From IMG/VR virus record IMGVR_UViG_3300045994_000112, positions 1 through 59,286 of that record: DNA of 59,286 nt, one strand, 5' to 3'. The number at the start of each line of letters is the position of its first letter. Within the stretch, counting starts at the first letter, position 1. Below, in pieces: positions 1 through 59,286 of the stretch. Origin of the DNA: a virus (Duplodnaviria > Caudoviricetes). The position numbers and the translations under genes were made by a program. The notes under the pieces were generated by a model. It did no database searches. It was not told where the DNA came from and saw only the letters and a program-made list of their open reading frames with translations.

Positions 1-105
1 GTCCAGAACCTTTGCGTAGGTAATGTGTGTCTTGGACACGGTATGGGTCTTGTTGTCGATCACGATAACAATGTTGTTACCTTGAATTATGAAGGGATAA
101 GACAT
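1..105 (-). CDS. rIIB-like protein, N-terminus (runs off window)
   Basis: AAGGA SD then MSYPFIIQGNNIVIVIDNKTHTVSKTHITY; lies downstream of rIIA. Confidence 0.6.
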   Translation of the reverse strand, partial: MSYPFIIQGNNIVIVIDNKTHTVSKTHITYAKVLD

Positions 106-159
106 TTTGAATTTCCTTAAAAAGTTGTTGATAGTAGCAGTATATATTAAGATTGTTTA

Positions 160-432
160 TTAGTCAATCTGTTTCGTTTCCGTTAAGTATCTTGATCCGC
201 CTTCTGCAACCAACGCAGCTTTCACGACCAAAATATGTTGTAGCAATTCTGAATCTTCGCTTAGATCAAACTCAATTAAACGTCGTTTGATAGTTAAGTA
301 TGATTCGCATAGCATCTCTAAGTCAGCGCCTATTTGAATTCCATTGAGCACTAAGTTTAATTGTGTGAATATCTCAGCATCGTATTTAAGCCGATCAAAA
401 GAATCACGACTGGTTATTTCGTTTATTCTCAT
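160..432 (-). CDS. hypothetical protein
   Basis: ORF track; start chosen at MRINEITS. Confidence 0.4.
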   Translation of the reverse strand: MRINEITSRDSFDRLKYDAEIFTQLNLVLNGIQIGADLEMLCESYLTIKRRLIEFDLSEDSELLQHILVVKAALVAEGGSRYLTETKQID

Positions 433-576
433 CTGCGCTCTGTTGTATACGAATTCTAAGTTGTTCCGTTTCGACTTGCATTTGTTCAATAATTGCCTTC
501 CGTTGTTCGTGAGGTAAGCTATCAAAATCTACCTTTTCAGTAGGAGAATCCCGAGTATTAAGCTCGTCCAATTTCT

Positions 577-2787
577 TCATTTTGCGTCAATAAGGTTAAT
601 GTATTCTGCAATTGCAGCGTGGTCGCTGCTCGAATTTAGGTGCTTCAACAGGGGATACTTTTTGTAAACGGCACCACATTCGCTTACAAATTTCTTTTTC
701 ATGTCATCAAGTGGGTTAGCCACATTGGGCATGTATGTTGCCAACAGTTTGGTCAAATAGTGCACTTGCGAGTTGATTCGCGTCACACCGTCAAAGTGAT
801 TAAACACTTTAACAAACAAACTATCTGGGGACACTGCATCCTTTACACTACGATTATAGCGCAAGAACGAATAAGAGTCAAGCTCTGAATGCAGTATTCC
901 CATCCAAAACTTGTCATCCAGCTTAGTCAATTGGGCCACAATCATGTCTTCCAAATTGACCCAGTTCTTCTTTACCTTCACTGCATCAATGTCCGCCTTG
1001 CGAACACCGTAAACGGTATGGTTCACAGTGCCTGGAATGTTTGCACGTTGCAGCCAATCCATCAAATCCTTCATGTCAATGTCAATGCTCACTGTGCCCG
1101 GAGCCTTGCCCGTGCAAAATTTGGATTTTGTCACAAAACCAGAAACTGGCATGTAGTAGTGAGTGGCCTTCTTGTCCAGCTTGTTCAAGTCACCAGCATC
1201 GCGCCACACCTTGTCATTGTAACGGTGACGGTTGTTACCACCACGATCTTCCAATTTCAGCAATGTAACTGGTCCACCAGCCTTTGCACCACCAGCACGG
1301 GCCTTTTGGGTCAGTGCAGATGCCTTGAACACTTGAGCAGCGGGCGGGTTATACATTTCCTTCAGGAACTTGGCAACCAGCATGTCCTTTTTCTTGTCCA
1401 CTTTGGACAGTACGTAGACATTCTGCGATGCGTGACGTTGCATTGTCACAGCAGTCTTCCAGTGATGCTTTGCACGTTCAGTAGCACCAACCACCAAGTC
1501 GTTTTCAACAAACATCGTGTCAGGTTGTGCAACAATGTTAAAAATTTCCTTGGAAGGATGTGTAGCGCCGGGAGCCACAGGCTGGGAACGGTCATACTCA
1601 ACACGAGCCTTAATGTTAGAGCAGGTGTTGTAATAGTGCGTCTTAGTGAACGCATTGATCTTGATGTTGTATTTCTTTTCCAAGTCCTTCACATCAAATT
1701 CAAATGTCTTTTCGCGGAAGTAACGGCTTGAGCTGGCCGCCAAGTCCACCAGCGGAAACTTTGTATCCGTCATGTACTTGCTCACAGCCGCAGTAAACAG
1801 TTCTTGACCATGCTTGTTTTTCAAATACGCTTGACGTGCATACAAGCAAGTCAGTGCGTCTGCTTCTGCCGCAACCTTAGTTGCCAGGATAGCGTTCAGT
1901 GCTACCAGCTTTGCCTTGATTGCCGCAATTGTTTCTGGCACGTAGGACAAGCCTTCACGCGATGCTTGGAACTTGATCTCACCAATCGCAAAGTGCAGTT
2001 CCAAACCGCAGCCCAGCAAGCCAGCGAGGTCACCCAAGTTGGAAGCAGAGTTAGGCACGTCAATTGGGTAAGGCACATTGCCCATTACAGCACGGGAACG
2101 TTCGCCGCTCAAGTAGTGCACGCCAGGCACAATGTCTTTTTCTTGGTACTTAGTGGTGTGGAATTCAAAGTGTCGCACGCCGCTGATCACAGGGCGCAGG
2201 GTAAACGTTTGATAAACGTAGCGAGCTTCTTGCTCAAACTTTCCAAAGTCGTAGCGGTCATTGACGGAGAACTTAACTTCAACGCCGTTGGGGTCAGTTG
2301 TCTCAGTCGTTTCCATTGCAGCAATACTTGGCACACCAACTTCGTTAATGAACGCAGTGTAAATGCCCTTCACGCCATCCTTGCACGTTGTAACAGTGAA
2401 GTTATCTGTGTAGGAGAATGGAGACTTGGAGCCTAGTCCCAACCCACCAATTTGGTCGTTGGACTCGCCCTTTGTGGACATGAAGTATGTCGTGTAGATT
2501 TTTGTGATTTGCGCATGGGCCAAGCCCACGCCGTAGTCACGGATGGAGAACCAAGGTTCCAGCTGATTGGGCAGATGCACGTCAAACGGCGTGTCCATCT
2601 TACCAGCGGATTGATGCGAGTCAACTGCATTGCAGGACAGTTCGCGGATAACGGCGCGGATCTTGTTAGCGTACAGGCCGCTGGACAAAATGCCAAAAGC
2701 TTCAGCTGATTGTTGAATACGGAATTCGCCAATCTCTCCTACGTTGGAGATGACAGCTTCATTCTTGGGAGCGGAGTTGATAATCAT
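577..2787 (-). CDS. rIIA: rIIA-like protein with GHKL ATPase N-domain
   Basis: RELSCNAVDS, DYGVG, GGLGLGSKSPFSY and QASREGLSY motifs; 736 aa. Confidence 0.85.
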   Translation of the reverse strand: MIINSAPKNEAVISNVGEIGEFRIQQSAEAFGILSSGLYANKIRAVIRELSCNAVDSHQSAGKMDTPFDVHLPNQLEPWFSIRDYGVGLAHAQITKIYTTYFMSTKGESNDQIGGLGLGSKSPFSYTDNFTVTTCKDGVKGIYTAFINEVGVPSIAAMETTETTDPNGVEVKFSVNDRYDFGKFEQEARYVYQTFTLRPVISGVRHFEFHTTKYQEKDIVPGVHYLSGERSRAVMGNVPYPIDVPNSASNLGDLAGLLGCGLELHFAIGEIKFQASREGLSYVPETIAAIKAKLVALNAILATKVAAEADALTCLYARQAYLKNKHGQELFTAAVSKYMTDTKFPLVDLAASSSRYFREKTFEFDVKDLEKKYNIKINAFTKTHYYNTCSNIKARVEYDRSQPVAPGATHPSKEIFNIVAQPDTMFVENDLVVGATERAKHHWKTAVTMQRHASQNVYVLSKVDKKKDMLVAKFLKEMYNPPAAQVFKASALTQKARAGGAKAGGPVTLLKLEDRGGNNRHRYNDKVWRDAGDLNKLDKKATHYYMPVSGFVTKSKFCTGKAPGTVSIDIDMKDLMDWLQRANIPGTVNHTVYGVRKADIDAVKVKKNWVNLEDMIVAQLTKLDDKFWMGILHSELDSYSFLRYNRSVKDAVSPDSLFVKVFNHFDGVTRINSQVHYLTKLLATYMPNVANPLDDMKKKFVSECGAVYKKYPLLKHLNSSSDHAAIAEYINLIDAK

Positions 2788-2946
2788 TTATTTCGATTCC
2801 TTAATCATTGCTTGAGCGTAAACGGAACCACCTTGGTCCTTTGCGACAGTAACACCACCTTGCGGTTTCCAACCGTTTTTCAACATCAGATTGACAACGT
2901 GGATAAGATCTGGCCCACTTGATGCCGCAGCTACAAAATATTCCAT
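2788..2946 (-). CDS. small hypothetical protein (DUF1737-like)
   Basis: Hand-translated 52 aa with LKNGWKPQGGV...YAQAM; follows a promoter. Confidence 0.55.
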   Translation of the reverse strand: MEYFVAAASSGPDLIHVVNLMLKNGWKPQGGVTVAKDQGGSVYAQAMIKESK

Positions 2947-2976
2947 TTATTGCCTTCGTTTACTTACTAAGCCACT

Positions 2977-3005
2977 ATTGTACATTAAAAGGATTTATTA
3001 CGCAA
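2977..3005 (-). promoter_or_regulatory. sigma70-type early promoter
   Basis: TTGCGT-17-TACAAT followed by the shared CTTAGTAAGTAA leader. Confidence 0.7.
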
Positions 3006-3201
3006 ATCTGTAGAACAGATAAGCGATCAGCGAAATCACACCCGTCGCTGAGCCCATGCAAATCAGCAAACCCAATGCAGGATCAGGCAACCAGCTCACG
3101 TAGCGTTGTTCAAGTTTTTCCATACGTTCCTCCGTCATTTGTTTCCGCACAGGGCAATCACGCCCTTGACGGCATTCGCCATATTCGTCGCAGCAATTCA
3201 T
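2998..3201 (-). CDS. small membrane protein
   Basis: N-terminal Cys cluster and C-terminal hydrophobic helix; coupled to upstream ORF. Confidence 0.6.
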   Translation of the reverse strand: MNCCDEYGECRQGRDCPVRKQMTEERMEKLEQRYVSWLPDPALGLLICMGSATGVISLIAYLFYRFA

Positions 3202-3407
3202 TTCGTGCCCCAGTCAAAACGCCTGCGGGTTGCAAGTGTCCACACAGCGGCAATGTCGTCGACGCCCAGCATAACAGGGGTCACGCTACCAGCAGCATCC
3301 CATTTCCACGTTCCATTTTGGATTGAAAAAGAGTTGCACCAGAAGTCTTGGACATAGCCGCTCTTGTAAACGACACGGACTTTGAATTGAGTTTTGAGTT
3401 TGATCAT
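3198..3407 (-). CDS. hypothetical protein
   Basis: ATGA overlaps with both neighbours. Confidence 0.6.
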   Translation of the reverse strand: MIKLKTQFKVRVVYKSGYVQDFWCNSFSIQNGTWKWDAAGSVTPVMLGVDDIAAVWTLATRRRFDWGTK

Positions 3408-3613
3408 GCTGAGAGTAGTTCCACAATGTGAGCGTTGATAACGGCCATTTCTTCGTTGGACACATAAAAATCTGATCTAGGATCATAATATGCACCCTCT
3501 TTGGTATCGTAATACAGGACGCGGCCAGAGAAGGAAAACGGGCCTTCAAGTCCCTTACGGAAGCCGTAAGTGTCACGCATGTTATCTACTTCGCGAACTG
3601 CTTTGTAACCCAT
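3404..3613 (-). CDS. hypothetical early protein
   Basis: GGAG SD; first gene after promoter; GLEGPF...LYYD..EG.YYDP. Confidence 0.7.
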   Translation of the reverse strand: MGYKAVREVDNMRDTYGFRKGLEGPFSFSGRVLYYDTKEGAYYDPRSDFYVSNEEMAVINAHIVELLSA

Positions 3614-3642
3614 TTCTAACTCCGTTTACTTACTAAGTCATC

Positions 3643-3671
3643 ATTGTACATTAAAGTCATTTAATGGTCAA
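3643..3671 (-). promoter_or_regulatory. sigma70-type early promoter
   Basis: TTGACC-17-TACAAT. Confidence 0.75.
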
Positions 3672-3709
3672 ATTTACTTTCACTCAGTATTTACGCATGT
3701 AAATACACG

Positions 3710-5620
3710 ATGAGCAATATTATCCCAATCATTCAAGAAGAAAAACCAGTTCCAGAATCTGTCGCAGATGTAGGCAGTTCCAAAGATTGGGCAATGGTTA
3801 AAACGATGCAAGACTTTGCACGTAACAAACCGCAAAAGAATTTGACCCCAGTCACAATCAATGCAGCAACAAGAAAAACCAAATTGGCATTGCTCGTGCT
3901 ACCAGAGTGGGGTGTTTACTTTCCGCCGTACAATCTGTCACGCCTTAGTGCAGTGGCACGCTCTGCTGGTTATGAAGTTAAGGTGTATGACGTAAACATT
4001 GACGCTTGGCACAAGTTGCGCAACCAATTGGATTTTGATCCGTGGGACCCATCAAAGGAATTCCTATGGGAAAAGGCAGGCACTTACCTTACGCAGTTGC
4101 ACCAACACCTTGAGCCTATCTACCATTCATTCATCGACCAGTTAGAAGAATATGAACCCGATGTGGTTGGTTTTACTTTGTACTACACAAACGAAATACC
4201 CACTAACAGGATGATGCGTGACTTGCAGAAGCGTTTACCTAATGCAAAGTACATCGTAGGTGGACCGCAAGCTAATACACCCAACCCAACCACAATGCGA
4301 CAGTTTGATTACATCGTGCAAGGTGAAGGCGAGCAGTTGTTACTCACTGTGCTGGATAGTATCGAAGAAGGTAAGACATTGGATAGCAAGGTATTGGTTC
4401 AACCGAAGACGGTTCGCCTGGACCTTGACTCTATGCCGTTCCCAGACTACACAGACTATGATATGTCGCTGTACACAATCCCAAATGGCAACAGTTCTGA
4501 GATTTCCAGAGGGTGTGTGGCGAAGTGTGTTTTTTGCACGGAAGTTCACTTTTGGAAGTACCGTGGTCGCCAGTCTGGATCTATTCTTGATGAAGTGCAG
4601 TATCAATACGATTCGTTTGGTTTGGACTTTATTTGGTTCATTGACTCGCTTGTAAACGGCAACTTGAAAGAGTTACATGCGTTTGTACTTGGGGTTGCAG
4701 AGCGCAAGCTTCCTATTCGCTGGCAAGGTTACGCACGATGCGACATACGCATGGATGCAGATTACTTTAGAGATCTTGCTAACGGTGGTTGTCACATGCT
4801 TAACTACGGTGTTGAGTCTGGATCGCAGCGAGTGCTTGATGTGATGCAAAAGAAGATTACCCGCCAAGCTATCGAGAATAACTTACGTGATGGCGCAGTT
4901 GCAGGTATTGCAAACTCCACAAACTGGATCATTGGCTTCCCAACTGAAAAGACAATGGACCTTGCAGATACTTTAACCATCTTGTATCGCATTCGCAATT
5001 ACAACCTAATCAATGTTTCTGGTGGTGTGTCAATGGTGCTATCGCCAGGTGCAGAGGTTACTGACAATCAAGACGCATTTGGCATTAGCCCACATTCCTT
5101 CCTTGGTGCATGGACCACAAAGGATCTCACTAACACTAAGCTACACAGGATGATTAGACAGAAGTCTTTCCAAATATTTGGGCAGCATTTAGGTTCAGAC
5201 AAGCCAGTAGATGGTCTTGCTCGCCCATCATTGCGTAAGCATTACGAGATTGAGTACGATGCGAGCAAGATGAAGGCGACAATTCCGTACGAGGAATTTA
5301 ACTATAACATCATTCCCGAGAGTATGGGCCCGTTCCAAGACTCGTTAGTCAATGAGATATGGCCACTGCTTCGCACATTTTGGCGCACAGTGGGTCCATA
5401 CAAAATTACTTTGCGTAATACGCCAGAGACAGATATGGCAGAGTGGGGGTCAAGACTTGCCGCAACTTACACATCAACTCACAAGTTTGAGATTGACGAG
5501 AACGGCAAGTGGGAAGCACATTTTGTTTTCAAGTTTGTGCACGACGAAGCTGCCTGCATACAGAACTTCGGCGACAAGAGCTTCGAACTTGATTGGTTCG
5601 GCTCGGGCTATTGGCTATAA
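3710..5620 (+). CDS. B12-binding-domain radical SAM enzyme
   Basis: SRGCVAKCVFC (CxxxCxxC), GVESGSQRVL and N-terminal PDVVGF..IVGGP; TAAATA upstream. Confidence 0.9.
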   Translation: MSNIIPIIQEEKPVPESVADVGSSKDWAMVKTMQDFARNKPQKNLTPVTINAATRKTKLALLVLPEWGVYFPPYNLSRLSAVARSAGYEVKVYDVNIDAWHKLRNQLDFDPWDPSKEFLWEKAGTYLTQLHQHLEPIYHSFIDQLEEYEPDVVGFTLYYTNEIPTNRMMRDLQKRLPNAKYIVGGPQANTPNPTTMRQFDYIVQGEGEQLLLTVLDSIEEGKTLDSKVLVQPKTVRLDLDSMPFPDYTDYDMSLYTIPNGNSSEISRGCVAKCVFCTEVHFWKYRGRQSGSILDEVQYQYDSFGLDFIWFIDSLVNGNLKELHAFVLGVAERKLPIRWQGYARCDIRMDADYFRDLANGGCHMLNYGVESGSQRVLDVMQKKITRQAIENNLRDGAVAGIANSTNWIIGFPTEKTMDLADTLTILYRIRNYNLINVSGGVSMVLSPGAEVTDNQDAFGISPHSFLGAWTTKDLTNTKLHRMIRQKSFQIFGQHLGSDKPVDGLARPSLRKHYEIEYDASKMKATIPYEEFNYNIIPESMGPFQDSLVNEIWPLLRTFWRTVGPYKITLRNTPETDMAEWGSRLAATYTSTHKFEIDENGKWEAHFVFKFVHDEAACIQNFGDKSFELDWFGSGYWL

Positions 5621-5998
5621 CTTGATCTGCAGATCGAAGTGATCGATGTGCGTGACAAAAATATGCTCAAGGTCTTGAGTCACGTAGTCTAACAACCGTG
5701 GGCTCTTGCTTGGAATTGTGTCAACAAGATGTTTCATTTTTTCTCTAATCTTGTCGTGCTCGGCCTTATGGCCTTCCAGGTATTTGTACCCTGACCCGGC
5801 CATTAACTGTTCTTCGTGTGCCAAGTGTCTTATTAACTCGTCTGTCAGCTCGTGTAGTAGTAGAGTGATCTCGCCAGTGTCTAGTGGATTTGTACGGCAC
5901 AGCATAACTATGACGTCCATCTTTTTAATGAGATCGAAATGCTCGTCGTCAATGATGGTGATGCCCGTGCGGTAATGGGCGAACCGTTCTAAGTTCAT
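5615..5998 (-). CDS. hemerythrin-like protein
   Basis: IDDEH, HLAHEEQLM, HKAEH, HIDHFD ligands. Confidence 0.9.
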   Translation of the reverse strand: MNLERFAHYRTGITIIDDEHFDLIKKMDVIVMLCRTNPLDTGEITLLLHELTDELIRHLAHEEQLMAGSGYKYLEGHKAEHDKIREKMKHLVDTIPSKSPRLLDYVTQDLEHIFVTHIDHFDLQIKL

Positions 5999-6101
5999 TT
6001 TGTGCTTTCGGGAGGTTTATGTTACTGCGGTTTTAGTTGAAGGTGCAGTGTAAGTATTTATAGGGCTCCCGCGAGCGTTATAGTAGCTTACATTGCCTTA
6101 A

Positions 6102-6482
6102 CTATTCCAATTTAATTTGCATGTCGTATTGGTCGATGTGGTCGAAAAAAACGAACTCTAAGTCGTTTGCTATGCGGGCAATGTGCTCGAAATCAAATTC
6201 TCTGTTGATCAAATCTTGTAAGTGTTTGCGTAACTCACCATGAGCATAACAGTGAGAAGCGACGAACTTGTAATTTGCATCACGCATTAACTGTTCTTCA
6301 TTGACGAAGTGCTCGTCAAGCCTTACGCTAATATCTACCAATGATTGCTTTATTAATTTAGCATCAGTTGGACGAATGCGGCACAGCTTTAGTACGCTGT
6401 CGCACATTTTAATCAAGGATAGGTGCTCGTCGTCTATTGCGGCGTATCCAGTCCTGTAATGAACAAATCTATTTTCAATCAT
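6102..6482 (-). CDS. hemerythrin-like protein
   Basis: IDDEH, HFVNEEQLM, HCYAH, HIDQYD; paralog of neighbour. Confidence 0.9.
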   Translation of the reverse strand: MIENRFVHYRTGYAAIDDEHLSLIKMCDSVLKLCRIRPTDAKLIKQSLVDISVRLDEHFVNEEQLMRDANYKFVASHCYAHGELRKHLQDLINREFDFEHIARIANDLEFVFFDHIDQYDMQIKLE

Positions 6483-6510
6483 CTCCCCACCCATCTTCCT
6501 ATTTAGCTGT

Positions 6511-6912
6511 TTATGCCACGGTCAGCCCGCCGTTGATTAGCTCAGTACGAGCCGTTTTCAGTTTGTCGGGATCAACGGTCAGTGTGACCCGTGTCCCGTT
6601 GTTTTTCATATCGTCCCACATATCCTTGGCTTCTTTGAGACCGTTACCTGTTACAGTGCGGATAGCTTTGATAGCTGCCACCGCATTTTGTGATTGTCCT
6701 GCCAATGGCGGCTTGTAACAAATGTGCAGCCTGGAATTGTACTCACCAGTGATCATTGCGAAGAAGATCTGGCCCTTAACTTCTGGATCAAGTGTATCCG
6801 CAATGGTTTCCCACAGTTGCAAACCGACGTCTGCACCATAAGCTTCAGTGATGGTACGCATAAACTGCATACCGTCAGTGATGATCGCTGTCTTGTGTTC
6901 TTCAGGAAGCAT
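6511..6912 (-). CDS. protein with ribosomal bL12 C-terminal-like domain
   Basis: VAAIKAIRTVTGNGLKEAKDM...L...G.TV. Confidence 0.75.
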   Translation of the reverse strand: MLPEEHKTAIITDGMQFMRTITEAYGADVGLQLWETIADTLDPEVKGQIFFAMITGEYNSRLHICYKPPLAGQSQNAVAAIKAIRTVTGNGLKEAKDMWDDMKNNGTRVTLTVDPDKLKTARTELINGGLTVA

Positions 6913-6917
6913 TGTGT

Positions 6918-7355
6918 TTACCAAGAAATAGTGGTGTATCCGGAATCGCGCTGGTCGTAACCTTCAGACCAAACCACCTTAAAGCCCAGATTCTGGAGGC
7001 GCAGTTTTACAACATCGTCAAGTTTGCCAGCTTGGACGCTGTCCTGCCCTTTAGCAGCCGCACCTTGGACGCTTTCCAAAATCTTCGTGGTCTCTAATCG
7101 CTTGTAATCACCGTCAAGGGACCGTGCGTTGTCAGTCGCCAGTCGGGCTGTTTGTGCATTAACAGTGTATGGTGTCATTTTCTCAGTTCCTTTAATCATT
7201 GTAACATCTGTTATATAAGCCGTCTTTGGGTATTTGTCTTCCACTACCCGCCTGGCGCCCTCTGATGTATTTGCATACACCGTCATGCTATAGCAGTCGT
7301 TGGCGCAGGGGCCAGTTTCGTATTTCACTCTCCAGGCCTGTGTGTAATTACTCAT
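6918..7355 (-). CDS. hypothetical protein (possibly two fused ORFs)
   Basis: Start at MSNYTQ directly after upstream stop. Confidence 0.55.
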   Translation of the reverse strand: MSNYTQAWRVKYETGPCANDCYSMTVYANTSEGARRVVEDKYPKTAYITDVTMIKGTEKMTPYTVNAQTARLATDNARSLDGDYKRLETTKILESVQGAAAKGQDSVQAGKLDDVVKLRLQNLGFKVVWSEGYDQRDSGYTTISW

Positions 7356-7356
7356 A

Positions 7357-8424
7357 TTATGCTCGCATACAAGTTGCTTTGGCCATGTGCATCCACTTTG
7401 CATCAAAGCTCTTGCGCAGTTGACCAATCTTGATCGCCATACGCAGGGACACTTCGCGCAGTTTTTCCTTGTTGATGTCCATGAACGCAATCACTTCGTC
7501 AGCTTGGGCCTTGTTCAATTCCAGATCGTCAAACAGGTGACCGTCATCGTGGATTTGCTTGATACGCATGATCTTGTCACGCATAGTATCCAGCGTCAGG
7601 TCCAGGTAGTGGCAACGCGATTGCAGTGCAGCCAAGTGATCAGCCAGCTTGCCCTTGAACTTGTCGAACTTCAAGTTGGAGATGAAGATGATCGAACCCT
7701 TGAAGTCGAAGCTGTCAGGGATGCCTTCTTTGTTCAAGTAGGAGGAGTCAGCCAACCAGGAAATCTTGCGGCGCTTGCCGGAGTCCAGTGCACCCTTGAG
7801 CAAGTTCAGCGAAACGTCGTCAAGCAGAACAGTGTCGCAATCGTCAAACACCAGCACGGAATCTTCGTCGCTATACTTGTAGAGCTGAGTGTACAGTGCA
7901 ACAGGAGTCACAGCGCCCTTGATCACTTCAGCACGGAGGCGAGCGCCAGGGTTCTTGACACGGTCAAACAACAGTGCCTTGTCGATGATTTGCTCAACGC
8001 CAAAGGACTTACCAACACCAGGAGGGCCAGACACAATCATAGCGCGGATGTTGCCTTCAACAACGGCTTCCGTCATCTCGTCCAGCATGGAGAAGCGTTC
8101 ACGGATACGGGCAATCACTTCGTCGTCAGTTTCAACTTCGTGCACAATAGCCACGTCGTCCTCTGCGGAAGCGAGTGCAATAGCGGAAGGGGTAAGCTCG
8201 ACGCCTGGAGCAGTCTGAGCAAGGTACTCATTGACAGTGGCGATGTTGAAGGCTTTGGGCGATGCAAGCATGATGCGGATGTTACGCTCCATCTTGAAGT
8301 AGGAACCGTCAACGGTAATGTAACCGCCTTTGGTGCCCATTTTGAAGGGCTTGACAAGAGGCAAAACAACGTTGGAAACGGGCTTACCTGCATACAAACC
8401 GGACAAAACGCGAACATAAGACAT
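7357..8424 (-). CDS. AAA+/P-loop ATPase
   Basis: Walker A GPPGVGKS; Walker B VLVFDDCD. Confidence 0.85.
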   Translation of the reverse strand: MSYVRVLSGLYAGKPVSNVVLPLVKPFKMGTKGGYITVDGSYFKMERNIRIMLASPKAFNIATVNEYLAQTAPGVELTPSAIALASAEDDVAIVHEVETDDEVIARIRERFSMLDEMTEAVVEGNIRAMIVSGPPGVGKSFGVEQIIDKALLFDRVKNPGARLRAEVIKGAVTPVALYTQLYKYSDEDSVLVFDDCDTVLLDDVSLNLLKGALDSGKRRKISWLADSSYLNKEGIPDSFDFKGSIIFISNLKFDKFKGKLADHLAALQSRCHYLDLTLDTMRDKIMRIKQIHDDGHLFDDLELNKAQADEVIAFMDINKEKLREVSLRMAIKIGQLRKSFDAKWMHMAKATCMRA

Positions 8425-8455
8425 GCAAACTCCTTTAATTACTTACTAAGCCACT

Positions 8456-8484
8456 ATTGTACATTAAAACCATTTAATGGTCAA
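8456..8484 (-). promoter_or_regulatory. sigma70-type early promoter
   Basis: TTGACC-17-TACAAT. Confidence 0.75.
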
Positions 8485-8485
8485 A

Positions 8486-8746
8486 TCACGCAATAACAGT
8501 GATACGGCCCGGAAAATGCTTGTCCAGGAAGTGCAGCCCTTCGCGGGGTGCACCGAAATCTTGAGTGGAATCCACGGCCCGTGCTTCGCCGGACCAAACG
8601 CAAGCAATAGCCTTGCAATTGATGTAATTGCCACCGTCAAGCAGTGCAATTACCTTGCCAATCATGTAGCAGTCTTCACGGCCCGCAAAATCAAGTGCTT
8701 TGATAATGTCGCCAACTTTAACTTCTGCTGCCATTTTCAACTCCAA
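8486..8746 (-). CDS. hypothetical early protein
   Basis: ORF between two promoters; GGAG SD. Confidence 0.65.
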   Translation of the reverse strand: MELKMAAEVKVGDIIKALDFAGREDCYMIGKVIALLDGGNYINCKAIACVWSGEARAVDSTQDFGAPREGLHFLDKHFPGRITVIA

Positions 8747-8764
8747 GTAACTTACTAAGTCATC

Positions 8765-8793
8765 ATTGTATATTAAGTGGATTTAAATGTCAA
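8765..8793 (-). promoter_or_regulatory. sigma70-type early promoter
   Basis: TTGACA-17-TACAAT. Confidence 0.75.
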
Positions 8794-8811
8794 AACAGAG
8801 CTAAATACCTA

Positions 8812-9684
8812 ATGAAAGCAAAAGAAATCATCACAGAAATCGAGCGTTTGAATTCCAGGGACTTCTCAGGCGGAAAAGAGTACCTTGGTTCTTCCATCCC
8901 TAAAAACGTACAGTGGAAGCCATTGCCAGGCGGGTCAGGTTTACAGTGGGGACTCGAAAAGTCTCACTACGGCAGCTTAAATGTCTGCATTATTGATGCA
9001 AGCCTTACTCCACCACCTCCTAAACCATTCGTGCCACCGGAGCGTATGGCATGGTGGGACAATGCAACCTACCAATGGAGAGTCAAAGCCGCAAAACAGG
9101 ATTGGGCAGAGGAGCAACAAGGCGGGAAGATTCAGTTAGTTGGTCGCTTATCATTACACCCACACAAGGGAATCTTTAAAAACGCATACGAAGTGCACAC
9201 CATTACTGTAGATGAAGATCGTCGTGGCATTGGTCTTGCATTAGCATTATACGGCATTGTCCTAACGCAAATGGGCGCAACATTAGTATCGGGCGATTCG
9301 CAAACACCGGGTGGACGTCGCAATTGGTTGAACATTGCAAGCGTTCCTGGTGCAGTGGTTAAGGGATTATTGCGTATAGGCGACGAAAACTTTGGCCCTA
9401 CCAAAGTATTACCCAAGAATGCAGGCCAATGGGAAAAGAATGACTATAAATCCTATTACGCAAACGCCGACAAAAAAATTGATATGCTAATGCAACTTGG
9501 CTTCCAGTACCTAGGCGAGAAAAAAGAATATAGCAGTGTAAATCATTTCTTCTCTTTTGACGTTAAGGCTGGCAAAGGTCCGTATGGCGGCCCAGAGCTT
9601 GCACCGGCAATCAAGAATCAGTTAAGCGGCATCTACGAAAAATACAGCACGTTACTATATGCACAGTGGACAGGACAACAATGA
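8812..9684 (+). CDS. GNAT-like acetyltransferase, probable virion internal protein
   Basis: TVDEDRRGIGLALALY, SGDSQTPGGRRNW; MKAKEIITE start; TAAATA upstream. Confidence 0.65.
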   Translation: MKAKEIITEIERLNSRDFSGGKEYLGSSIPKNVQWKPLPGGSGLQWGLEKSHYGSLNVCIIDASLTPPPPKPFVPPERMAWWDNATYQWRVKAAKQDWAEEQQGGKIQLVGRLSLHPHKGIFKNAYEVHTITVDEDRRGIGLALALYGIVLTQMGATLVSGDSQTPGGRRNWLNIASVPGAVVKGLLRIGDENFGPTKVLPKNAGQWEKNDYKSYYANADKKIDMLMQLGFQYLGEKKEYSSVNHFFSFDVKAGKGPYGGPELAPAIKNQLSGIYEKYSTLLYAQWTGQQ

Positions 9685-10442
9685 AAACAAAAGAAATCAT
9701 CACAGAAGCAAACTTTGACCCGGGCGTTAAGATAGCATTGAAAAAAGCTGGATACAAATTCCTTGGTGCAGGTCAAGACCAAGACGCATACTTGGCACCA
9801 GACGGTTCCATCTTAAAGATATTTGGTACAGGTCGAGGTGCAAAACCAGGCAAGGGTAACTACTCCAAAGCACAGCAATCGTTCATTGACTTTGCAGAGT
9901 ATTGCATGAAGAATGCCAACAATCCATTCTTGCCTACGTTTGGTGGTGTGGAACAGTTTGTGTTCAACGGTAACACTTACTTACAGATTAGCGTGGAACG
10001 TATGTTTGACTTCAGTAAGCAAAAAGCAAACTGGTTAGCTGACCAGCTCGAGTACTTGGCCGACAATGCAAAATACGGTAGCGCAGCAAATCAGCTTAAA
10101 GATATCAAACAAGAACTTGAGCCTCAACCTGGACTTACTGGTTACGACGCAGAGTACAGCGAGGATATGGCTAAGATGGTAGTGTACTTAGGTGGCGAAG
10201 AAAATTTAACACTGTTATTGAACACTCTTAAAGATTTAGTTAAAATCGCGGATAATCGCGGCTACCATCTTGACTTGCACGGTGGTAACTTTATGCTCGG
10301 CTCAGACGGACATATCGTTATCAGCGATCCATTCTTCACGGGAAGTTATCGTGGATCTGCTCACGCTCGTAAACCGATTGGTGGTTCTTCCCGCGACGGT
10401 TACTCCGACTCGAGGTACGACAGTAACTCTGACAGCTGGTGA
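9681..10442 (+). CDS. protein-kinase-like fold protein
   Basis: LGAGQD, ILKIF, DLHGGNFM, ISDP; MKTKEIITE start. Confidence 0.7.
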   Translation: MKTKEIITEANFDPGVKIALKKAGYKFLGAGQDQDAYLAPDGSILKIFGTGRGAKPGKGNYSKAQQSFIDFAEYCMKNANNPFLPTFGGVEQFVFNGNTYLQISVERMFDFSKQKANWLADQLEYLADNAKYGSAANQLKDIKQELEPQPGLTGYDAEYSEDMAKMVVYLGGEENLTLLLNTLKDLVKIADNRGYHLDLHGGNFMLGSDGHIVISDPFFTGSYRGSAHARKPIGGSSRDGYSDSRYDSNSDSW

Positions 10443-10832
10443 TAACTGAGACAACGGGATACCTGCATCAGTGTATCCTTGTGTAAGCAAATCTAAATAA
10501 TATTCGTCAGGTGCGTGGTACTCATGGTTGTCATCAGCCATGTAATACACCCACGCTTTATGCTTGCGTTTCTCTGTCTCTACCCAAACTTCTTTGCGAC
10601 TGTAGTAAACAGGGTAACCTTCCATGTAATCAAGCGATTGCATTTCCATTGCACCTACTTCCCACAGCACACCTCCCATATCAGTATCTGCAGCTTCTAT
10701 GTCTGCGTGATACTTGAAAACCAGCTTGTGGTTGCGAAGTGTGGCCTTGCCCATATAAATGGCACCGGGACAACGACGAGTCATTGACTCGATGTTTGTG
10801 TTCATCCCGTAGCCAAAATAAAAGGTTTTCAT
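10302..10832 (-). CDS. gamma-glutamylcyclotransferase family protein
   Basis: YFGYGMN, GVLWEV, LDYMEGYP, AWVYYM; C-terminal tail overlaps the convergent kinase. Confidence 0.85.
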   Translation of the reverse strand: MKTFYFGYGMNTNIESMTRRCPGAIYMGKATLRNHKLVFKYHADIEAADTDMGGVLWEVGAMEMQSLDYMEGYPVYYSRKEVWVETEKRKHKAWVYYMADDNHEYHAPDEYYLDLLTQGYTDAGIPLSQLSPAVRVTVVPRVGVTVAGRTTNRFTSVSRSTITSREEWIADNDMSV

Positions 10833-11488
10833 TTACGCTGATCTTCAGGCAGCATTTGCGGGTTAATGAAGGAAGAGTTGCCAAAACAAATAACATTTTC
10901 CACGTCAGTACGTTGCGATGTAATACGACTAGGGTACATTGCGTGATTGTCGATATCCTTCACAAACACTGCGGTAAAGTCGTTCCACCTACTGAATTGG
11001 TCAATTGGATTTGGGTCTTGGTGCGACACGTACGATTCTAGCAGCATGTTTTTACCATACCCATTTGCTTGTCCCCATTTTGCTAACGCATTACCGGAGT
11101 CTGGATAAAAGCGCCAGCAATCTACTGGGTAACGGTGGAACGGCCCATTAGACGGTGCGCTTAAGTAGAAAACGCCAGTAGGCTTTAATACCCGCATAAT
11201 GTCTAGGAATGACATCCAAAAGAATTCAGAGTGCTCAAAGCACGATGAACTAACAATAATGTCTGCACTGTTATCTTCAAATGGTAGATGGTACGGATCA
11301 GTTAAAATAACGTCTACACCTTTACCTGCGACGAAATCAACACCGACGTATTCGTGGTGCGGTGGGGCGACAGTTTTTAGCGATCCATTTACATCTTGTG
11401 CGCCGATGTCTAAAATTTTACCCGCAGGTAAGTGAGCGCAATATGTGTCGAAAAAGTATTTTCCATTTGTCATGGCTGTTGAGTGCAT
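10829..11488 (-). CDS. class I SAM methyltransferase
   Basis: ILDIGAQDVNGS, SSSCFEH, RVLKPTG, HRYPVDCWRF. Confidence 0.85.
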   Translation of the reverse strand: MHSTAMTNGKYFFDTYCAHLPAGKILDIGAQDVNGSLKTVAPPHHEYVGVDFVAGKGVDVILTDPYHLPFEDNSADIIVSSSCFEHSEFFWMSFLDIMRVLKPTGVFYLSAPSNGPFHRYPVDCWRFYPDSGNALAKWGQANGYGKNMLLESYVSHQDPNPIDQFSRWNDFTAVFVKDIDNHAMYPSRITSQRTDVENVICFGNSSFINPQMLPEDQRK

Positions 11489-11499
11489 GTTAGTCCTTG

Positions 11500-12021
11500 T
11501 TAATTTTGAGAAGCTGATTTGATAAATTCATCTATATCAGAGCGAAGAAGTAAATCAGCAAATTGTTCGATTTTATGTAATGGCCAGTCCCACCAAGCAA
11601 GTGACTGCAATGCATTAATTTGGTCAGCGGTAAATCTGTTTCTGATAAGTTTAGCAGGGTTACCGCCAACTATCGTATAAGGCGCAACGTCTTTAATTAT
11701 GTGGGCATTGGCTGCTACAATAGCGCCGTTACCAATCGTAACCCCTGACATAATTGTGACTCCGTACCCTATCCATACATCATTTTGTATTACTACATTG
11801 CCATTAGAATATCCATCGGGCTCAGTATTATGACCAAATCCATTTTTTATATTGAAAGGGTAAGTAGTTACTCGATTGTATCTATGATTACCCCCAAGTA
11901 ACACAGTTACCCCAGGGGCTATTGAGCAATAGTTGCCTATTTGTAAAGTAGCGCCCTGTTGCCAATCAAAGATTGAAATTCCCTCTGCACCGTATGTGCC
12001 TGGACCAACGTTAATATTCAT
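11500..12021 (-). CDS. CatB/Vat-family hexapeptide O-acetyltransferase
   Basis: IGNYCSIA, TTYPF, NDVWIG, GGNPAK, LAWWDW. Confidence 0.9.
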   Translation of the reverse strand: MNINVGPGTYGAEGISIFDWQQGATLQIGNYCSIAPGVTVLLGGNHRYNRVTTYPFNIKNGFGHNTEPDGYSNGNVVIQNDVWIGYGVTIMSGVTIGNGAIVAANAHIIKDVAPYTIVGGNPAKLIRNRFTADQINALQSLAWWDWPLHKIEQFADLLLRSDIDEFIKSASQN

Positions 12022-12740
12022 TAATCTTTAACTGCTTGGCCGTTTGGACCAATCATTCCTTCTATTCCAATGTTTTGTAATTCGTGTATGTGCTGTGGTG
12101 GTAGCAGTTTGCAAAGCAAGTGCTCGATGTCAATGTATTGTCCCATGCCCACAGTGTTAGAGAAATCTTCCAGTGCATCACCATAAAACTGGATGATGTC
12201 GTCAAGCATCGCTGTGGGCCACGACCACAGACGCGACATATATTGCGCACGTTGGCCCGTAATGTGCCGTGGAAACTGTGATGGTCTCTTCTTGGCCAAT
12301 ACGATTTTATCCACTACTGCAGACTGCTCGTATGTAAGATGATCAAACATGTCGTTGATGACATAGCGACCAGAGATTTTGTGAATACGATCAACGCCCG
12401 CAAACTCATTGTCATCTTGCAGCATTTTGAGCGCGGCACCAAAGACCATTATTTCAGTACCGTTCTTAACGACATCCCAATTGTCTGTGCTATTGTACAT
12501 TGACTTGACTGATTCTTCATCAGTAAAATCAAGAAGCACATCTACTTCGTGTGTCAGTGTTTTTGTTTGCTGATCAGTAAGCGGAATGCCTGCCATCTCA
12601 ACAAGTACAATCTTTGCAGATGGGACTTTTTGTTTGATTGAGCGGATAGTGATTACTGTTTGCAGTAGCCTATCCGCAGGAGTGTAAACTCCAAAGCGAG
12701 TGTTAATCGCTGATGTGATAATAAAGCAGTGTTTTAACAT
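12021..12740 (-). CDS. hypothetical protein (glycosyltransferase-like)
   Basis: FIITSAI, KISGRY, DIEH motifs; TAAATA upstream. Confidence 0.6.
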   Translation of the reverse strand: MLKHCFIITSAINTRFGVYTPADRLLQTVITIRSIKQKVPSAKIVLVEMAGIPLTDQQTKTLTHEVDVLLDFTDEESVKSMYNSTDNWDVVKNGTEIMVFGAALKMLQDDNEFAGVDRIHKISGRYVINDMFDHLTYEQSAVVDKIVLAKKRPSQFPRHITGQRAQYMSRLWSWPTAMLDDIIQFYGDALEDFSNTVGMGQYIDIEHLLCKLLPPQHIHELQNIGIEGMIGPNGQAVKD

Positions 12741-12748
12741 GCTTGTAT

Positions 12749-12898
12749 TTACTCTGCAGACTTGTCACCCAATAAAGATTTTACCTTGGCAAGTAGCTTG
12801 CGTTGAGTGTCGAATACAAACTCTTTTGTGTCATCTTCGGTTGTAACTACGAGAATGAAGCCGTTTGCAACTTTGCGAATTTCGATATTTTCTAGCAT
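12749..12898 (-). CDS. small hypothetical protein
   Basis: Hand-translated MLENIEIRKVANGFILVV...; AAGGA SD. Confidence 0.6.
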   Translation of the reverse strand: MLENIEIRKVANGFILVVTTEDDTKEFVFDTQRKLLAKVKSLLGDKSAE

Positions 12899-12953
12899 GG
12901 ATAGTCCTTATGTAATGTACAAGTATAGCACGATTCTGTACAGAAAGCAACGC

Positions 12954-13475
12954 TTATTCGTTCATTTGCGACACATTTACTCCTGAATTCTTCAGGAATT
13001 TAATGCCTGTATCATCTCTGTACTGTTGCCCATAGACAAGGCGTGCAATGCCTGCGCCGTGCAATGCTTTGGCGCAGTCCATGCAAGGTGCATGAGTGAC
13101 AAACACAGTCGCGCCAGCAGAGGAGAACCCAGCCTTTAGCATCTTAGCGATGGCATTCATTTCTGCGTGTAGAACTTCGGGTTTGGTTTTTAGCGCATAA
13201 CGACCTTGCATCATTACACCATCTGCGTCAAGCTGTTCGCCTTCAAAGGGCCAACGCTCAGTGATCTCATCTGGATCAAGCCACCCACCGGCACCACGGT
13301 CCATCCAGACTCTGTCTTCGCAGTTGTTGTCCCATCCTTCAGGAGTACCATTGTAGCCAGGTACCATAATGTTGTGTGTTACGATGACACATCCAACCTT
13401 AAGTCGTTTAGCGTAGGAGTTTTCAGCGAAACGTTTTGCAACGTCCATGTATGTTTTGTTGAGTTTAGGGTTCAT
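12954..13475 (-). CDS. cd: dCMP deaminase
   Basis: GYNGTP, HAEMNAI, PCMDC zinc motifs. Confidence 0.9.
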   Translation of the reverse strand: MNPKLNKTYMDVAKRFAENSYAKRLKVGCVIVTHNIMVPGYNGTPEGWDNNCEDRVWMDRGAGGWLDPDEITERWPFEGEQLDADGVMMQGRYALKTKPEVLHAEMNAIAKMLKAGFSSAGATVFVTHAPCMDCAKALHGAGIARLVYGQQYRDDTGIKFLKNSGVNVSQMNE

Positions 13476-13484
13476 ATTTGAATT

Positions 13485-13559
13485 TGGTCCCGCTAGGCCG
13501 AATCGAACGACCATCTAAGGTTTAGGAAACCCCTGCATTATCCATTATACGATAGCGAG
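13485..13559 (-). tRNA. tRNA-Arg(CCT)
   Basis: Cloverleaf, TTCGA T-loop, CCA. Confidence 0.9.
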
Positions 13560-13563
13560 AAAT

Positions 13564-13638
13564 TGGTCCGGGATAACGGAATCGAACCGCTGTTTAGAAG
13601 GTAGAAGCTTCCTGTATTTTCCACTATACGAATCCCAG
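13564..13638 (-). tRNA. tRNA-Arg(TCT)
   Basis: Cloverleaf, CCA. Confidence 0.9.
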
Positions 13639-13678
13639 TGTTAGTGTATTATACTATTTATTGATTAACGAGTCAAGA

Positions 13679-14203
13679 TTAATATGTGCCGATTATTTGC
13701 CATCGGCAACCACGGTACATCAACCAGACGAACTCGTACGACCTATGCAGCTTGTGCTCTATTGTATCGGGGTTTAGTGACACGATTGTCACCTTTCGGT
13801 CATTCATGGGATGCCCCATTTCAGCTTTGATGATCATCACTTTTCCCTCTGGTGGATTCTCGGGTAATGTTACAGTGATGGAATCTTCGCAATTCACACC
13901 AATGTACATGTCCGTGACTAATGCTTGGTAGTCCGCGTCAATGATCGTGGTCCCAAGGATGAGGTTTGTTCCGCCCTCCGCTCCTGGAGGACCCGCAGGA
14001 CCATTATTGCCAGGGTCACCTTTAGGTCCTTGCGGTCCAGGTGGTCCAATGGGGCCAGTATCTCCAATAATTCCGATTGGTTCAATGCAAGGTGGGGCTG
14101 GTGGTTCATAAGACATAACCTTTGAAAAATTTAGTCGTCGCATTACAGACAATTTATAAATCTCTTCTTTGAGCTCCGTAATGCGTTGTTCTACATCGTA
14201 CAT
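13679..14203 (-). CDS. collagen-like protein
   Basis: Gly-X-Y run [19 protein letters not shown]; C-terminal beta domain. Confidence 0.8.
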
Positions 14204-14204
14204 A

Positions 14205-14429
14205 TTAAATACGCCAGGTGCCGCCGTAAAACGGGGTTACGATTGGGTACGGAGTCGCAACTGGATAAGGTGACATCACAGGATACGGAATGTATTGTGG
14301 TGCGCAATTTCGATTGTGTCTTCCTGACATCAATGAATAGAAAAGAAAGTCGTTACAACCACGATGGCTGTGATAACTGTGATGGTGGTGATAACTGTGG
14401 TTGCGGTAACCTGCATAATCATAAGACAT
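14205..14429 (-). CDS. His/Tyr/Pro-rich small protein
   Basis: AAGGAG SD; HSYHHHHSYHSH and PYPV repeats. Confidence 0.65.
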   Translation of the reverse strand: MSYDYAGYRNHSYHHHHSYHSHRGCNDFLFYSLMSGRHNRNCAPQYIPYPVMSPYPVATPYPIVTPFYGGTWRI

Positions 14430-14439
14430 ATTTTCTCCT

Positions 14440-14475
14440 TAAAAAAGGCCGACAATCATTTTGTGACTGCCGGCC
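14440..14475 (-). terminator. intrinsic terminator-like hairpin
   Basis: GGCCGGCAGTCA/TGATTGTCGGCC followed by T6. Confidence 0.6.
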
Positions 14476-14501
14476 CAAACTAAGCTAAATTAATAAATTA
14501 A

Positions 14502-15194
14502 TTAAGCAACGTTATTCGATGCCGAAGTTGTGTTAGCACCCATTGTACCGAAGTTTACGGTCTTTTGCGTAGCCTGTTGGAACTGGCTATGTAAAGCATT
14601 GATTTGGGAAGACAATGTATTTGCTTGCAAATTTGTCATTCCGTCTCTGTAGTAACGAGAGTCACCACGTTGTTCGATGATTTCAGCTTGACGTTCGGAT
14701 AGAACGCGATTCAATTCTTCCATCTTCAATGCATTGATCAACGCACGAGTTGAGTTTCCGTCGGCGACAAGTTGTTGACCGAGCAATGCTTGACCAAGAG
14801 CAATTGCTGCTGATGTCTTTGCGCCTTCAAGTGCTGTTGCTGCTTGTCCAGCTTGAGCTGCTTGGCTGATAGCACCAAGAGTATTTGCAAACTGCATGTC
14901 TGTACCAGCCTTAAGAGCTGCTAATGCTGTTGCATTGCTGAAGTTTTGCGACTGAGCTGCAATGAAATATGCGGTGTCTTGAGCAACTACACGGTCAGCT
15001 TCTGTACCTGTGCGGTCAGAATTTGCCCATGCTGCTGTCTTAGTTGCATCAATTACATCACTTGCTTCTTTTGCTGTTTCACGACGAATGTCTGCTGTGT
15101 TTTGTGCTGCTTCACGACGAATGTCCGCGTGATCTTGCATGATTGATGTTGTATCTAGTTGGCCCGATACGGTGCCTGTTACGATGTCTGCCAT
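14502..15194 (-). CDS. Ala/Gln/Thr-rich helical protein
   Basis: 230 aa; AAGGA SD; ADIRRE repeats. Confidence 0.8.
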   Translation of the reverse strand: MADIVTGTVSGQLDTTSIMQDHADIRREAAQNTADIRRETAKEASDVIDATKTAAWANSDRTGTEADRVVAQDTAYFIAAQSQNFSNATALAALKAGTDMQFANTLGAISQAAQAGQAATALEGAKTSAAIALGQALLGQQLVADGNSTRALINALKMEELNRVLSERQAEIIEQRGDSRYYRDGMTNLQANTLSSQINALHSQFQQATQKTVNFGTMGANTTSASNNVA

Positions 15195-15297
15195 TTTTAT
15201 TTTCCTTTAAAGTGTCTGCTTTTATATGCAGTACACTATTACTTAAAAGTTAAAATAACAGATTTTGTACGACTCGAGTATTACTAATACTACAGCA

Positions 15298-15996
15298 TTA
15301 AGCTTGTAATGCGTCCTGCGAAGCCAATGCTAACTGTGTGCGATTGCGAACACCGTACTCCTTAAGGATAGCAGATACATGAATCTTTACAGTGCTTTCT
15401 GTAATCTTCAGCATGTTGGCAATCGTCTTGTTTGGTAGACCACGGTGGCAAACCAAATCCATCACTTGCTGTTGACGAGCAGTTAAGTGAATGTTAGGGC
15501 GTACCAGTTTGGTTACTTTCTTGGACTGCATCAACTCGTCAATGATATCACGTGGCCACGATTGCTTACCAATCAACAATAGATTGATTGCAATCATTGC
15601 ACGGTCAATTCCGTAGCTTACAACGTGCGGCACCAATCCTGAAATGTCAAGATTCTTAAATTCTTTGATTAGTTCCAATGTGCAATCTTTTTCGATGCTG
15701 ATTGCAATTGCTGGGTTACAACCAGTGTTCATCTTAATCATCGTGCGTAGCATTGCAATGAACTCTGTCACTGATACACCAGTGTCCTTCGCCATGTCTT
15801 GATGAATCAAAACTAGCGTTGGATTGTGAACAAGTGCCATTTCGAGGCCAGCCCACGATTCTGCAACCTTGAGTTGAAAACAGGGACTATGAGTCATGGC
15901 CACTTTCGCTATCTCCGGAGTTATCCTGTGCCAGTCATATCGAAATACAACTATATGAGGGCGGATTTCAAGTTTGTCGGTATCTAAAATTGCCAT
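15298..15996 (-). CDS. LuxR/NarL-family regulator
   Basis: LTARQQQV..GLPNKTIA..L.ITESTVKIHVSAIL..GVRNRTQ; degenerate receiver domain. Confidence 0.9.
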   Translation of the reverse strand: MAILDTDKLEIRPHIVVFRYDWHRITPEIAKVAMTHSPCFQLKVAESWAGLEMALVHNPTLVLIHQDMAKDTGVSVTEFIAMLRTMIKMNTGCNPAIAISIEKDCTLELIKEFKNLDISGLVPHVVSYGIDRAMIAINLLLIGKQSWPRDIIDELMQSKKVTKLVRPNIHLTARQQQVMDLVCHRGLPNKTIANMLKITESTVKIHVSAILKEYGVRNRTQLALASQDALQA

Positions 15997-16169
15997 GGTG
16001 TTTCCCTGTGCTTTATAATACTTACATTGTAATACGCACATTGCGTTATACGGTAAGTTGTACTAATACTTCAGTGTGCTATGTAATATAGTCAACACAT
16101 CTGTTATCACAGTATAGCAAGATATATGCGCAATCGTATGTACGGTTGTACACATAAGCAAAAATCATT

Positions 16170-16244
16170 TGGCCTGCCCTAGTGGAATCGAACCACTATC
16201 ATTGCGTTCGGAACACAATATCCTATCCGTTGGACGAAGGGCAG
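16170..16244 (-). tRNA. tRNA-Arg(CCG)
   Basis: Cloverleaf, CCA. Confidence 0.9.
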
Positions 16245-16297
16245 TCATGAAAAGACCTACGTAGCTTGCGCCTTGAACGTAGGTCGTTGTTAACTAG

Positions 16298-16394
16298 CAG
16301 AATGACTTTTACCTTTGTTATTTAACTTCGGGCATTTCGATATTGCTATCTAGACGGACGGTCCCGACTTGCTCGTTATTGCAGCAATCATTCT
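16298..16394 (-). ncRNA. CAGCAA-helix family RNA
   Basis: AGAATGAT-TG-CTGCAA...GTCATTCTG. Confidence 0.65.
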
Positions 16395-16401
16395 AAAAAT
16401 C

Positions 16402-16475
16402 TGGAGCGGGATAGGAGAATCGAACTCCTGACTAAACCTTGGCAAGGTTTCGTTTGACCATTAAACTAATCCCGC
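16402..16475 (-). tRNA. tRNA-Gly(GCC)
   Basis: Cloverleaf, CCA. Confidence 0.9.
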
Positions 16476-16570
16476 ATTTTGTTTATGTTAGGCTCCCTCG
16501 TCTCCTGAGAATTTAATCCCATTCGATAGCCGTGTACTCCTGGGGATAAACAAGCCCCGAGCATTAGTAT

Positions 16571-16783
16571 TTATTCCGCCGCTGCGGATTTACCAAATTC
16601 TTTCTTCTCACGCTTCACGATCGTGTTCTCAGCTACTTGCGCTTCGATCATCGAACGACGGAATGCCGCACGTTGTTCTGCATCCGTAAAGGAGTGCAGT
16701 GCAAGAATCCGCTTGTAAGTCTTCTTCAAGCGGAAGTTCTTGTTGGTAATCCGTGCCTTAGGGGCGATATTTTCTGTTGCCAT
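16571..16783 (-). CDS. small basic hypothetical protein
   Basis: AGGA SD; NFRLKKTYKRILA. Confidence 0.7.
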   Translation of the reverse strand: MATENIAPKARITNKNFRLKKTYKRILALHSFTDAEQRAAFRRSMIEAQVAENTIVKREKKEFGKSAAAE

Positions 16784-16812
16784 ATTTTCCTATAAAGGTT
16801 GTTGAAAGTTGT

Positions 16813-16900
16813 TGGCGGAGCAAGTAGGACTCGAACCTACAGACCGCTTGCGCAGTCACAGATTAGCAATCTGTTCGTTTAACCCTTCACGCATTGCTCC
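16813..16900 (-). tRNA. tRNA-Ser(GCT)
   Basis: Long variable arm, G73, CCA. Confidence 0.9.
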
Positions 16901-16948
16901 GTGTGTATGTATTATAGCTTGAATTGCCCTAAGGAGCAATCAGTTCGG

Positions 16949-17242
16949 TTAAACTACTACTGGAGCAGCTTCAATTACTGATCCAAGTGTTGAAATCGTA
17001 ATACTTGTTAACTCTGCTGGCGGATGATCCAGTACGAGTTGGTTAAGAGCAGCTACATATTCTTCAGCTGCGGCTTGATTGATCCAGTTCATTTGCCACG
17101 ACGTGGCTGACAATGGATGAGCAACGCCATCCGTTTTTCCTTCGGAAACCAGTCTAGCAATAGTCAATTGACGATGATGCACTAATGATGCGACTTGTTG
17201 TGCTACTGCCCAATTGGTAACAGTTTTTACAGTTAAAATCAT
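16949..17242 (-). CDS. hypothetical protein
   Basis: AAGGA SD; TAAATA upstream. Confidence 0.6.
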   Translation of the reverse strand: MILTVKTVTNWAVAQQVASLVHHRQLTIARLVSEGKTDGVAHPLSATSWQMNWINQAAAEEYVAALNQLVLDHPPAELTSITISTLGSVIEAAPVVV

Positions 17243-17261
17243 GATTAAATCCTTTGTTAAT

Positions 17262-18155
17262 TCAATATTTATGTGTTTGGATGCCACATTCAATCCTGTC
17301 AGGGATTAAATTTTGGCGGCCCAGTTCAGTATTTATTTGTTTTGCTATAACAGCGTGGGCTTTAGCCTTTTCACGTATTTCCAAATTAGCTGGCATATCG
17401 CATATTACTGCTACTAAGAAATCATGTTGTAATACAGAATCAGGGTGTGGATCACTGCAATGTGCATATTGCATATATTCCTTATGCTTCTGCTTTTCAA
17501 GCTTATACTCCCAAAATCCAGAGTATGTTTCTGGGTTAAACTTGTCCTTGGGGGCGCTTCCAAATTTTGACCAGTCAATCCTGCCTATCAAATTCCGCAC
17601 GGCATTTATACCAAGTATTTCAGTAGCATTCTTTATCTCTTGCTTAGTGAGTAGGCTCTTAGTGGGCCAAGTCAATGACCAAGTACCTTTTGTATTGGGG
17701 CGAACATCGTACCATGGATTCTGCCAGAACACCATCGTGTACTTACATCCTATGCTATTGAGCAATTGTTGGATATTAAAGATGATATTAAAGTTGTCCA
17801 CTATCATGTGCGTAAGGCTAACGTCGTAGTCAGGATGCAAGCGGTACATGCCGCGCCATGGCTGATCGCTTAGTTCAAGTTTACCATCTTGCCTAGGAAA
17901 GAATCCCTGCACATCTTTAGTGTCGATCCATTCCTTGTCGTACCACTGTGACACACGGTTGTTACCTGATAGCATGATGTAAACTTCATCATCTGCGGTT
18001 AATGTGTCTGCACGGTTAATCAATTCCCAATACATTACTTCATTTGATAGGCCAGGCCACGCTAAATTGGTAACTGGCCCTTTGTATTCCTGTAAGTAGT
18101 CAGCCCAAGTTGGCCAAAACCATTTCGTAAAGCTACAGCCTAAAGTATAAATCAT
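17262..18155 (-). CDS. SGNH-hydrolase-like protein
   Basis: GCSFT, NLAWPGLSN, DPHP. Confidence 0.7.
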   Translation of the reverse strand: MIYTLGCSFTKWFWPTWADYLQEYKGPVTNLAWPGLSNEVMYWELINRADTLTADDEVYIMLSGNNRVSQWYDKEWIDTKDVQGFFPRQDGKLELSDQPWRGMYRLHPDYDVSLTHMIVDNFNIIFNIQQLLNSIGCKYTMVFWQNPWYDVRPNTKGTWSLTWPTKSLLTKQEIKNATEILGINAVRNLIGRIDWSKFGSAPKDKFNPETYSGFWEYKLEKQKHKEYMQYAHCSDPHPDSVLQHDFLVAVICDMPANLEIREKAKAHAVIAKQINTELGRQNLIPDRIECGIQTHKY

Positions 18156-18193
18156 TGCGGGAAAACGTACCAGAATTGGTGTTGATATAAGTT

Positions 18194-18267
18194 TGGTGCC
18201 CCACGACAGAATCGAACTGCCGTCTCAGGATTACAAAACCAGCGTACTACCATTGTACTAGTAGGGC
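18194..18267 (-). tRNA. tRNA-Thr(TGT)
   Basis: Cloverleaf, CCA. Confidence 0.85.
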
Positions 18268-18321
18268 AAACTTATTGTGTATGTATTTATTTATCCCACG
18301 TGACCCAACACTAAATATTTT

Positions 18322-19578
18322 ATGTTCAACGTTTACCAACACTGGGACCCACTTAAAGTTTGCTTAGTGGGCAAGTCCTATTCTCCAGAATTCTACTCTT
18401 TCATCACAAACCCTAAAGTGCGTGTCGTCATGGAACGCATAGCAAGGGAAACAGAAGAAGATTACCAAAAGCTTATCGCAAAATTAGAAGAGTTTAACGT
18501 TAAAGTTATCAGGCCTACATTAACTGACAACTACAAAGACTACCTAGACCCAGTATCAAATAAAATTATGATACCCCCAATGACGCCGCGTGACTACACA
18601 ATCATGCTAGGTGAAAATTTTTACTTTATGCCACGTGACCCTTTAATTGCACACCGGCGTGGATGGAGGTACACACAAAATACATGGAAAAATCTGCGTG
18701 GTGATAGTTGGCCGATTACTCCACCAGACACATTGGCAGAATGGGATGCACATATCCTGGCAGAATGGGGAGACAATCCACGGTGGCCAAAATTTGAAGA
18801 TCCTGTAACTGCAAGATCATTTGATAGCAATGCTGGTATGGTAATGGAACACCACAGACGTTACTCGCTACCAATGACCACCGCTGGCATGTGGGATGAC
18901 CTGTTTACTGCTATCAATGAAGCTGGAAATCCAATTTATAACATAGTGCCAGAAGAGCTGCATGGTATTAATAGCGCAATGGTTGCACGTATTGGGGAAG
19001 ATCTGTTCTGGGGCACTGACAACTTTGACCGTGATTTGACCGGTAATAAAGAGTTCTTAACGCAAATTGAACCTGGGTACAATTGGCACACGGTTAACAC
19101 GTACGGTCATGCTGATTGTACTTATTGCCCAATTACGCCTGGTCTTATTATTAGCATTGAAGATGCACCAATGTACGCCGAGTCGTTCCCGGGTTGGAAA
19201 GTAGTGTATTTACCTGGGGAAAGCTGGGGCAAAGTGAAGGAATTCACTGATTTAAAGGCTAAAAACAAAGGTAAGTGGTGGGTTCCTGGTGAGGAACTAA
19301 ACGACGACTTTACTGCATTCGTTAATACTTGGTTAGATGATTGGGTTGGTTACGTTGAAGAATCAGTCTTTGACGTCAACATGTTAATCATCGATCACAA
19401 TAATGTTCTATGCACCGGCTACAATGATGAAGTATTTGCGGCGTGCAAGGAAAAAGGTATCACATTACATCAAGTCCCATTCAGGCACCGTTACTTCTGG
19501 GATGGCGGATTACATTGCATAACTGCCGATTTGCATCGCGATGGCACCAAGCAAAACTTTTTTAGTGGCCGTAAATGA
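18322..19578 (+). CDS. amidinotransferase family protein
   Basis: WDPLKVCLVG, PRD, GHAD, DVNML, GGLHCITADL catalytic motifs. Confidence 0.85.
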   Translation: MFNVYQHWDPLKVCLVGKSYSPEFYSFITNPKVRVVMERIARETEEDYQKLIAKLEEFNVKVIRPTLTDNYKDYLDPVSNKIMIPPMTPRDYTIMLGENFYFMPRDPLIAHRRGWRYTQNTWKNLRGDSWPITPPDTLAEWDAHILAEWGDNPRWPKFEDPVTARSFDSNAGMVMEHHRRYSLPMTTAGMWDDLFTAINEAGNPIYNIVPEELHGINSAMVARIGEDLFWGTDNFDRDLTGNKEFLTQIEPGYNWHTVNTYGHADCTYCPITPGLIISIEDAPMYAESFPGWKVVYLPGESWGKVKEFTDLKAKNKGKWWVPGEELNDDFTAFVNTWLDDWVGYVEESVFDVNMLIIDHNNVLCTGYNDEVFAACKEKGITLHQVPFRHRYFWDGGLHCITADLHRDGTKQNFFSGRK

Positions 19579-20446
19579 ATTTGTAATTGTATCGCAATGG
19601 AGAGAACTCTTCCATTGGATGTTGCGGTCCATATTGGTCGTACAACTTTGCCCACAATGGCGGACTATACCCATATACACTAACTAACTCATCTTGTATA
19701 TGCACTGGCAAAGAATGGAAGTCTGTGGAGGCTGGCCACTCAGATGCTTTTACTGCGGTGTAGAAGTTAGTCCAGCTAGTCGAATTTCGATTATGCCAGG
19801 CGAGCTGCTCTTTTAATAAGTCCGACAGAAATAATTTATTGTACCAATCGTCTGTTCCGTTTAGTTCTATGTGCTTACGTTCTGCGGATAAGTTTTGTCC
19901 AACAAATGCATCTTTACATGGTTTAACACGTAAGTTGTACCACGATGTATATAACTCTGTAGCTGCGGCAATGTTTGGTGTTATACCCATAACGTCGCAG
20001 ACTCTATAGTACTCAGCTGCCCATGTATTGTGATCTAAAAAACAACTGATGTCGATTCGGTGGCTTGGTGGTAGCCATTCAGTGAATTGAGCAGTGCGAT
20101 ATGAGTTGAGTCCACATAGATGTAAATCAAGTAACTCAATTGAATGCACCCACCAAAAATCATTGAACTGAGTACATGGTAGCACCACTCCAAAATAACT
20201 TATGGATGGATCAAGTTTACATTTCCACAAATAGTTTGGGCGAATTGGAATCTTAGATTGCGGTGCAATGTCTGGTGCTTTGAATCGGCCACGATCATCT
20301 TCGGCGACCAACCAACCACTAAGTCCTGAAAAATGGTCTCCTAACTTATTTGAAAATAACGGTACACTTTCATCACTCTGCGAGAATAACTCAGCCAAAA
20401 ATCTGCCAGCGTATCCGCATTCAAATATAATGTTTATTGGTTGCAT
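19562..20446 (-). CDS. hypothetical protein (sulfotransferase-like) with WP module
   Basis: GYAGRFL start; W..FY..VK...WP...FHSLP.HIQDEL. Confidence 0.6.
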   Translation of the reverse strand: MQPINIIFECGYAGRFLAELFSQSDESVPLFSNKLGDHFSGLSGWLVAEDDRGRFKAPDIAPQSKIPIRPNYLWKCKLDPSISYFGVVLPCTQFNDFWWVHSIELLDLHLCGLNSYRTAQFTEWLPPSHRIDISCFLDHNTWAAEYYRVCDVMGITPNIAAATELYTSWYNLRVKPCKDAFVGQNLSAERKHIELNGTDDWYNKLFLSDLLKEQLAWHNRNSTSWTNFYTAVKASEWPASTDFHSLPVHIQDELVSVYGYSPPLWAKLYDQYGPQHPMEEFSPLRYNYKFIYGH

Positions 20447-20463
20447 AGGGTATTTACTCGTGA

Positions 20464-20488
20464 AAGAAGGCGCCTCGGCGCCTTCTTT
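20464..20488. terminator. hairpin terminator after DUF2828 gene
   Basis: AAGAAGGCGCC-TC-GGCGCCTTCTT. Confidence 0.65.
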
Positions 20489-20500
20489 GTTGCCTACACC

Positions 20501-21913
20501 TTAAGCGTAGCTGTAACGGTCCTTCATAACCGTCTTCAACATGATGCCTTCTGGGGTGAATTCATCCATGTCTGCACCTAGCAATGCTGCGACAATAGCT
20601 GGGCTAAAGCCGCTAACCAATGCTGCACCAGACTTGTCTGCTGCTACTGGGGCGTTACCAGAACTCTTTAGGTTCCAGAAAACAACTTGTGGCATTGTGT
20701 AGCCTGCTGCTTCGTACTTACGTTCGATCATTTGCATGGCCGAGTCGTCGTGCGTTACGCATTGGTCGAATTGCATGTCCGACAAGATCAATACCATTGC
20801 TGGCATATCAGCTTGTGGAACGCTGCCCTTCACTGCCGTATCAAGGATCTTTGCAAATGCCTTGTTGATGTCAGTGTTCATTGCCCACTTAGACTTAACC
20901 ATTTGTTCCATCTTTTGGATGATGTCGCCCTTTAGGGTCAACAATTCTGGCGAACCAGAGAAGGTTAAGAATGTGTCCTTGAACGCACCCTTGTTCTTAT
21001 CAGCTAGGTACAAGCCCAAGCTAACTGCAACGTCCATACATGTAGTAGAACCGCTGCCACCTGCTGCGCAGGACATCGAACCAGATACGTCAACCAGAGG
21101 TAGGATACTTGCGTCACCTACATAGTTTGGCAATGCGTTCCATTGCGCGATGATGTGATCCTTTTCAGTCTTGTTGTAGCTGGCACCGTAGGTACCAATG
21201 CCCTTCAAAACATCGTATGGGAATACTGCTGCGGCGTTAACCTTAACAGATGGGTCACCCTTCACCAAAGCTGCAACGTATTCTGCGAACTTGGTTGTGT
21301 TACGGCTGAAAGCCTTCTTGTAACGAGCCGAAGCTACAGATGGAACGTGGGAGAAGTTGATGCTATCCCAGTCCTTAGCGCACATCGCGGTTTCAACGAC
21401 GTTAGTCATTGTAACCAGAGACTTACGGTAGAACTTTGGAGACATACCAAAGTGTTCACGGATTTCACGTGCGACTTCACCCTTACGAGGAGTCCACTTT
21501 GCAGCCAAGCCGTTCTTTGCACGAAGTGCATCGCCCAGCATGGTGTATGCCACATCCTTCATTGGCTTGGTCTTGAACACGAACAAGTCGTCCCAACGGC
21601 CAAGTTCAGGGATCTTTGCCAACAGAGCCTTAGCTGCGTCGGTATCAGAGCCTTCCAAATATGTCAGAATGTCACGGAAGATTTGACGTTCACCAGCACC
21701 ACCACGAGCATCACGTGCCCACAATGCGATACGCAACGCTAGGTCACGATCTTCTGCCAGAGCCGCAACGAATTGCGGAATAACGTTCTTACCACGGCTT
21801 GCGCCGATGTTGTAGAACAGGTCTACCGTCGCCTTAGAGGTCGACTTACGTGCCTTCATACCGTTAGCGGTACGGGCTTCTTGGTTGGCGATTGCCTTTA
21901 CAAATGCGTTCAT
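20501..21913 (-). CDS. DUF2828 family Ro60/TROVE-like protein with vWA domain
   Basis: RDARGGAGER, GRWDDL, AAKWTPR, MIDAS DVSGSM, ILSDMQFD, VFWNL. Confidence 0.9.
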   Translation of the reverse strand: MNAFVKAIANQEARTANGMKARKSTSKATVDLFYNIGASRGKNVIPQFVAALAEDRDLALRIALWARDARGGAGERQIFRDILTYLEGSDTDAAKALLAKIPELGRWDDLFVFKTKPMKDVAYTMLGDALRAKNGLAAKWTPRKGEVAREIREHFGMSPKFYRKSLVTMTNVVETAMCAKDWDSINFSHVPSVASARYKKAFSRNTTKFAEYVAALVKGDPSVKVNAAAVFPYDVLKGIGTYGASYNKTEKDHIIAQWNALPNYVGDASILPLVDVSGSMSCAAGGSGSTTCMDVAVSLGLYLADKNKGAFKDTFLTFSGSPELLTLKGDIIQKMEQMVKSKWAMNTDINKAFAKILDTAVKGSVPQADMPAMVLILSDMQFDQCVTHDDSAMQMIERKYEAAGYTMPQVVFWNLKSSGNAPVAADKSGAALVSGFSPAIVAALLGADMDEFTPEGIMLKTVMKDRYSYA

Positions 21914-21926
21914 TTTTGATTTCCTT

Positions 21927-21964
21927 CAGGTTACGTTTATGATATAAATTGCTGTATATAACCT
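21927..21964 (-). promoter_or_regulatory. minimal CAGCAA-helix element abutting the DUF2828 RBS
   Basis: AGGTTAT-ATA-CAGCAA...GTAACCTG-AAGGA-N8-ATG. Confidence 0.65.
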
Positions 21965-21970
21965 ATACAA

Positions 21971-22220
21971 CAGGATGAGTGAGACAGTAATATATTTTCT
22001 TGGCGCCCCCATCCGCAGTATATCGCTTCAAGTCTCACGCCAATACCCAGTTTATTCTATGCTGGTTACTATCCCATATTCTACGGGCACTATTGCATTT
22101 CTCTGCACACTAGCTCTACGGAAGTCTGACCCTACACCGCGGACGGTGTAACGCCAAACCTTGAACTAAATCGTCCTTCAAGCAAGACAAGTATTGTTTT
22201 ATGGTTGCTGAATTCATCCT
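21971..22220 (-). ncRNA. CAGCAA-helix family RNA, about 250 nt
   Basis: AGGATGA-ATT-CAGCAA...TCATCCTG. Confidence 0.7.
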
Positions 22221-22230
22221 AAGCAAACAA

Positions 22231-22396
22231 CAGGTTAGTTTTTAGCTTCTAGTTTAAACAGGGAAACAACTCCTGGGCGATAGATCCGGACGGCATTAAA
22301 GCCAGCTCAGTAACCCCTTCAACGCCTTGCGGCTCCACGATTACTATGCACAGATTCCATCAGATCATTGTTAATGATTGTGGCTGAACCTAACCT
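22231..22396 (-). ncRNA. CAGCAA-helix family RNA
   Basis: AGGTTAG-GTT-CAGCCA...CTAACCTG. Confidence 0.7.
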
Positions 22397-22406
22397 TACA
22401 AAACAA

Positions 22407-22537
22407 CGGGATAGTTGCCTACTTTTTGTTTTTATCGAGGAGACTTATCGAAACTCCTCTATCTATTTTATTCGGAGTTTGATGTCCGAGTAAAAATAGC
22501 ATTCCTATGTAATATAGTGATTGCAGAACCTATCCCT
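22407..22537 (-). ncRNA. CAGCAA-helix family RNA
   Basis: GGGATAG-GTT-CTGCAA...CTATCCCG. Confidence 0.7.
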
Positions 22538-22562
22538 AAAACTTCTTACTAACTTAACCTCT

Positions 22563-22591
22563 ATTTTACAATAAATTTCTTTACTGTGCAA
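22563..22591 (-). promoter_or_regulatory. sigma70 promoter for the RNA cluster-DUF2828 unit
   Basis: TTGCAC-17-TAAAAT. Confidence 0.6.
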
Positions 22592-22614
22592 ACATTTCGG
22601 CTAAACTGGTTACC

Positions 22615-22881
22615 TTATTTTGGCGAAGCGGCAAGCTGTTTCTTAGCTTGTGCTGCCAATTTGTCACGGAGATAATTCGGTCCAATTACCCCGTCTTGAA
22701 TTTCAAGCAGTGCAGTCACTTCACTGAAGACGTGCTCACGCTTTGTGCTGTTACGATTGAGCAAACGAATTTCACGTGCCCTTGCTGATGCAATGATGAC
22801 CATGTCATAGCGGGAACCAATGTTGGAGACACATTTGTTTGTGTCGATTTCTGGGCCGCGAGATAGGGAAACTGCTTTCAT
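22615..22881 (-). CDS. rpoZ: RNA polymerase omega subunit-like protein
   Basis: IGSRYDMVIIASARAREI...TALLEIQDG. Confidence 0.8.
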   Translation of the reverse strand: MKAVSLSRGPEIDTNKCVSNIGSRYDMVIIASARAREIRLLNRNSTKREHVFSEVTALLEIQDGVIGPNYLRDKLAAQAKKQLAASPK

Positions 22882-22944
22882 TTTTGACCTTTAAGTTGTT
22901 GCAGTAATGATTATACATTAAGCTCACTTAAAAGTCAACTTGTT

Positions 22945-23337
22945 TTATTGCCTTTGTATGAATGTTGCTAACTGCATATCATGCTGGTCAATGTGGTCCA
23001 GGAAGGACCGTTGCCATCTTCCGATAATGTAGGAAGGAGACATATATCTGAATCCCGCCTCCATTTGATTCAATGATTCCTGTAATTTGTCCACCAACTC
23101 GTCATGTGCCACTTTATGGGCATTCAGATATGGGTACGAATACGAATACATTAACCGCTCTTCTTCTTTAAGATCCGCCTGCAATATTTTGATCGCTTCT
23201 TTTACCATACCATTTGCAAATTTGCGGTCCGATTCAGCAACTTTAATCGCAGCATTCAGTCGAGTGATGACATCCCAATGAGCATCATCAATTTCAGGAA
23301 TCTCGATTCGATAGTGGCTAAAAATTTCTGGGTTCAT
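22945..23337 (-). CDS. hemerythrin-like protein (degenerate)
   Basis: IDDAH, EEERLM, HKVAH, HIDQHD; one His ligand replaced by Asp. Confidence 0.85.
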   Translation of the reverse strand: MNPEIFSHYRIEIPEIDDAHWDVITRLNAAIKVAESDRKFANGMVKEAIKILQADLKEEERLMYSYSYPYLNAHKVAHDELVDKLQESLNQMEAGFRYMSPSYIIGRWQRSFLDHIDQHDMQLATFIQRQ

Positions 23338-23419
23338 ACGTTATAATTGTTCTTATAACGTACTTATTGTCCTAGGTTAAGAAGAAATACTATGCGTTAA
23401 GTGTTGCATAGCACAAAAA

Positions 23420-23495
23420 TGGTACGTCCTGACGGGTTCGAACCGCCGACATTCGCCGTGTAAAGGCGACGCTCTACCAACTGAGCTAAGGACGC
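23420..23495 (-). tRNA. tRNA-Val(TAC)
   Basis: Cloverleaf, CCA. Confidence 0.95.
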
Positions 23496-23497
23496 AA

Positions 23498-23794
23498 CTA
23501 ATTAAACCTCGAATTCCCAAACATGGATGATGTCCAATCGTCTGGGTCTTCGTATGCATGATTCGGAAAGACCTCATCATGCAAAATCTGCAATGCAGCA
23601 ATCGCTTCCATAACTAACGAAGGAAATCCTTGTCTGCCTGGGCGATCTACTGCTGTTAACTTATTTATGTACGTGGCAAACTCTTTCTCGCCCCAATACA
23701 ATTCCAATGCTTTACCGATTCTAGGAAATGATGCATAAATCATAAGCAAGCTCTTATTCATCAATGCTTGCTGCTCTTTTGTCATGACCGTCAT
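23498..23794 (-). CDS. hypothetical protein
   Basis: FPRIGKALELYWG..F..YINKL...RQGFP. Confidence 0.7.
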   Translation of the reverse strand: MTVMTKEQQALMNKSLLMIYASFPRIGKALELYWGEKEFATYINKLTAVDRPGRQGFPSLVMEAIAALQILHDEVFPNHAYEDPDDWTSSMFGNSRFN

Positions 23795-23795
23795 T

Positions 23796-24014
23796 CTAAA
23801 TCCTAAAAACTTTGTGGTGTTCCTCACTTAATTCAATAATTGCAAGCAACGCTTCTGCGCTAAATTCTCTTGCTCTTCCGTCAACTGAAATGTTAAGAAG
23901 CTTGTTAATATAGGGGCGAAATTCTTTATTACCCCACATCAAACATAAATGCTTACTAACCTCTGCATGTTCGTCGTCGAGTAATTTGAAATTGTCACTT
24001 TTCATGATAATCAT
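23796..24014 (-). CDS. hypothetical protein, paralog of neighbour
   Basis: LCLMWGNKEFRPYINKL. Confidence 0.65.
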   Translation of the reverse strand: MIIMKSDNFKLLDDEHAEVSKHLCLMWGNKEFRPYINKLLNISVDGRAREFSAEALLAIIELSEEHHKVFRI

Positions 24015-24030
24015 GCAGTATTTAGTTATT

Positions 24031-24106
24031 TGGCTCCTCGACCTGGGCTCGAACCAGGGACCAACGGATTAACAGTCCGGCACTCTACCAACTGAGCTAT
24101 CGAGGA
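24031..24106 (-). tRNA. tRNA-Asn(GTT)
   Basis: Cloverleaf, CCA. Confidence 0.95.
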
Positions 24107-24267
24107 ATAATCTTACGCTGCGGTCCAATAACCCCGCTCAAGTCTGCGTCAACATATCAGCAGTGCTAGTGTTCTCGTCTGTGATACATCCTGGTTTACG
24201 CCAGTACGGTGAAGTCCATTTTGGCCTGTCACATCGGAGTTCTCCTAAAACTTCTAACTAACAATTC

Positions 24268-24342
24268 TGGTGCCCAATGTCTGATTCGAACAGACGACCT
24301 ACCGCTTACAAGGCGGTTGCTCTACCCCTGAGCTAATCGGGC
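24268..24342 (-). tRNA. tRNA-Thr(TGT)
   Basis: Cloverleaf, CCA. Confidence 0.95.
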
Positions 24343-24902
24343 AATACTAACTCTTTATTTATACTAACTTTGGTGCGGGTGGACGGACTTGAACCGTCAA
24401 GCTGTGAGGCGGTTGATTTTAAGTCAACTGAGTTTACCGATTTCTCCACACCCGCTCTATCTTTTCGCCAACCTTTAGGTTTTCCGCCCTTGTGGTTAGC
24501 GGCAATTTTTGCCTTATGTTCGTCTGACTTAGACTTTCCTTTATTTCCCGTGCCGTTTGTGTTTCCTTTTTTACTATTCATTGCGCAAGCAACTTCATAG
24601 CCATACTTTTCAACTTTTCGCTCCCAGGGATTTTTATGTCCACCAGGTTGCTCTGCACGATCAATAGTCAAGTTATCAACATCAGTTCCCCAATACAGGT
24701 GCTTTGGGTTGCTACACTTACCATTGTGGCATCCGTGACACAAAAGAATTCGGCCAGACGGAATCGTCGTATCCAAATACTGTGCTAAAACGCCTTTATG
24801 GTTAGTGGAGTTGCCACCGCGTTCGCAACAAGGCGAAGATAAGTCTAAATGACTCCTGCGCTCGTCTCTTGACCGGGTAATGAACTCTTTGATATCTATC
24901 AT
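24333..24902 (-). CDS. HNH homing endonuclease with NUMOD3-like tail
   Basis: CHGCHNGKCSNPKHLYWGT...N; KSDEHKAKIA. Confidence 0.8.
   Translation of the reverse strand: MIDIKEFITRSRDERRSHLDLSSPCCERGGNSTNHKGVLAQYLDTTIPSGRILLCHGCHNGKCSNPKHLYWGTDVDNLTIDRAEQPGGHKNPWERKVEKYGYEVACAMNSKKGNTNGTGNKGKSKSDEHKAKIAANHKGGKPKGWRKDRAGVEKSVNSVDLKSTASQLDGSSPSTRTKVSINKELVLPD
24371..24455 (-). tRNA. tRNA-Leu(TAA)
   Basis: Long variable arm, CCA. Confidence 0.9.
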
Positions 24903-24954
24903 CTTAAAACAATTATACTACAGTATTATTTATACTGCAAGGAATCTGGTGATT

Positions 24955-25602
24955 TTAATATAGCCCTAAAGGTGCTAAATCTGTTTCGTATTTCTTCTCG
25001 CCTACGTGCACAGGCGGCGGACGCAATCCTTGCGCAAGAGCTGCACGGAATGCACGTTCTTCTTCTGGTGAGAACGGTTCGTAAGGCACAGTGTCTGGTG
25101 AGGTGTCGTAATCGTCTTGTGATACAGGATTCCTACGTTCTTCACGTATTGTATCTTGAAACTGTGCTTCCAGTGTCCTAGCTTTTCTGCGTTCCACAGG
25201 CACTTGCGGTTTAATACGGGCATTAGTTTCAAATACGTCAACAGTCTCGTTAACTTTCCAATACACCGCATCAACTGCTACACCGTACTCAGCAAAACAA
25301 TTCTGCTTGATAAGTTCTTCTATTTCTTGTAAGCGCAACCCATTTGCGTGCCGAGACTCTGCAAAATGCTTCGTAGTCTCCATCATAATTGCATAGAAGT
25401 GAGCACGCTCGTCTAATGCTGATAAGCGGTAACGATACATGCCTGATAGGATTTCAAGCGATGTAAGAGTGTCTTTGATTGACTTCTTTAGCATTTCCAA
25501 TCGCCAATGCTTACGCTCCTCCAATGTCATTGCCTTAGCGTCAATGATTGTCGGACCTGAGTCAGTTTGCGGAGATAACTTTTTCTTAAAGAATTTAAAC
25601 AT
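24955..25602 (-). CDS. hypothetical protein
   Basis: Paralog of 28294-28878; TAAATA upstream. Confidence 0.75.
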   Translation of the reverse strand: MFKFFKKKLSPQTDSGPTIIDAKAMTLEERKHWRLEMLKKSIKDTLTSLEILSGMYRYRLSALDERAHFYAIMMETTKHFAESRHANGLRLQEIEELIKQNCFAEYGVAVDAVYWKVNETVDVFETNARIKPQVPVERRKARTLEAQFQDTIREERRNPVSQDDYDTSPDTVPYEPFSPEEERAFRAALAQGLRPPPVHVGEKKYETDLAPLGLY

Positions 25603-25620
25603 TATTGTATTTATGTCGAA

Positions 25621-25697
25621 TGGAGCGGCCGGGCAGGATTTGAACCTTCTTCTCAGACTGGGAAGTCTGTATTCTACCAGTCATGAACTACGGCAGC
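25621..25697 (-). tRNA. degenerate tRNA-Gly (CCC or TCC)
   Basis: GC..CGCTCCA acceptor with mismatches; irregular anticodon loop. Confidence 0.5.
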
Positions 25698-26466
25698 GTT
25701 CTTCAAATAATGTTGGTTGTCCTTTTATCTTCTTACAAAAATGATTTGCTATTGCTCGATGCGTGTCAAAGCCAAATGTTGTGTATTCTTCTTTACCATA
25801 CGAGTTAACCATATCTTCTTTTATGTGTTTGTCTTCGTAGTCTATCTCTAAATCAAAATACGGCACACCCTCTGCTCTGCACACTTCACCAGCAAGTACC
25901 TTATTCTTGTAAAAATTGTAACTGTTTGACTTCCAGTCAATAAAGTCCCAATACTCTGGATACGGTATTGTTTGATTATCTTCAGGCGTCTTATACACTA
26001 ATCCTTGATACTTAATGGACGCAAATTCTCTGCGCAAGTATGTGGGCCAAATTACTAGCACTGCATCTATGGTGCCCTTTAATGCTTTGACGGTGTTCAC
26101 TACAATGCGAGATACAGAGTCGGCGCTGCCACCAGGCAAGCCCATGTTCATTACTTTGTGTTGCGGAAACATCTCTTGCAACTTAGAGATAAATGTTTGG
26201 TCTTTCTCAAGACAAAGTCCGAACACATTACTATCACCAAGGCACAAAATATTGTGTGTGTGTAATAACGACTCATCGTAATCAAACGTGCTATTGTAAC
26301 CTAAGTTGTTTATTGTGTATTCAACGTGCATGGGTTTGATCGTAGTGCCAGCAGCTTCTTTTAAGTTAATTCTATACGACGGGAACTCCCATGCAGGGGG
26401 AATCTGTTCCTTGAAGTACAAATTCCTGTGATGTGTTTTGTCTAAGTAATATTCAATCTTACTCAT
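25681..26466 (-). CDS. SGNH-hydrolase-like protein
   Basis: YTINNLGY, LCLGDSNVFG, NMGLPGGS. Confidence 0.7.
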   Translation of the reverse strand: MSKIEYYLDKTHHRNLYFKEQIPPAWEFPSYRINLKEAAGTTIKPMHVEYTINNLGYNSTFDYDESLLHTHNILCLGDSNVFGLCLEKDQTFISKLQEMFPQHKVMNMGLPGGSADSVSRIVVNTVKALKGTIDAVLVIWPTYLRREFASIKYQGLVYKTPEDNQTIPYPEYWDFIDWKSNSYNFYKNKVLAGEVCRAEGVPYFDLEIDYEDKHIKEDMVNSYGKEEYTTFGFDTHRAIANHFCKKIKGQPTLFEERCRSS

Positions 26467-27574
26467 TAAACTTCAACTTATACCCAATAGAGTTAAACTG
26501 TCGCATATTAAGCTTATCGGGTCCTTGCACTAAAAACTTGCCCGCAGCATCGTTTAAAAACTCTATATACCCACTGAGGTAATTATCGACTATTAATCGA
26601 TTACTGTTAAACAAGGATTGAAACCATCTCGCAGGACGGCCAGTATACTCTGATCCAGTAAATTTTCCTGATTCCGGAATGATGAGTGTCGTCGCAAAAT
26701 CTCCTACGTGCTGTATTGGACTTACATTTATGTCACCAAAGCGACCACATGCATTTATACTGTATTCGTGCCAGTGGAACTTAGTTGGGTGATGCATATC
26801 ATTGTAGTGCATTACATCTGCCGGAGATACCGCTGCTTGGCATTTTGATTTAATATAATCCAGCATCATATATGATTGCTTTATATGCAGCTCAGGTAAA
26901 TCAGGTGAGATATAAAAACAATCTATCCCCGAATATCCCATAATCTTCCCGTAATTGTTGTCAGCTTGATAAGAGTACACGCCGTCAGTGGTAATACGAA
27001 GTCTTGGCTTCTCAAATCCAACAATGGATATGTAATCATCTGTGCCTATAATTTTGCTCACATAATCGTAAGCAACACCATCGCCACCCAACATTCCAAA
27101 ATTTTGCTTGGCTCCTTTGGACCATATCCAGTCCGGGGAGTCATATGCTTCTAGCATCAGCTTATCGTAGTCATCTGATACAATTATTTTTGTTGTTTTA
27201 TCGTATAACCCAGCAGTAAATAAATCCATTACTTCCTTGTACACATCAGCTTGGTCTGGGCGACGTCGCAAAAACAATGCGTCGATGTGTATGTTGTTTC
27301 GCTCAAACACTTTGTAAATCGTGTAACTGTCAGTGCCCCCTGAAAATTGAAGCACTATTGGCTTACCTTTAGCCGCAATTTGGTGAGCTCTGATATCCAA
27401 TAATTCATCCCAAGATTGAGATGGGCGTTTACTCCAATCACATTTCGTAAACGCAGAATCGTACATGTTAAATCTCATGTCTAGATTGTTAGTCGCTGCA
27501 TGGTGCGCGGCAAGATATCGATTATCAAATCGAACAAACGGTGTTACATTCTCCATTCCAACTTCGTAATACAT
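26459..27574 (-). CDS. PP-loop (adenine nucleotide alpha hydrolase-like) protein
   Basis: VLQFSGGTDS; GFEKP. Confidence 0.7.
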   Translation of the reverse strand: MYYEVGMENVTPFVRFDNRYLAAHHAATNNLDMRFNMYDSAFTKCDWSKRPSQSWDELLDIRAHQIAAKGKPIVLQFSGGTDSYTIYKVFERNNIHIDALFLRRRPDQADVYKEVMDLFTAGLYDKTTKIIVSDDYDKLMLEAYDSPDWIWSKGAKQNFGMLGGDGVAYDYVSKIIGTDDYISIVGFEKPRLRITTDGVYSYQADNNYGKIMGYSGIDCFYISPDLPELHIKQSYMMLDYIKSKCQAAVSPADVMHYNDMHHPTKFHWHEYSINACGRFGDINVSPIQHVGDFATTLIIPESGKFTGSEYTGRPARWFQSLFNSNRLIVDNYLSGYIEFLNDAAGKFLVQGPDKLNMRQFNSIGYKLKFNE

Positions 27575-28260
27575 TATGCGCCCTGCCAAAAAGTGGAATA
27601 CGATTCCTTGACCTTAGAATAGATGGAATCTATCTCGGCCAATAATTCTTTATTTGTCATTAACGAAGAGTAGTCTATGTCATTAGAGACAGTGCTAATA
27701 TCAAAGTCTGATTCAATGCAGCCGAAATGTTCTTTCAACATATCTTCCACATCATCAAAATCGCAATCTATAGTTGGTTTCCCGTACACTGACTTAATGT
27801 GGTCTTTGATCATGCCAAATACGATGTATCCACGTGCCAAGTAAAAGACTTTGTTAACGTCGAGTTTAAAATCGCGAATCGCAGGAGGGCTATTTTTAGG
27901 TCGATGCCACGATGAAGGGTTAGATCTATCCATGTACCCGTAGCTTAATACAGCATCATTGAAATTTTGTCTTGTGACAAAGATGATCTTGTCAAATTTT
28001 GAATAATCCAATAATCTATAATGATCAGTAATTGTTTTATTTTTTAAATCAATAAAATCATTGCCATTTATCTTAAGACAAAAGTTATCCTTTTTGTTTA
28101 CAGATTCAATCAACGGAGGGATGCATGAGAGATCGTTACCAGCGGCAATTCGTGCCTTAGTTAATAAATCGCTCAATCTAGTTAACCCAAACTTAGTTGA
28201 AAGAATTTCGCAGAGCATTGTGCTCTTGCTCCTAGGAGTGTAAACTATCAGTATATTCAT
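27574..28260 (-). CDS. sulfotransferase-like P-loop protein
   Basis: YTPRSKSTML; IFVTRQN....LS. Confidence 0.6.
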   Translation of the reverse strand: MNILIVYTPRSKSTMLCEILSTKFGLTRLSDLLTKARIAAGNDLSCIPPLIESVNKKDNFCLKINGNDFIDLKNKTITDHYRLLDYSKFDKIIFVTRQNFNDAVLSYGYMDRSNPSSWHRPKNSPPAIRDFKLDVNKVFYLARGYIVFGMIKDHIKSVYGKPTIDCDFDDVEDMLKEHFGCIESDFDISTVSNDIDYSSLMTNKELLAEIDSIYSKVKESYSTFWQGA

Positions 28261-28293
28261 ACTAGTATTTATTGGCTAGTATGCTGCTAAAAT

Positions 28294-28878
28294 TTATTGT
28301 GGTCCTAATGGTGATATGTCTGTGTCGTATGTTTTACCATCTACTTCGCGCCTGTCGCGTTCGCCATAAGCAGAATCACTCCATCCAGGAGCAGTGTCTT
28401 TAAAATCTCGTGCAATTTCTTCAATTGGACGACGTGGGCGGTTAGATGGGATACTGTATTCTTTTACATTCTCAAATACTTCAACTGTCTCGTTTGCTTT
28501 CCAGTAAACGCCCTCAACAATAATGTTGAACGAGTTGAATGCAATCTTCTTTATCGTTTCTTCTATTTGCGCCAGCTTGTTTGTTGTCTTGTGCTTGCTC
28601 AGTGCAAAATGTCTAGTAGTGTCAATCATTACAATAAAGTAGTGAGCACGTTCGTCTAACGCCATAAAGCGATAGCGATACATGCCGCTTACAATCTGAT
28701 AAGAAGAAAAGGCGTCTTGAATAGCTTTACGGAGCATCTGTTCACGATACTCTTTACGCTCTTCAAGAGTCATCTTGATAGCGTCCATGCGTGTCTCAGG
28801 TCCTGAATCTTCGTCGTCAGGCTCTGGCCATTTGCTTGGCTGCTTTTTCTTATTAAAAAGATTACTTAATGAAAACAT
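28294..28878 (-). CDS. hypothetical protein
   Basis: MTLEERK, SGMYRYR..ALDERAH, YWK.NETV shared with 24955-25602. Confidence 0.75.
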   Translation of the reverse strand: MFSLSNLFNKKKQPSKWPEPDDEDSGPETRMDAIKMTLEERKEYREQMLRKAIQDAFSSYQIVSGMYRYRFMALDERAHYFIVMIDTTRHFALSKHKTTNKLAQIEETIKKIAFNSFNIIVEGVYWKANETVEVFENVKEYSIPSNRPRRPIEEIARDFKDTAPGWSDSAYGERDRREVDGKTYDTDISPLGPQ

Positions 28879-28880
28879 GA

Positions 28881-29117
28881 TTAAAACGTGATTGGGTCTT
28901 TCGTTATCTTACGTAGCACCAAGTTGATGCCAGACAATGCTAACGATTGATATGTTGGGTCAATGATGAACCCGTAACGAAGTTGCAATAGCAAAACGCC
29001 TGCTGCGACTACGTTAGTCCATACTGTTTTAGAGCCGTACCACTTTTTACCAACTGCGTCGTCTAAGACTGCTGTAGTTACTGCTGCATTAATTAAATCT
29101 TTTGGAGTTGCTGTCAT
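28881..29117 (-). CDS. small membrane protein (holin-like)
   Basis: KKWYGSKTVWTN plus two hydrophobic segments; late promoter. Confidence 0.6.
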   Translation of the reverse strand: MTATPKDLINAAVTTAVLDDAVGKKWYGSKTVWTNVVAAGVLLLQLRYGFIIDPTYQSLALSGINLVLRKITKDPITF

Positions 29118-29153
29118 ACTAGATCCTTGTTTTTATCTAGTATTTAGCTTGCT

Positions 29154-29245
29154 TGGTACGAGCGGAGGGAATCAAACCCTCTCGAGGCAGCTAATCGGGC
29201 CGCATAGTGTTTATAAGGCACCACTGACTATCAAGTCTCGCTCGC
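29154..29245 (-). tRNA. tRNA with TAT (Ile) anticodon, long variable arm
   Basis: GGTGC-CT-TAT-AA-ACACT; short D arm; CCA. Confidence 0.7.
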
Positions 29246-29454
29246 ATGGGATTGGGAAGGCGTATGGAGTTTTACCCCGGGAATTGATCGGCTTTTATAG
29301 TCCCCACCTCGACGGACCACCGTACCCCTGTACTTCTTGCAAGAAACCATTGTTGCATAGTGTTTTTGTCAGATTATTATTCACTACATCACGACGCGAT
29401 GCCAACTAAATTGGCGCACTGCTCGATACCTTCTACGGCGGGCAACAAATATAA

Positions 29455-29569
29455 CAGGATCACTTTAATTGGCGGCTGCTCTACCGACTGAGCTACTCCC
29501 GATTGCTCGGAAGGAGGGATTCGAACCCTCGACAGGCTGCTTGGGTTTATTAAATGCTGGACTGATCCT
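29455..29569 (-). ncRNA. CAGCAA-helix RNA with permuted tRNA-like domain (YrlA-like)
   Basis: AGGATCA/TGATCCT helix; T arm, then acceptor stem capped by GCAA, then D arm GCTCAGTCGGTAGAGC. Confidence 0.85.
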
Positions 29570-29574
29570 AAAAC

Positions 29575-29651
29575 TGGTAGCCTCACTCTGACTCGAACAG
29601 AGGACCTATGCGTTATCAACACATTGCTCTAACCAACTGAGCTATGAGGCT
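29575..29651 (-). tRNA. tRNA-Ile(GAT)
   Basis: Cloverleaf, CCA. Confidence 0.95.
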
Positions 29652-29658
29652 ATCTAAC

Positions 29659-29734
29659 TGGTTGCAGGACTTGGATTTGAACCAAGGATGGCGAAGGCTT
29701 ATGAGACCCTGCTGGTGACCGGACCCTTCCTGCT
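29659..29734 (-). tRNA. tRNA-Met(CAT), initiator-like and atypical
   Basis: 1:72 mismatch; reduced D arm. Confidence 0.75.
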
Positions 29735-29747
29735 ATAAAACTAAAAT

Positions 29748-29820
29748 TGGTTGCGAACCACAGAATCGAACTGTCCCTACGGGTTATGAGCCCGTTGTGC
29801 TACCATCACACTCGGCCGCG
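29748..29820 (-). tRNA. tRNA-fMet(CAT)
   Basis: C1:A72 mismatch; GGG/CCC anticodon stem. Confidence 0.85.
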
Positions 29821-29823
29821 AAA

Positions 29824-30000
29824 TTGTTTTAAGGCTGACGTCTTCTACTGTGTACAGGAATCGAACCTGCCCCTCCGGACCTGCCGGTGTCAGCGCCTTG
29901 CGGACTTACACATCAATATCCGAAAGAGCGCGGTAACGCCGAGACGGATAAAGGAAAATTACAGACCTACTGACGATTACCGTCATCAGCCTTAAAACAA
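29824..30000 (-). ncRNA. long-stem RNA enclosing a tRNA-like domain
   Basis: TTGTTTTAAGGCTGATG/CGTCAGCCTTAAAACAA; inner CAGGTTCGATTCCTG T arm. Confidence 0.7.
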
Positions 30001-30161
30001 CTGTCTTATAAAAGTTCACTAAGATATAGGCCGATGCGTACTGGCATACGCAGACCGTTCGCCCTGCCAGGGACCGTAGTAGTTGCCGCTCATACTATGC
30101 GCGGCACTGGCTCCGTCTAAGATCACTTTTATAAAACAACTATCAAACTATTTATACTAAC

Positions 30162-30262
30162 TGGCATGCCAGGGAAGGATTCCAACCTCACCTCCGTTGC
30201 GCTGCGGTGCTCTGGCTCGGTGTCGTACGATCGATATAACACCTTTCTTAAGCTACCTGACA
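30162..30262 (-). ncRNA. tRNA-like RNA with hairpin inserted in D loop
   Basis: TGTCAGG/CCTGGCA acceptor, T arm, CCA. Confidence 0.5.
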
Positions 30263-30796
30263 TATAAGGTTTACGTTCGCGTCATGTGCAGCGGAATCTC
30301 CACTGCGACAATGTTCCTGCAATATCCGAGAAAGGCGGATAATTTATCGGGTTTCCCAGCAGTCACAATGCATGACATTGTAGCTTTTCTCTCTTGGCCG
30401 CTACTCGAACGTAAATTGGTGGAAGTGGCGGGAATCGAACCCTGCATCGCCCCTAGGAGGCAGCCCCAGCTTGGCCCATTAGTGAGAACACTTAACCCGT
30501 CTACGTAGGACGGTGCGAGCATCACTGCCCAGTGCAGATTCTGCAGAATCTGCAGAATCTAAAGTATTCTCGCTGGTGGACCATACGGGAATCGAACCCG
30601 CATTATTTCCATTACACCCCATATTGAAGTACACTGCTACTGTAACCTCATATAGTTACTTCCTACTTTACAGCATTAAGATCTAGTCGAGGATGAACTA
30701 CAACAACCGACGTCAACCAACAATGTACTTCAATATGGAGTATAGATTTATAATTTTGCACTTCCTGCTGATAATCGTCAGTGCGAACCGCTGCTC

Positions 30797-30871
30797 TGGT
30801 ACTCCATAGGAGAGTTGAACTCCTCTTTCCGGCGTGAAAGGCCAGCGTCCTAACCGATAGACGAATGAAGC
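30797..30871 (-). tRNA. tRNA-Glu(TTC)
   Basis: Cloverleaf, CCA. Confidence 0.9.
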
Positions 30872-30974
30872 AAAAATATGTGGACCTAGTTTTCTGTTAT
30901 ATGGCCCATCGAACATTGTGACTTGAAGTCCTGCTTGACATTGTAGTGCAGGGAACTGTGTCGTCTTCAAATTC

Positions 30975-31196
30975 TTACTTAGAACTTGGTGTTATTACAC
31001 CAAAAATATGTGGCGTCCCATCAGCTACTTCCACTTTAATGTGGGATGGCTTATGCCAATTAAACCATGGAATTTCTTGTGTTGCGTTAGCAAGTGTTAA
31101 AAGATCAGTGATCTTCCATACTAACGCCATCGAATCGTCTGTTTCAAACGACTTGTAGTATTTGCCTTGTACGTAGACTTCGTATAATTGTGCCAT
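30975..31196 (-). CDS. hypothetical protein
   Basis: AGGAG SD; TAAATA upstream. Confidence 0.6.
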   Translation of the reverse strand: MAQLYEVYVQGKYYKSFETDDSMALVWKITDLLTLANATQEIPWFNWHKPSHIKVEVADGTPHIFGVITPSSK

Positions 31197-31265
31197 ATAA
31201 CTCCTGTTATTGTTATACTGTATTTACACAGAAAAACAAGATCGCTATATGCTACGATAAAATGA

Positions 31266-31646
31266 TTAACGTTTCAGGCCTCTTGCTTCTCTACCACTGC
31301 CTTTGTTCTTAGCGACAAACGTATCTGTCTGACTGTGGCAGTTAGGGCAAAGTAAGCGTAAGTTAGCAGGCAAATCGTGCCCTGCATTGCCATCTATATG
31401 GTCCAACTGTAATGCTAACTCTTTTCCATTGTGATTTCCATCGTTCCCACACAACGCACATTTATATCCTGCTACGTGCTTAACGCAACGGTGCAAAGTT
31501 CTGCGGTTAGTGACTTCACCTTTGTAAAACTTAGGCAAAGTAATAGTATCAAATTGATGCTGCGCTTGGCAAGCATTGTTACAATACTTATTGGAGTGAT
31601 TTTTCTTTTCGGAATTTTCGGTTCCGCAATTTAGACATTTGAACAT
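31266..31646 (-). CDS. HNH homing endonuclease
   Basis: CALC, LQLDHIDGN, NLRLLCPNCHSQT. Confidence 0.9.
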   Translation of the reverse strand: MFKCLNCGTENSEKKNHSNKYCNNACQAQHQFDTITLPKFYKGEVTNRRTLHRCVKHVAGYKCALCGNDGNHNGKELALQLDHIDGNAGHDLPANLRLLCPNCHSQTDTFVAKNKGSGREARGLKR

Positions 31647-31693
31647 AGTAGACCTCTGTAGTATTTATACATCGCTCTACTATTTAAATTAAT

Positions 31694-31769
31694 TGGTGGA
31701 GGTGACAGGACTCGAACCCGCTACCTACTGGTTGCAAACCAGTCGCTCTCCCAGCTGAGCTACACCCCC
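31694..31769 (-). tRNA. tRNA-Ala(TGC)
   Basis: G3:U70, CCA. Confidence 0.95.
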
Positions 31770-31823
31770 ACAGGTGTAAGTTACATTTTATTTATGCATT
31801 TGCTCATGCATAAAATTTTTATT

Positions 31824-31907
31824 TGGTGCCCCGGGGGAGACTCGAACTCCCACGCCTCTCGGCACTGGTTTCTAAGACCAGCGTGTCTACCATTCCACCA
31901 CCAGGGC
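31824..31907 (-). tRNA. tRNA-Leu(TAG)
   Basis: Long variable arm, CCA. Confidence 0.95.
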
Positions 31908-31930
31908 TAAATTTCTTGTTTTTGTTTTTG

Positions 31931-32155
31931 TTACTTGTGTATCTGCTGCATGTCTGTCGCGCCCCAAAAATCATCATCGGCTATCAACGGTGAAGGCTCT
32001 GTGGCATCAAACCTGTCTTTAAATAACTCGTCTCCGAACGCTTCTAGCAACTCTGCAGGAACGGTCTCGAAGTCCATTTCCTCCATAGAGACAGAGTCAG
32101 CAAAATCTTGCTGCATGTCGTCTAATAGTTTTTGCTGTTTTTCGTTGTTTCGCAT
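31931..32155 (-). CDS. small acidic protein
   Basis: MRNNEKQ start just after TATAAATA. Confidence 0.6.
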   Translation of the reverse strand: MRNNEKQQKLLDDMQQDFADSVSMEEMDFETVPAELLEAFGDELFKDRFDATEPSPLIADDDFWGATDMQQIHK

Positions 32156-32174
32156 AAAAGTATTTATATGTTGT

Positions 32175-32253
32175 TGGCGCACCGTAGGGGATTCGAACCC
32201 CTGATCTCTACCGTGACAGGGTAGCGCATTAAGCCGGACTATGCTAACGGTGC
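32175..32253 (-). tRNA. tRNA-Asp(GTC)
   Basis: Cloverleaf, CCA. Confidence 0.9.
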
Positions 32254-32333
32254 AAAATTGGTGTGTATGCTCCCCGTCGGTGAATTTCTTCGCTGACCCG
32301 GTGCCCTCGCCGTTACATACTCTTAGGCAAATT

Positions 32334-32417
32334 TGGTGGAGAAGGATGGATTCGAACCATCGCGCGGTTAAGAACGGATTTACAGTCCGTCGGTATCGGC
32401 CACTCACCCACTTCTCC
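32334..32417 (-). tRNA. tRNA-Tyr(GTA)
   Basis: Cloverleaf, CCA. Confidence 0.9.
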
Positions 32418-32558
32418 ATAACTGAATTTGTTTATCGTTTATAGTATCCAAGCTGTAAACTGATGCATTACTGCACTGCCACACGCAACGGTTCGAAGGA
32501 CTGTGTCTTGGTCGACTAACCCTTCCGGCGGTATCCGTGTGCTCACATAAACAAAACT

Positions 32559-32694
32559 TGGTGTAGTAATTGGGATTCGAACCCAACTGGTTTGCCATTT
32601 TACGACATAGTAATTACTCCATATCGCTGTATGCCCCTTGGGTGATCAATTCCTACTCACACACAGGCACAAACTTGTCGACCAAACTTACCAC
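32559..32694 (-). ncRNA. tRNA-shell RNA with internal permuted CAGC-helix
   Basis: GTGGTAA/TTACTAC-ACCA acceptor, T arm; inner GTGCCTG...GGGCAT-A-CAGCGA. Confidence 0.55.
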
Positions 32695-32700
32695 AAAAAC

Positions 32701-32774
32701 TGGAGGCCAGGGATGGAATTGAACCACCCTAAACGGACTTGCGATCCGCTACATAAACGATCTGACACCTGGCC
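32701..32774 (-). tRNA. tRNA-Cys(GCA)
   Basis: U73, C33 variant, CCA. Confidence 0.8.
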
Positions 32775-32840
32775 ATAAAACTAAGTAACTGGACGGTCGC
32801 TCTCTGACGGTTTCGCTCGTCGGATACAGTTACTAAAACT

Positions 32841-32916
32841 TGGAACGCTCATGGAGAATCGAACTCCATTTGACGCGGGTTTGCAATCCGCCGCCTATCC
32901 AACTGGCTCTGAGCGC
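32841..32916 (-). tRNA. tRNA-Cys(GCA)
   Basis: U73, CCA. Confidence 0.85.
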
Positions 32917-32926
32917 ATAAAAACTT

Positions 32927-32952
32927 TGGTCGGAGTACAAAGATTCGAACCT
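32927..32952 (-). pseudogene. tRNA 3' fragment (Pro-like)
   Basis: GGTTCGAATCTTTGTACTCCGACCA with no 5' half. Confidence 0.5.
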
Positions 32953-32965
32953 TATACACATAAAT

Positions 32966-33044
32966 TGGTCTCGGCGGCAGGATTCGAACCTGCGACATCC
33001 TGCTCCCAAAGCAGGCGGAGTGAACCGGGCTATCCTACGCCGAG
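32966..33044 (-). tRNA. tRNA-Pro(TGG)
   Basis: Cloverleaf, CCA. Confidence 0.9.
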
Positions 33045-33638
33045 TATTTCTGCAATACGCTGTTCTATACGCTCTTTTGAGTCGATGCGGTAAACAGTGT
33101 ACCCTAAACTATTTAGTGCTGCATCGCGTTCTCGATCTTTATCGGAATCTTTATGCCATTGCGCACCATCTATCTCAATAATAACATTACCTATAACAAA
33201 ATCTGGAAAATACTTTCCTATTCGTTTCTGGTGTTCAAATTCGATACCTAACTTAGTTAAGTACTCATACGCAACCTTTTCAGGGTACGTCATTTTATTT
33301 CTATTTCCCGCAAGTCGCCTATTAGGATGTGTCTCGGGATGATCTATGTGTAATTGCTTCCTCCATTCGGATTTAGCTTTACGCATATCATCAGTCCATA
33401 TTGTGTTGGACGGCTTGCCCATCTTCACTGCTGACAATGCGGCTGCGTTATTTGCCACTCTACTATCAGTAGCTTTATTCAAACCTTTGTTCCACGATGG
33501 AACACCTTTTGTATGAGAGACATAGTTTCTATCTGGATTGCTTGGGCACAGCCTTTCGTGATTACGTAGTGAGTTCAAATTTTTGCACTCTTTTCCGCAA
33601 TACTTGCAATTCAAATTTATTACTTCGGTTATTCTCAT
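33030..33638 (-). CDS. DUF559/Vsr-like endonuclease with zinc finger
   Basis: CKYCGKEC..HERLC; YFPDF..IIEIDG.QWH..D.ERD..L..LGY. Confidence 0.85.
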   Translation of the reverse strand: MRITEVINLNCKYCGKECKNLNSLRNHERLCPSNPDRNYVSHTKGVPSWNKGLNKATDSRVANNAAALSAVKMGKPSNTIWTDDMRKAKSEWRKQLHIDHPETHPNRRLAGNRNKMTYPEKVAYEYLTKLGIEFEHQKRIGKYFPDFVIGNVIIEIDGAQWHKDSDKDRERDAALNSLGYTVYRIDSKERIEQRIAEILGVG

Positions 33639-33652
33639 ATATTAAAATACAA

Positions 33653-33704
33653 CAGGATTCGCTTTGTTTTACATATGAAAGTATAAAATTGCTGAAAGAA
33701 TCCT
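33653..33704 (-). ncRNA. minimal CAGCAA-helix RNA
   Basis: AGGATTC-TTT-CAGCAA...GAATCCTG. Confidence 0.7.
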
Positions 33705-33709
33705 AAAAC

Positions 33710-33783
33710 TGGCGGGCCGACAAGAACTCGAATCTTGACTGACGGTTTTGGAGACCGTAGTGCTGCCATTACACTATCAACCC
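33710..33783 (-). tRNA. tRNA-Trp(CCA)
   Basis: Cloverleaf, CCA. Confidence 0.9.
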
Positions 33784-33796
33784 ATATTACTATTTA

Positions 33797-33871
33797 TGGT
33801 GCATCGACTTGGAATTGAACCAAGACTCAACCGATTATGAGTCGGACGCTTTACCATTAAGCTATCGACGC
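33797..33871 (-). tRNA. tRNA-CAT (Ile2 or elongator Met)
   Basis: Cloverleaf, paired 1:72. Confidence 0.85.
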
Positions 33872-33997
33872 ATAAACCATATAGAAGTGCATTAGTTTCC
33901 TAGCTTTCGGTAGACATGCCTGTCCTTTCGGGTAGCCCCTGCGTCCAGTTGCTAGGTACCCCAACCGTAAATACACTTCTATATGGCCACTGCAAAG

Positions 33998-34072
33998 TGG
34001 TAGGACTGGAGAGAATCGAACTCTCATAGACCGGTTAAAAGCCGGATATTCTGCCATTGAATTACAATCCCA
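33998..34072 (-). tRNA. tRNA-Lys(TTT)
   Basis: Cloverleaf, CCA. Confidence 0.85.
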
Positions 34073-34075
34073 TAT

Positions 34076-34151
34076 TGGTCCATCGCCTCGGAATCGAACC
34101 GAGTATCCTCCGGGTAAGAGCCGGTTGCTTCGCCACTAAAGCTTGCAATGG
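34076..34151 (-). tRNA. tRNA-Lys(CTT)
   Basis: Cloverleaf, CCA. Confidence 0.85.
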
Positions 34152-34521
34152 ATAGTACGTATTAAAATTATCTTTTACGTGCTATCCAGGACCATACATG
34201 GGATCTAGGATAACACTATATTTTCGCGGAGTCCCGTTTCATATAGTACCTTCTTTCATTAAAATTTAAACTAACACAAAATTGGGGGCGTCTGTTAGTG
34301 GCGTCTAACATCTCTCTGGTTACTGACCGAGCGTATTTCATTATACTAAGCTACCCATAACTGGTGCAGAACCATACGGTTTTTATTCGGCCCAAGGTAC
34401 GACGCTTGAGGCAAACTGCAAATTGGCGTCGGCGTTTGTGAGTAGTGCGGAGTCATTTCGCACGATAGCTACAAGGCTTTACCCGAAGGCAGTCGCCGTC
34501 TTTTACTCTACCGACATAACT

Positions 34522-34592
34522 TGGTGCACCTAAGGAGAATCAAACTCCTCTACGTTCGGCTTCAAATCCGACTCGCAATATCAATCTAGCGC
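34522..34592 (-). pseudogene. degenerate tRNA-like RNA
   Basis: T arm and CCA present; D arm reduced; 8-nt anticodon loop. Confidence 0.45.
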
Positions 34593-34597
34593 ATAAC

Positions 34598-34671
34598 TGG
34601 AGCGGGGTAGGAGAATCGAACTCCTCGCTTTAGCTTGGAAGGCTAAGGTATTACCACTATACGAACCCCGC
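34598..34671 (-). tRNA. tRNA-Gly(TCC)
   Basis: Cloverleaf, CCA. Confidence 0.9.
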
Positions 34672-34678
34672 ATTTAAA

Positions 34679-34856
34679 TTGTTTTAAGGCTGACGTTTGT
34701 GCTTGCGTACAGGATTCGAACCTGCCCATCCGGGTTTAAAGCCCAGTATGCTATCCACTACATCAACGTAATCTCCTTACCAACCATACTGCAATACTTA
34801 TGGACAGGAGTCAAACTTCAGACTGCTTCAAATTGCAGTTATCAGCCTTAAAACAA
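34679..34856 (-). ncRNA. long-stem CTGCAA RNA enclosing tRNA-like domain (TTA anticodon)
   Basis: Same terminal stem as 29824-30000; GGCTGAT-AA-CTGCAA; CTGGG-CT-TTA-AA-CCCGG. Confidence 0.7.
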
Positions 34857-35043
34857 CTAACTAAAATCATTACCAATAGCACACGGAATCGAACCGTAAA
34901 GTCTGTATTACTGACTGCGACCACGCCAAGCTCATGCATAAACCTTTATGCTATCTTGCTGTTACTGCCTGGGATTCCGAGCCCCAATGCGCCGAAGCCA
35001 GTCCCGTGAATGACTCAGTAACAACGGATAATGAAAACTAACA

Positions 35044-36193
35044 AATATGACCTGCCGCTACGTTTGGACTCTTACCACAGTTTTTCTCGAGGGTACAAGC
35101 CCCGACGCTGTTTATGGCCTTTTCAGGAACATCACTGCAAAGAGCACCGCGGAAGGATGATGCCCTACTGTTTACTTTTCGGTTAATTACTCCGACTAAT
35201 TAGATGGGAATACGCGGCGCCTACTAGGAACTCAATGTTCCGTTCGACTTCTGTCCCCGGCAGCATCACCGCCGACACAATTTTTCATACCCTACTGGAC
35301 CGACTTTGCTCATCGTTTGTCAATCGCGTCTGCTTGAACTACCAATGCACATTTGATTGAAGACCGCGGCGAACCCACGGCTCGGCACCCATCTACTATT
35401 GAAAAATGGTATCTTAGTATACTATTTCTTTGCCCATCGTCGTTTTGCTGACTCGGACATTCTTTTTATTGTTTCCTCTGATCTGGGCTTGCATTTGCGG
35501 CCCTTCATCGCTTCGGAAACTTTCCTCTTTTGTTCTTCAGATTTTGGTTTCTTAGCACCTCGACGCACTGCTTCACGCAGGGCCTCGGGGTAATTCTCCA
35601 ACATTCTTTTCGACTGTTTTGCTTTATGCTCTTCTGATCTTGGTTTTTTAGGAATACCTAAATCATTTACATATCGCCAACCACAGCCGCCGCCTAAAAC
35701 TATGTTATACACATCAGTTCTTTGCAAGAACTCTGCGTTAACATAATGCCTTTCAGCTTCACGCATTGAGGCTTCGTCTTCGAAGTATTCCAAAATCGTT
35801 TTCGAAAAATTCTCTTTACCAGATTTTGCTATTGCTTGTCTGATTATTTTTCCACTGCCCATATAACCATCATTTAAGTTCTTGGTTTTATGGACGCCGA
35901 CATAAATCATTCCGTTAGTAGTGTTCTTGATCTCGTACAAATAAAAATGCATATAGCCTCCTACTTTATTTATACAAAATGTGTCGCCATCTACTATCTT
36001 ACTAACCTGTGTCTTAGTATTAGTCCCAGAGTATATTCACATGCACAGAGGACTGGGCTCCATGTGCTGCTACATGATTTGCAGGCCTGTTACAAAAGGT
36101 TCTCTAATGTCAGGTTCCTTTATCCGCTTATCCTAGTCCCGCTGGTGTCCGAAGGCCGTGCGCTAACCAAGATAAGTTTCAGCTAATCATATA
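35044..36193 (-). ncRNA. probable ROOL-like large RNA interrupted by an endonuclease gene
   Basis: About 560 nt net; ATATGAT/GTCATAT end pairing; TAGCGCA, AGTAGATGG and TAACCGAAAA motifs match ROOL as recalled from memory. Confidence 0.55.
35422..35952 (-). CDS. GIY-YIG (Seg-like) homing endonuclease with NUMOD3
   Basis: YLYEIKN..NGMIYVGVH..DGYMGSG; SEEHKAK repeats; own TATAAATA. Confidence 0.9.
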   Translation of the reverse strand: MHFYLYEIKNTTNGMIYVGVHKTKNLNDGYMGSGKIIRQAIAKSGKENFSKTILEYFEDEASMREAERHYVNAEFLQRTDVYNIVLGGGCGWRYVNDLGIPKKPRSEEHKAKQSKRMLENYPEALREAVRRGAKKPKSEEQKRKVSEAMKGRKCKPRSEETIKRMSESAKRRWAKK

Positions 36194-36540
36194 TAAACTC
36201 ACTCGCATCTGCCTTTTTGAGCCGCGTGTTCTATCCCTTAGCTTCGGCCTAGGACCAATCAGGATGTGCACATGTACACTAGAGCTTATATATGATCACA
36301 ATCACTAAAACGCTTGCCGGCGTAAACGACCCCGGGGCGCTGATCGACTGTAAATCATATTCAAACACATTATTTCCCCCGGGGCGTACCCCAGAGTTAA
36401 ATCATCCCTGATACAAACTAATGTACTTGAATATGACCCCTTATGCTTCGCAGCATCTTCACGATGTAGCGGACTGTTAAAGCGTATTGCCACAAACTTG
36501 GGCTCAGCACTGTCATCAGCAAAGGGATATCATAACCATT

Positions 36541-36556
36541 AAATTTTTAAAGAACA
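36541..36556 (-). promoter_or_regulatory. rrn-type boxA antiterminator
   Basis: TGTTCTTTAAAAATTT; a second copy at 36667-36683. Confidence 0.65.
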
Positions 36557-36721
36557 AGTATTGTCTGTTAGGTAAGTTAGATGGGAGATTTCCCTTACCC
36601 TGTTACTCTGTATCAGTCTACCCTAAAGTAGCATCAACCTGCGGCTCCCCGTGCACGAACAGACAAAAACTTTTTAACGAACATCTAGCAGCTAACTCGA
36701 TCATTTACTGCTTAAGTACCT

Positions 36722-36931
36722 ATTGTACATTAAAGTTAATTTAGTGTCAAACACTTTGTTTCTATCCCTTAGCAAGCTTAGGATTTCTTCACTTAGTGCT
36801 TTATCTAACTTAAGTCTTATTGTACATTAAAACCTATTAAGCGTCAACTTAGTTTGGCAATCTTTTTACTTACCGCCAACCACCTCATCAACTTAAGTAC
36901 CTATTGTACATTAAAACGTTTATTACGTCAA
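36722..36931 (-). promoter_or_regulatory. three tandem sigma70 promoters
   Basis: TTGAC(A/G)-17-TACAAT at 36722-50, 36819-47 and 36903-31. Confidence 0.8.
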
Positions 36932-37248
36932 ATCCTGAAGCTTTCGCCACATCCACAACGATCTCGCTCGTTTGGGTTGTTGAAGCGGAATCCCTCATTC
37001 AATCCTTCACGTACATAGTCCACTTCCATGCCTTGTAAATAGGCACAGCTCTTAGGGTCAACGAACAGTTTGCAGTCCTTGCATTCAATGCAAAGGTCTT
37101 CTGCTTGCGCTTCGTCTACGTACTCTAGCACGTATGCTAGTCCACTGCAACCTGTTGTCTTAACGCCAAGACGGATACCGGCACCTTTACCACGCTTTGC
37201 GATAACTTGCTGTATCTTTCTAGCTGCTTTATCAGTCAGTGACAACAT
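36928..37248 (-). CDS. iscA: iron-sulfur cluster assembly protein IscA
   Basis: RLGVKTTGCSGLAY; CGCGESF. Confidence 0.95.
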   Translation of the reverse strand: MLSLTDKAARKIQQVIAKRGKGAGIRLGVKTTGCSGLAYVLEYVDEAQAEDLCIECKDCKLFVDPKSCAYLQGMEVDYVREGLNEGFRFNNPNERDRCGCGESFRI

Positions 37249-37625
37249 GCTTTGCCTTGTAATCTGCAACCGCTGCCTTGATAGCATCTTCTGCAAGAAT
37301 AGAGCAATGGATCTTTACTGGTGGCAGAGCGAGTTCTTCTGCGATTGTACTGTTTTTCAGGGACGCGGCTTCGTCCAGTGTTTTTCCTTTGACCCATTCT
37401 GTCACTAATGATGACGATGCAATGGCTGATCCGCAACCGTAAGTCTTAAATCGTGCATCAGTGATGATGCCGTCTACCACTTTGATTTGTAGCTTCATTA
37501 CATCGTCAACAACCGCAAGCTGGGGCACCAACCATCCCGGTCCCAACTTGCGCATCTCCTTTACCGAACGACCCTACGTTCCTCGGGTTTTCATAATGGT
37601 CAATCACAGCATTTGAATAAGCCAT
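37232..37625 (-). pseudogene. iscU: IscU with 7-nt frame-disrupting insertion
   Basis: MAYSNAVIDHYENPRNVG..GAPACG in one frame, DVMKLQIKV..YGCGSAIASSS..LPPVKIHCS in another. Confidence 0.85.
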
Positions 37626-38208
37626 AATAACCTCCTTTTAAAAATCTTATTACGTGCATAGGTTGATAGCTATCCCACTTAGCACGATTGTCTGCACCCT
37701 TGAGGAACTGAATATTTTTCTTGCTCCCCAATACTTCAGCCGGTAGTCCTAATTCATATCCCTGTTTGTAGGGGACGACATGGTCTACTTGCCAATCTGT
37801 TTTTCTTTTACCGCAAGTGGGGACATATTCTCCTGCTTGCTTCATTGCCTTAATCGTTCTATAAGTTGCCTTGCGTACCATTCCCTTATACACTGCTAAC
37901 TCACTGTTAGCTGGTTTTTTAGGACGTCGATTATTAACTGCTCCGTCTCTATTGGGGTTATTGGTGAGCCACTTTTGACTCTGCTTTTCGTTTGGCAAAC
38001 CCTTGTTCCATCCGTGCCCTTTTTTAAGGCCGTCATGGTTTTGTTTCTCTTTTTGCTCTGCTGTTAGCTTAACCCCTTTGTTCCAAGCTTTATTACCTGG
38101 ACGATTAATAGGGTTTTTGCATGGCGCAGAGCAATAAAGCACATACCTGGGTTTAGTTTCAAACAGGTTGCCGCAAAACTTACAAACAGACGATATTCCG
38201 TATTTCAT
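37600..38208 (-). CDS. HNH-like homing endonuclease
   Basis: CKFCG..YCS..C, WNKG repeats, VDHVVP...N. Confidence 0.75.
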   Translation of the reverse strand: MKYGISSVCKFCGNLFETKPRYVLYCSAPCKNPINRPGNKAWNKGVKLTAEQKEKQNHDGLKKGHGWNKGLPNEKQSQKWLTNNPNRDGAVNNRRPKKPANSELAVYKGMVRKATYRTIKAMKQAGEYVPTCGKRKTDWQVDHVVPYKQGYELGLPAEVLGSKKNIQFLKGADNRAKWDSYQPMHVIRFLKGGYYGLFKCCD

Positions 38209-38501
38209 ACAGTATTTATGTTGGTGCGCCCGTTTGCGAGTTTTTCCTGGCTCTTGTGCATCAAAGCACCGTACTTCAATGTGAACATGAATGTGTCGTC
38301 TGTTGCTACAGTGAACACAGCCCATGCTTTGTTAACTTTTCCCCAGCGGTAGTCTCGTTCACGTTCGTAATTGAACGTGTAAAAATCCGCATCTAATTCT
38401 GTCTCCATTGCCCACATCAAGATATCGTCTACGAATTCTTGGCGGGCATACTTGTGCTCATCCCTGTGAAGGTGGACGGGCATTTCGATTCTAACTTTCA
38501 T
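38205..38501 (-). CDS. hypothetical protein
   Basis: AAGGAG SD; ATGA overlap. Confidence 0.65.
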   Translation of the reverse strand: MKVRIEMPVHLHRDEHKYARQEFVDDILMWAMETELDADFYTFNYERERDYRWGKVNKAWAVFTVATDDTFMFTLKYGALMHKSQEKLANGRTNINTV

Positions 38502-38571
38502 TTTCGCTCCTTTGTTTTTCAACAATGGGAAGCGGTGAAGTGTGGTAAATAAAACATTTTTGTTTCCTTAT

Positions 38572-38704
38572 TGGTGGAGCATTCGGGAGTTGAACCCGTC
38601 TCTTGGAACCTTTTGTCACCCTTGCGGGTCTAGCTTGATGATAAATCTCTGCTTGGCTTCTATCAACGTTCAGGATAGATTTGAGCCGACCTACACTATG
38701 CCCC
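38572..38704 (-). ncRNA. Ala-identity tRNA-like RNA without normal anticodon arm
   Basis: GGGGCAT/ATGCTCC-A-CCA (G3:U70); GACGGGTTCAACTCCC. Confidence 0.6.
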
Positions 38705-38768
38705 GTATTGGTGGTCGGCCCACAGAGTCATGACCTCTGAATGCGCCCGGGCAATGCCGACCGTAAAA

Positions 38769-38855
38769 TGGCGGAGAATAATGGAATCGAACCATCACCG
38801 CTTTCGCAGTGGGGACGCTTTCCAAGCGCCGTAACCCCCAGGGTACCTACTCTCC
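38769..38855 (-). tRNA. tRNA-Ser(GGA)
   Basis: Long variable arm; atypical D arm. Confidence 0.8.
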
Positions 38856-38959
38856 TAAATTTAATAAGCAGACTGAAATAATATGCTGGGTTCTTGCAAC
38901 CCTTCTTCTGGCTTAGTGTTCCTCATATCATGCCCGTTTCAGTCAGGCTCTGCTTAACT

Positions 38960-39049
38960 TGGCGGGGCGTAATAGAATCGAACTATCACCGGGTACTAGC
39001 CAGTGGGCGAGTTTTCAAGGCTCGTTAACTTCCAAAGTTCCTACACCCC
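38960..39049 (-). tRNA. tRNA-Ser(TGA)
   Basis: Long variable arm; atypical D arm. Confidence 0.8.
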
Positions 39050-39063
39050 ATATTCATATTTAT

Positions 39064-39150
39064 TGGCGGATCATAATAGAATCGAACTATCACCGCTTTC
39101 GCAGTGGGTCGGTATTCGAAGCCGATTAACGCCCAGCGTACCTATGATCC
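39064..39150 (-). tRNA. tRNA-Ser(CGA)
   Basis: Long variable arm; atypical D arm. Confidence 0.8.
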
Positions 39151-40346
39151 ATAATCTTTATCTTTTTAAATCCTGCATTAGTTGGATTCCCTGCTGGCTT
39201 TGCATTTTCTGGACATAAGCTGCAAGCAGGAATTTCATATAGCAAGTCATCAATAAACTTTTTAATTTTGGCAATCTCCCAATTTGGATTGCCGGGCTCG
39301 TAGCTACTAGCTACCGCCATTTGTTCTTTTGTTGCATCAACTGCAAACTGTGCACTAAATTCGCCAAATACTGCAACTGGGCCGCATTTCCAAAGTCTAC
39401 CTCTGGCAAATTGATATGCTTGCCACTCAACTGAAGTAAAGCAGCAATTTGAATGTGCTACTCTTCCGTTGCCAGTTTGGAATTTAACAGTTTGCCCCAC
39501 TTGCGTAAGCATAGTGTCATAAAACTTATATGAATCCATTACTAGCAATGATACGCCATTAGCATCAGTGATTTTATATCCATCCGAAATTGGTTTTGGT
39601 GGTGCAAAATTAAACAATGTAATACATTCGTCTTGAATGTATTGCGGTAAATTTTTAAACTCATCAGGTCTGTTACATGCTGGCCAATCGTTGGCTTTGA
39701 TGGAGTTGTATTTTTCAATCCATGCTGTGTTGCTAACTGCTCCCCAGTTTTCATCGAATGAGAATAACTCCTTGCATTCATCTTGAATGGCTGATGGCAA
39801 ACTCTTAAAGTCAGACCTAAAATTACATGTTGGCCAATCTGCTAGTTTAATTTGTTTGTATTTTATGTCCCACCGACTACCTATTACTTCTGGTGTCAGG
39901 GATGCATGTACATCAGCAGCAAAATTTGCGCTGCTCTTTACATACGGTGCAATTAAAAATTGATCTATTCCAGTCTGCGCATTTTGCATTACTTCATTGC
40001 TGTGTGCAGACATCCTAACTGACAATCTTGGGTTTTTAAGTCGCTCGTACAATTCTGGCCAACGCGAGAACTGTGTACCATTTGTTAATATTTCTACCTT
40101 TGATGTGGGCCATAGACCCATAACGCCGTCTACCCACAACAAAAAATCTGGATTAAGCATAGGCTCACCACCCAAAATTACTATGTGTTTAATGTCGACA
40201 ATGGCCGCCCACTTGGTATACTCGGCTGAATAATCAGCCCAGCGTTCGTGGCCCTTAAACGTAAAATTGTTAAACCTATTACAGTCAGTGCAATTCAAAT
40301 TACATACGTTTGTGATGTAAAAATCTGCAAACTCGATTTCAATCAT
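39126..40346 (-). CDS. radical SAM protein with two WP modules
   Basis: CNLNCTDC, LGGEP, TNG, C-terminal CSLC. Confidence 0.85.
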   Translation of the reverse strand: MIEIEFADFYITNVCNLNCTDCNRFNNFTFKGHERWADYSAEYTKWAAIVDIKHIVILGGEPMLNPDFLLWVDGVMGLWPTSKVEILTNGTQFSRWPELYERLKNPRLSVRMSAHSNEVMQNAQTGIDQFLIAPYVKSSANFAADVHASLTPEVIGSRWDIKYKQIKLADWPTCNFRSDFKSLPSAIQDECKELFSFDENWGAVSNTAWIEKYNSIKANDWPACNRPDEFKNLPQYIQDECITLFNFAPPKPISDGYKITDANGVSLLVMDSYKFYDTMLTQVGQTVKFQTGNGRVAHSNCCFTSVEWQAYQFARGRLWKCGPVAVFGEFSAQFAVDATKEQMAVASSYEPGNPNWEIAKIKKFIDDLLYEIPACSLCPENAKPAGNPTNAGFKKIKIMDHRYAGR

Positions 40347-40991
40347 TTATTGATGTTTATATGTTTCTATATATTTTACCACATTGGTATCAAACCATTG
40401 TGGGTTTGCATGTAAGTAATCAATTGTTTTACTTAATGTCCACGGTGTTCTATAAGGGCGATTCGACATTAGTGCTTCCGCAACGTCACATGCCGCCAAT
40501 ATACGTATATTATGCGGAATTTGTTCCGCTGTCAATTTAAGTGGATAACCCGACCCATCTAATCGCTCATGATGCATATATGCAAAATCTACTAATGGCC
40601 ACGGTGATACTAAATTAGATAAAATAATTTTACCAATCGGCACATGCGTTTCCGCAATCATCCGCTCACCAGGAGTAAGTGGTCCAGCCTTAGAAATAAC
40701 ACTGTGGTGGACACCTATTTTGCCTATATCATGTATCAACGATCCAATTGTGACACCAATCATGTCATGGTATGATAACCCCATCTTGGATGCAACATGC
40801 GTTGCAATTTCTTCTGCAGAACACAAGTGATCACCTGTATGCGAGTCGTATGCTTGCATCATTGTGACTAGAGTTTCAAAGTGAGAACATATTGTTTTCA
40901 CTGTCATCTCATCAGGAGAATTACCCATGCTAGCCATGTAGTGCTGCAAAAACTCTTTACTTGCAAACATGGCTTTAGTATTAGGGTGCAT
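40347..40991 (-). CDS. HD-GYP phosphodiesterase
   Basis: HDIGKIG, HHERLDGSGYP, CDVAEAL.SNRPYR. Confidence 0.9.
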   Translation of the reverse strand: MHPNTKAMFASKEFLQHYMASMGNSPDEMTVKTICSHFETLVTMMQAYDSHTGDHLCSAEEIATHVASKMGLSYHDMIGVTIGSLIHDIGKIGVHHSVISKAGPLTPGERMIAETHVPIGKIILSNLVSPWPLVDFAYMHHERLDGSGYPLKLTAEQIPHNIRILAACDVAEALMSNRPYRTPWTLSKTIDYLHANPQWFDTNVVKYIETYKHQ

Positions 40992-41001
40992 ACTATATTT
41001 A

Positions 41002-41075
41002 TGGTATCCCGTAGCAGAATTGAACTGCTGTTTTAACCATGTCAAAGTTACGCTCTACCATTGAGCTAACGGGAC
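41002..41075 (-). tRNA. tRNA-Val(GAC)
   Basis: Cloverleaf, CCA. Confidence 0.85.
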
Positions 41076-41081
41076 AAATTT

Positions 41082-41158
41082 TGGCATACCGGGAAGGATT
41101 CGAACCTTCATCACGCAATTTTGGAGACTGCTGTTCTGCCAATTGGAACTACCGATAT
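41082..41158 (-). tRNA. tRNA-Trp(CCA)
   Basis: Cloverleaf, CCA. Confidence 0.9.
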
Positions 41159-41164
41159 ATAATT

Positions 41165-41252
41165 TGGCGGGTGAGAGAGGACTTGAACCTCCACGCCTTT
41201 TTCAAAACGTCAGTTTAGCAAACTGATGCGGCTACCATTTCGCCACTCACCC
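41165..41252 (-). tRNA. tRNA-Ser(GCT)
   Basis: Long variable arm, CCA. Confidence 0.85.
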
Positions 41253-41356
41253 ATTAATCTTACTGTGAGGGCTAACCTCTCTAGCGCAAGTAGCACGTTC
41301 CGGTTTACGCCGGTTCGGTTGAGCAGGGTCCAGGTTGCTTGGGACTACTTATACTC

Positions 41357-41431
41357 TGGAGCCTTCAGCTAGAATCAAACTAGCGATTACTGATTACGAA
41401 ACAGTCGTGTTATCACTAACACTATAAAGGC
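41357..41431 (-). tRNA. tRNA-Thr(CGT)
   Basis: Cloverleaf, CCA. Confidence 0.8.
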
Positions 41432-41600
41432 ATATTAAATTAGAAGGTTGGATTTACGGTTTCGACACCGCTGCACCAACTTGTAAGACCGTAAGGGGGT
41501 CTTTCGGTAATATTCGGCCCACGTCGTCCGTCCGATATTTACCTATACACTGATATACGACCTGTCTACCAGTTGCTGTTCTACCAGCTGCTTCTAAACT

Positions 41601-41677
41601 TGGTGCACCCTCTCGGATTCGAACCGAGAACATTTAGTTTCTAAGACTAACCTGACTACCAATTGCAGCAAGGGTGC
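41601..41677 (-). tRNA. tRNA-Leu(TAG), short variable loop
   Basis: 77 nt; A73. Confidence 0.85.
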
Positions 41678-41777
41678 ATATTCTGTGCTAGTTTACTCCT
41701 TACTAGCAAGTCCTATAAGTCGACTCTGCATTTAAGCCTGCAGAGCTTACTATGCCTATAGCGTAGGCTTAAAATAA

Positions 41778-42077
41778 TCAACACTCCGTAGCCGGGATTC
41801 TGTTCTATGCTAACATTAATCTTTGCCACAACCCGCACCTATAAGCAAAAGGTTCCCAAGTGCTGTTTGTGTTGCACACTATATCACGGTAGTGTTAACG
41901 ATAGCATTTTGTGGTGGAGTTTGCCAGGGGCTTTCACCTGGTTGCGGCCTGGAGCGCGAAGGCCCAGTTTCGTCCTATATGTTACGTGTTCAAACCCCAT
42001 TACAAAATACTATCTCCTACTCGCCCTTTGCGTGTGTCCCGAACTTCCTGACTTGCGCCCGTTAGCTCGAATGTTGA
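41778..42077 (-). ncRNA. rnpB: RNase P RNA
   Basis: P1 TCAACATTCG/CGGAGTGTTGA; P2 GCTAAC/GTTAGC; AGGAAGTTCGGGA with AACAGAATCCCGGCTA (P4); GGTGAAA, GGCAAACTCCACC, GCAA. Confidence 0.85.
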
Positions 42078-42081
42078 AATT

Positions 42082-42202
42082 TGGTGCAGCCCCGTGGATT
42101 CGAACCACGACCTCGTCCTTGTATAATGGAATGATTGTAGTGCTGTATTGTATCCTTGTCAGGATCGCTTTCTACGCGAGCTAACCATTACTCTAAGGCT
42201 GC
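42082..42202 (-). ncRNA. CCA-ended tRNA shell with CAGCA-helix replacing the anticodon loop
   Basis: GCAGCCT/GGGCTGC-ACCA, D and T arms; inner GATCCT-GACA-AGGAT-ACAATA-CAGCA. Confidence 0.75.
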
Positions 42203-42209
42203 ATTAAAT

Positions 42210-42284
42210 TGGCCGGTCCTAGAGGAATCGAACCTCTACCCACTGTTTCGAAGACAATGATGATATCCATTTCACTAAGGACCG
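42210..42284 (-). tRNA. tRNA-Arg(TCG)
   Basis: Cloverleaf, CCA. Confidence 0.9.
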
Positions 42285-42289
42285 ATATT

Positions 42290-42365
42290 TGGTGGGTCGC
42301 ACGGGAGTCGAACCCGCCTGGTACTGATTAAGAGTCAGCTGCATCTGCCGCTTTGCTAACAACCC
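42290..42365 (-). tRNA. tRNA-Lys(CTT)
   Basis: Cloverleaf, CCA. Confidence 0.9.
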
Positions 42366-42373
42366 AAATTGTG

Positions 42374-42450
42374 TGGTGCCCCTGGTCAGATTCGAACTGA
42401 CATCCAAAACCTTTTAAGGATTCCCGCACTACCAATTAGCGTACAGGGGC
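42374..42450 (-). tRNA. tRNA-Leu(TAA), short variable loop
   Basis: 77 nt; A73. Confidence 0.85.
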
Positions 42451-42559
42451 GAAAATAATTTAGCTAGAACAATCGCCAGGATATGTTGACACATACCCCA
42501 GCAGGGATTCGAACCCCATACACGCCTGATGTTCTATATTTTACGTGAGCCAAAAATAA

Positions 42560-42663
42560 CAGGATGTGGCGTCTATAGACCGGGACTCGAACCCTTGACG
42601 CACCCCCAGCGGGCCGGCCTCGCGAAGTATGGAGCGAGTTTTGAGTTTTGCTGCAATCATCCT
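42560..42663 (-). ncRNA. CAGCAA-helix RNA with T-arm module
   Basis: AGGATG-ATTG-CAGCAA...GGGTTCGAGTCCC...CATCCTG. Confidence 0.7.
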
Positions 42664-42667
42664 AAAC

Positions 42668-42743
42668 TGGTACATCGGACTGGCTTCGAACCAGTGACAC
42701 CTAACTTTTCAGGCTAGTGCTCTACCAACTGAGCTACCGATGC
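42668..42743 (-). tRNA. tRNA-Phe(GAA)
   Basis: Cloverleaf, CCA. Confidence 0.9.
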
Positions 42744-42752
42744 ATAATATAA

Positions 42753-42814
42753 CAGGATCAACTTTTTAGTTTTCGAACAAAGAAAATTTTATTAAGTTTT
42801 GCTGAACTGATCCT
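42753..42814 (-). ncRNA. minimal CAGCAA-helix RNA
   Basis: AGGATCAG-TT-CAGCAA...TTGATCCTG. Confidence 0.7.
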
Positions 42815-42819
42815 AAAAC

Positions 42820-42897
42820 TGGTACCCTAGGTCGGATTCGAACCGACACGATTCTCCTTTTGAGAGAGACGCCTCATACCAATTGGGCTACTAGGGC
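42820..42897 (-). tRNA. tRNA-Leu(CAA), short variable loop
   Basis: 78 nt; A73. Confidence 0.85.
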
Positions 42898-42906
42898 ATA
42901 ATAACT

Positions 42907-42982
42907 TGGTGCAACCTACAGGGATCGAACCTGTTTCATCGGCTTTTCAGACCGCTGCAATGACCACATTTGCTAAAGTTGC
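42907..42982 (-). tRNA. tRNA-Phe(GAA)
   Basis: Cloverleaf, CCA. Confidence 0.85.
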
Positions 42983-42993
42983 ATAATAAACTT

Positions 42994-43068
42994 AGGGGTG
43001 ACCGATGGGAGTTGAACCCATACTACCAGAGTCACAGTCTAGGTTGCTACCGCTACAACACGGCCACA
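42994..43068 (-). tRNA. tRNA-His(GTG)
   Basis: C73; ends CCT, so CCA not encoded. Confidence 0.85.
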
Positions 43069-43086
43069 CCTAAGTTCACTAAAATT

Positions 43087-43161
43087 TGGCAGCCCGTGTA
43101 GGAATCGAACCTACGCTTACTGAGTCAGAGTCAGTTATTCTTCCATTAAACTAACAGGCAA
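43087..43161 (-). tRNA. tRNA-Gln(CTG)
   Basis: Cloverleaf, CCA. Confidence 0.85.
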
Positions 43162-43166
43162 CAAAT

Positions 43167-43253
43167 TGGCTGAGGAAGTACGACTTGAACGTACACGCCC
43201 TTTACAGACACTGATTTCAAAGACCAGCGTGGCTACCATTTCACCATTCCCCA
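43167..43253 (-). tRNA. tRNA-Gln(TTG) with long variable arm
   Basis: CTGGT-CT-TTG-AA-ATCAG; variable arm TGTCTGTAAAGGGCG. Confidence 0.75.
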
Positions 43254-43294
43254 ATAAACTATAAATAATATACATACATCATTAAGGTACGTAT

Positions 43295-43594
43295 ATGAAA
43301 AACTTTCTAGCTGCACTTTTACTCGTTCCCACTTTATCATTCGCTACGCTTGAGCATTTCAAGAAGGACGTAATCTGCGAAGACGAGGACAAATTAATGG
43401 CCGAATTAACTGGTCCTGAGTATCAGGAAGAAGTTGTCATTATCGGCAAAGGATCAGTAAACGTGTTAATCATTACGCTCAACAAAGAAACAGGATCTTA
43501 CTCTGTATTAGAAGTTAACGATGGTAAATTGTGCGGGCTAAACGTAGGCGATAATTTTACCATTAATTGGAAGAAAATGCCTACACAAAAATAA
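43295..43594 (+). CDS. small secreted protein
   Basis: Signal peptide MKNFLAALLLVPTLSFA; two Cys; TATAAATA upstream. Confidence 0.75.
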   Translation: MKNFLAALLLVPTLSFATLEHFKKDVICEDEDKLMAELTGPEYQEEVVIIGKGSVNVLIITLNKETGSYSVLEVNDGKLCGLNVGDNFTINWKKMPTQK

Positions 43595-43658
43595 CAGGAA
43601 GAGGTTGTCGACTAAGACACCAAAAGTTTAAGTCTGTATTGTTTGCAGAACTCTTCCT
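43595..43658 (-). ncRNA. minimal CTGCAA-helix RNA
   Basis: AGGAAGAG-TT-CTGCAA...CTCTTCCTG. Confidence 0.7.
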
Positions 43659-43663
43659 AAAAC

Positions 43664-43918
43664 TGGCTTCGTCAACAAGACTCGAACTTGTGATGCGGGG
43701 TTAAAATCGCGTATGCTGGGTCCCCGTGTGTTTCCCAAAGTTACCCTCGTATCCCCTCAATGCCTTATCTCACTCTTCATGCATTTCAACCTGTTCCGCA
43801 CTTCCCGGACTCACAGTGTTTGGTTTTAAAGCCTACGCGATTGTTATCTACTTTGCACTACTAGCTGCCTTATCTCACCTACTCAATACTACTCTACCTT
43901 CCTCTACACTATAACGAA
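43664..43918 (-). ncRNA. tRNA shell with about 200-nt insertion
   Basis: TTCGTTA/TGACGAA-GCCA acceptor; CAAGTTCGAGTCTTG T arm. Confidence 0.6.
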
Positions 43919-43926
43919 ATAAAACT

Positions 43927-44001
43927 TGGTGCTCTCTGGCAGATTTGAACTGCCTTCTGTGGACTACAAAACCACTATTCTCCCGAGTGAACTAAGAGAG
44001 C
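43927..44001 (-). tRNA. tRNA-Thr(TGT)
   Basis: Cloverleaf, CCA. Confidence 0.8.
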
Positions 44002-44010
44002 ATAATATAA

Positions 44011-44127
44011 CAGGATGCCTTAATAGACGGCGTGAAGCCGTTGCTCTGCCATTAGAGCGTACTACGCGATGTGCGTGGTGTTGGAATCGAACCAACTGAT
44101 CTAAAAGATCGTTGCTGCAAGCATCCT
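44011..44127 (-). ncRNA. CAGCAA-helix RNA with permuted tRNA-like domain (YrlA-like)
   Basis: AGGATGC/GCATCCT; T arm GTTGGTTCGATTCCAAC, capped acceptor stem, D arm GCTCTAATGGCAGAGC. Confidence 0.8.
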
Positions 44128-44132
44128 AAAAC

Positions 44133-44207
44133 TGGTACCTCCTGAGAGAATCGAACTCCCATCCCAACGTTCGTAGCGTTGTACATTATCCATTATACGA
44201 AGGAGGC
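44133..44207 (-). tRNA. tRNA-Arg(ACG)
   Basis: Cloverleaf, CCA. Confidence 0.9.
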
Positions 44208-44213
44208 AAAAAC

Positions 44214-44287
44214 TGGTGGAGCTCTGGGGAATCGAACCCCAATGACTAACTTGCAAGGCTAGTATAATCCCATTATATGAGAACCCC
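44214..44287 (-). tRNA. tRNA-Ala(TGC)
   Basis: G3:U70, CCA. Confidence 0.85.
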
Positions 44288-44295
44288 GATAAATT

Positions 44296-44370
44296 TGGTG
44301 GAGGCCGGGGGTATCGAACCCCTCTAGACATGATCATTGCAAGTGAACACCGCAGCCCTCTGCTGCCCCC
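44296..44370 (-). tRNA. tRNA-Ala(TGC), atypical
   Basis: G3:U70; short D loop; bulged anticodon stem. Confidence 0.7.
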
Positions 44371-44531
44371 ATTATAGGTTTTGAGAGACCAACTATCTTT
44401 CTTAAGGACTCGCTGGCTTGTCTCGAATTAAGAGAGTTTATACAACCTTGTACAATTCTACTGGTGTGTCATGCTCAAGAAATAGGGCACTAGAATACAA
44501 GGGACTCAATCTCAATCGTCTATCTCAAATC

Positions 44532-44605
44532 TGGTGCTGAATGCGGGAATCGAACCCACGTAAGCTACGTACCAAGCAGCTAGGTTACCACTACATCAAT
44601 TCAGC
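44532..44605 (-). tRNA. tRNA-Thr(GGT)
   Basis: Cloverleaf, CCA. Confidence 0.8.
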
Positions 44606-44612
44606 TTGTCTC

Positions 44613-44687
44613 TGGTGGTACTGATGAGAATCGAACTCATTTCTTGCAGCGTATGAAGCTGGTGCATTACCTTAATGCTACAGGACC
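44613..44687 (-). tRNA. tRNA-Met(CAT)
   Basis: Cloverleaf, CCA. Confidence 0.8.
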
Positions 44688-44696
44688 ATAATAACT

Positions 44697-44768
44697 TGGA
44701 GCGGGTGACAGGGTTCGAACCTGCATCTTTCGGCTTGGAAGGCCAAACGTATTCCACAAACCACACGC
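44697..44768 (-). tRNA. tRNA-Gly(TCC), degenerate D arm
   Basis: Anticodon and T arms, U73, CCA. Confidence 0.65.
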
Positions 44769-44821
44769 ATATAAGAGAATTTTTGACTCATTTCTGACCG
44801 CCCTCTTTACATGGCATAAAT

Positions 44822-44900
44822 TGGCTCCGCATCTGGGACTCGAACCCAGCTATACATTGATTAACAGTCAAGTCCGTGCACCTGGCTCGGATTCTGCGGA
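44822..44900 (-). tRNA. tRNA-Asn(GTT), atypical
   Basis: Anticodon arm, T arm, CCA. Confidence 0.75.
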
Positions 44901-44907
44901 ATAAAAT

Positions 44908-44986
44908 TGGCTCCGTGTGTGAGGATCGAACTCACCTAATCATTGATTAACAGTCAAGTCCTTGCACCATGCTTGGATTTCACGGA
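44908..44986 (-). tRNA. tRNA-Asn(GTT), atypical
   Basis: Paralog of neighbour. Confidence 0.75.
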
Positions 44987-45053
44987 ATAAAAGATGCCAG
45001 CCACGAGGGGACTGCTGGCGTTAGTCACCGTCTTAATACTGGTGACCAAAATT

Positions 45054-45141
45054 TGGTGGAACGTGTAGGATTCGAACCTACTACCCTTGGAAGGGCGCGA
45101 TGTTACAGACCGCTCTAGCACTCCAACTCTAGCGACGAACC
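45054..45141 (-). tRNA. tRNA-Tyr(GTA)
   Basis: Long variable arm, CCA. Confidence 0.75.
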
Positions 45142-45146
45142 AAATT

Positions 45147-45230
45147 TGGTGGAGACGTGTGGTTTCGATCCACTCCCATAATGGGCGAGTTTTACAGACT
45201 CGCTGCTGAAGCCATCAGCTTTCCATCTCC
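45147..45230 (-). tRNA. tRNA-Tyr(GTA)
   Basis: Long variable arm; T loop ATCGAAA. Confidence 0.75.
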
Positions 45231-45238
45231 AAAAATAG

Positions 45239-45298
45239 CAGGATAGTTTTTACGGTTTTGATTAAAAGTCAAATGTAATTGTTTGCTGAACCTATCCT
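45239..45298 (-). ncRNA. minimal CAGCAA-helix RNA
   Basis: AGGATAG-GTT-CAGCAA...CTATCCTG. Confidence 0.7.
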
Positions 45299-45303
45299 AT
45301 AAC

Positions 45304-45378
45304 TGGCGCCGTAGACGAGACTCGAACTCGCCTGACTCACATCGACAGTGTGGTGCCCTCCCCGAGAGCTACTACGGC
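45304..45378 (-). tRNA. tRNA-Asp(GTC)
   Basis: G73, CCA. Confidence 0.8.
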
Positions 45379-45468
45379 ATATAACTTGGCGGCACGAAAC
45401 CAGCTGTGCACTTACGCTTCTTAGCTTCTCGTTCCTAGGAAACTTACGCTTGGGTCATCGCCCTAACT

Positions 45469-45542
45469 TGGTGTGAGATAAGGGAATCGAACCCTTGACT
45501 AAAAGTTGGCAACCTTTAATTTTACCATTAAACTAATCCCAC
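45469..45542 (-). tRNA. tRNA-Gly(GCC)
   Basis: Cloverleaf, CCA. Confidence 0.8.
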
Positions 45543-45550
45543 ATAAAAAC

Positions 45551-45624
45551 TGGTCAGGGTACAAGGAATCGAACCTTGGCCACGACGCCCCAAACGTCGC
45601 ATGATACCATTTCACCACACCCTG
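45551..45624 (-). tRNA. tRNA-Pro(TGG)
   Basis: Cloverleaf, CCA. Confidence 0.85.
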
Positions 45625-45633
45625 AAAATACAT

Positions 45634-45710
45634 TGGTCTGCGCTGAAGGATTCGAACCTTCGACCCCTCGGTTCCAGGCCGAGAACTCTACCAGACTGAG
45701 CTAAACACAG
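45634..45710 (-). tRNA. tRNA-Pro(TGG)
   Basis: C33/A37 variant, CCA. Confidence 0.8.
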
Positions 45711-45720
45711 ATTAAAAACT

Positions 45721-45794
45721 TGGTACATCGTTGGAGAATTGAACTCCCATCAACGGTATGTAACACCGCTATTCTACCATTAAACTACCGATGC
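45721..45794 (-). tRNA. tRNA-Val(TAC)
   Basis: Cloverleaf, CCA. Confidence 0.85.
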
Positions 45795-45802
45795 AAACTA
45801 AC

Positions 45803-45877
45803 TGGAGTCGCGTACGGGGATCGAACCCGCCTGAACAGGTTGAAAGCCTGTGGACCTCACCAAAAGTCAAACGCGAC
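45803..45877 (-). tRNA. tRNA-Glu(TTC)
   Basis: ACAGG-CT-TTC-AA-CCTGT; CCA. Confidence 0.8.
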
Positions 45878-45884
45878 ATAAACT

Positions 45885-45958
45885 TGGTACCCTGTCCAGG
45901 TAACGATCCTGGGTCTATCGGTTATCAGCCGATTGCTCTACCTTTGAGCTAACTGGGC
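45885..45958 (-). tRNA. tRNA-Ile(GAT)
   Basis: Cloverleaf, CCA. Confidence 0.85.
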
Positions 45959-45966
45959 ACTAAACT

Positions 45967-46040
45967 TGGTACGGGATGTAGGGATCGAACCTACGCTCTC
46001 AGAGTCAAAGTCTGATATGCTACCATTACATAAATCCCGA
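45967..46040 (-). tRNA. tRNA-Gln(TTG)
   Basis: Cloverleaf, CCA. Confidence 0.85.
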
Positions 46041-46365
46041 TCAAAAAACTTACCTACTGTGGCTACTCCTTAGTAGCATATAGATTCAGAGTCTATAGGT
46101 CCTGCAAATTTACTGCTTGCCACCCATGTACGTCAGTAGGTATTCAAAATAGCAGTTAGTAACCTTTGCAATGCCATTGCTGATTCAGGCACAACTGCTA
46201 TTTTGAATACCTAGCATTGCTGCTAGATATGTTGGGGTCTCTGTGCCCCAACCAGGAGTCTTACTAATGTGTTCTCACCACACGTTCATGTTTCCTGTCC
46301 GCCCTTTTTACAGCTTAATTTATAGTGTTCTGCTAGGTCTACGTTACCTATCCACACTGCACATA

Positions 46366-46524
46366 TTAGCAGGCAATTAAACTGCCTTTATGCGACTTCT
46401 TTTTACATTGTAACTGCGCATTACGCATCAGCTTCTTCGCAATAAGCTCTTTGAACTTATCTTGTGTTAGCGTAAACGTTGCCAGCCACTCTGTTTGTTG
46501 TTTCAATTTTTTATCTGTTTCCAT
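46366..46524 (-). CDS. small basic ORF after the attenuator
   Basis: AAGGA SD; METDKKLKQQTEWLATFTLT... 52 aa. Confidence 0.45.
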   Translation of the reverse strand: METDKKLKQQTEWLATFTLTQDKFKELIAKKLMRNAQLQCKKKSHKGSLIAC

Positions 46525-46535
46525 TATTCCTTTTC

Positions 46536-46578
46536 ACAAAACAAAAAACCCTGGGGTCTTTCGACTTCCAGGGTTCTT
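46536..46578 (-). terminator. intrinsic terminator (attenuator)
   Basis: AAGAACCCTGGAAGTC-GAAA-GACCCCAGGG followed by TTTTTTGTTTT. Confidence 0.8.
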
Positions 46579-46603
46579 GAGTTTCTGTAGTTTACATGCT
46601 ACT

Positions 46604-46786
46604 TTAGCATAAACCACTTCCCTCTCGAACCCTGCCCTTAATCTCCCCGCGTGTCACAATAGTTTCTGTACTCGCATTATACGAGCCGCTTGTAAAGCTA
46701 TTGGACAATGTCGCATCATGCCACATCGGTGCCACGGGCTGTATCGCCTGGACTGATTGTTGCAATGATAAGAGACTATGTTTCAT
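46604..46786 (-). CDS. putative attenuator leader peptide
   Basis: 60 aa between promoters and terminator; contains all 20 amino acids. Confidence 0.6.
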   Translation of the reverse strand: MKHSLLSLQQSVQAIQPVAPMWHDATLSNSFTSGSYNASTETIVTRGEIKGRVREGSGLC

Positions 46787-46843
46787 TTTGTTTACCGTTT
46801 TAACTGTTTAAAGTTGCCTTGTTTAATTAACTTACTAAGCACA

Positions 46844-47086
46844 ATTGTACATTAAACTGATTAATGTGTCAACTGCTTCTGTTTATTTATCCTACCTCGT
46901 AACGCCGAATTATTTCTGCGTTACAAAGTCTTCTAACTTGTTACCAGTGTACATTAAATTAAATTTAACGTCAACTGCTTCTTCAATTTATTTATGCCAT
47001 TTCAAAAAACACTGCTTTTATGCGGGCTTTTTGAGCTTTTTGCATTTCCAAGTACGTAGTGTACATTAAAACGTTTATTGCGTCAA
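46844..47086 (-). promoter_or_regulatory. three tandem sigma70 promoters
   Basis: TTGAC(A/G)-17-TACA(A/C)T at 46844-72, 46946-74 and 47058-86. Confidence 0.8.
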
Positions 47087-48093
47087 CCCACCAATGCAGC
47101 CGAAAATTCTTTTCTTGTCCTGGCCTCGTACCACTGTGCAAGCTTGCCAGAACTTATGAACTCCCAGTTCTTCTCAAAACGTCCCTGGCATTCCTGCCAT
47201 TTCCGTTTCGCTAAGTCACCATTGTGCAATATCTCGTAATTAAAGTCAATAGCTGATACAACTCTAAGAGCCGAATCTTCAATTTTATCGTAAGAATGGT
47301 CAATAATGTCATCAAACATGTCAAAACCTATGTCACGCAAGAACTGCACAGTGCTGCAGGATGATAGGATGATTGGGAAGTTGAATGCCACAAAGCAATG
47401 CATTGTCTTCTCTGTCAGGTTGAATGCAGGTTCTTCAAACGTCGTTTCACCAACAATCTCTATTAGGCTGTTCGTGTACATTGCCCGAAGCGTGTTTTCA
47501 AAATTTGCTACATTGTTAACCGTACCTATGCCTTTATAGATGTCCGAATCAGAGGGTGTTAAACTGCAATACCCCATTTCCAATGCATCCCGGTGTTCGA
47601 CTGTTATAGCAGACAAGTCCCAAGGTACCGCGTCAAGAAATGTTTGGTGTTCCTTAATCAATGTTGTTACCACCGCAGGGCAAAGAGTGCCAGCAAGGTA
47701 ACTTGCCACTGTAGTACGATGGTGACGTGGATTGCGATTTAAGCTGATAACATGCTGTGGCGTAAAGTTCTTGTCACGAACTGGCTGCATCACTTGGTAC
47801 TGTGCAATTTGATTTAACCAATCCCCACCCATTCTTACTATACGGGCGTTTGCTAACACTAAATTTTCAACGCTCACACACACAATGAATTTATTTGGGT
47901 TTCTGGTTATCAGATGATCCAAAGAGTCATTGACTACGTCTTTCACACATAGTATGACCTGCCCTTCTGGCAAAATGCTAGGAATCAGATGCAAATGAGA
48001 TGACCATACATAATACGCAGGCCGGTCGCCAACTAATTCCAACATTAAATGAAATGTAAATTTATCAGTGGGTGGTTTTAATATCACCTGCAT
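47083..48093 (-). CDS. glycosyltransferase-like hypothetical protein
   Basis: SLNRNPRHHR, IEIVGET, LTEKT, GFDMFDDIIDHSYD. Confidence 0.65.
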   Translation of the reverse strand: MQVILKPPTDKFTFHLMLELVGDRPAYYVWSSHLHLIPSILPEGQVILCVKDVVNDSLDHLITRNPNKFIVCVSVENLVLANARIVRMGGDWLNQIAQYQVMQPVRDKNFTPQHVISLNRNPRHHRTTVASYLAGTLCPAVVTTLIKEHQTFLDAVPWDLSAITVEHRDALEMGYCSLTPSDSDIYKGIGTVNNVANFENTLRAMYTNSLIEIVGETTFEEPAFNLTEKTMHCFVAFNFPIILSSCSTVQFLRDIGFDMFDDIIDHSYDKIEDSALRVVSAIDFNYEILHNGDLAKRKWQECQGRFEKNWEFISSGKLAQWYEARTRKEFSAALVG

Positions 48094-48680
48094 AGTAATC
48101 TTTGCGCTTTCTCGCTCTGCAATGCAAACCAATGTTCTTTAAATTGTTGTTGGGCATTCGTGCCATGGTCATACAGAAAATCTCGTAATTTGATATACCT
48201 AGTCACTGTGAATTCCCTATCAATCAAAGGTAGCATAGGGTCGACGTATTCATTACGCCAGTTAATACCGCTCGCTATAATGTTTCGAGGGGTATTGGGC
48301 ACTTTGCCATCATACTTACTCTGATTCGTAAACCAATATGCTTGTTTATCATATGCCATGCGCATCTGTGTGCGCAAATCAGTGTACAGTAGTATTTTAT
48401 TAGTTCCTTGTGCTAGGTTTTTATGCCACTCCACATTAGAGTAAAGAGGATTACAAATTAAAAACAGTTTAGGTTTATTACTGAATGCACCCAAGTCATT
48501 GGCCGGCTTATGCTCTGTACTTTTCCACATCTTGCGATTCGTCGCCAACGAGGGGGGAAATTGTGTGTCTATTAGCTCATGCAAATTGGCAGGTGTTTCA
48601 AAGTACCCACTTAGTAAAAAGTAATAGTACAAAAAGAATCCCGCTGAGCCACCTTGATACAAAATAGTCGTGTTAACCAT
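48084..48680 (-). CDS. hypothetical protein (sulfotransferase-like)
   Basis: YQGGSAGF N-terminal loop. Confidence 0.55.
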   Translation of the reverse strand: MVNTTILYQGGSAGFFLYYYFLLSGYFETPANLHELIDTQFPPSLATNRKMWKSTEHKPANDLGAFSNKPKLFLICNPLYSNVEWHKNLAQGTNKILLYTDLRTQMRMAYDKQAYWFTNQSKYDGKVPNTPRNIIASGINWRNEYVDPMLPLIDREFTVTRYIKLRDFLYDHGTNAQQQFKEHWFALQSEKAQRLLCR

Positions 48681-49323
48681 TGTTTACTCTGTGTTGCTTC
48701 CAATTTTCGTATAATGCAATTGCTTCTTGCGTCACTGGACGAATGCCTAACTTACCGCACAGCTTTAGGTACTCGCCAACGAAACTGTCCTTCGAATTTA
48801 GGATTGCTGTGAGGTCGATCGTATACATGTCGTATTTCTCTTTAAGCTGTATCCCTTGCGTGTACTCGTCACCCCTTGGTCTGCAACCTATGCGATCTGA
48901 TTCACGCCGCAACCACTCTCCATATTTTTCTAAATCCAAATCAACATACAGCATAGTCTTTTGTGGTAATGCTGTGATTTCGTTTTCAAATTTCGCAAAT
49001 TCAAATGGGTGTATTTGGTAAACGATTTTGTCATACTGCTCGCCCAAGTCTATTAGCGAAGCATACAGCGTGTGTTCGTATATTCCCGCCCATGCGTCGT
49101 GGAATGCTAACCAATCTCCAGTGTGATCATCGCGTACAGTATTGAAATAATACTGTGATCGCAAATCAATAGTTGGTTTTATTGTAGATTCACTCCAGGT
49201 CATCAATGTAGCTTTAGTCATAGTGGGCATTACATTTTCACTCAAAGTTATCAAGCGTAAAATGAAATTCCCGGCAAGCCCGGGAAAGTACAATATGAAA
49301 ACGTTGTCTACATTAGGGTGCAT
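48673..49323 (-). CDS. hypothetical protein (sulfotransferase-like)
   Basis: YFPGLAGNF; EY.KLC..LGI tail shared with 19562-20446. Confidence 0.6.
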   Translation of the reverse strand: MHPNVDNVFILYFPGLAGNFILRLITLSENVMPTMTKATLMTWSESTIKPTIDLRSQYYFNTVRDDHTGDWLAFHDAWAGIYEHTLYASLIDLGEQYDKIVYQIHPFEFAKFENEITALPQKTMLYVDLDLEKYGEWLRRESDRIGCRPRGDEYTQGIQLKEKYDMYTIDLTAILNSKDSFVGEYLKLCGKLGIRPVTQEAIALYENWKQHRVNNG

Positions 49324-49591
49324 CGTCGTTGAAAATGGTAGACCATTTCCTAAGTTTCCCTAGCTTGGCAACGCCAGCTTGCAGAAGTTCTTCTTTATCT
49401 AAAACACCGTGGGCGACTAAAAGTTCAATCATGCACATAACGTCACCAGCTTCCTGTGTTAGGTTTTGCAGGTTGGAGCGGTCTTGCCATGACGAGTCTA
49501 ATCCCCAACGTGTGCACTTGCTTGCTGCCACTACCAACTCACCGCACTCTTCTTTGAGAATATCCAGAATTTCTTTGATCTTTGGTTCCAT
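49313..49591 (-). CDS. MazG-like nucleotide pyrophosphohydrolase
   Basis: EECGEL...EAGDV. Confidence 0.8.
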   Translation of the reverse strand: MEPKIKEILDILKEECGELVVAASKCTRWGLDSSWQDRSNLQNLTQEAGDVMCMIELLVAHGVLDKEELLQAGVAKLGKLRKWSTIFNDDAP

Positions 49592-51168
49592 TATCGTGTT
49601 GCTCGTCCGATGTCTTTTGTTGATGCTGTGCCAGCTTTCTTAGCTGCCAGCTCTGCTCGTTTCGCTGCTTTACCGCCGTTGTCTGCACCAATGTCAGTGC
49701 CGCCACCAACGATAGCAGTTGTTTTAGCTACAGATGCCTTCTTAGAGATAGGCTTAGAGCCTTCGCCTTCTGCATCGTCCATGTCAGATGCCTTAGCGCC
49801 GTTCTTCAAAATCTTGAATGTTAGGTTGCCCTTGCCTTGTGTACTCATGTACGCTTTGGAAGCATCAAGCAAAACACCAGTAACAGTTGAGGATGGGTAG
49901 ATAGCATTAAGCTGAATGTCAAAGAATTCTTTGTCTTGCGCAATGTTTGTGTACATTTGGACAAGAGCAGAGTTATTCAAAATCTCAGAAGCGGCGCCAC
50001 CAAATTTGGTATTCTCATTGACATAATCAGCAAGGCGGTAAGCCACTGTGCAAAGTGCATGTTCAATAGGAATGATCTTGGACATGTCCTTGGCTTTGCG
50101 CTTTTGGTACCAGCCATAAAGTCTTGGGCTTAGTAATGACTCCACATCTTCTTCTGGACCATGGCCCTTCAGCATTTTGATCTGACCAGCTTCGTCTGAA
50201 GTGATGATACCAAACTTAACGCCTAACTGCAACGGTGCATCAGTATGGCCCAGCTTGTCAATGATCTTTAGGATCTCAACTGCGTCCTTGTGCTTGGCAA
50301 GTAACTTCTCACCAGCTGGCGCAACTTGCAATTCTTCGATACAGCGTAGCAAGTTAACCACGGACGCAGATGCGCCGTTCTTGCCCTTAGAGCTTAACTT
50401 AATCTGTTTGCCGTCACTGTTAACTAGCAAGCTGTCGTATAAACCACCGCTTACGCTTTCGTTAAACGAGATAACGCAATCACTGTAATCTTTACCTGGG
50501 CCAAAGAAGATCTCAGATGCTTCTGCTGCATTGCCCTTAACTGGCAGGCCCATAACAAGAGACATTGGTTGAAGCATTTCACAGAAGTAATCACGGAATG
50601 CTTCAAGGTTCATTCCGCCGCGTGGCACTTTAGTTTGCCCTTGCATAAATGCTTGGATAGCAATTGCTTCCGCGGAACCATCGCCAAAGTGGGCAACGAT
50701 TTGGTCAGCGATAGATTGAGGCGTGTTACTCTTGAACTGAGTAAGGATGTCAGACGGCTTGTAGCCTGTTGCTTCCTTTTTACCCAATCCCGATGCCATT
50801 TTGAAGCCGCCGGGAATGTCAGTAGTTGCAAATGTGTTGTCAGTGCGGTTAGCAGAGATTGTTTTGAAGTATCTACCAAGGTAGTAGTCTTGGCCGCCCT
50901 CTACACGGAAGGTAGCAATACCAAAGCCCAATGTAGATGCATTAGGCTTGTTAACCCAATGGATGTTTAACCCAGTATCTTGAATAGCTTGCTGCATTTC
51001 CATGCCTGTTGGAAACTGCCCTTTCTCAGGGTAGAAATCCAACGTTTGGAACGTGATTACATCGCCATTGGCATTAGCAAACTTCTCCCCTTGTTGTCTA
51101 GCTGCTAGTCCACGACCTTCAATGATGAAAGCCATAGGGTCGTCCAATAAATTTAGTAAATCGCGCAT
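49591..51168 (-). CDS. hypothetical protein (possible nuclease-fold virion protein)
   Basis: 525 aa; YDS...IKLSSK; MRDLLNLL..IIE start. Confidence 0.7.
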   Translation of the reverse strand: MRDLLNLLDDPMAFIIEGRGLAARQQGEKFANANGDVITFQTLDFYPEKGQFPTGMEMQQAIQDTGLNIHWVNKPNASTLGFGIATFRVEGGQDYYLGRYFKTISANRTDNTFATTDIPGGFKMASGLGKKEATGYKPSDILTQFKSNTPQSIADQIVAHFGDGSAEAIAIQAFMQGQTKVPRGGMNLEAFRDYFCEMLQPMSLVMGLPVKGNAAEASEIFFGPGKDYSDCVISFNESVSGGLYDSLLVNSDGKQIKLSSKGKNGASASVVNLLRCIEELQVAPAGEKLLAKHKDAVEILKIIDKLGHTDAPLQLGVKFGIITSDEAGQIKMLKGHGPEEDVESLLSPRLYGWYQKRKAKDMSKIIPIEHALCTVAYRLADYVNENTKFGGAASEILNNSALVQMYTNIAQDKEFFDIQLNAIYPSSTVTGVLLDASKAYMSTQGKGNLTFKILKNGAKASDMDDAEGEGSKPISKKASVAKTTAIVGGGTDIGADNGGKAAKRAELAAKKAGTASTKDIGRATR

Positions 51169-51189
51169 GTTGTTATCCTTATAAGCTAT

Positions 51190-51948
51190 TTATTCGCGAA
51201 TACGGTAGAAGCCTTTGTCCAACCATGTTGTAAGAATGTCTTCTTGGCGCACGTAGTTGTTCTTGTTCAAGCTTTGCTTAATGGAGTCATTGACGAGCTC
51301 CATGTCAACTAGGTCGTGCCAGCTTGTTTTGTGTGGGTCCATAGGTGCATGTCCACTCTTGTATACTGCTGCATATAGCCACGGATCGTTCATATTCTTG
51401 TAGAAATATGCGTCTTTACAGTCGAAACCGTTAACTGCGAGCATGTAAATCAATGATGTGATGTTGTGGTTGTAGTATACCCCGCTTGGCGAGTTATTGT
51501 GCATACGATTGTAGAGATAGTGAATGTTCTGTGGCATTGCCATTACTAGCATACCATTCTCAGACATCGCATTGCTCCAACGCTGCAAAGTTTGCATAGG
51601 GTTAACTGCATACTGGAAGCTATCGTGACACCACATCAAATCCACTAAGCGAGGGAACAGGTTGTCTTCTTCAAAGTTACGTTGGATAGGTTTAAAGTTT
51701 GGTAGCTTCAAAATATCTTTGTTGATCTTAGACAAGTCCTCGTCCACTGCATACACAATGTAGTTATGTGGCTCTGGTGGTTCGTCACGTGTTTCTAGCG
51801 TAGCCCACCATTCTGCGTCTAGGCCTGCGCCACAACCCATGTCAGCGACTACAGTCAAACTGTCTAAGAAGCTGTCATATGCATAAAGCAGTTCCAAAAT
51901 TTGCATACTGTGATCATGCGAGTCATATGCGTTTCTAAATTTTTCCAT
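51190..51948 (-). CDS. class I SAM methyltransferase
   Basis: VADMGCGAG; WCHDSFQY. Confidence 0.8.
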   Translation of the reverse strand: MEKFRNAYDSHDHSMQILELLYAYDSFLDSLTVVADMGCGAGLDAEWWATLETRDEPPEPHNYIVYAVDEDLSKINKDILKLPNFKPIQRNFEEDNLFPRLVDLMWCHDSFQYAVNPMQTLQRWSNAMSENGMLVMAMPQNIHYLYNRMHNNSPSGVYYNHNITSLIYMLAVNGFDCKDAYFYKNMNDPWLYAAVYKSGHAPMDPHKTSWHDLVDMELVNDSIKQSLNKNNYVRQEDILTTWLDKGFYRIRE

Positions 51949-52189
51949 CTTTTAATACCTCAAAAACAATTTTTTCTTTTAGTCGAGTAAGCATAGGTGC
52001 TAAAGCTTCGCAAGCTTTCTTCAGCTCTTCGTCTGAAGTGCCCCATGCATATTCTTGATCTACTATATGTGCCAATGCGGAACATTTATCTTTAACAAGT
52101 TGGAGGCTCACAACGTCTTTTGGAACCCGTGCACGTTCGCAGAGGTTCCAATCGTCTAGTAATTCTCTAGCAAGTTCTTTATAGTCCAT
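51935..52189 (-). CDS. hypothetical protein
   Basis: Coupled ORF in operon. Confidence 0.65.
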   Translation of the reverse strand: MDYKELARELLDDWNLCERARVPKDVVSLQLVKDKCSALAHIVDQEYAWGTSDEELKKACEALAPMLTRLKEKIVFEVLKDGKI

Positions 52190-52641
52190 TAAACGGTTAC
52201 GTCTTCCATACCAGCAGTGCGTAAACGGACTACGTGCCCAGCCATATAAGACTTTGCCTCTAATCCTTTCATCACTCCTAAATACTTATTCCGCAGGAGA
52301 GCCACTTCATTTATTAATGTTTCATAATCAATGACTTCGTCTTCGCCGTCAACATACTTCTCTGCGTCCCTACTGGTAAGTGCACGAGCGTAACCTTCCA
52401 AATACTTCTGGAAAAACTTACGACGTATTTTACGAAGCTGAATGTTCATGTGTCCTAGCACAGCTTCAATTTCTTGTAGCTGGTAGAACCTATGCTCAGT
52501 TTGTCCTGGTAGCGCAGCAACGTTCTTCTCGACGTTTCCTTTTAAAGCTATCTCTCCTCGAGCACTGATTATCTCATCTTCGTAATACGCAATGAAGGCT
52601 GGTAGCTGCGAAAGATCCGCGACTACTTTGTTGTACCACAT
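52189..52641 (-). CDS. uvsY: UvsY-like recombination mediator
   Basis: Helical; KYLEGY.RALTSRDAEKYVDGE; near UvsX. Confidence 0.7.
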   Translation of the reverse strand: MWYNKVVADLSQLPAFIAYYEDEIISARGEIALKGNVEKNVAALPGQTEHRFYQLQEIEAVLGHMNIQLRKIRRKFFQKYLEGYARALTSRDAEKYVDGEDEVIDYETLINEVALLRNKYLGVMKGLEAKSYMAGHVVRLRTAGMEDVTV

Positions 52642-53835
52642 TTACGCCACCCATTCTAAAAATGTTGACGGAAAAATATCTAAGCTCAAATCAGGTCTGC
52701 GATTAACAAACTCAGTTAGGAACTCTTTTAAATTTTGTCGCTGTAGCTGCGATGGTTCTGCTTTAATGGATTCCATAATTGGCCCTTTGATGCTATCAGG
52801 AAATAGCTGTATGTCTTCCATTATACGCTGTTTACTGGTATTGTCCAAGACATATGGCGCCATCATTGTTGGTTGATATGCAAAGGTAACTTCTATTTTC
52901 TTATGCCCAAACATCCTATAAAAGTCAGCAAATCCAAAAATTGTTAGGTTCGAGATGACTGCGTGAAACATGTAATCGACACCATGCTGATCAAGTATTT
53001 CCAACTTAGCCACAAAATCTGTCCACTCATTCCCATAACGATTGAACTCAAAAAATTTACCAGTTGCTTCTGCACTTACATTGATGTACAATTGGTTGAC
53101 TGACTGTAACTTTTCAGCTATCTTTTTAAATCGTGACATACTTACCCCAAACCCAGAGTACAGTTCAATCACCGCGTCATCAGCCAATACTAAATTTGCA
53201 AGCGTGTCAATTAACGCATTGTCAAGAAACGGCTCACCACCAGTGATGACAATTTTCTTAGCAGTGGGTGCTACTAGGGCGACTTCAGCTAGTAACTTCT
53301 GGTACTGTGCTTGTTCCTTGCGGTTGGGCTGGCTAGTTTTTATCAATATTTTATCTTTGGCCGTAGCGACAAACCTATCGTCGCTTGTACCAGTAATACT
53401 ATAATTACCATTATTGACTATATCTCGGCGCCAAGCTGAACTAAATTCTTTACAGCAATAAGTACATGTTAGATTACAATCGCTGCCAATAGTGATATCT
53501 ATTATTTCCGGCAGTAAAGTCAATTCCTCATGAGTACGTTTTTGTCCACCTTGGTATTGCCTGGGGCTTTGTGCGCCAACATCTTCAGCAGCCCAACAAT
53601 TTTGCTCACAGCTCGCATTGCGAACATTTTGTAGCATCATTGCACGTTCCGCGACATTGAGTGCGGTATTGTGCAACTCACCAGGATTTTCTTCTAGCCA
53701 TGAAAAATCCACCTTATGTGGCACTGCTGCGTGGCACGTATAGGTGGTTTTAGACTCCAGATCTATCTTCTGAAATCTAAATTTCATCGAGCAATAATAA
53801 TCCCGACCGTCTAAGATCGGGATTATTTCACTCAT
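52642..53835 (-). CDS. radical SAM protein with N-terminal Cys cluster
   Basis: CNLTCTYC, TGGEP. Confidence 0.85.
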   Translation of the reverse strand: MSEIIPILDGRDYYCSMKFRFQKIDLESKTTYTCHAAVPHKVDFSWLEENPGELHNTALNVAERAMMLQNVRNASCEQNCWAAEDVGAQSPRQYQGGQKRTHEELTLLPEIIDITIGSDCNLTCTYCCKEFSSAWRRDIVNNGNYSITGTSDDRFVATAKDKILIKTSQPNRKEQAQYQKLLAEVALVAPTAKKIVITGGEPFLDNALIDTLANLVLADDAVIELYSGFGVSMSRFKKIAEKLQSVNQLYINVSAEATGKFFEFNRYGNEWTDFVAKLEILDQHGVDYMFHAVISNLTIFGFADFYRMFGHKKIEVTFAYQPTMMAPYVLDNTSKQRIMEDIQLFPDSIKGPIMESIKAEPSQLQRQNLKEFLTEFVNRRPDLSLDIFPSTFLEWVA

Positions 53836-54052
53836 CTTCGTTGTAATAGTCATCTTCGTCTTCGGCTGCATACTCGCGCATCGCCTTAGACAAGGTGGTG
53901 TCGCTACCGCCGAAGTCTTGCAACTCCTCATCAGACAACATATCAACCATTACGCTCATTACATTGTCTGCTGCCTCTTGGCGGTCCTTAGCAGGGATGT
54001 ACTGCTTAAGGATGGAGTATACTTCGTTCAATACTTCTACTTCGATGCTCAT
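53828..54052 (-). CDS. small acidic hypothetical protein
   Basis: Directly follows UvsX. Confidence 0.7.
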   Translation of the reverse strand: MSIEVEVLNEVYSILKQYIPAKDRQEAADNVMSVMVDMLSDEELQDFGGSDTTLSKAMREYAAEDEDDYYNEDE

Positions 54053-54078
54053 TGATTTCTTTCAGTTTGGTTGAATAT

Positions 54079-55155
54079 TTAGTCCGCGACCAATTCAGCT
54101 GGCGCTTCTTCAAGTTGGGACTTGCCCATCAGGTGTGGGTGTGCTGTGATCTCAGCCATGATACGATCCAAGCAACCGTCGTCATTGCGTTCCCAGCCCT
54201 TGCGGAATTTCTTGATTGCAGTTCCATCTTGGCAAGTGTACACCAAGCTGTTGCCATCTTTCTTCAGCAAGTCCTTAGACTCAAACATGTCTGTCAGACC
54301 GCTGTATGGGTTCATACCTGTTTCGTAAGGGATCTTAACTTGGACTGATTCGAAAGGCTTTGCATAACGAGTCTTCATGATCTTGCAAGCTGCGCGAATA
54401 CCGCTCACTTCAGTAGTCTTGTTGCCATCTTCATCTTCCTTCAGCTTGAGCTTGCGCATAGCGACAACGATAGACGATGCGTAGATGAAACCTTGTCCAC
54501 CAGAGATTTTGTCATCTGGATCAAACATGTCTTGCGATGCGTATGTGTGGTTGGTTGCAACCAGACCCAAGTTCAAGTTACCGAACATATTGACGCAGTT
54601 ACGCACCAATGCGGTCAGCGCCTTAGGCTTACGTCCCATGTCACCCTTCATATCACCAGCATTGAACTGGTTAACGTCAGTTGGTGTCAGCAACATACCC
54701 AGAGAGTCGAGAATGAACAAAACCTTAGGACGGTCAAGTTCTGGCATCAACTTGTACTGTGCAACGAACTCGGAGATCATCTTTGCGACGTCGTCGATCA
54801 TTGCCATGTTGAGCTTCAACAGTTTGTCTTCTGATGTGTCAACGTTGAGAGCATGTAACCACTTTTCATCCAGTGCGTTTTCCGTATCAATAAGAATAGG
54901 AAATATGCCGGCCTTTTGTGCGTTGGCAACAAGGTTGCCAGAACAGATAAAGGACTTACCCGCACCGGATTCTCCAGCAAACACAGTTACCTTGCCCAGC
55001 GGAATACCGCGGTCGAAGGCGCCAGAGATTAGATAGTTGAGAGCGTAGTTATTAGTGCTTACCCAGTCAGTTGGGTCATTGAATCCTGTGCTAAGTCCTT
55101 CAATAGACTTAGTGATAGATTTACGAAATTTCGAGACGTCAAAAGGCTTTGCCAT
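54079..55155 (-). CDS. uvsX: UvsX/RecA recombinase
   Basis: AGESGAGKS, IDTENA, LDSLG, NHTY, SGG. Confidence 0.9.
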   Translation of the reverse strand: MAKPFDVSKFRKSITKSIEGLSTGFNDPTDWVSTNNYALNYLISGAFDRGIPLGKVTVFAGESGAGKSFICSGNLVANAQKAGIFPILIDTENALDEKWLHALNVDTSEDKLLKLNMAMIDDVAKMISEFVAQYKLMPELDRPKVLFILDSLGMLLTPTDVNQFNAGDMKGDMGRKPKALTALVRNCVNMFGNLNLGLVATNHTYASQDMFDPDDKISGGQGFIYASSIVVAMRKLKLKEDEDGNKTTEVSGIRAACKIMKTRYAKPFESVQVKIPYETGMNPYSGLTDMFESKDLLKKDGNSLVYTCQDGTAIKKFRKGWERNDDGCLDRIMAEITAHPHLMGKSQLEEAPAELVAD

Positions 55156-55187
55156 GATTGTTCCTTTGTTTTAGATATTATAGACAG

Positions 55188-55220
55188 AATAAGGGTAGGC
55201 CGTCAAGCACTACCCTTATT
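55188..55220 (-). terminator. hairpin terminator
   Basis: AATAAGGGTAG/CTACCCTTATT. Confidence 0.55.
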
Positions 55221-55226
55221 ATTTGA

Positions 55227-56267
55227 TTAAGCTGATTGCTTACGGTTACGGATCATTGCAAGAATGTCGTCTGCAGACTTGGTAGTCTTAGCAGGAGCAG
55301 TTACCACTGGTGCGGTAGCTTCTGGTGCAGCATCATCTTCCCAAGGTTGGGATGGAGCAGCTTCTGCAACTGGTGCAGCCTTTGGTGCTGGACGAGCGAT
55401 AGGAGCAGCTGGCTTAACGCTTGTGCCTGCACCTTCAGTCGTATCTTCAGCGCCAGCAGCGGCCTTGAAGTTGCTTGGCTTGAAGTATTTGGACCAGCGT
55501 TCTGCGTCGTACGGTTGACCGTCAACGGATGCTTCGAACATTTCCTTCATAACTTGCAACTCAACTTCGCCTGGCTTCTTAGGCAAGAATGTTGCCAAGT
55601 CGAAAAGACCGTGGGTTTCAATTGCTTCAGCTTCTTCCGAAGTCAAAGCAGTTTCCTTACGGGACCAGCTGGATGTGCTGTAGTCAGCGTAACCACCTTT
55701 AGAGGTCTTCTTAACTGTGAAGTCAAGACCTGCAACGTAGTCAGTTGGCAAGTTTTCCAATTCTGGGTCCATCAACGCGGTCTTAACCAAGTTGAAGATT
55801 TGTGGGCTGATCATGAAACGACGGATTGGGTTGCCGTCTGGACCCTTGTCGTCAGCGATTGGGTTTTCGTGCACGAAGCCTTGGAAGATGTAAGACTTCT
55901 TCTTCCAGTATTTGCGGCCCAATTCTTCCAAGTTAGGGTCCTTGAACCATGGGCGAACTTCTGCCAGGATAGGGCAAACGCTGCCGTCGTTATACATTTC
56001 GACGCAAGGGACTTGTACGCGAACAGGCTTGGAGTCTGCTTCGCCTTTGATACCAGCGAATGTCAAATTGATCATCGCCTTCTCTACCCAGAAGTAGGAG
56101 TTCTTCGAATTGCCGTCCGGCAAGAAACGAAGTCTGGCTTGTGTGCCTTCAGCGATATTCCAGTGGGGGTAAATTACGTTGTCACCAGCAAATTTGCCTT
56201 TGCCGCCTTGACCGTTTTGGGATTGCGCTTGTAGTTTAGCGCGGATTTCTGCGAGAGTAAGTGCCAT
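55227..56267 (-). CDS. gp32-like single-stranded DNA-binding protein
   Basis: LRFLPD, C..CP, YADYSTS, DDILAMIRNR. Confidence 0.9.
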   Translation of the reverse strand: MALTLAEIRAKLQAQSQNGQGGKGKFAGDNVIYPHWNIAEGTQARLRFLPDGNSKNSYFWVEKAMINLTFAGIKGEADSKPVRVQVPCVEMYNDGSVCPILAEVRPWFKDPNLEELGRKYWKKKSYIFQGFVHENPIADDKGPDGNPIRRFMISPQIFNLVKTALMDPELENLPTDYVAGLDFTVKKTSKGGYADYSTSSWSRKETALTSEEAEAIETHGLFDLATFLPKKPGEVELQVMKEMFEASVDGQPYDAERWSKYFKPSNFKAAAGAEDTTEGAGTSVKPAAPIARPAPKAAPVAEAAPSQPWEDDAAPEATAPVVTAPAKTTKSADDILAMIRNRKQSA

Positions 56268-56433
56268 GATAAATGATTCCTTATATGTTAAATTTAAGTT
56301 GGTCTTAGTGTTTGCTTTGATACAAAGCACCACGCTATTTGCATAACGTAGTTCAGTGTAACATAATTATTTATCCTTCTGCGACAGATACGGCGATTTT
56401 TTACTCAAAATAAAAGGGCAGTTAGCCCTTTTA

Positions 56434-57948
56434 TTATCGCTTGGTCATTCCTGCCAGATATCGAATCAGCGCCAGTGCGTCTGTACTTTCTGTGGGTATT
56501 GCCATTCCATTTGGGTCAGCAACTGGTGCTTGTCCGCCAGGTTGTGGCTGGCCTTGTTGTGGTTGCGGTGGCTGTTCTGGTTGTGGTGCAGGATCAGATT
56601 CTAGCTCTTCGTCTGGCATGTCTTGTTTTGGCTCGACTGGCTGTTGAGACAATTCTTCTTCAATGTTGTCAGCAATGTAGCTCATACCATTTTGGCGCAT
56701 CCAATCCAAAACTGTTTGGCGTGCATCAGTTTCGGCACCCTCAGTGTTAGCTAAATCCGCCATGTGCTCACCTAGACTTTCGTCATCAAAGATTTGCTGT
56801 AGCGCCATTGTGGCATCCATACCATCCATACCAACCATTAATGGCTTTTCCATTATTTCCTTCAATGCATCCATTCTTTCGTCGTCGCCTTCGAAAGCGT
56901 CTTCAGTCACATTGTGTGCCCAGCTTTCAAACTGGTCGCCCATTGGTGTAGCGACGGACTCTTGTTGCTTCTTGTATGCACGGTACACATACGGTAACGC
57001 ATCAGTAAACTTTTCGTTATACACTTTCTTTACAAAGCGTTCACGCAATTCATCAACATCGAACTCGTCTTCGATGTCTGACTCAGGTTGATAGCTATCC
57101 CTAAACTCAGTATAACCGCGATGACCAGCTAAGTGGTGCAGCTTGTTTTTCAACTCGCTAAAATGTGACACCGCTGCGTCTGCCATTTGTGCTGTCTCAG
57201 CGTCCTCGAACTGACGACGTTTTGCTTCTCGAACAAAGTGGCGCATTGCACCCATCTCTGTTACCATTCCTTCAATGCTACGACCAATGTCGTCAGCAAT
57301 ATCCCCGCCTTGGCTACAGTGCATCGCCATTGCTCTTGCGCCGTGTAAGTTTTTAAACGGTAGGAGGCGACGTTCACCTAAGTGATTGTCGAGATAAATT
57401 GCTTCAATGTTACGTGAACGAGCACCATGACGCTCTTCATCTACCGCTGTACTGTGCTTAACACGAATCTTAACAGGACCGCATTCCTGGAAAGACATGG
57501 TTCGAGTACCATACATCTTGCTTTCCGAAACTGTACCTGTGTCGGAAACGTCTTGACCTGTAAACTTTGCATCTGCTTTAGACTGTTGCTGTATGTCGCG
57601 CAAGTCCAATCCGCTCTTGTTAATGTCACGAGCGTCAAAGCTTAGGAAGTTTTGTTTTGCAAACTGGCGAATAATGCGCAAGAAGTTAAACCATTCATCT
57701 TGCTGTACATCGTCTAAGTTGTCTGTAATGTTCTTAGAAAAGTAAACTTTCAAGCTGTCACCGTCAACGATACTCATTGTTACATTGCCGAAGTTTTCGC
57801 CGTCTTTAGCCACGTAGTCGAAGTTAAAGAAACGAGCCTTCTCTGGGTCGCTTGTACGTTTGGACTTTTCGTCGCCCAGATTCACGTTCTCAAATCGAGT
57901 ACGGATCTTGTCAAATAAATTCTCTGCTACTTTGTCTAATTCGCGCAT
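56434..57948 (-). CDS. hypothetical (probable structural) protein
   Basis: 504 aa; late promoter; Pro/Gln-rich tail. Confidence 0.75.
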   Translation of the reverse strand: MRELDKVAENLFDKIRTRFENVNLGDEKSKRTSDPEKARFFNFDYVAKDGENFGNVTMSIVDGDSLKVYFSKNITDNLDDVQQDEWFNFLRIIRQFAKQNFLSFDARDINKSGLDLRDIQQQSKADAKFTGQDVSDTGTVSESKMYGTRTMSFQECGPVKIRVKHSTAVDEERHGARSRNIEAIYLDNHLGERRLLPFKNLHGARAMAMHCSQGGDIADDIGRSIEGMVTEMGAMRHFVREAKRRQFEDAETAQMADAAVSHFSELKNKLHHLAGHRGYTEFRDSYQPESDIEDEFDVDELRERFVKKVYNEKFTDALPYVYRAYKKQQESVATPMGDQFESWAHNVTEDAFEGDDERMDALKEIMEKPLMVGMDGMDATMALQQIFDDESLGEHMADLANTEGAETDARQTVLDWMRQNGMSYIADNIEEELSQQPVEPKQDMPDEELESDPAPQPEQPPQPQQGQPQPGGQAPVADPNGMAIPTESTDALALIRYLAGMTKR

Positions 57949-57977
57949 AGGTTAACCTGTGTAATAGTGTATTTAGC

Positions 57978-59286
57978 TTAGAAACCCGTTACCATAATGA
58001 AGGGCATTGGGTCAATGTAATCAGATGCATCGTTCATTCTATCGTCTAAGTCAGCATCAAAGCTTTGTAGTGCCTGTGTCATGCGTATAGCTAAGAGCAT
58101 CGACATAACCAAATCGTCCGTTTCACCCTCTTTAGCCTCGTATGAATTGCCCAATGCCACGAAGGTCTTAAGTTCTGAGATCAGTAACTTAGAGGCAACG
58201 TGAAGCTTCTTCTGTTCAATCAAGCTCTTCATCTTAGCACAACCAGCCAATTTAGACTTGTGTGTAGTGTTGAAGCCCTTGCGAGCACGTTTCTGTCCGG
58301 GCTTGCTTGGTTCAGTTAGGAAAATACCACGAATGTTCTCTTCCCCAACTTGAGCAATAGCCATTAGCGCAGCTTCACCAAGCGTATTGTTTTCCACGCT
58401 GTAGTAAATTTGATTCTCTGTTCCTGTGCACTCGTATAAATGTTGCACGATGTCTACCATAATTTGTGCCTGGCGTTGAATAGGAGTCTTGTTATGATTC
58501 CATTCGCCTATCTGCTTTAAGCTTGGTAACTCAAGAACTTGAATACCTGCAGGGTCACCACCAGTTCCAAGAGAAGGGTCCCAAGCTACTGCATACGTAG
58601 CATGTGGATCAGGTTTGCCATACCAACGCACTGTGCCTTGCCTTGACGTAGGTTCTATGCCTGCCATCTCAATCAATGTCATTGAATTGATAAGCGTTTC
58701 ATCATAGATCAAGAACTCGCAACCGTGTTCACGACGGAAACGTTCTTCTCCAATTCGTCCTATTTCATCAGCTTTCCACACTTCGTCACGGTCAGGATGT
58801 TCGTCCCAACGAGACTGGTATGCGCGGAATCCGTTCTTGCCAAGAGGTGTTTGAACTCCAAATTCATCAAACGTCTTGTTAGCTTGTTTCCAAATGGTCG
58901 CAAACTGGTCTTCGTCTGAGTTAGGTGTAGAAGTGATAATAGCTTTACCACCGGTTGACAGTGTAGGCGAAATGGACGTCCAGAATTCCTTCGCAATGCT
59001 TGGTCTAACGAACGCAAACTCGTCACAGTATAGGAGCGAGATAGACATACCCCGTCCTGTTGTTTCTGTCGTTGTTTGCGATACAATACGGGAGCCGTTT
59101 TCAAAGTCTATCGAGCCCTTGTTGTACGATGTAGCACCAGCGCGAATATGGTCTGGGCAAAGCTCGTAAGCGTATCGAACACGCTGCATAATTTCCTGTG
59201 CGCCTGTATATTTGTGTGCGGCTATCAAAATCGTACTATCTGGCACAAACATTGCGTACCATAATAAATACCCGGCAGCACTGGTG
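57978..59286 (-). CDS. terminase large subunit (5' end outside window)
   Basis: ILIAAHK, GRG, LYCDEFAF, ITSTPN, WDPSLG, DDLVM. Confidence 0.95.
   Translation of the reverse strand, partial: TSAAGYLLWYAMFVPDSTILIAAHKYTGAQEIMQRVRYAYELCPDHIRAGATSYNKGSIDFENGSRIVSQTTTETTGRGMSISLLYCDEFAFVRPSIAKEFWTSISPTLSTGGKAIITSTPNSDEDQFATIWKQANKTFDEFGVQTPLGKNGFRAYQSRWDEHPDRDEVWKADEIGRIGEERFRREHGCEFLIYDETLINSMTLIEMAGIEPTSRQGTVRWYGKPDPHATYAVAWDPSLGTGGDPAGIQVLELPSLKQIGEWNHNKTPIQRQAQIMVDIVQHLYECTGTENQIYYSVENNTLGEAALMAIAQVGEENIRGIFLTEPSKPGQKRARKGFNTTHKSKLAGCAKMKSLIEQKKLHVASKLLISELKTFVALGNSYEAKEGETDDLVMSMLLAIRMTQALQSFDADLDDRMNDASDYIDPMPFIMVTGF

Follow-up and report, generated by a model that had tools for sequence, protein, structure and literature searches.

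The window, by which we mean the whole 59,286-nt stretch of DNA that was analysed, is probably a piece of a large tRNA-rich phage genome which encodes both a DUF2828+vWA protein and small RNAs of one family, sharing one common docking motif in two circular orders. All four sites singled out in the preliminary description lie on the minus strand within an array of 56 tRNA genes; three of them (29456-29569, 44012-44127 and 42082-42202) were borne out as handle-containing RNAs, and the fourth (32559-32694) is only tRNA-like. The suggestion that both topologies occur in one genome also holds, as the same handle features are present in two circular orders together in at least four genomes (the window and records G002, G004 and G013). 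The four elements and the protein gene are as follows.

29456..29569, minus strand: element A, handle around a permuted tRNA-like core
44012..44127, minus strand: element B, handle around a permuted tRNA-like core
42082..42202, minus strand: element C, 121-nt tRNA-like RNA with an extra arm
32559..32694, minus strand: element D, 136-nt tRNA-like RNA with three internal hairpins, not a member of the handle family
20501..21913, minus strand: gene encoding a protein of 470 aa with DUF2828 and DUF7788 (vWA-like; Pfam, phrog_850), presumed to be the Ro60-like partner of the handle RNAs

The 470-aa protein matches DUF7788 (E 2.2e-48) and DUF2828 (E 8.4e-21) in Pfam and, over its full length, phrog_850, an 'RNA-binding protein' family (E 2.1e-140). 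Its C-terminal vWA domain carries a MIDAS-type DxSGS motif, with a weak match to Pfam VWA_2. Pfam yielded no TROVE match to the protein at E up to 10, there was none in the whole window at E up to 1, a PDB profile search of the protein found no Ro60, and the N-terminal DUF2828 half did not match TROVE by Pfam, PDB profile search or hhalign. With the TROVE proteins of Bxz1 and CcrColossus, hhalign alignment was confined to the C-terminal half, the vWA half aligning to the CcrColossus protein with a probability of 73.5% (E 3e-5) across 183 columns, DVSGSM among them. Once DUF2828/DUF7788 clusters were excluded, 26 of the 30 nearest atlas clusters by language-model likeness were TROVE/vWA_Ro60, with scores of ~0.93, a likeness that is the one pointer to a possible ring-shaped fold, and mycobacteriophage relatives of the protein are annotated as 'Ro-like RNA binding protein'. 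Judging from these profile and similarity searches, the protein is probably a distant Ro60-like RNA binder.

The handle consists of an A-rich lead, a helix, CAGCA(A) located 2-6 bases after the 5′ strand, and G(UU) after the 3′ strand. The family is real and strand-specific, with at least 11 copies in the window, where a strict scan returned eight matches on the minus strand, none on the plus strand, and none in 30 shuffles. In 42 DUF2828 loci (614,530 b), 67 matches were found on the strand of the gene versus 0 on the opposite strand, most of them immediately upstream of the gene. A scan without the 3′ constraint gave 101 candidates versus 20, with GTT coming next in 69/101 versus 0/20. Handle stems are diverse (e.g. 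AGGATCA, AGAGTGA, TGTATAC, AGATTAG), yet pairing is retained. Other members in the window are listed below.

21928..21964, minus strand: minimal handle (AGGTTA..CAGCAA..TAACCT-G), a hairpin in the DUF2828 5′ leader, read from sequence
21972..22220, minus strand: open-ended handle RNA, 249 nt, AGGATGA ATT CAGCA ... TCATCCT GTTGT
22232..22396, minus strand: open-ended handle RNA, 165 nt, AGGTTAG GTT CAGCC ... CTAACCT GTTGT
22408..22536, minus strand: open-ended handle RNA, 129 nt, GGGATAG GTT CTGCA ... CTATCCC GTTGT
33654..33704, minus strand: short open-ended handle RNA, 51 nt, immediately past tRNA-Trp
42561..42663, minus strand: open-ended handle RNA, 103 nt, handle of 6 bp; a T-loop-like hairpin lies inside (GGGTTCGAGTCCC)
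42754..42814, minus strand: short open-ended handle RNA, 61 nt, occupying the tRNA-Leu(caa)/tRNA-Phe gap
43596..43658, minus strand: short open-ended handle RNA, 63 nt, AGGAAGA ... TCTTCCT
45240..45298, minus strand: short open-ended handle RNA, 59 nt, immediately past tRNA-Asp

Handles begin directly past the tRNA CCA and often stop at the next tRNA, several, of 51-63 nt in the window and 48-65 nt in related loci, are short hairpins without obvious cargo, and U-rich runs follow some of them. They could thus be viewed as signals for processing or termination within the tRNA array, e.g. sites for a double-strand-specific RNase, rather than as docking sites for DUF2828, with nearness to the gene being incidental. 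We regard this as unlikely: the linkage of handles to the gene persists to proteins of about 47-55% identity and in the cultured phage BUCT-ZZ01, a minimal handle is found within the leader of the DUF2828 gene itself, and the 50-280 nt that handles enclose, with conserved single-stranded flanks, are better explained by a Y-RNA-like closing stem than by a cleavage site.

Elements A and B had been described as having their ends in the handle helix and the topology of YrlA, and the T arm, capped stem and D arm could indeed be read in both. In element A, the handle AGGATCA/TGATCCT encloses a T arm (29514-29530), a GCAA-capped 7-bp acceptor stem (29496-29513) and a D arm (29478-29493), and the 3′ tail GTTATATT reaches 29448. 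Element B, with the handle AGGATGC/GCATCCT, has its T arm at 44080-44096, a capped acceptor stem with one mismatch at 44061-44079, and a D arm at 44043-44058; a further hairpin occupies the anticodon-arm position (44098-44110), an extra one lies at 44027-44041, the 3′ tail GTTATATT reaches 44004, and the MFE z-score is -4.26. The Rfam YrlA model (RF02553) aligns to A over positions 24-84 of 114 in exactly the same arm order, although both A (35.5 bits) and B (15.3 bits, E 0.75) stay below its gathering score of 69. The 5′ handle strands of A and B, AGGATCAGTCCAGCA and AGGATGCTTGCAGCA, contain no CGAA and so lack the YrlA Ro-binding motif GNCGAAN0-1G. The YrlA order, i.e. an end stem enclosing T arm, capped stem and D arm, is present in A, B and seven relatives (L003, L004, L016 with two, L017, L028 and L063) with wholly different stem sequences, and by this comparison it is the architecture of the A type that is conserved.

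Element C begins and ends as a tRNA. It has a 7-bp acceptor stem (42196-42202/42086-42092, GCAGCCT/GGGCTGC), the discriminator base A73, a terminal ACCA (42082-42085), a D arm (42178-42193), and a T arm with a TTCGAAT loop (42093-42109). The canonical 5-bp anticodon stem with a 7-nt loop is absent after position 26, where there are instead ~45 extra bases and, 5-6 bases ahead of the T stem, a degenerate hairpin with a 3-bp stem (42116-42130; TCC, 9-nt loop, GGA). The handle-like hairpin ATCCT-GACA-AGGAT is found at 42152-42165, followed six bases on by CAGCA (42141-42145). A generic loop-closed handle pattern occurs three times on both strands of the window, versus a mean of 0.38 in 300 shuffles, and its ATCCT version once, versus 0 in shuffles. 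The preliminary description was right in assigning to this RNA acceptor-stem ends with CCA and a loop-closed handle. Its placement of the handle in place of the anticodon was wrong, because a further hairpin sits where the anticodon arm belongs; replacement of the anticodon arm is thereby ruled out, and the handle hairpin of C is an additional arm between the D arm and the leftover anticodon hairpin. The structure is compatible with RNase P processing, aminoacylation and protein binding. ARAGORN made no call at C, and the Rfam tRNA model (RF00005) gave no match there at E up to 10. The tRNA-derived tmRNA also combines an acceptor stem, T arm and CCA with a large insert; C, however, keeps an intact D arm and its insert is a short protein-type hairpin, and there is neither an ARAGORN tmRNA call nor a tag reading frame in the window.

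Homologues of C were found in records G002, G003, G004 (two copies) and G013, and a pattern scan followed by a model expanded the set to 20 aligned RNAs from 14 records. In this alignment (A7), which was fitted to the model so that pair counts lean toward its structure, 97.8% of cells in the five helices are paired versus 63.3% in shuffled controls, and 23 of 25 pairs, including 6/6 in the handle hairpin, have changed on both sides. Nine of the 20 rows came from a pattern demanding CAGCA; among the 13 copies not pre-selected for it, CAGCA is present in nine and C[AU]GCA in 12. The C type is conserved and, within the alignment, all five of its helices covary.

It is quite improbable that C is an ordinary tRNA gene from which the ~45-nt insert is removed post-transcriptionally in an intron-like manner, its handle likeness reflecting no more than the insertion of a mobile handle element into a tRNA gene. 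Such a view could draw on the canonical anticodon-type loops in 11 of the 20 C-type RNAs, where the loop of the hairpin ahead of the variable loop is 7 nt long and carries U33 and R37, so that removing the insert would leave normal tRNAs (anticodons e.g. GUC, CAU, GUU, GGU and CAA), and ARAGORN calls a tRNA-Thr inside one of them. However, the insert is placed between the D and anticodon arms, outside the anticodon loop, and is far below the size of group I introns (self-splicing core of at least 200 nt, in the anticodon loop); Rfam intron families gave no match at E up to 10; the G and CAGCA of the insert are conserved jointly with those of handle RNAs that are not tRNAs; the loops of C and its nearest relatives are degenerate (7 nt with C37, 8 nt, 9 nt); and C-type RNAs cluster next to the DUF2828 gene.

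This clustering is seen in several phages. Of the 10 records with pattern-found C-type RNAs, seven contain a DUF2828 homologue, as do 4/4 of those that are at least 90% complete, versus a background of 705 in 50,697 phage records. C-type RNAs immediately adjoin the gene on the same strand in G029, G031, G033 and G035, and in the cultured Synechococcus phage BUCT-ZZ01 two of them (99.2 and 55.2 bits) lie beside it, likewise on its strand, with open handle RNAs upstream. The gene-adjacent place taken by the C type in five other phage records is that of the open-ended handle RNAs in the clade of the window. Speaking against the proposed docking, alongside the lack of a TROVE match in the N-terminal half of the protein and of the YrlA motif in the handles, element C of the window and the gene are about 20 kb apart, and the C hairpin does not always match the handle stems of the same genome, as in G028 (AGAGTAG versus AUCCU). 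In the Felixounavirus HY02 locus no C-type RNA was found by model R1. As C lacks a usable anticodon loop and is missed by both ARAGORN and the Rfam tRNA model, it might be taken for a decaying, repeat-disrupted tRNA pseudogene without function, but this is barely credible given the compensatory changes that preserve every one of the five helices in the 20 aligned RNAs (14 records), and the tandem C-type RNAs beside the DUF2828 gene.

Element D had been proposed as a probable second tRNA with a loop-closed handle. It does possess an acceptor stem (GTGGTAA/TTACTAC), a T arm (32570-32586) and ACCA, its ..CCCAAGGGGCATACAGCGA.. loosely resembles the C hairpin plus CAGC, and model R1 scores it at 22.3 bits. 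This score, however, is in the range of ordinary tRNAs, and element D has no D arm. In the only homologue, found in one of five records searched, CCC of the CCC..GGGG hairpin is changed to GCT without compensation and CAGC to TAGC, while both RNAs pair GGGGCAUA with an upstream strand instead. Because neither hairpin nor CAGC is conserved, a handle could not be confirmed at D, and the proposal is very unlikely to be correct; pair 2:71 is compensated in the same homologue.

Because the handle RNAs share the strand of the tRNA genes and fit between them without gaps, ordinary tRNA end-processing would free them. In the order of A and B, the handle holds both RNA ends and a loop closes the acceptor stem, as in YrlA; in that of C, the acceptor stem with CCA provides the ends, and the handle, closed by a short loop, adds a fifth arm, placed after the D arm and before the anticodon-arm position. 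The structures, their covariation and the linkage to the gene are what the sequence comparisons show, while binding of the protein, processing, charging and a biological role are inferred from them. Both forms may dock the same protein and offer a tRNA-like surface to tRNA-recognising factors, as a tether, gate or decoy, and the docking role would by analogy parallel that of Y RNAs with Ro60.

YrlA closes with a protein-binding stem, made up of the RNA ends and interrupted by a large internal loop (RF02553; Chen et al. 2014, PMC4201824), and the module, as described there, mimics tRNA with its T arm, capped acceptor-like stem and D arm; the YrlA of Mycobacterium smegmatis has an acceptor stem of 7 bp, is cut by RNase P and receives CCA (PMC4201824). 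As in the present case, RNA genes reported to accompany the bacterial or phage Ro60 (Rsr, TROVE) adjoin the protein gene, often in multiple copies. However, handle RNAs have CAGCA plus G(UU) instead of the GNCGAAN0-1G given for YrlA, their neighbour is DUF2828 rather than TROVE, and a second form with genuine tRNA ends is found. The T and D arms of Y RNAs are known to be variously oriented relative to the RNA ends, as in Deinococcus radiodurans Yrn1 (PMC4201824), but in the published description the ends of Yrn1 still form the Ro-binding stem, whereas those of form C are an acceptor stem with CCA and the putative binding hairpin is internal. In Thermus phage phiLo, Ro60 is a ring protein with vWA, Yrl1 and Yrl2 are encoded just upstream, and a counter-defence role was proposed (PMC12135203); that protein is reported as a recognisable Ro60 homologue and its RNAs as having CGAA, neither of which applies to the DUF2828 system, and the account of Yrl1/Yrl2 describes no tRNA-bodied form comparable to form C (PMC12135203). 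Gp130 of Bas63, which has a Ro60-like fold and adjoins a tRNA array, sensitises the phage to the ppl defence when deleted, and the authors surmise that Y RNAs are among the 'tRNA genes' (PhageMaP preprint, PMC11482910); no RNA was identified in that account.

We tentatively suggest, though with less than even confidence, that DUF2828 proteins, which ~1.4% of sequenced phages encode (T4-like, FelixO1-like and mycobacteriophages among them), may represent a second, unrecognised Ro60-like branch with an undescribed helix-plus-CAGCA family of RNA partners. Such partners would, in many phages, amount to complete tRNAs of five arms, with a CCA end, an anticodon loop, and a docking arm between the D and anticodon arms, and circular permutation, starting from tandem arrays of them, would have produced the permuted YrlA-like forms. 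Precedents for circular permutation of tRNA-like genes are provided by two-piece tmRNA and permuted tRNA genes. If true, the five-armed tRNAs could be charged and could also bait tRNA-directed host factors, and a concrete route would lead from tRNA to Y-like RNA. The two circular orders around one docking motif make a tRNA origin of Y-like RNAs testable. In one relative, L016:1836-1949, the type found at 42082 recurs in exact circular permutation, with the anticodon-like hairpin UCCU-CUGAUAA-AGGA retained.

Two RNAs of the tRNA array, A and B, begin with CCA-GTTTT-AGGATnn-nnn-CAGCA and end with nnATCCT-GTTATATT when read on the minus strand, their ends lying in a helix, the handle, that has an A-rich lead, CAGCA after its 5′ strand and G(UU) after its 3′ strand. 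The same frame was placed at seven sites of the tRNA array by motif searches and a script, and three large tandem handle RNAs lie directly upstream of the gene for a DUF2828 protein.

Handle-bearing RNAs and the DUF2828 gene in the window
29456-29569, minus strand: A, handle RNA with a permuted tRNA-like core
44012-44127, minus strand: B, handle RNA with a permuted tRNA-like core
42082-42202, minus strand: C, tRNA-ended RNA with an internal handle-like hairpin
20501-21913, minus strand: DUF2828 + DUF7788 (vWA-like) protein, 470 aa, from domain matches, with a full-length match to phrog_850, "RNA-binding protein"
21928-21964, minus strand: minimal handle hairpin with CAGCAA in the DUF2828 mRNA leader, just before the ribosome-binding site

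A strict handle scan of the window yielded eight matches on the minus strand, none on the plus strand and none in 30 shuffles, and the 42 related loci fetched via the protein (614,530 b) contained 67 matches on the gene strand and none on the opposite strand, typically one to three of them just upstream of the start codon. When the 3′ requirement was dropped, 101 candidates were obtained versus 20, with GTT coming next in 69 of the 101 versus none of the 20. The sequence of the handle stem is free in distant relatives (AGAGTGA, TGTATAC, AGATTAG), with the helix, CAGCA and GTT being kept, and none of the Rfam families explains these elements.

A and B share a fold in which the handle surrounds a T arm, a capped stem immediately following the T stem and, after a two-base gap, a D arm. 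The Rfam YrlA model aligns to the core of A in the same order at 35.5 bits, which is under its gathering score of 69, while B attains no more than 15.3 bits. The same architecture was found in seven more RNAs of relatives, one each at loci L003, L004, L017, L028 and L063 and two at L016; since their stems are unrelated in sequence, the arms must be kept by compensation. The handle-ended permuted topology proposed in the preliminary description for the sites at 29455 and 44011 is confirmed.

Comparison of A with its positional counterpart in L003 (5559-5671), from a close phage (protein 91% identical), shows that the flanks, comprising the handle and the internal loop, are 97-100% identical, while the whole T/acceptor/D core is entirely different. 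As the D arm of A is, moreover, 95-100% identical to D arms of ordinary tRNAs, the core behaves as an exchangeable cassette, and its replacement between A and L003 resembles an exchange of cassettes with tRNA genes. Among the loci compared, the D arm GTGTAATGGTAGCAC is common only to the L003 permuted RNA, two C-type RNAs and one other tRNA-like RNA. A scan for permuted tRNAs returned 32 matches, 23 of which were discarded as junctions of neighboring tRNAs, with CCA-containing loops, or as chance matches. Two contigs from RNA libraries, one of 227 nt corresponding to 43934-44160 (B and neighboring tRNAs) with three differences, and one of 219 nt corresponding to 42556-42767 with one difference, may represent RNA or carried-over DNA and do not mark RNA ends. 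No joint that excises the C insert appears among the contigs, which give C no useful coverage, so this weighs neither way.

The 121-nt RNA C has the ends of a tRNA, with a 7-bp acceptor stem, D arm, T arm, A73 and CCA, and is called neither by ARAGORN nor by the Rfam tRNA model. Its homologs in three related phage records (G002, G003 and G004; 72-74% identity) preserve all of the stems through compensatory changes, and the internal hairpin is kept as well, ATCCT/AGGAT being replaced by ATTCT/AGAAT in G003. A search with R1, a covariance model of the C type, added G013 (ACTCT/AGAGT) to the records with a copy and raised the number in G004 to two. Scanning the collection for a D loop, CAGCA and a T loop in succession gave at least 80 loci, from which R1 then yielded at least 20 aligned RNAs in at least 14 records. 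In the alignment of 20 RNAs among the matches listed, 97.8% of cells pair, as opposed to 63.3% in shuffled and 40-51% in slid versions, and both-side changes are seen in 23 of 25 pairs, including six out of six in the hairpin, although the alignment was fitted to R1 and these counts therefore lean towards the model structure. The C motif in the window exceeds chance.

The C hairpin displays the flanking features of the handle, namely an A-rich lead and CAGCA located two to six bases downstream of the 3′ strand. In an automatic parse of the matches listed, the first loop base is G in 17 of 22 copies, and four of the five exceptions turned out on inspection by eye to be mis-picked hairpins. Nine of the 22 copies came from a pattern demanding CAGCA; the 13 that did not contain CAGCA in nine cases and C[AU]GCA in 12. 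A putative anticodon-like stem that would close the extra arm of C, GUAG/CUAC, is seen in the window, in G002 and perhaps in G004 and G013, and is absent from G003. Three 95-nt R1 matches at positions 1501-1595 of L065, L066 and L068 (records G012, G006 and G007) were rejected as C-type members, having no handle hairpin and no CAGCA. In these tRNA-like RNAs, the D arm is separated by about 20 additional bases from an unusual hairpin (loop CAGAUUA) at the anticodon position.

The preliminary description had the loop-closed handle of C standing in place of the anticodon. The tRNA ends with CCA and the internal loop-closed handle hold, but the replacement does not: in every C-type RNA among the matches listed, CAGCA and the T arm flank one more small hairpin, in which all three model pairs covary and whose end lies four to six bases short of the T stem, in the place of an anticodon arm. 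The handle-like hairpin is thus an added fifth arm between the D and anticodon arms. Among the 20 C-type RNAs taken from the matches listed, the loop of the small hairpin is 7 nt long in 15 and has U33 and R37 in 11, and the anticodons include GUC, CAU, GUU, GGU, CAA, GAU and UCC. In C of the window this hairpin is degenerate, with 3 bp and a 9-nt loop, and this copy is therefore no decoder.

Both forms follow a single circular order: D arm, A-rich stretch, helix strand, G, ends or loop, helix strand, CAGCA, anticodon-position hairpin where present, variable loop, T arm, and acceptor stem closed by a loop or carrying the ends. The open-handle RNA at L016:1836-1949 carries UCCU-CUGAUAA-AGGA as its anticodon-position hairpin and corresponds exactly to a permuted C type. 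The hairpin in this position is degenerate in B, L063 and L025, while in A, L003, L004, L016:47 and L017 the flanking strands are paired instead, as in YrlA. The two forms occur together in the window and in G002, G004 and G013. C-type RNAs also occur in tandem, and if the hairpins of two adjacent copies were cut, the permuted form would be released. Y RNAs and Ro60 are found in animals, bacteria and a few phages. Here a single putative docking motif is joined to a tRNA body in either circular order, in some cases within the same genome and including a pair that are exact permutations of each other, which bears on the derivation of Y RNAs from tRNAs and on the purpose of tRNA mimicry. The earlier interpretation is partly supported, in that both orders coexist in genomes and include such a pair; the suggested derivation of Y-like RNAs from tRNA may be one direction of the change.

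The strongest argument that the C hairpin and the open handle share one candidate protein partner comes from gene linkage of the C type. Records with pattern-found C-type RNAs were picked regardless of their proteins; among the matches listed, a DUF2828 homolog is present in seven of ten such records, and in all four of those at least 90% complete, against a background of 705 in 50,697 phage records. In G029, G031, G033 and G035, two or more C-type copies directly adjoin the gene on the same strand. The cultured Synechococcus phage BUCT-ZZ01, whose protein is 46.8% identical, has two C-type RNAs after the gene (99.2 and 55.2 bits) and three open handle RNAs before it, of which a relaxed scan found one and the other two were recognized in the sequence by eye. 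With both forms beside the gene in this phage, and its host Synechococcus elongatus PCC 7942 in culture, binding, processing and charging are directly testable. The layout of the leader hairpin of the DUF2828 gene recurs in G013 and BUCT-ZZ01, which suggests that the protein regulates its own mRNA. In the KVP40 and Felixounavirus HY02 loci examined, R1 found no C-type RNA, and a relaxed scan found no handle on the gene strand.

These RNAs are candidate partners for a widespread phage protein family that adjoins tRNA arrays and is annotated only as "RNA-binding" or "Ro-like", the latter in mycobacteriophage relatives. The vWA half of the protein aligns to the vWA half of a phage TROVE protein, and a language-model search excluding the protein's own families gave TROVE/vWA_Ro60 clusters as nearest; yet sequence methods give no TROVE placement for the N-terminal half, and the TROVE proteins of both Bxz1 and CcrColossus escape detection by the A3 profile. 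"Ro60-like" is, therefore, a well-motivated inference. In a preprint (PMC11482910), a phage protein encoded beside a tRNA array is described as having a Ro60-like fold, with some neighboring "tRNAs" guessed to be Y RNAs; this protein may be related to DUF2828. By analogy with what the available portions of PMC4201824 and PMC12135203 describe, the system may work like Ro60 with YrlA. Of four membership features of YrlA it lacks three, namely a sufficient score, the binding motif and a TROVE neighbor, and those portions describe nothing comparable to the tRNA-ended form. Among the papers listed on DUF2828, on phage Ro-like, Ro60 or TROVE proteins and on Y RNA, none was found to describe these RNAs; phage matches are tabulated by Chen et al. 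2014.

Several other tRNA-like elements lie in the array, together with protein-coding genes.

Other elements of the tRNA array
32559-32694, minus strand: D, tRNA-like RNA with acceptor stem, T arm, ACCA and three internal hairpins
43665-43916, minus strand: purine-rich RNA of about 250 nt, with an acceptor-like strand and D-arm-like GTGT at its start and a T arm and TGACGAA-G-CCA at its end
44826-44985, minus strand: two tandem tRNA-like genes with acceptor stem, T arm, GCCA, anticodon-type loop CUGUUAA (GUU) and aberrant D region
29660-29750, 30574-30684, 34800-34900 and 32917-32965, minus strand: T-arm-bearing elements outside annotated tRNAs
31266-31646, 33030-33638, 35422-35952 and 39126-41045, minus strand: HNH, DUF559/Vsr-like and GIY-YIG endonuclease genes and a radical-SAM/HD-domain gene pair, interspersed in the array

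D had been considered a probable second tRNA with a loop-closed handle, which is not borne out: a D arm is lacking, and its single homolog (G001, 77% identity; one of five records searched), in which pair 2:71 is compensated, does not preserve the supposed handle. It is a separate tRNA-like RNA. The preliminary description is partly confirmed, at three of four sites and with one structural detail corrected, and what it noticed is genuine, conserved and broader in extent than first perceived.

The purine-rich RNA, located directly before a handle RNA, contains GTGAGATAAGGCA twice, has no Rfam match and no ARAGORN tmRNA call, and is represented by related contigs from two RNA libraries at the highest depths in the stretch compared. 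The two tandem tRNA-like genes were missed by ARAGORN and Rfam. One of the T-arm-bearing elements (about 29660-29745) has a CAU anticodon-type loop and ACCA, and another is a lone T arm with a 3′ acceptor strand after tRNA-Pro.

The window record (59,286 b) has an estimated completeness of 17%. ARAGORN predicts 56 tRNA genes, all on the minus strand between 13.4 and 46 kb, 51 of which reach the Rfam tRNA threshold, and megablast of 16 kb of the window against named phages returned short tRNA matches only. One of the ARAGORN calls, at 34699-34773 on the minus strand, is a suppressor-type tRNA with anticodon UUA, reading UAA; in BUCT-ZZ01 (L093 627-702), ARAGORN calls a further suppressor-type tRNA, with anticodon CUA. 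It also predicts permuted tmRNA genes near the DUF2828 gene in two phages other than that of the window (L217 1008-1301 and L093 1749-2167).

Follow-up and report, generated by a model that had tools for sequence, protein, structure and literature searches.

SegB homologues are known in tRNA clusters, as described in PMC2330249 and PMC13096335, and the former source states that homing endonucleases favour conserved targets. In the annotation of T4 and RB18 we likewise observed SegB homologues within tRNA clusters. ROOL and GOLLD are large, complex-folded non-coding RNAs of unknown function, which are reported near tRNA genes and in phages (PMC5737381, 10.1101/2024.12.08.627333). Y RNAs, as described in PMC4201824, lie on the same strand as Ro60 and within 4 kb of it and carry a tRNA-like domain. 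Here we analyzed a DNA stretch of 59,286 nucleotides from a Caudoviricetes virus (IMG/VR IMGVR_UViG_3300045994_000112, positions 1 to 59,286), in the following called the window; all positions refer to it, and the features of the locus described below are on the minus strand. The locus is probably a SegB-type free-standing GIY-YIG cassette that was copied into the 5' edge of an RNA gene, JY, with a second RNA module, X1, directly after JY; the same joint explanation, held with the same confidence, places JY and X1 within the island of tRNA genes that belongs to a jumbo phage from freshwater, so far uncultured. The core of the original prediction, a homing endonuclease gene with a late-type promoter that has invaded a conserved locus of structured non-coding RNA beside phage tRNA genes, was borne out. 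JY and X1 have no earlier description and both are missing from Rfam; in the literature we found no description of a JY-type RNA.

The nuclease gene (35422-35952, minus strand) encodes a SegB-like free-standing GIY-YIG homing endonuclease of 176 aa, which was assigned by Pfam, PHROG, an alignment with SegB and blastn. We observed an N-terminal GIY-YIG catalytic domain at residues 3-72 (PF01541, E 9.8e-6, 26.2 bits compared to a cut-off of 22.6), a match of the ORF to phrog_314 'homing endonuclease' (E 1.1e-43) and 43% identity to T4 SegB over 176 aa (E 3e-41), which establishes the relationship to SegB; by blastn the gene also matched segB/segD genes of T4-like phages. The presence/absence pattern of a homing nuclease was found as well, as the closest relative, L121, lacks the gene and has both flanks in common with the window at 82-88% identity. 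Among viral contigs only one relative of the nuclease was found (35% identity), and a second nuclease-bearing JY allele was not found. The ORF is preceded by a T4-type late-promoter-like TATAAATA (35967-35974) and a Shine-Dalgarno sequence AGGAGG (35957-35962), both read from the sequence, in agreement with the predicted late promoter of its own; judged from the motif, TATAAATA 5' of the gene is a putative late promoter. Eight TATAAATA sites were observed in the window compared to 2.8 expected (at least 8 in 0 of 100 shuffles), and seven of the eight are located on the minus strand, which is the coding strand.

Downstream of the nuclease gene lies JY (35198-35419, minus strand), composed of J2 and Y, a complete structured RNA gene of about 210-225 nt that was defined by nhmmer, RNAalifold and an alignment, A1, of 32 JY sequences including the window. 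Applying the JY profile with nhmmer we obtained 61 matches, which yielded 33 distinct full-length JY sequences; all homologues come from contigs of uncultured phages or of metagenomes, and almost every one of them lies within a tRNA array. The window sequence matches the profile at full length, with 132 bits over profile positions 1-209 of 211, and keeps all 53 invariant columns of A1, in which it is itself one row; JY loci were gathered by pattern scans with exact conserved words, and the apparent conservation of those words is therefore inflated. On A1, RNAalifold gave 36 pairs, 19 of them compensatory. The pair test found changes on both sides in 18 of 34 pairs, and 98.1% of the cells were paired compared to 85.1% in shuffles, with none of 500 shuffles reaching the observed value; when the partner was slid, the share of paired cells dropped to 33-47%. 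The helices comprise H1 (35407-35413 with 35274-35280), H2 (35382-35386 with 35299-35303), H3 (35375-35381 with 35363-35369), H5 (35269-35272 with 35260-35263), H6 (about 35254-35258 with 35204-35209) and the base of H7 (35246-35248 with 35219-35221), all on the minus strand. The single-sequence MFE z-score of the right block, block B, is unremarkable (+0.25); despite this value we regard block B as a real structured RNA because of the covariation. Searches in other collections returned one chance match of 30 nt in cultured phages (blastn, E<=1) and no match of a JY 19-mer in prokaryotes at one genome per species; the JY core word had no match in six supplement files of the IMG/VR structured-RNA catalogue PMC10690425, which may still list JY.

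Directly abutting JY we observed a second structured RNA module, X1 (35051-35201, minus strand), of about 150 nt, which was recognized by nhmmer (107.8 bits) and for which RNAalifold on 10 sequences gave 23 pairs, 14 of them compensatory. Covariation in the aligned sequences thus shows JY and X1 to be conserved RNA families. RNA libraries also contain the JY-X1 stretch, in contigs about 355 nt long: two whole contigs have 357 nt (35051-35397, depth 22.6) and 354 nt (35054-35397, depth 17.6), and a third has 224 nt (35051-35273, depth 8.2). These contigs stem from three metatranscriptome libraries of one study and from a roughly 88-91% identical relative, with DNA carry-over being possible, and their ends (35397 and 35051/35054) are assembly ends that cannot be read as RNA ends. 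They start at 35397, downstream of the 5' strand of H1 in J2, and are thus silent on J2 as a part of the RNA. No RNA-library contig covers the nuclease gene, the left block (block A) or 34868-35035, which carries no weight in either direction as the source phage is only a relative. That the conservation serves a function of the DNA, as nuclease target, recombination hotspot or promoter, and not of an RNA, would fit with the insertion of the nuclease at the most conserved stretch and with the choice of conserved targets by homing endonucleases noted in PMC2330249. We consider this extremely unlikely, since the compensatory changes in 18 JY pairs and 14 X1 pairs are a signature of RNA structure, the JY-X1 stretch is present in RNA libraries and the nuclease is found in only one of the 33 members.

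The comparison with L121, which is free of the nuclease and carries one uninterrupted JY, defines the insertion. According to the blastn breakpoints, a cassette of 665 nt (35323-35987, minus strand) replaces 41 nt of L121; it contains the promoter, the nuclease gene, J2, the 5' strand of H2, H3 and H4, and in A1 its H4 is almost the same as in the distant member L138. On the other side lies J1 (35984-36019, minus strand), an orphan copy of the first 36 JY positions (nhmmer partial match, profile positions 1-36), which is collinear with L121 up to 35988. The pattern TACTAAGA-N12/14-ATAGTAGATGG occurs exactly twice in the window, at 35389-35419 and 35987-36019 on the minus strand, with none expected by chance; this is the repeat that had been predicted at both junctions, and it marks the insertion together with the uninterrupted RNA of L121. 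An insert at this place was observed in none of the 32 other distinct JY sequences, and the second JY copy on the contig of L140 (L141) has no nuclease-insertion ORF. We infer homing into the JY site from one allele pair, because only one nuclease-bearing allele was found.

The original prediction had concluded that the inserted nuclease implies a tolerant loop or a two-piece RNA. Neither is required, because a complete JY copy (positions 1-209 of 211) lies downstream of the nuclease. A true interruption of JY would mean that the functional RNA consists of J1 paired through H1 to Y, with the insert of roughly 600 nt looped out or the RNA made of two pieces, and that J2 is a decaying by-product. 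Such an arrangement draws on the pairing of H1: the J1 strand GACACAG (36007-36013) pairs at 7 of 7 positions with the resident 3' strand (35274-35280) and J2 at 6 of 7, with one wobble and one mismatch. Furthermore, J1 keeps the consensus of the J segment, which J2 has partly lost, being without the nearly invariant AG of the family, and the RNA-library contigs begin at 35397, past the H1 strand of J2. However, contig ends are not evidence of RNA ends, J2-Y fits the profile over positions 1-209 with 132 bits and every invariant column kept, the strong covariation indicates that H1 tolerates sequence change, and the other 32 distinct sequences have no insert at this place. We therefore regard an interrupted JY as unlikely and prefer the cassette that brought a JY 5' end of its own.

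A single ROOL-like RNA of about 560 nt, with halves at 36193-35990 and 35400-35044 split by the nuclease gene, had been proposed for the whole region. The region lies in a tRNA island of the phage, a setting similar to the one reported for ROOL and GOLLD in PMC5737381 and 10.1101/2024.12.08.627333. The predicted pairing of the outer ends was recovered as a marginal complementarity: for the outer 40 nt of both ends we calculated a duplex of -20.3 kcal/mol compared to -14.2 +/- 3.2 kcal/mol in shuffled sequences, which 21 of 500 shuffles matched. The pairing is not conserved, because its upstream arm is located within a stretch that is missing from the closest relative. This stretch is an insertion of 216 nt found in the window only (36073-36288, minus strand), which makes up most of block A, lies outside the RNA family and was found nowhere else in the window or among the loci examined. 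Structured RNA on both sides of the nuclease, as originally proposed, is thus supported by covariation for the right block (35051-35419) and not for the left: block A has an MFE z-score of -0.5, 36073-36193 lies inside the insertion, and a homologue was found only for 36020-36072. This last part is a short conserved element just upstream of J1 (minus strand), 94% identical and observed only in L121 and L151, which are two excerpts of one contig. Within it one compensatory change was seen by eye (CCCAG/CTGGG compared to CCCGG/CCGGG).

Covariance-model searches pointed in the same direction. ROOL (RF03087, gathering score 99.1 bits) gave no match at E<=10 in four records (the window, L121, L085 and L120), with the sensitivity of the model unverified as no control genome matched either; GOLLD (RF02032, gathering score 150 bits) and group I (RF00028) had none in the same four records at E<=10. 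For the region 34750-37000, the nuclease-free L121 and L120 a cmscan at E<=10 showed no match to any of the three models, and neither the window nor its nuclease-free relatives can be called ROOL-like by this measure. With cmscan, L085, L089, L103 and L104 were empty at E<=1, and the whole window at gathering thresholds had tRNA matches only. Around the locus no interrupted tRNA or protein gene was found that would provide the exons of a group I intron. In place of one RNA with a net size of about 560 nt, the conserved units are JY, with about 210 nt, and X1, with about 150 nt, and no contiguous RNA of about 570-580 nt, the size of ROOL, was found; JY is far smaller than the 574-position ROOL and 416-position GOLLD models and stands alone between tRNAs in several relatives. 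With the left half being mostly an insertion confined to the window, hardly any probability remains for a ROOL-like RNA, even though JY shares with ROOL and GOLLD the complex fold and the vicinity of tRNA genes in phages.

For the genomic context we examined the flanks of the 33 distinct JY sequences (36 rows). Same-strand tRNA genes were found in the flanks of 30 of them, within 4 nt upstream of JY in 10 and within 11 nt downstream in 13. In the relatives JY is placed like a tRNA gene, 2-4 nt past one tRNA and 0-11 nt ahead of the next, and X modules are found before or after JY. This context points to a tRNA-linked role of JY and X1. Upstream in the window, three tandem sigma-70-like elements (TTGACR-N17-TACAAT; 36722-36931, minus strand) with 10-11 of 12 positions matching point into the region and may be functional promoters, as judged from their sequence. 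The neighbouring genes were also considered: an IscA-like neighbour protein led to 80 loci, none of which has DNA in common with the non-coding blocks, and of the 16 such loci scanned 15 were without a tRNA or tmRNA gene, one having a tmRNA only; the search with the radical-SAM neighbour yielded no relatives. Hidden coding through stop-codon recoding was rejected, as no long minus-strand frame opens. Read-through of TAA opens an 855-nt frame on the plus strand, which we judged to be due to chance.

Two known tRNA-linked RNAs were weighed as models for JY. The first is a Y RNA, in which case JY and/or X1 would be partners of a Ro60-like protein and tether it to substrates or nucleases for tRNA quality control. 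The window indeed encodes a full-length Ro60-like protein (20501-21913; full-length phrog_850 'RNA-binding protein', DUF2828/DUF7788), and homologues with 55-67% identity were found in three of five other JY-bearing fragments; bacterial and phage Ro60 proteins have tRNA-mimicking Y RNA partners, according to PMC4201824, in which known Y RNAs are described as structured and tRNA-related. JY shares the strand of the Ro60-like gene but lies about 13 kb from it, and about 7, 30 and 35 kb in the three fragments, far from the approximately 4 kb of reported Y RNAs. No Y RNA family matched the window region, L120 or L121 at E<=10, no T-arm-like module or other tRNA-like domain was seen in JY, nor a T-arm-like module in X1, and the co-occurring phages are related, so that their co-occurrence is not independent evidence. 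We therefore hold a Y-RNA-like function to be improbable, slightly more so than an interrupted JY.

The second model is a reduced and rearranged RNase P-like ribozyme for phage tRNA arrays, with JY resembling the catalytic domain and X1 or X2 acting as the module that binds the tRNA elbow. It was suggested by a resemblance, seen by eye, between some conserved parts of JY and X and conserved regions of RNase P RNA, by the tRNA-array context, by the large number of unpaired nucleotides that are invariant, by a size close to the minimal forms of RNase P RNA, and by X modules lying before or after JY, as separable domains would. However, RNaseP_bact_a (RF00010) matched none of the four records at E<=10, with controls matching in 11 of 14 genomes; RNaseP-T (RF02357) matched only the unrelated stretch 41778-41898 (13.2 bits); and four JY members aligned to E. 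coli rnpB no better than shuffles, the score of the window being reached by 131 of 300. In addition, the helix topology differs unless a circular permutation is assumed. On the strength of the model and alignment results the resemblance was rejected, and we consider an RNase P-like ribozyme very unlikely.

Returning to the copied cassette, the following course of events can be proposed. The nuclease would be expressed late from its own TATAAATA promoter. During co-infection it would cut alleles that lack the nuclease gene, close to the invariant J/H2 junction, and the cassette would be copied along with flanking markers in the course of repair (co-conversion). As the cassette brings its own JY 5' end, the downstream RNA gene would stay whole; the resident 5' 36 nt (J1) remain upstream as an orphan. 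JY and X1 would be transcribed together with the tRNAs from the promoters upstream, and the enzymes that process tRNAs would set them free, RNase P by its cut at the 5' end of the tRNA that follows. Both may then have a tRNA-linked function in trans. That so many unpaired nucleotides are invariant hints, as a guess, at catalysis or at a specific partner, be it a protein, an RNA or a ligand. RNAs of at least 200 nt with a complex fold and dozens of invariant unpaired nucleotides are rare, and in the past such complex RNAs have proved to be ribozymes or riboswitches, or to form the core of RNA-protein machines. It is conceivable, if doubtful, that giant phages have placed in their tRNA arrays a new RNA with catalytic or tRNA-binding activity in the form of JY, alone or with the separable X1 or X2, for example a ribozyme that releases itself or processes pre-tRNAs, or a decoy for host defences directed at tRNAs. 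If this were true, the invariant JY junction would be conserved enough to be the target of a homing endonuclease. The J/H2 junction is a candidate target site of the nuclease, and the JY family, being small and well defined, is amenable to in vitro tests.

Among known systems, T4 SegB and the small RNAs beside it come closest to the locus. Like T4 SegB, the window nuclease is free-standing, has a promoter-like signal of its own and sits in a tRNA island beside small stable RNA genes, and the replacement of flanking markers at the locus resembles the co-conversion described in PMC2330249. In contrast to SegB it has 176 aa instead of 221 aa with a divergent C-terminal region, and it lies at the edge of a structured RNA gene other than a tRNA, with a 33-36-nt duplication of its 5' end. 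T4 SegB recognizes the T-psi-C motif of tRNAs, according to PMC2330249, whereas no T-psi-C motif was seen at the JY junction. The nuclease allele can be seen as a natural experiment, in which a SegB-type element entered an RNA gene and brought a replacement 5' end, which illustrates how selfish nucleases may colonise non-coding RNA genes without destroying them. Homology to T4 rnaC and rnaD was considered and rejected, as these had no match with the JY, X1 and X2 profiles (nhmmer, E<=10), and JY exceeds both in size and differs from them in its fold, which covariation supports. In their setting the two RNA modules are nevertheless similar to rnaC and rnaD, the species 1 and 2 located where the T4 tRNA cluster ends; these RNAs are small and stable, have no known function and are encoded next to segB, in line with the tRNA genes of the phage, rnaC having 139 nt compared to about 150 nt of X1. 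JY and X1, which in a clade of uncultured jumbo phages from freshwater are packed into tRNA arrays as if they were tRNA genes, extend the long-unexplained pattern of extra stable RNAs in phage tRNA clusters, of which T4 species 1 and 2 are an example.

The locus holds a new, covariation-supported pair of structured RNAs in an allele that carries a SegB-like homing endonuclease gene; the pair resides in phage tRNA arrays and is found in RNA libraries, and the locus is of more interest than an ordinary intergenic nuclease gene. What the original prediction had observed is largely real. The GIY-YIG gene was borne out: the open reading frame at 35422–35952 (minus strand) has the domain match, matches phrog_314 ('homing endonuclease') with an E-value of 1.1e-43 and is 43% identical to T4 SegB. 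Compared to cultured phages, the window DNA gave matches at this gene only, always to segB/segD-type genes. A putative late promoter of its own was also recovered for the gene: TATAAATA (35967–35974, minus strand) and AGGAGG lie 5′ of it. Across the window there are 8 copies of TATAAATA versus 2.8 expected, with 7 of the 8 on the strand of the nuclease gene, and this enrichment and strand bias fit T4-type late promoters. The motif reported to be repeated at both junctions is present exactly twice (35389–35419 and 35987–36019), with 0 copies expected by chance. The ROOL label, in contrast, is wrong, since no ROOL match was found in the window region or in nuclease-free relatives. Rfam 15 at gathering thresholds returned tRNAs only over the window, and the region 34750–37000 gave four chance-level matches at E ≤ 10, none of them to ROOL, GOLLD or group I. 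Naturally nuclease-free relatives served as the proposed search with the nuclease removed, and here too ROOL, GOLLD and group I were absent from the matches, in L085, L089, L103 and L104 (E ≤ 1) as well as in L120 and L121 (E ≤ 10). The ROOL, GOLLD and Intron_gpI models each matched 0 of 4 records; the ROOL model matched no control genome, so that its sensitivity in this search is uncertain.

By scanning viral contigs for the junction motif we obtained tRNA-array loci in which the motif occurs once and is followed by sequence matching the right block (35051–35419). Further scans of viral and metagenome contigs with an invariant 18/19-mer and a second conserved word pair gave 12, 31 and 17 loci, and a profile built on those loci yielded 61 matches, reduced to 33 distinct full-length sequences. 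We named this structured RNA of ~210 nt JY (window copy 35198–35419, minus strand). In the alignment of 32 of the 33 sequences 53 columns are invariant while the helices vary freely, and compensatory changes occur in 19 of the 36 pairs that RNAalifold predicted. For a 34-pair structure, 98.1% of the cells are paired compared to 85.1% in shuffles (0 of 500 as high), which drops to 33–47% when the partners are slid, and 18 of the 34 pairs show changes on both sides. In the long-range helix H1, both partners vary in six of the seven pairs and one partner varies in the remaining pair; the invariant 5-bp helix H2 encloses the covarying hairpin H3 and the variable hairpin H4, while H5, H6 and H7 form the 3′ domain. 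The invariant nucleotides are mostly found in the junctions. JY is a new RNA family supported by covariation. A same-strand tRNA is present in the available flanks of 30 of the 33 distinct sequences; a tRNA ends 2–4 nt upstream of JY in 10 of the 33 and starts 0–11 nt downstream in 13, and because of these spacings JY is positioned like a tRNA gene in the array. JY was not found in cultured phages or in prokaryotes (one genome per species). One contig carries two copies ~750 nt apart (L140 and L141), the upstream one covering profile positions 74–209 only, and no nuclease ORF lies between them. A DUF559-like ORF fragment was seen by eye directly 3′ of JY in L089 (L085/L089 ~2190–2410).

The closest relative, L121 (from a 66-kb contig), has flanks 82–88% identical to the window and contains a single uninterrupted JY followed by X1, a structured RNA of ~150 nt, without the nuclease. 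Against L121, three additional stretches are seen in the window. The first (36073–36288, 216 nt) has no other copy anywhere and makes up most of the left block (~36193–35990), so that of the two structured blocks said to flank the gene only the right one, whose sequence recurs in tRNA-array loci, held up. Similarly, the outer ends can pair in a duplex of −20.3 kcal/mol, which is marginal (21 of 500 shuffles equal it), but the upstream arm lies in DNA absent from L121. The second stretch (35323–35987) stands in place of 41 nt of L121 and comprises the promoter, the nuclease gene, J2 (a replacement of the 5′ segment of JY), the 5′ strand of H2, H3 and H4. The third (34868–35035, 168 nt) contains a degenerate tRNA-like sequence at 34877–34960 (minus strand), which has a perfect T-arm and scores only 17.7 bits, with no ARAGORN call. 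The JY profile covers positions 1–209 of 211 on J2 and the rest of JY (132 bits), and positions 1–36 only on J1, the orphan copy at 35984–36019; with the resident 3′ strand of H1, J1 forms 7 of 7 pairs and J2 6 of 7. The window H4 (35323–35362) and the H4 of the distant L138 are nearly the same in sequence, in RNAs that otherwise differ, and for this reason H4 looks like an exchangeable module; the likeness suggests that the 35323–35987 segment came from another lineage. Our reading of this one allele pair is that a SegB-type cassette may have been copied in together with donor flank, which would have re-created the 5′ part of JY and left the resident 5′ end orphaned as J1. This would fit the known behaviour of SegB, which resides in tRNA clusters, as the window gene resides in a tRNA island. 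SegB targets conserved tRNA-gene sequence with biased inheritance near 100%, and its relative SegE has been described to co-convert flanking sequence (PMC2330249); across phages, a statistical association links SegB to tRNA genes, and SegB can cause segmental duplication by way of microhomology (PMC13096335).

X1 (35051–35201) directly follows JY in the window, as in L121, L115 and L140, and directly precedes it in L085, L159–L163 and L164; its fold from 10 sequences has 23 pairs, 14 of them compensatory. A different module of ~80 nt, X2, is found near JY in other lineages, once 234 nt away. From this variable placement it follows that the X modules and JY are separable and their order variable. 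Three metatranscriptome runs, all from one freshwater-sediment study, each contain one whole contig over JY–X1; the contigs correspond to 35051–35397 (357 nt), 35054–35397 (354 nt) and 35051–35273 (224 nt) at depths of 22.6, 17.6 and 8.2 and derive from a relative ~88–91% identical. RNA libraries thus contain the JY–X1 stretch in one continuous piece; the contigs give neither strand nor true ends, and DNA carry-over is possible. Three tandem near-consensus sigma-70-like promoters lie at 36722–36931 (minus strand), ~84–97 nt apart with a similar leader after each; JY and X1 would be transcribed from them with the tRNAs and freed by tRNA-processing enzymes. The 14-nt word TTCTATCCCTTAGC (plus strand) occurs twice, after one promoter (36760–36773) and inside the 216-nt insertion (36229–36242). 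Upstream of the locus, the non-coding stretch 36289–36557 (minus strand) shares 82.6% identity with L121 and holds a 21-bp hairpin (36355–36375 with 36416–36436); its MFE z-score is −1.97, and it may represent another structured RNA specific to this lineage.

The window, 59 kb long, is a fragment of an uncultured virus (completeness ~17% by the record's own estimate) with 56 tRNA genes, every one on the minus strand (ARAGORN). The large terminase is of T4 type and shares ~51% identity with its counterparts in the jumbo phages PA5oct and Atu_ph07; other genes encode radical-SAM enzymes and IscU/IscA-like and RecA/UvsX-like proteins. Metagenome runs from rivers, wetlands and ponds contain near-identical DNA; at least half of the sampled window words are present in seven runs, two of which may be the window's own source. 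A suppressor tRNA with anticodon TTA (reading UAA; 34699–34773, minus strand, ARAGORN) closes this tRNA block. The IscU/NifU-like gene (37232–37625, minus strand) consists of two overlapping ORFs (37506–37625 and 37232–37555), with a frame change near 37510–37520, just past the Cys-Gly conserved in the N-terminal part, which could be a true frameshift, an assembly error or decay. The tRNA island holds two more endonuclease-like genes (33030–33638 and 37600–38325, both minus strand), one with zinc-finger and DUF559/Vsr-like domains, the other matching phrog_5104 (function unknown) and HNH-like by eye.

The dense invariant unpaired nucleotides of JY and X1 may point to a specific partner or to catalysis. 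An RNase P-like reading was tested and found unsupported. Elsewhere, a weak RNaseP-T match (41778–41898, minus strand; 13.2 bits, E 0.044) in a ~530-nt gap between tRNA genes is probably due to chance, but a further small RNA may lie in this gap. Likewise unsupported were JY and X1 as Y-RNA partners of a phage Ro60-like protein, as which we read the full-length phrog_850 'RNA-binding protein' with DUF2828 and DUF7788 (20501–21913, minus strand). Of 5 JY-bearing fragments, 3 also encode this protein, and no Y-RNA family match at gathering score was found in the whole window; Y RNAs, in the reports considered, lie adjacent to Ro60, whereas JY never adjoins the Ro60-like gene. JY and X1 show no similarity to T4 rnaC and rnaD, which by position are their closest analogy.

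Follow-up and report, generated by a model that had tools for sequence, protein, structure and literature searches.

The regulation of phage tRNA genes is little understood, and the role of phage tRNAs is itself debated between codon supply and escape from tRNA-targeting defences (PMC10264068, in the part available). The viral contig described here, 59,286 bp long and referred to as the window, carries a large tRNA array preceded by promoter-like sites, a short ORF, and a terminator, and it raises the question of whether translation of that ORF could set the transcription of the tRNA genes behind it. An initial annotation had proposed exactly this, namely an attenuator in which a leader peptide containing all 20 amino acids gates the array, by analogy with the trp and his operons.

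The window, with a completeness rated at about 17%, is a piece of a giant (jumbo) freshwater phage. Its sequence occurs in DNA sequencing runs from metagenomes of rivers, ponds, and wetlands. An rIIA gene is present, and no close cultured relative was found, the best rIIA matches being less than 40% identical; a comparison of the leader module with cultured phages likewise gave no match at the DNA or peptide level and one tRNA hit only. The ARAGORN prediction comprised 56 tRNA genes between positions 13485 and 46040, every one of them on the minus strand, and two Rfam matches outside the ARAGORN list (45806-45877 and 29752-29819, minus strand) bring the tRNA-like genes to 58. Two protein genes are embedded in the array (39126-41045, minus strand), one for a radical-SAM protein of 406 aa and one for an HD-domain protein of 232 aa; their substrates may be tRNA or nucleotides.

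Layout of the locus and its occurrence in relatives

The order claimed at the outset has promoters first, then a 60-codon ORF in which every amino acid occurs, a terminator, and the array; each element and its position on the minus strand were confirmed. Listed in the direction of transcription, the features are the following.

47058-47086, minus strand: promoter-like site P1, TTGACG-17-TACACT (9/12 matches)
46946-46974, minus strand: promoter-like site P2, TTGACG-17-TACACT (9/12 matches)
46844-46872, minus strand: promoter-like site P3, the nearest to the leader, TTGACA-17-TACAAT (11/12 matches)
46604-46786, minus strand: leader ORF, 60 codons plus TAA, 20 distinct amino acids (ORF list and translation)
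46624-46634, minus strand: region 2, CAGGGTTCGAG, codons 51 to 55, 5' strand of the predicted antiterminator (folds)
46587-46617, minus strand: hairpin topping the antiterminator and containing the stop codon, 46606-46604 (folds)
46569-46581, minus strand: region 3, CTCAAGAACCCTG, partner of region 2 or of region 4 (folds)
46538-46575, minus strand: intrinsic terminator, AACCCTGG, a 13-nt loop, and CCAGGGTT, followed by TTTTTTGTTTT (fold and U-tract)
46366-46524, minus strand: ORF2, 52 aa; its good Shine-Dalgarno sequence, AAAGGAA, lies directly past the U-tract (ORF list)
46041-46365, minus strand: conserved structured RNA from ORF2 to the first tRNA gene, 325 nt and ORF-free (RNAalifold)
45967-46040, minus strand: first tRNA gene of the array, Gln with anticodon UUG (ARAGORN)

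The three promoter-like sites have a longer motif in common, which recurs at 36895-36931 and at three other places on the contig, and the triple promoter was also present in two relatives (L006 and L029). No promoter-like site was found in the window between the terminator and the first tRNA gene, so ORF2 should be reachable by read-through only. Further promoter-like sites occur within the array, including a second triple cluster at 36931-36722, which confines the leader to the head of the first transcription unit, with 31 tRNA genes between the first array tRNA and that cluster. The proposed gating of the tRNA array is thus narrowed to this unit.

Two side observations concern these promoters. 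The second three-promoter cluster (minus strand) is followed by about 760 nt (36720-35960) without a long ORF or an Rfam match, a stretch that is a candidate large non-coding RNA. A motif (C/G)ATAAATAAA occurs at 46996-46987 and 46891-46882 (minus strand), immediately 5' of the -35 hexamers; relatives have a motif of the (C/G)ATAAATAAA type 60 to 75 nt before the leader ATG, and other clades have TAAATAAA a few bases 5' of it. We take these motifs to resemble the T4 late-promoter box, and by this likeness the leader unit may be transcribed late as well.

ORF2, which had no match among Pfam or PHROGs families, was found in most relatives, was missing in L016 and L041, and was replaced by an endonuclease-like ORF in L029; the switch was retained in all three. 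For the structured RNA behind it, RNAalifold predicted 50 pairs from 8 relatives, and 31 of these pairs show compensatory changes; among its elements are a hairpin capped by a GCAA loop and a long hairpin whose tip varies (perfect stem of 19 bp, 46206-46134). A search for an Rfam family that would cover the leader, the switch, or the downstream structured RNA gave none. A further hairpin, UAUAGA / CUCUGAA / UCUAUA (46097-46079, minus strand), resembles an anticodon arm in shape, its 7-nt loop having U as the second and A as the sixth nucleotide. L006 and L029 share this hairpin, which is absent from the other clade. Two insertions in this part of the relatives look mobile, one in L006 (6745-7450), where an ORF with a zinc-finger-like start is flanked by a duplicated 5' part of tRNA-Gln on one side and by the intact gene on the other, and one in L029 (2750-3110), where the endonuclease-like ORF at the place of ORF2 is rich in Cys and His.

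Relatives were collected in several ways. In viral and metagenome contigs, 14 unique DNA copies were identified by protein and pattern searches, and a word-index search added 22 small proteins. A set chosen independently of the attenuator was based on the structured-RNA motif ACACTATAA..GGCGGACAG, which marks about 47 viral contigs; viral contigs with this downstream motif yielded 52 stretches, and together with the earlier loci they provided 42 unique upstream regions that were 700 nt or longer. Five of them (L040, L045, L065, L070, and L043) were dropped as chance motif matches inside long ORFs. The module was present in all 37 true relatives, 35 detected by the automatic scan and two, L033 and L064, by eye. 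The latter, which are near-identical, have an intact stem and a degenerate U-tract (GGGGTTTCC) about 110 nt before the downstream RNA motif, and their module may be a weakened attenuator. A metagenome pattern match, L015, turned out to be an unrelated bacterial tRNA with a terminator and was rejected. Same-orientation tRNA genes follow the module in the window and in L006, L008, L011, L013, L016, L017, L018, L020, L024, and L029, and tRNA genes were found downstream wherever the flank of a locus was long enough to show them. Conservation ahead of other arrays, to which the initial annotation had pointed as a check, was thereby borne out among these relatives.

Two alternative helices and their conservation

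In the window, the antiterminator pairing of regions 2 and 3 amounts to 8 + 3 bp, and nine nucleotides of region 3 are common to this helix and to the terminator stem, the arms of which occupy 46575-46568 (AACCCTGG) and 46554-46547 (CCAGGGTT). The terminator hairpin alone was calculated at -19.1 kcal/mol. The minimum-energy fold was the antiterminator both in the 3' part of the leader (126 nt; z = -3.56; 0/200 shuffles as good) and in a 304-nt transcript that begins shortly after the proximal promoter and ends with the U-tract (z = -3.70; 0/100 shuffles as good), and the U-tract in the minimum-energy fold of the window was paired with upstream loop bases. Neither the 126-nt nor the 304-nt fold offered region 2 an upstream partner, that is, a 1:2 (pause or anti-antiterminator) hairpin was absent, so untranslated RNA would by default lead to read-through. 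The hairpin topping the antiterminator showed compensatory changes in relatives (GCA/TGC, GCT/AGC, and TGTT/AACA).

Taken on its own, the window is only mildly unusual in having both the complement and a peptide with all 20 amino acids. When the ORF was shuffled by dinucleotides, a perfect 8-nt complement to the terminator 5' arm arose in 72 of 5,000 versions (1.4%), and in 0.5% it fell in the last 60 nt; 9 to 11% of the 60-aa windows taken from the phage's own proteins contained all 20 amino acids, so that the completeness of this one peptide is not significant and becomes so only across relatives. These two frequencies are what an ordinary reading of the locus can draw upon, in which a small early gene is followed by a leaky terminator and both the complementarity and the amino acid variety are incidental.

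For each locus, the RNA existing before the terminator 3' arm was folded, with dinucleotide shuffles of the upstream part as controls. In all 35 unique loci the terminator 5' arm paired with upstream sequence within the last leader codons, where region 2 was located in every case. The energy gained by this pairing was -8.9 to -16.2 kcal/mol versus -2.4 to -5.4 kcal/mol for the shuffles, and the proportion of shuffles (n = 200) matching the observed gain was at most 1.5% in 33 of the 35 loci and 3% and 6% in the remaining two. The pairing was realized in 27 distinct region 2/region 3/region 4 patterns, such as GGGUUC:GAACCC, GGGUCC:GGACCC, GGGGCUUC:GAAGCCCC, GUUUCAUA:UAUGAAAC, and GGGGUUAGA:UCUAACCCC, with 6 to 13 (median, 8) nucleotides of region 3 engaged in both helices. 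The first two of these patterns show the co-variation, and in L037 a three-way change, GAG / CUC / GAG, preserved both helices. Two loci (L024 and L027) kept GGGUUC in a shifted frame, with FQE or FRE in place of VRE, which indicates that the constraint there acts on the RNA. When 32 switch regions were simply aligned with MAFFT, RNAalifold recovered 5 terminator pairs only; since such an alignment is not structure-aware across clades, per-sequence folds and shuffles were used, and the case for co-variation rests on the former.

The terminator was similarly constant. Its stem ranged from -13.6 to -20.8 kcal/mol in the 35 loci, with a U-tract present, and a canonical G+C stem plus U-tract was seen in 35 of the 37 relatives; in all 14 DNA copies the two conformers were of similar energy. 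The stop codon of the leader lay in the loop that separates region 2 from region 3 in 26 of the 35 loci and within the 3' end of region 2 in the other 9. The spacing between region 2 and the stop was -3 to 24 nt, and that between the stop and region 3 was 13 to 27 nt. For a ribosome footprint of commonly accepted size, this placement is such that a terminating ribosome would block the antiterminator.

A mutually exclusive antiterminator and terminator is thus conserved beyond chance in the relatives. What had been noticed as a complementarity between the last codons and the terminator 5' arm of one locus holds in 35 of 35, in 27 co-varying versions, and this recurrence speaks against the incidental reading.

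The leader ORF and its amino acid content

The leader ORF was found in all 35 loci, upstream of the tRNA genes, with which it is predicted to share a transcript. Its frame was free of stops in 14/14 unique copies, each of the other five frames having 1 to 8 stops, and the indels in 11 close pairs were multiples of three in 24 of 24 cases, a count that leaves out a twelfth pair, too divergent to align and of mixed lengths. The dN/dS of the 5' part was 0.34 to 0.97, and changes were spread evenly over the three codon positions, with no third-position excess. This pattern fits an ORF that would be kept for translation and not for its product, and from it we infer that the leader ORF is translated. 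The peptide had no match among Pfam or PHROGs families; parts of it (W, KH, SIRG, and EG.GYA) were conserved. The codon adaptation of the window leader was low (0.685 versus 0.779 +/- 0.052, with 4.2% of windows lower), which is suggestive only.

No Shine-Dalgarno sequence preceded the leader ORF in any clade. One clade has ten copies in which 6 to 7 nt separate the ATG from the -10 hexamer, and since an ATG so near this hexamer points to a leaderless mRNA, the spacing suggests that the leader mRNA of these copies is leaderless. Two RNA libraries contained contigs that cover the leader in relatives. A 254-nt contig of a relative in library X22 runs across the terminator (46481-46734), although contigs cannot show RNA ends, and a 328-nt contig in library X14 lies over 46612-46911, DNA being possibly present in such libraries. 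The leader contig and downstream contigs of X14 differed in depth, a difference to which no weight can be given. The leader ends in TAA in 34 of the 35 loci, and in the window a second in-frame TAA lies three codons past the stop. Beside this, an ARAGORN tRNA of the array (34699-34773, minus strand) has the anticodon UUA, which would decode the stop codon UAA.

The amino acid content of the peptide was then compared among relatives. A first set of 54 unique peptides (41 to 64 aa) contained 20 different amino acids in 30 cases, 19 in 22, and 18 in 2, whereas 2.9 complete peptides were expected from the phage's own proteins and 3.9 from the composition of the family; even with a perfectly even composition, only 4 to 29% of peptides of 41 to 64 aa would be complete. 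A second set came from an HMM/profile search against 1.84 billion cluster representatives, with thinning at 50% identity, which gave 41 matches; after two long proteins with partial matches and one peptide already counted (P0011) were left out, 38 homologues of 43 to 70 aa remained, with a median pairwise identity of 0.37. All 20 amino acids were present in 32 of them, 19 in 5, and 18 in 1, with 2.2 complete peptides expected. Within-column permutation, which preserves conservation and composition, yielded 8.5 +/- 2.3 complete peptides with a maximum of 17, so that 32 was never reached (n = 5,000), and a similar test on the first set agreed; the two sets overlap and share descent, and their counts are thus not independent, a concern that the permutation reduces and does not remove.

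Other measures pointed the same way. Rare residues were mostly single-copy, and the single-copy Met, Glu, Val, and His occupied 14, 8, 8, and 8 different alignment columns, respectively. The number of distinct codons exceeded the uniform-61 null in 31 of 35 leaders. In ORF2, a control of similar size, the mean number of distinct amino acids was 16.05, and none of the 21 unique copies had all 20. Amino acid completeness is thus strongly enriched, and maintained, in the leader family. The all-20 leader of the initial annotation thus stands for the window and for most thinned homologues and fails as a universal rule, considering the 24 incomplete peptides of the first set and one clade that is frequently without Cys. 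The incidental reading has also to account for 32 pangrams where 2.2 were expected, with none in the ORF2 control, in addition to the recurrent complementarity; it is already difficult to maintain, and we regard it as very improbable.

A second alternative accepts the switch as real and denies that the pace of the ribosome sets it: a phage or host protein, an RNA, or simple kinetic partitioning would decide, and the ORF would be kept for another reason, for example as a trans-acting peptide. The absence of a Shine-Dalgarno sequence and of a pause or 1:2 hairpin would agree with this, as would the conserved parts of the peptide listed above. It offers, however, no RNA-level or ordinary protein-level rationale for a completeness that exceeds column conservation, and dN/dS values near 0.4 to 0.9 and a stop codon always within or adjoining the antiterminator argue against it. 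So does an Rfam scan of 45900-47200 at E values up to 1, which gave tRNA and two weak unrelated matches and no T-box or other cis-regulatory family. We consider such a pace-independent decision unlikely.

Where in the ORF a stall would matter was estimated with a strict footprint rule based on commonly accepted ribosome dimensions, which requires the A site to be at least 5 codons before region 2. By this rule a mean of 18.1 amino acids are placed where a stall would free region 2, versus 16.0 expected for 37 residues, and all 20 are positioned to signal in only 2 of the 35 loci. Asp and Glu codons often occur in the tail only, and stalling there should not lead to read-through; the sole Cys codon of the window is the last codon, downstream of region 2. 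A simple sensor of any amino acid does not, therefore, explain every detail.

The acidic tail can also be turned into an argument for a third alternative, in which translation acts and either the output is another one (translation of ORF2, processing, or stability of the pre-tRNA 5' end) or the polarity is opposite, finished translation favouring read-through. The tail is where a stall would favour the terminator; the ribosome-binding site of ORF2 lies directly 3' of the U-tract, and the pairing of the U-tract with upstream loop bases in the window's fold would suit such an output as well. On the other hand, the switch was kept where ORF2 is absent or replaced, and the canonical stem and U-tract, seen in all but two of the relatives, are those of a terminator. 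We judge this alternative to be distinctly unlikely.

Three narrower candidates were considered and rejected. Gln-specific attenuation would concern one clade only, with its 2 to 4 Gln codons, and the first tRNA gene varies among relatives. Selection for Cys alone was dropped, as roughly half of the first 27 peptides contained Cys, a share that chance would also give. The sequence GVREG is similar to the SecM arrest motif, GIRAGP; a SecM-like arrest was rejected because V and R vary (FQE, FRE, and FIE) and the RNA motif stays.

Proposed mechanism and comparison with known systems

We consider it reasonably probable that the module acts as a transcription attenuator read by the ribosome, with nearly all aminoacyl-tRNAs being sampled, at the head of the first unit of the tRNA array. 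Three sigma-70-type promoters would drive the short leader ORF, whose region 2 and stop codon lie in a long predicted hairpin with region 3, the latter serving as the terminator 5' arm as well. As region 2 is made first, RNA free of ribosomes would fold into the 2:3 helix, the polymerase would read on, and ORF2, the structured RNA, and the tRNA genes would be transcribed. A ribosome keeping pace with the polymerase would cover region 2 or sit between regions 2 and 3, the 3:4 helix would form, and transcription would terminate. Because termination would need a ribosome that is on pace, any slowing earlier in the ORF would raise read-through, and a near-pangram ORF with unusually many different codons would make this a gauge of nearly every aminoacyl-tRNA. 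The outcome would be a feedback between translational capacity and the phage tRNA supply. We infer both the direction of the switch and what it senses from this arrangement, and a response to tRNA depletion or anticodon nucleases is to be understood in the same conditional sense.

A stronger form of this attenuator, which we put forward tentatively and with somewhat less than even confidence, is a universal aminoacyl-tRNA gauge, in which a leader that may be as short as 43 codons is kept by selection as a pangram, a shortage of any charged tRNA raises transcription of the near-complete tRNA set of the phage, and recovery lowers it. If true, it would answer, for example, host tRNA decay or cleavage by anticodon nucleases. 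An amino-acid-complete leader would be the first attenuator built for all charged tRNAs at once and not for one, and the virus would regulate its tRNA output through feedback from translation itself. The family supplies in any case a natural pangram ORF, a possible compact reporter of global decoding capacity. In full-text searches, the parts of the literature available to us contained no leader peptide or attenuator before phage tRNA genes and no amino-acid-complete leader.

Among phages, the T4 tRNA cluster has early promoters, small stable RNAs, and small ORFs, and the locus resembles it in having tRNA genes alongside small structured RNAs and small ORFs. We know of no leader-peptide attenuator for the T4 cluster, and unlike T4, the present phages are without a close cultured relative. 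T-box riboswitches (RF00230) bind uncharged tRNA directly and, as proposed for the phage element, couple tRNA status to the choice between terminator and antiterminator; the phage element differs in having a conserved ORF and no Stem I or specifier architecture.

The trp and his attenuators, to which the locus was originally likened, belong to the enterobacterial leader-peptide attenuators, which comprise trpL, hisL, leuL, thrL, pheL, and the multivalent ilvL. The analogy holds for the short upstream ORF, for a terminator 5' arm that has an alternative upstream partner, and for the placement of the stop codon, by which a ribosome at the end of the ORF would block a segment and a lagging one would lead to read-through. 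It does not extend to the codons, since in place of a run for a single amino acid the phage leaders have 18 to 20 different amino acids, mostly once or twice, the 2 to 4 Gln codons of one clade being the only runs, nor to the 1:2 hairpin, which the phage leader lacks and without which its untranslated RNA would read through. The phage ORF is furthermore without a Shine-Dalgarno sequence, on an mRNA that is often apparently leaderless; its 41 to 70 codons make it longer than most leaders of amino acid operons, and it would control viral tRNA genes. Leader-peptide transcription attenuation of the enterobacterial amino acid operons is described in the available parts of PMC1183508 and PMC3082878.

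The phage element is probably closest in behaviour to leader peptides that sense a general inhibition of translation. One of these, bmrB-bmrCD of Bacillus subtilis, is a leader-peptide attenuator before antibiotic resistance genes. Attenuators sensing translation inhibition are also reported for vmlR (B. subtilis) and msrD (PMC9226507 and 10.1101/2021.11.29.470318, in the parts available). The phage leader differs from bmrB, vmlR, and msrD in being carried by a phage, in having tRNA as its predicted output, and in a completeness that is apparently under selection; it shares with them the lack of a special codon run, and slowing anywhere in the ORF would shift the choice between terminator and antiterminator.
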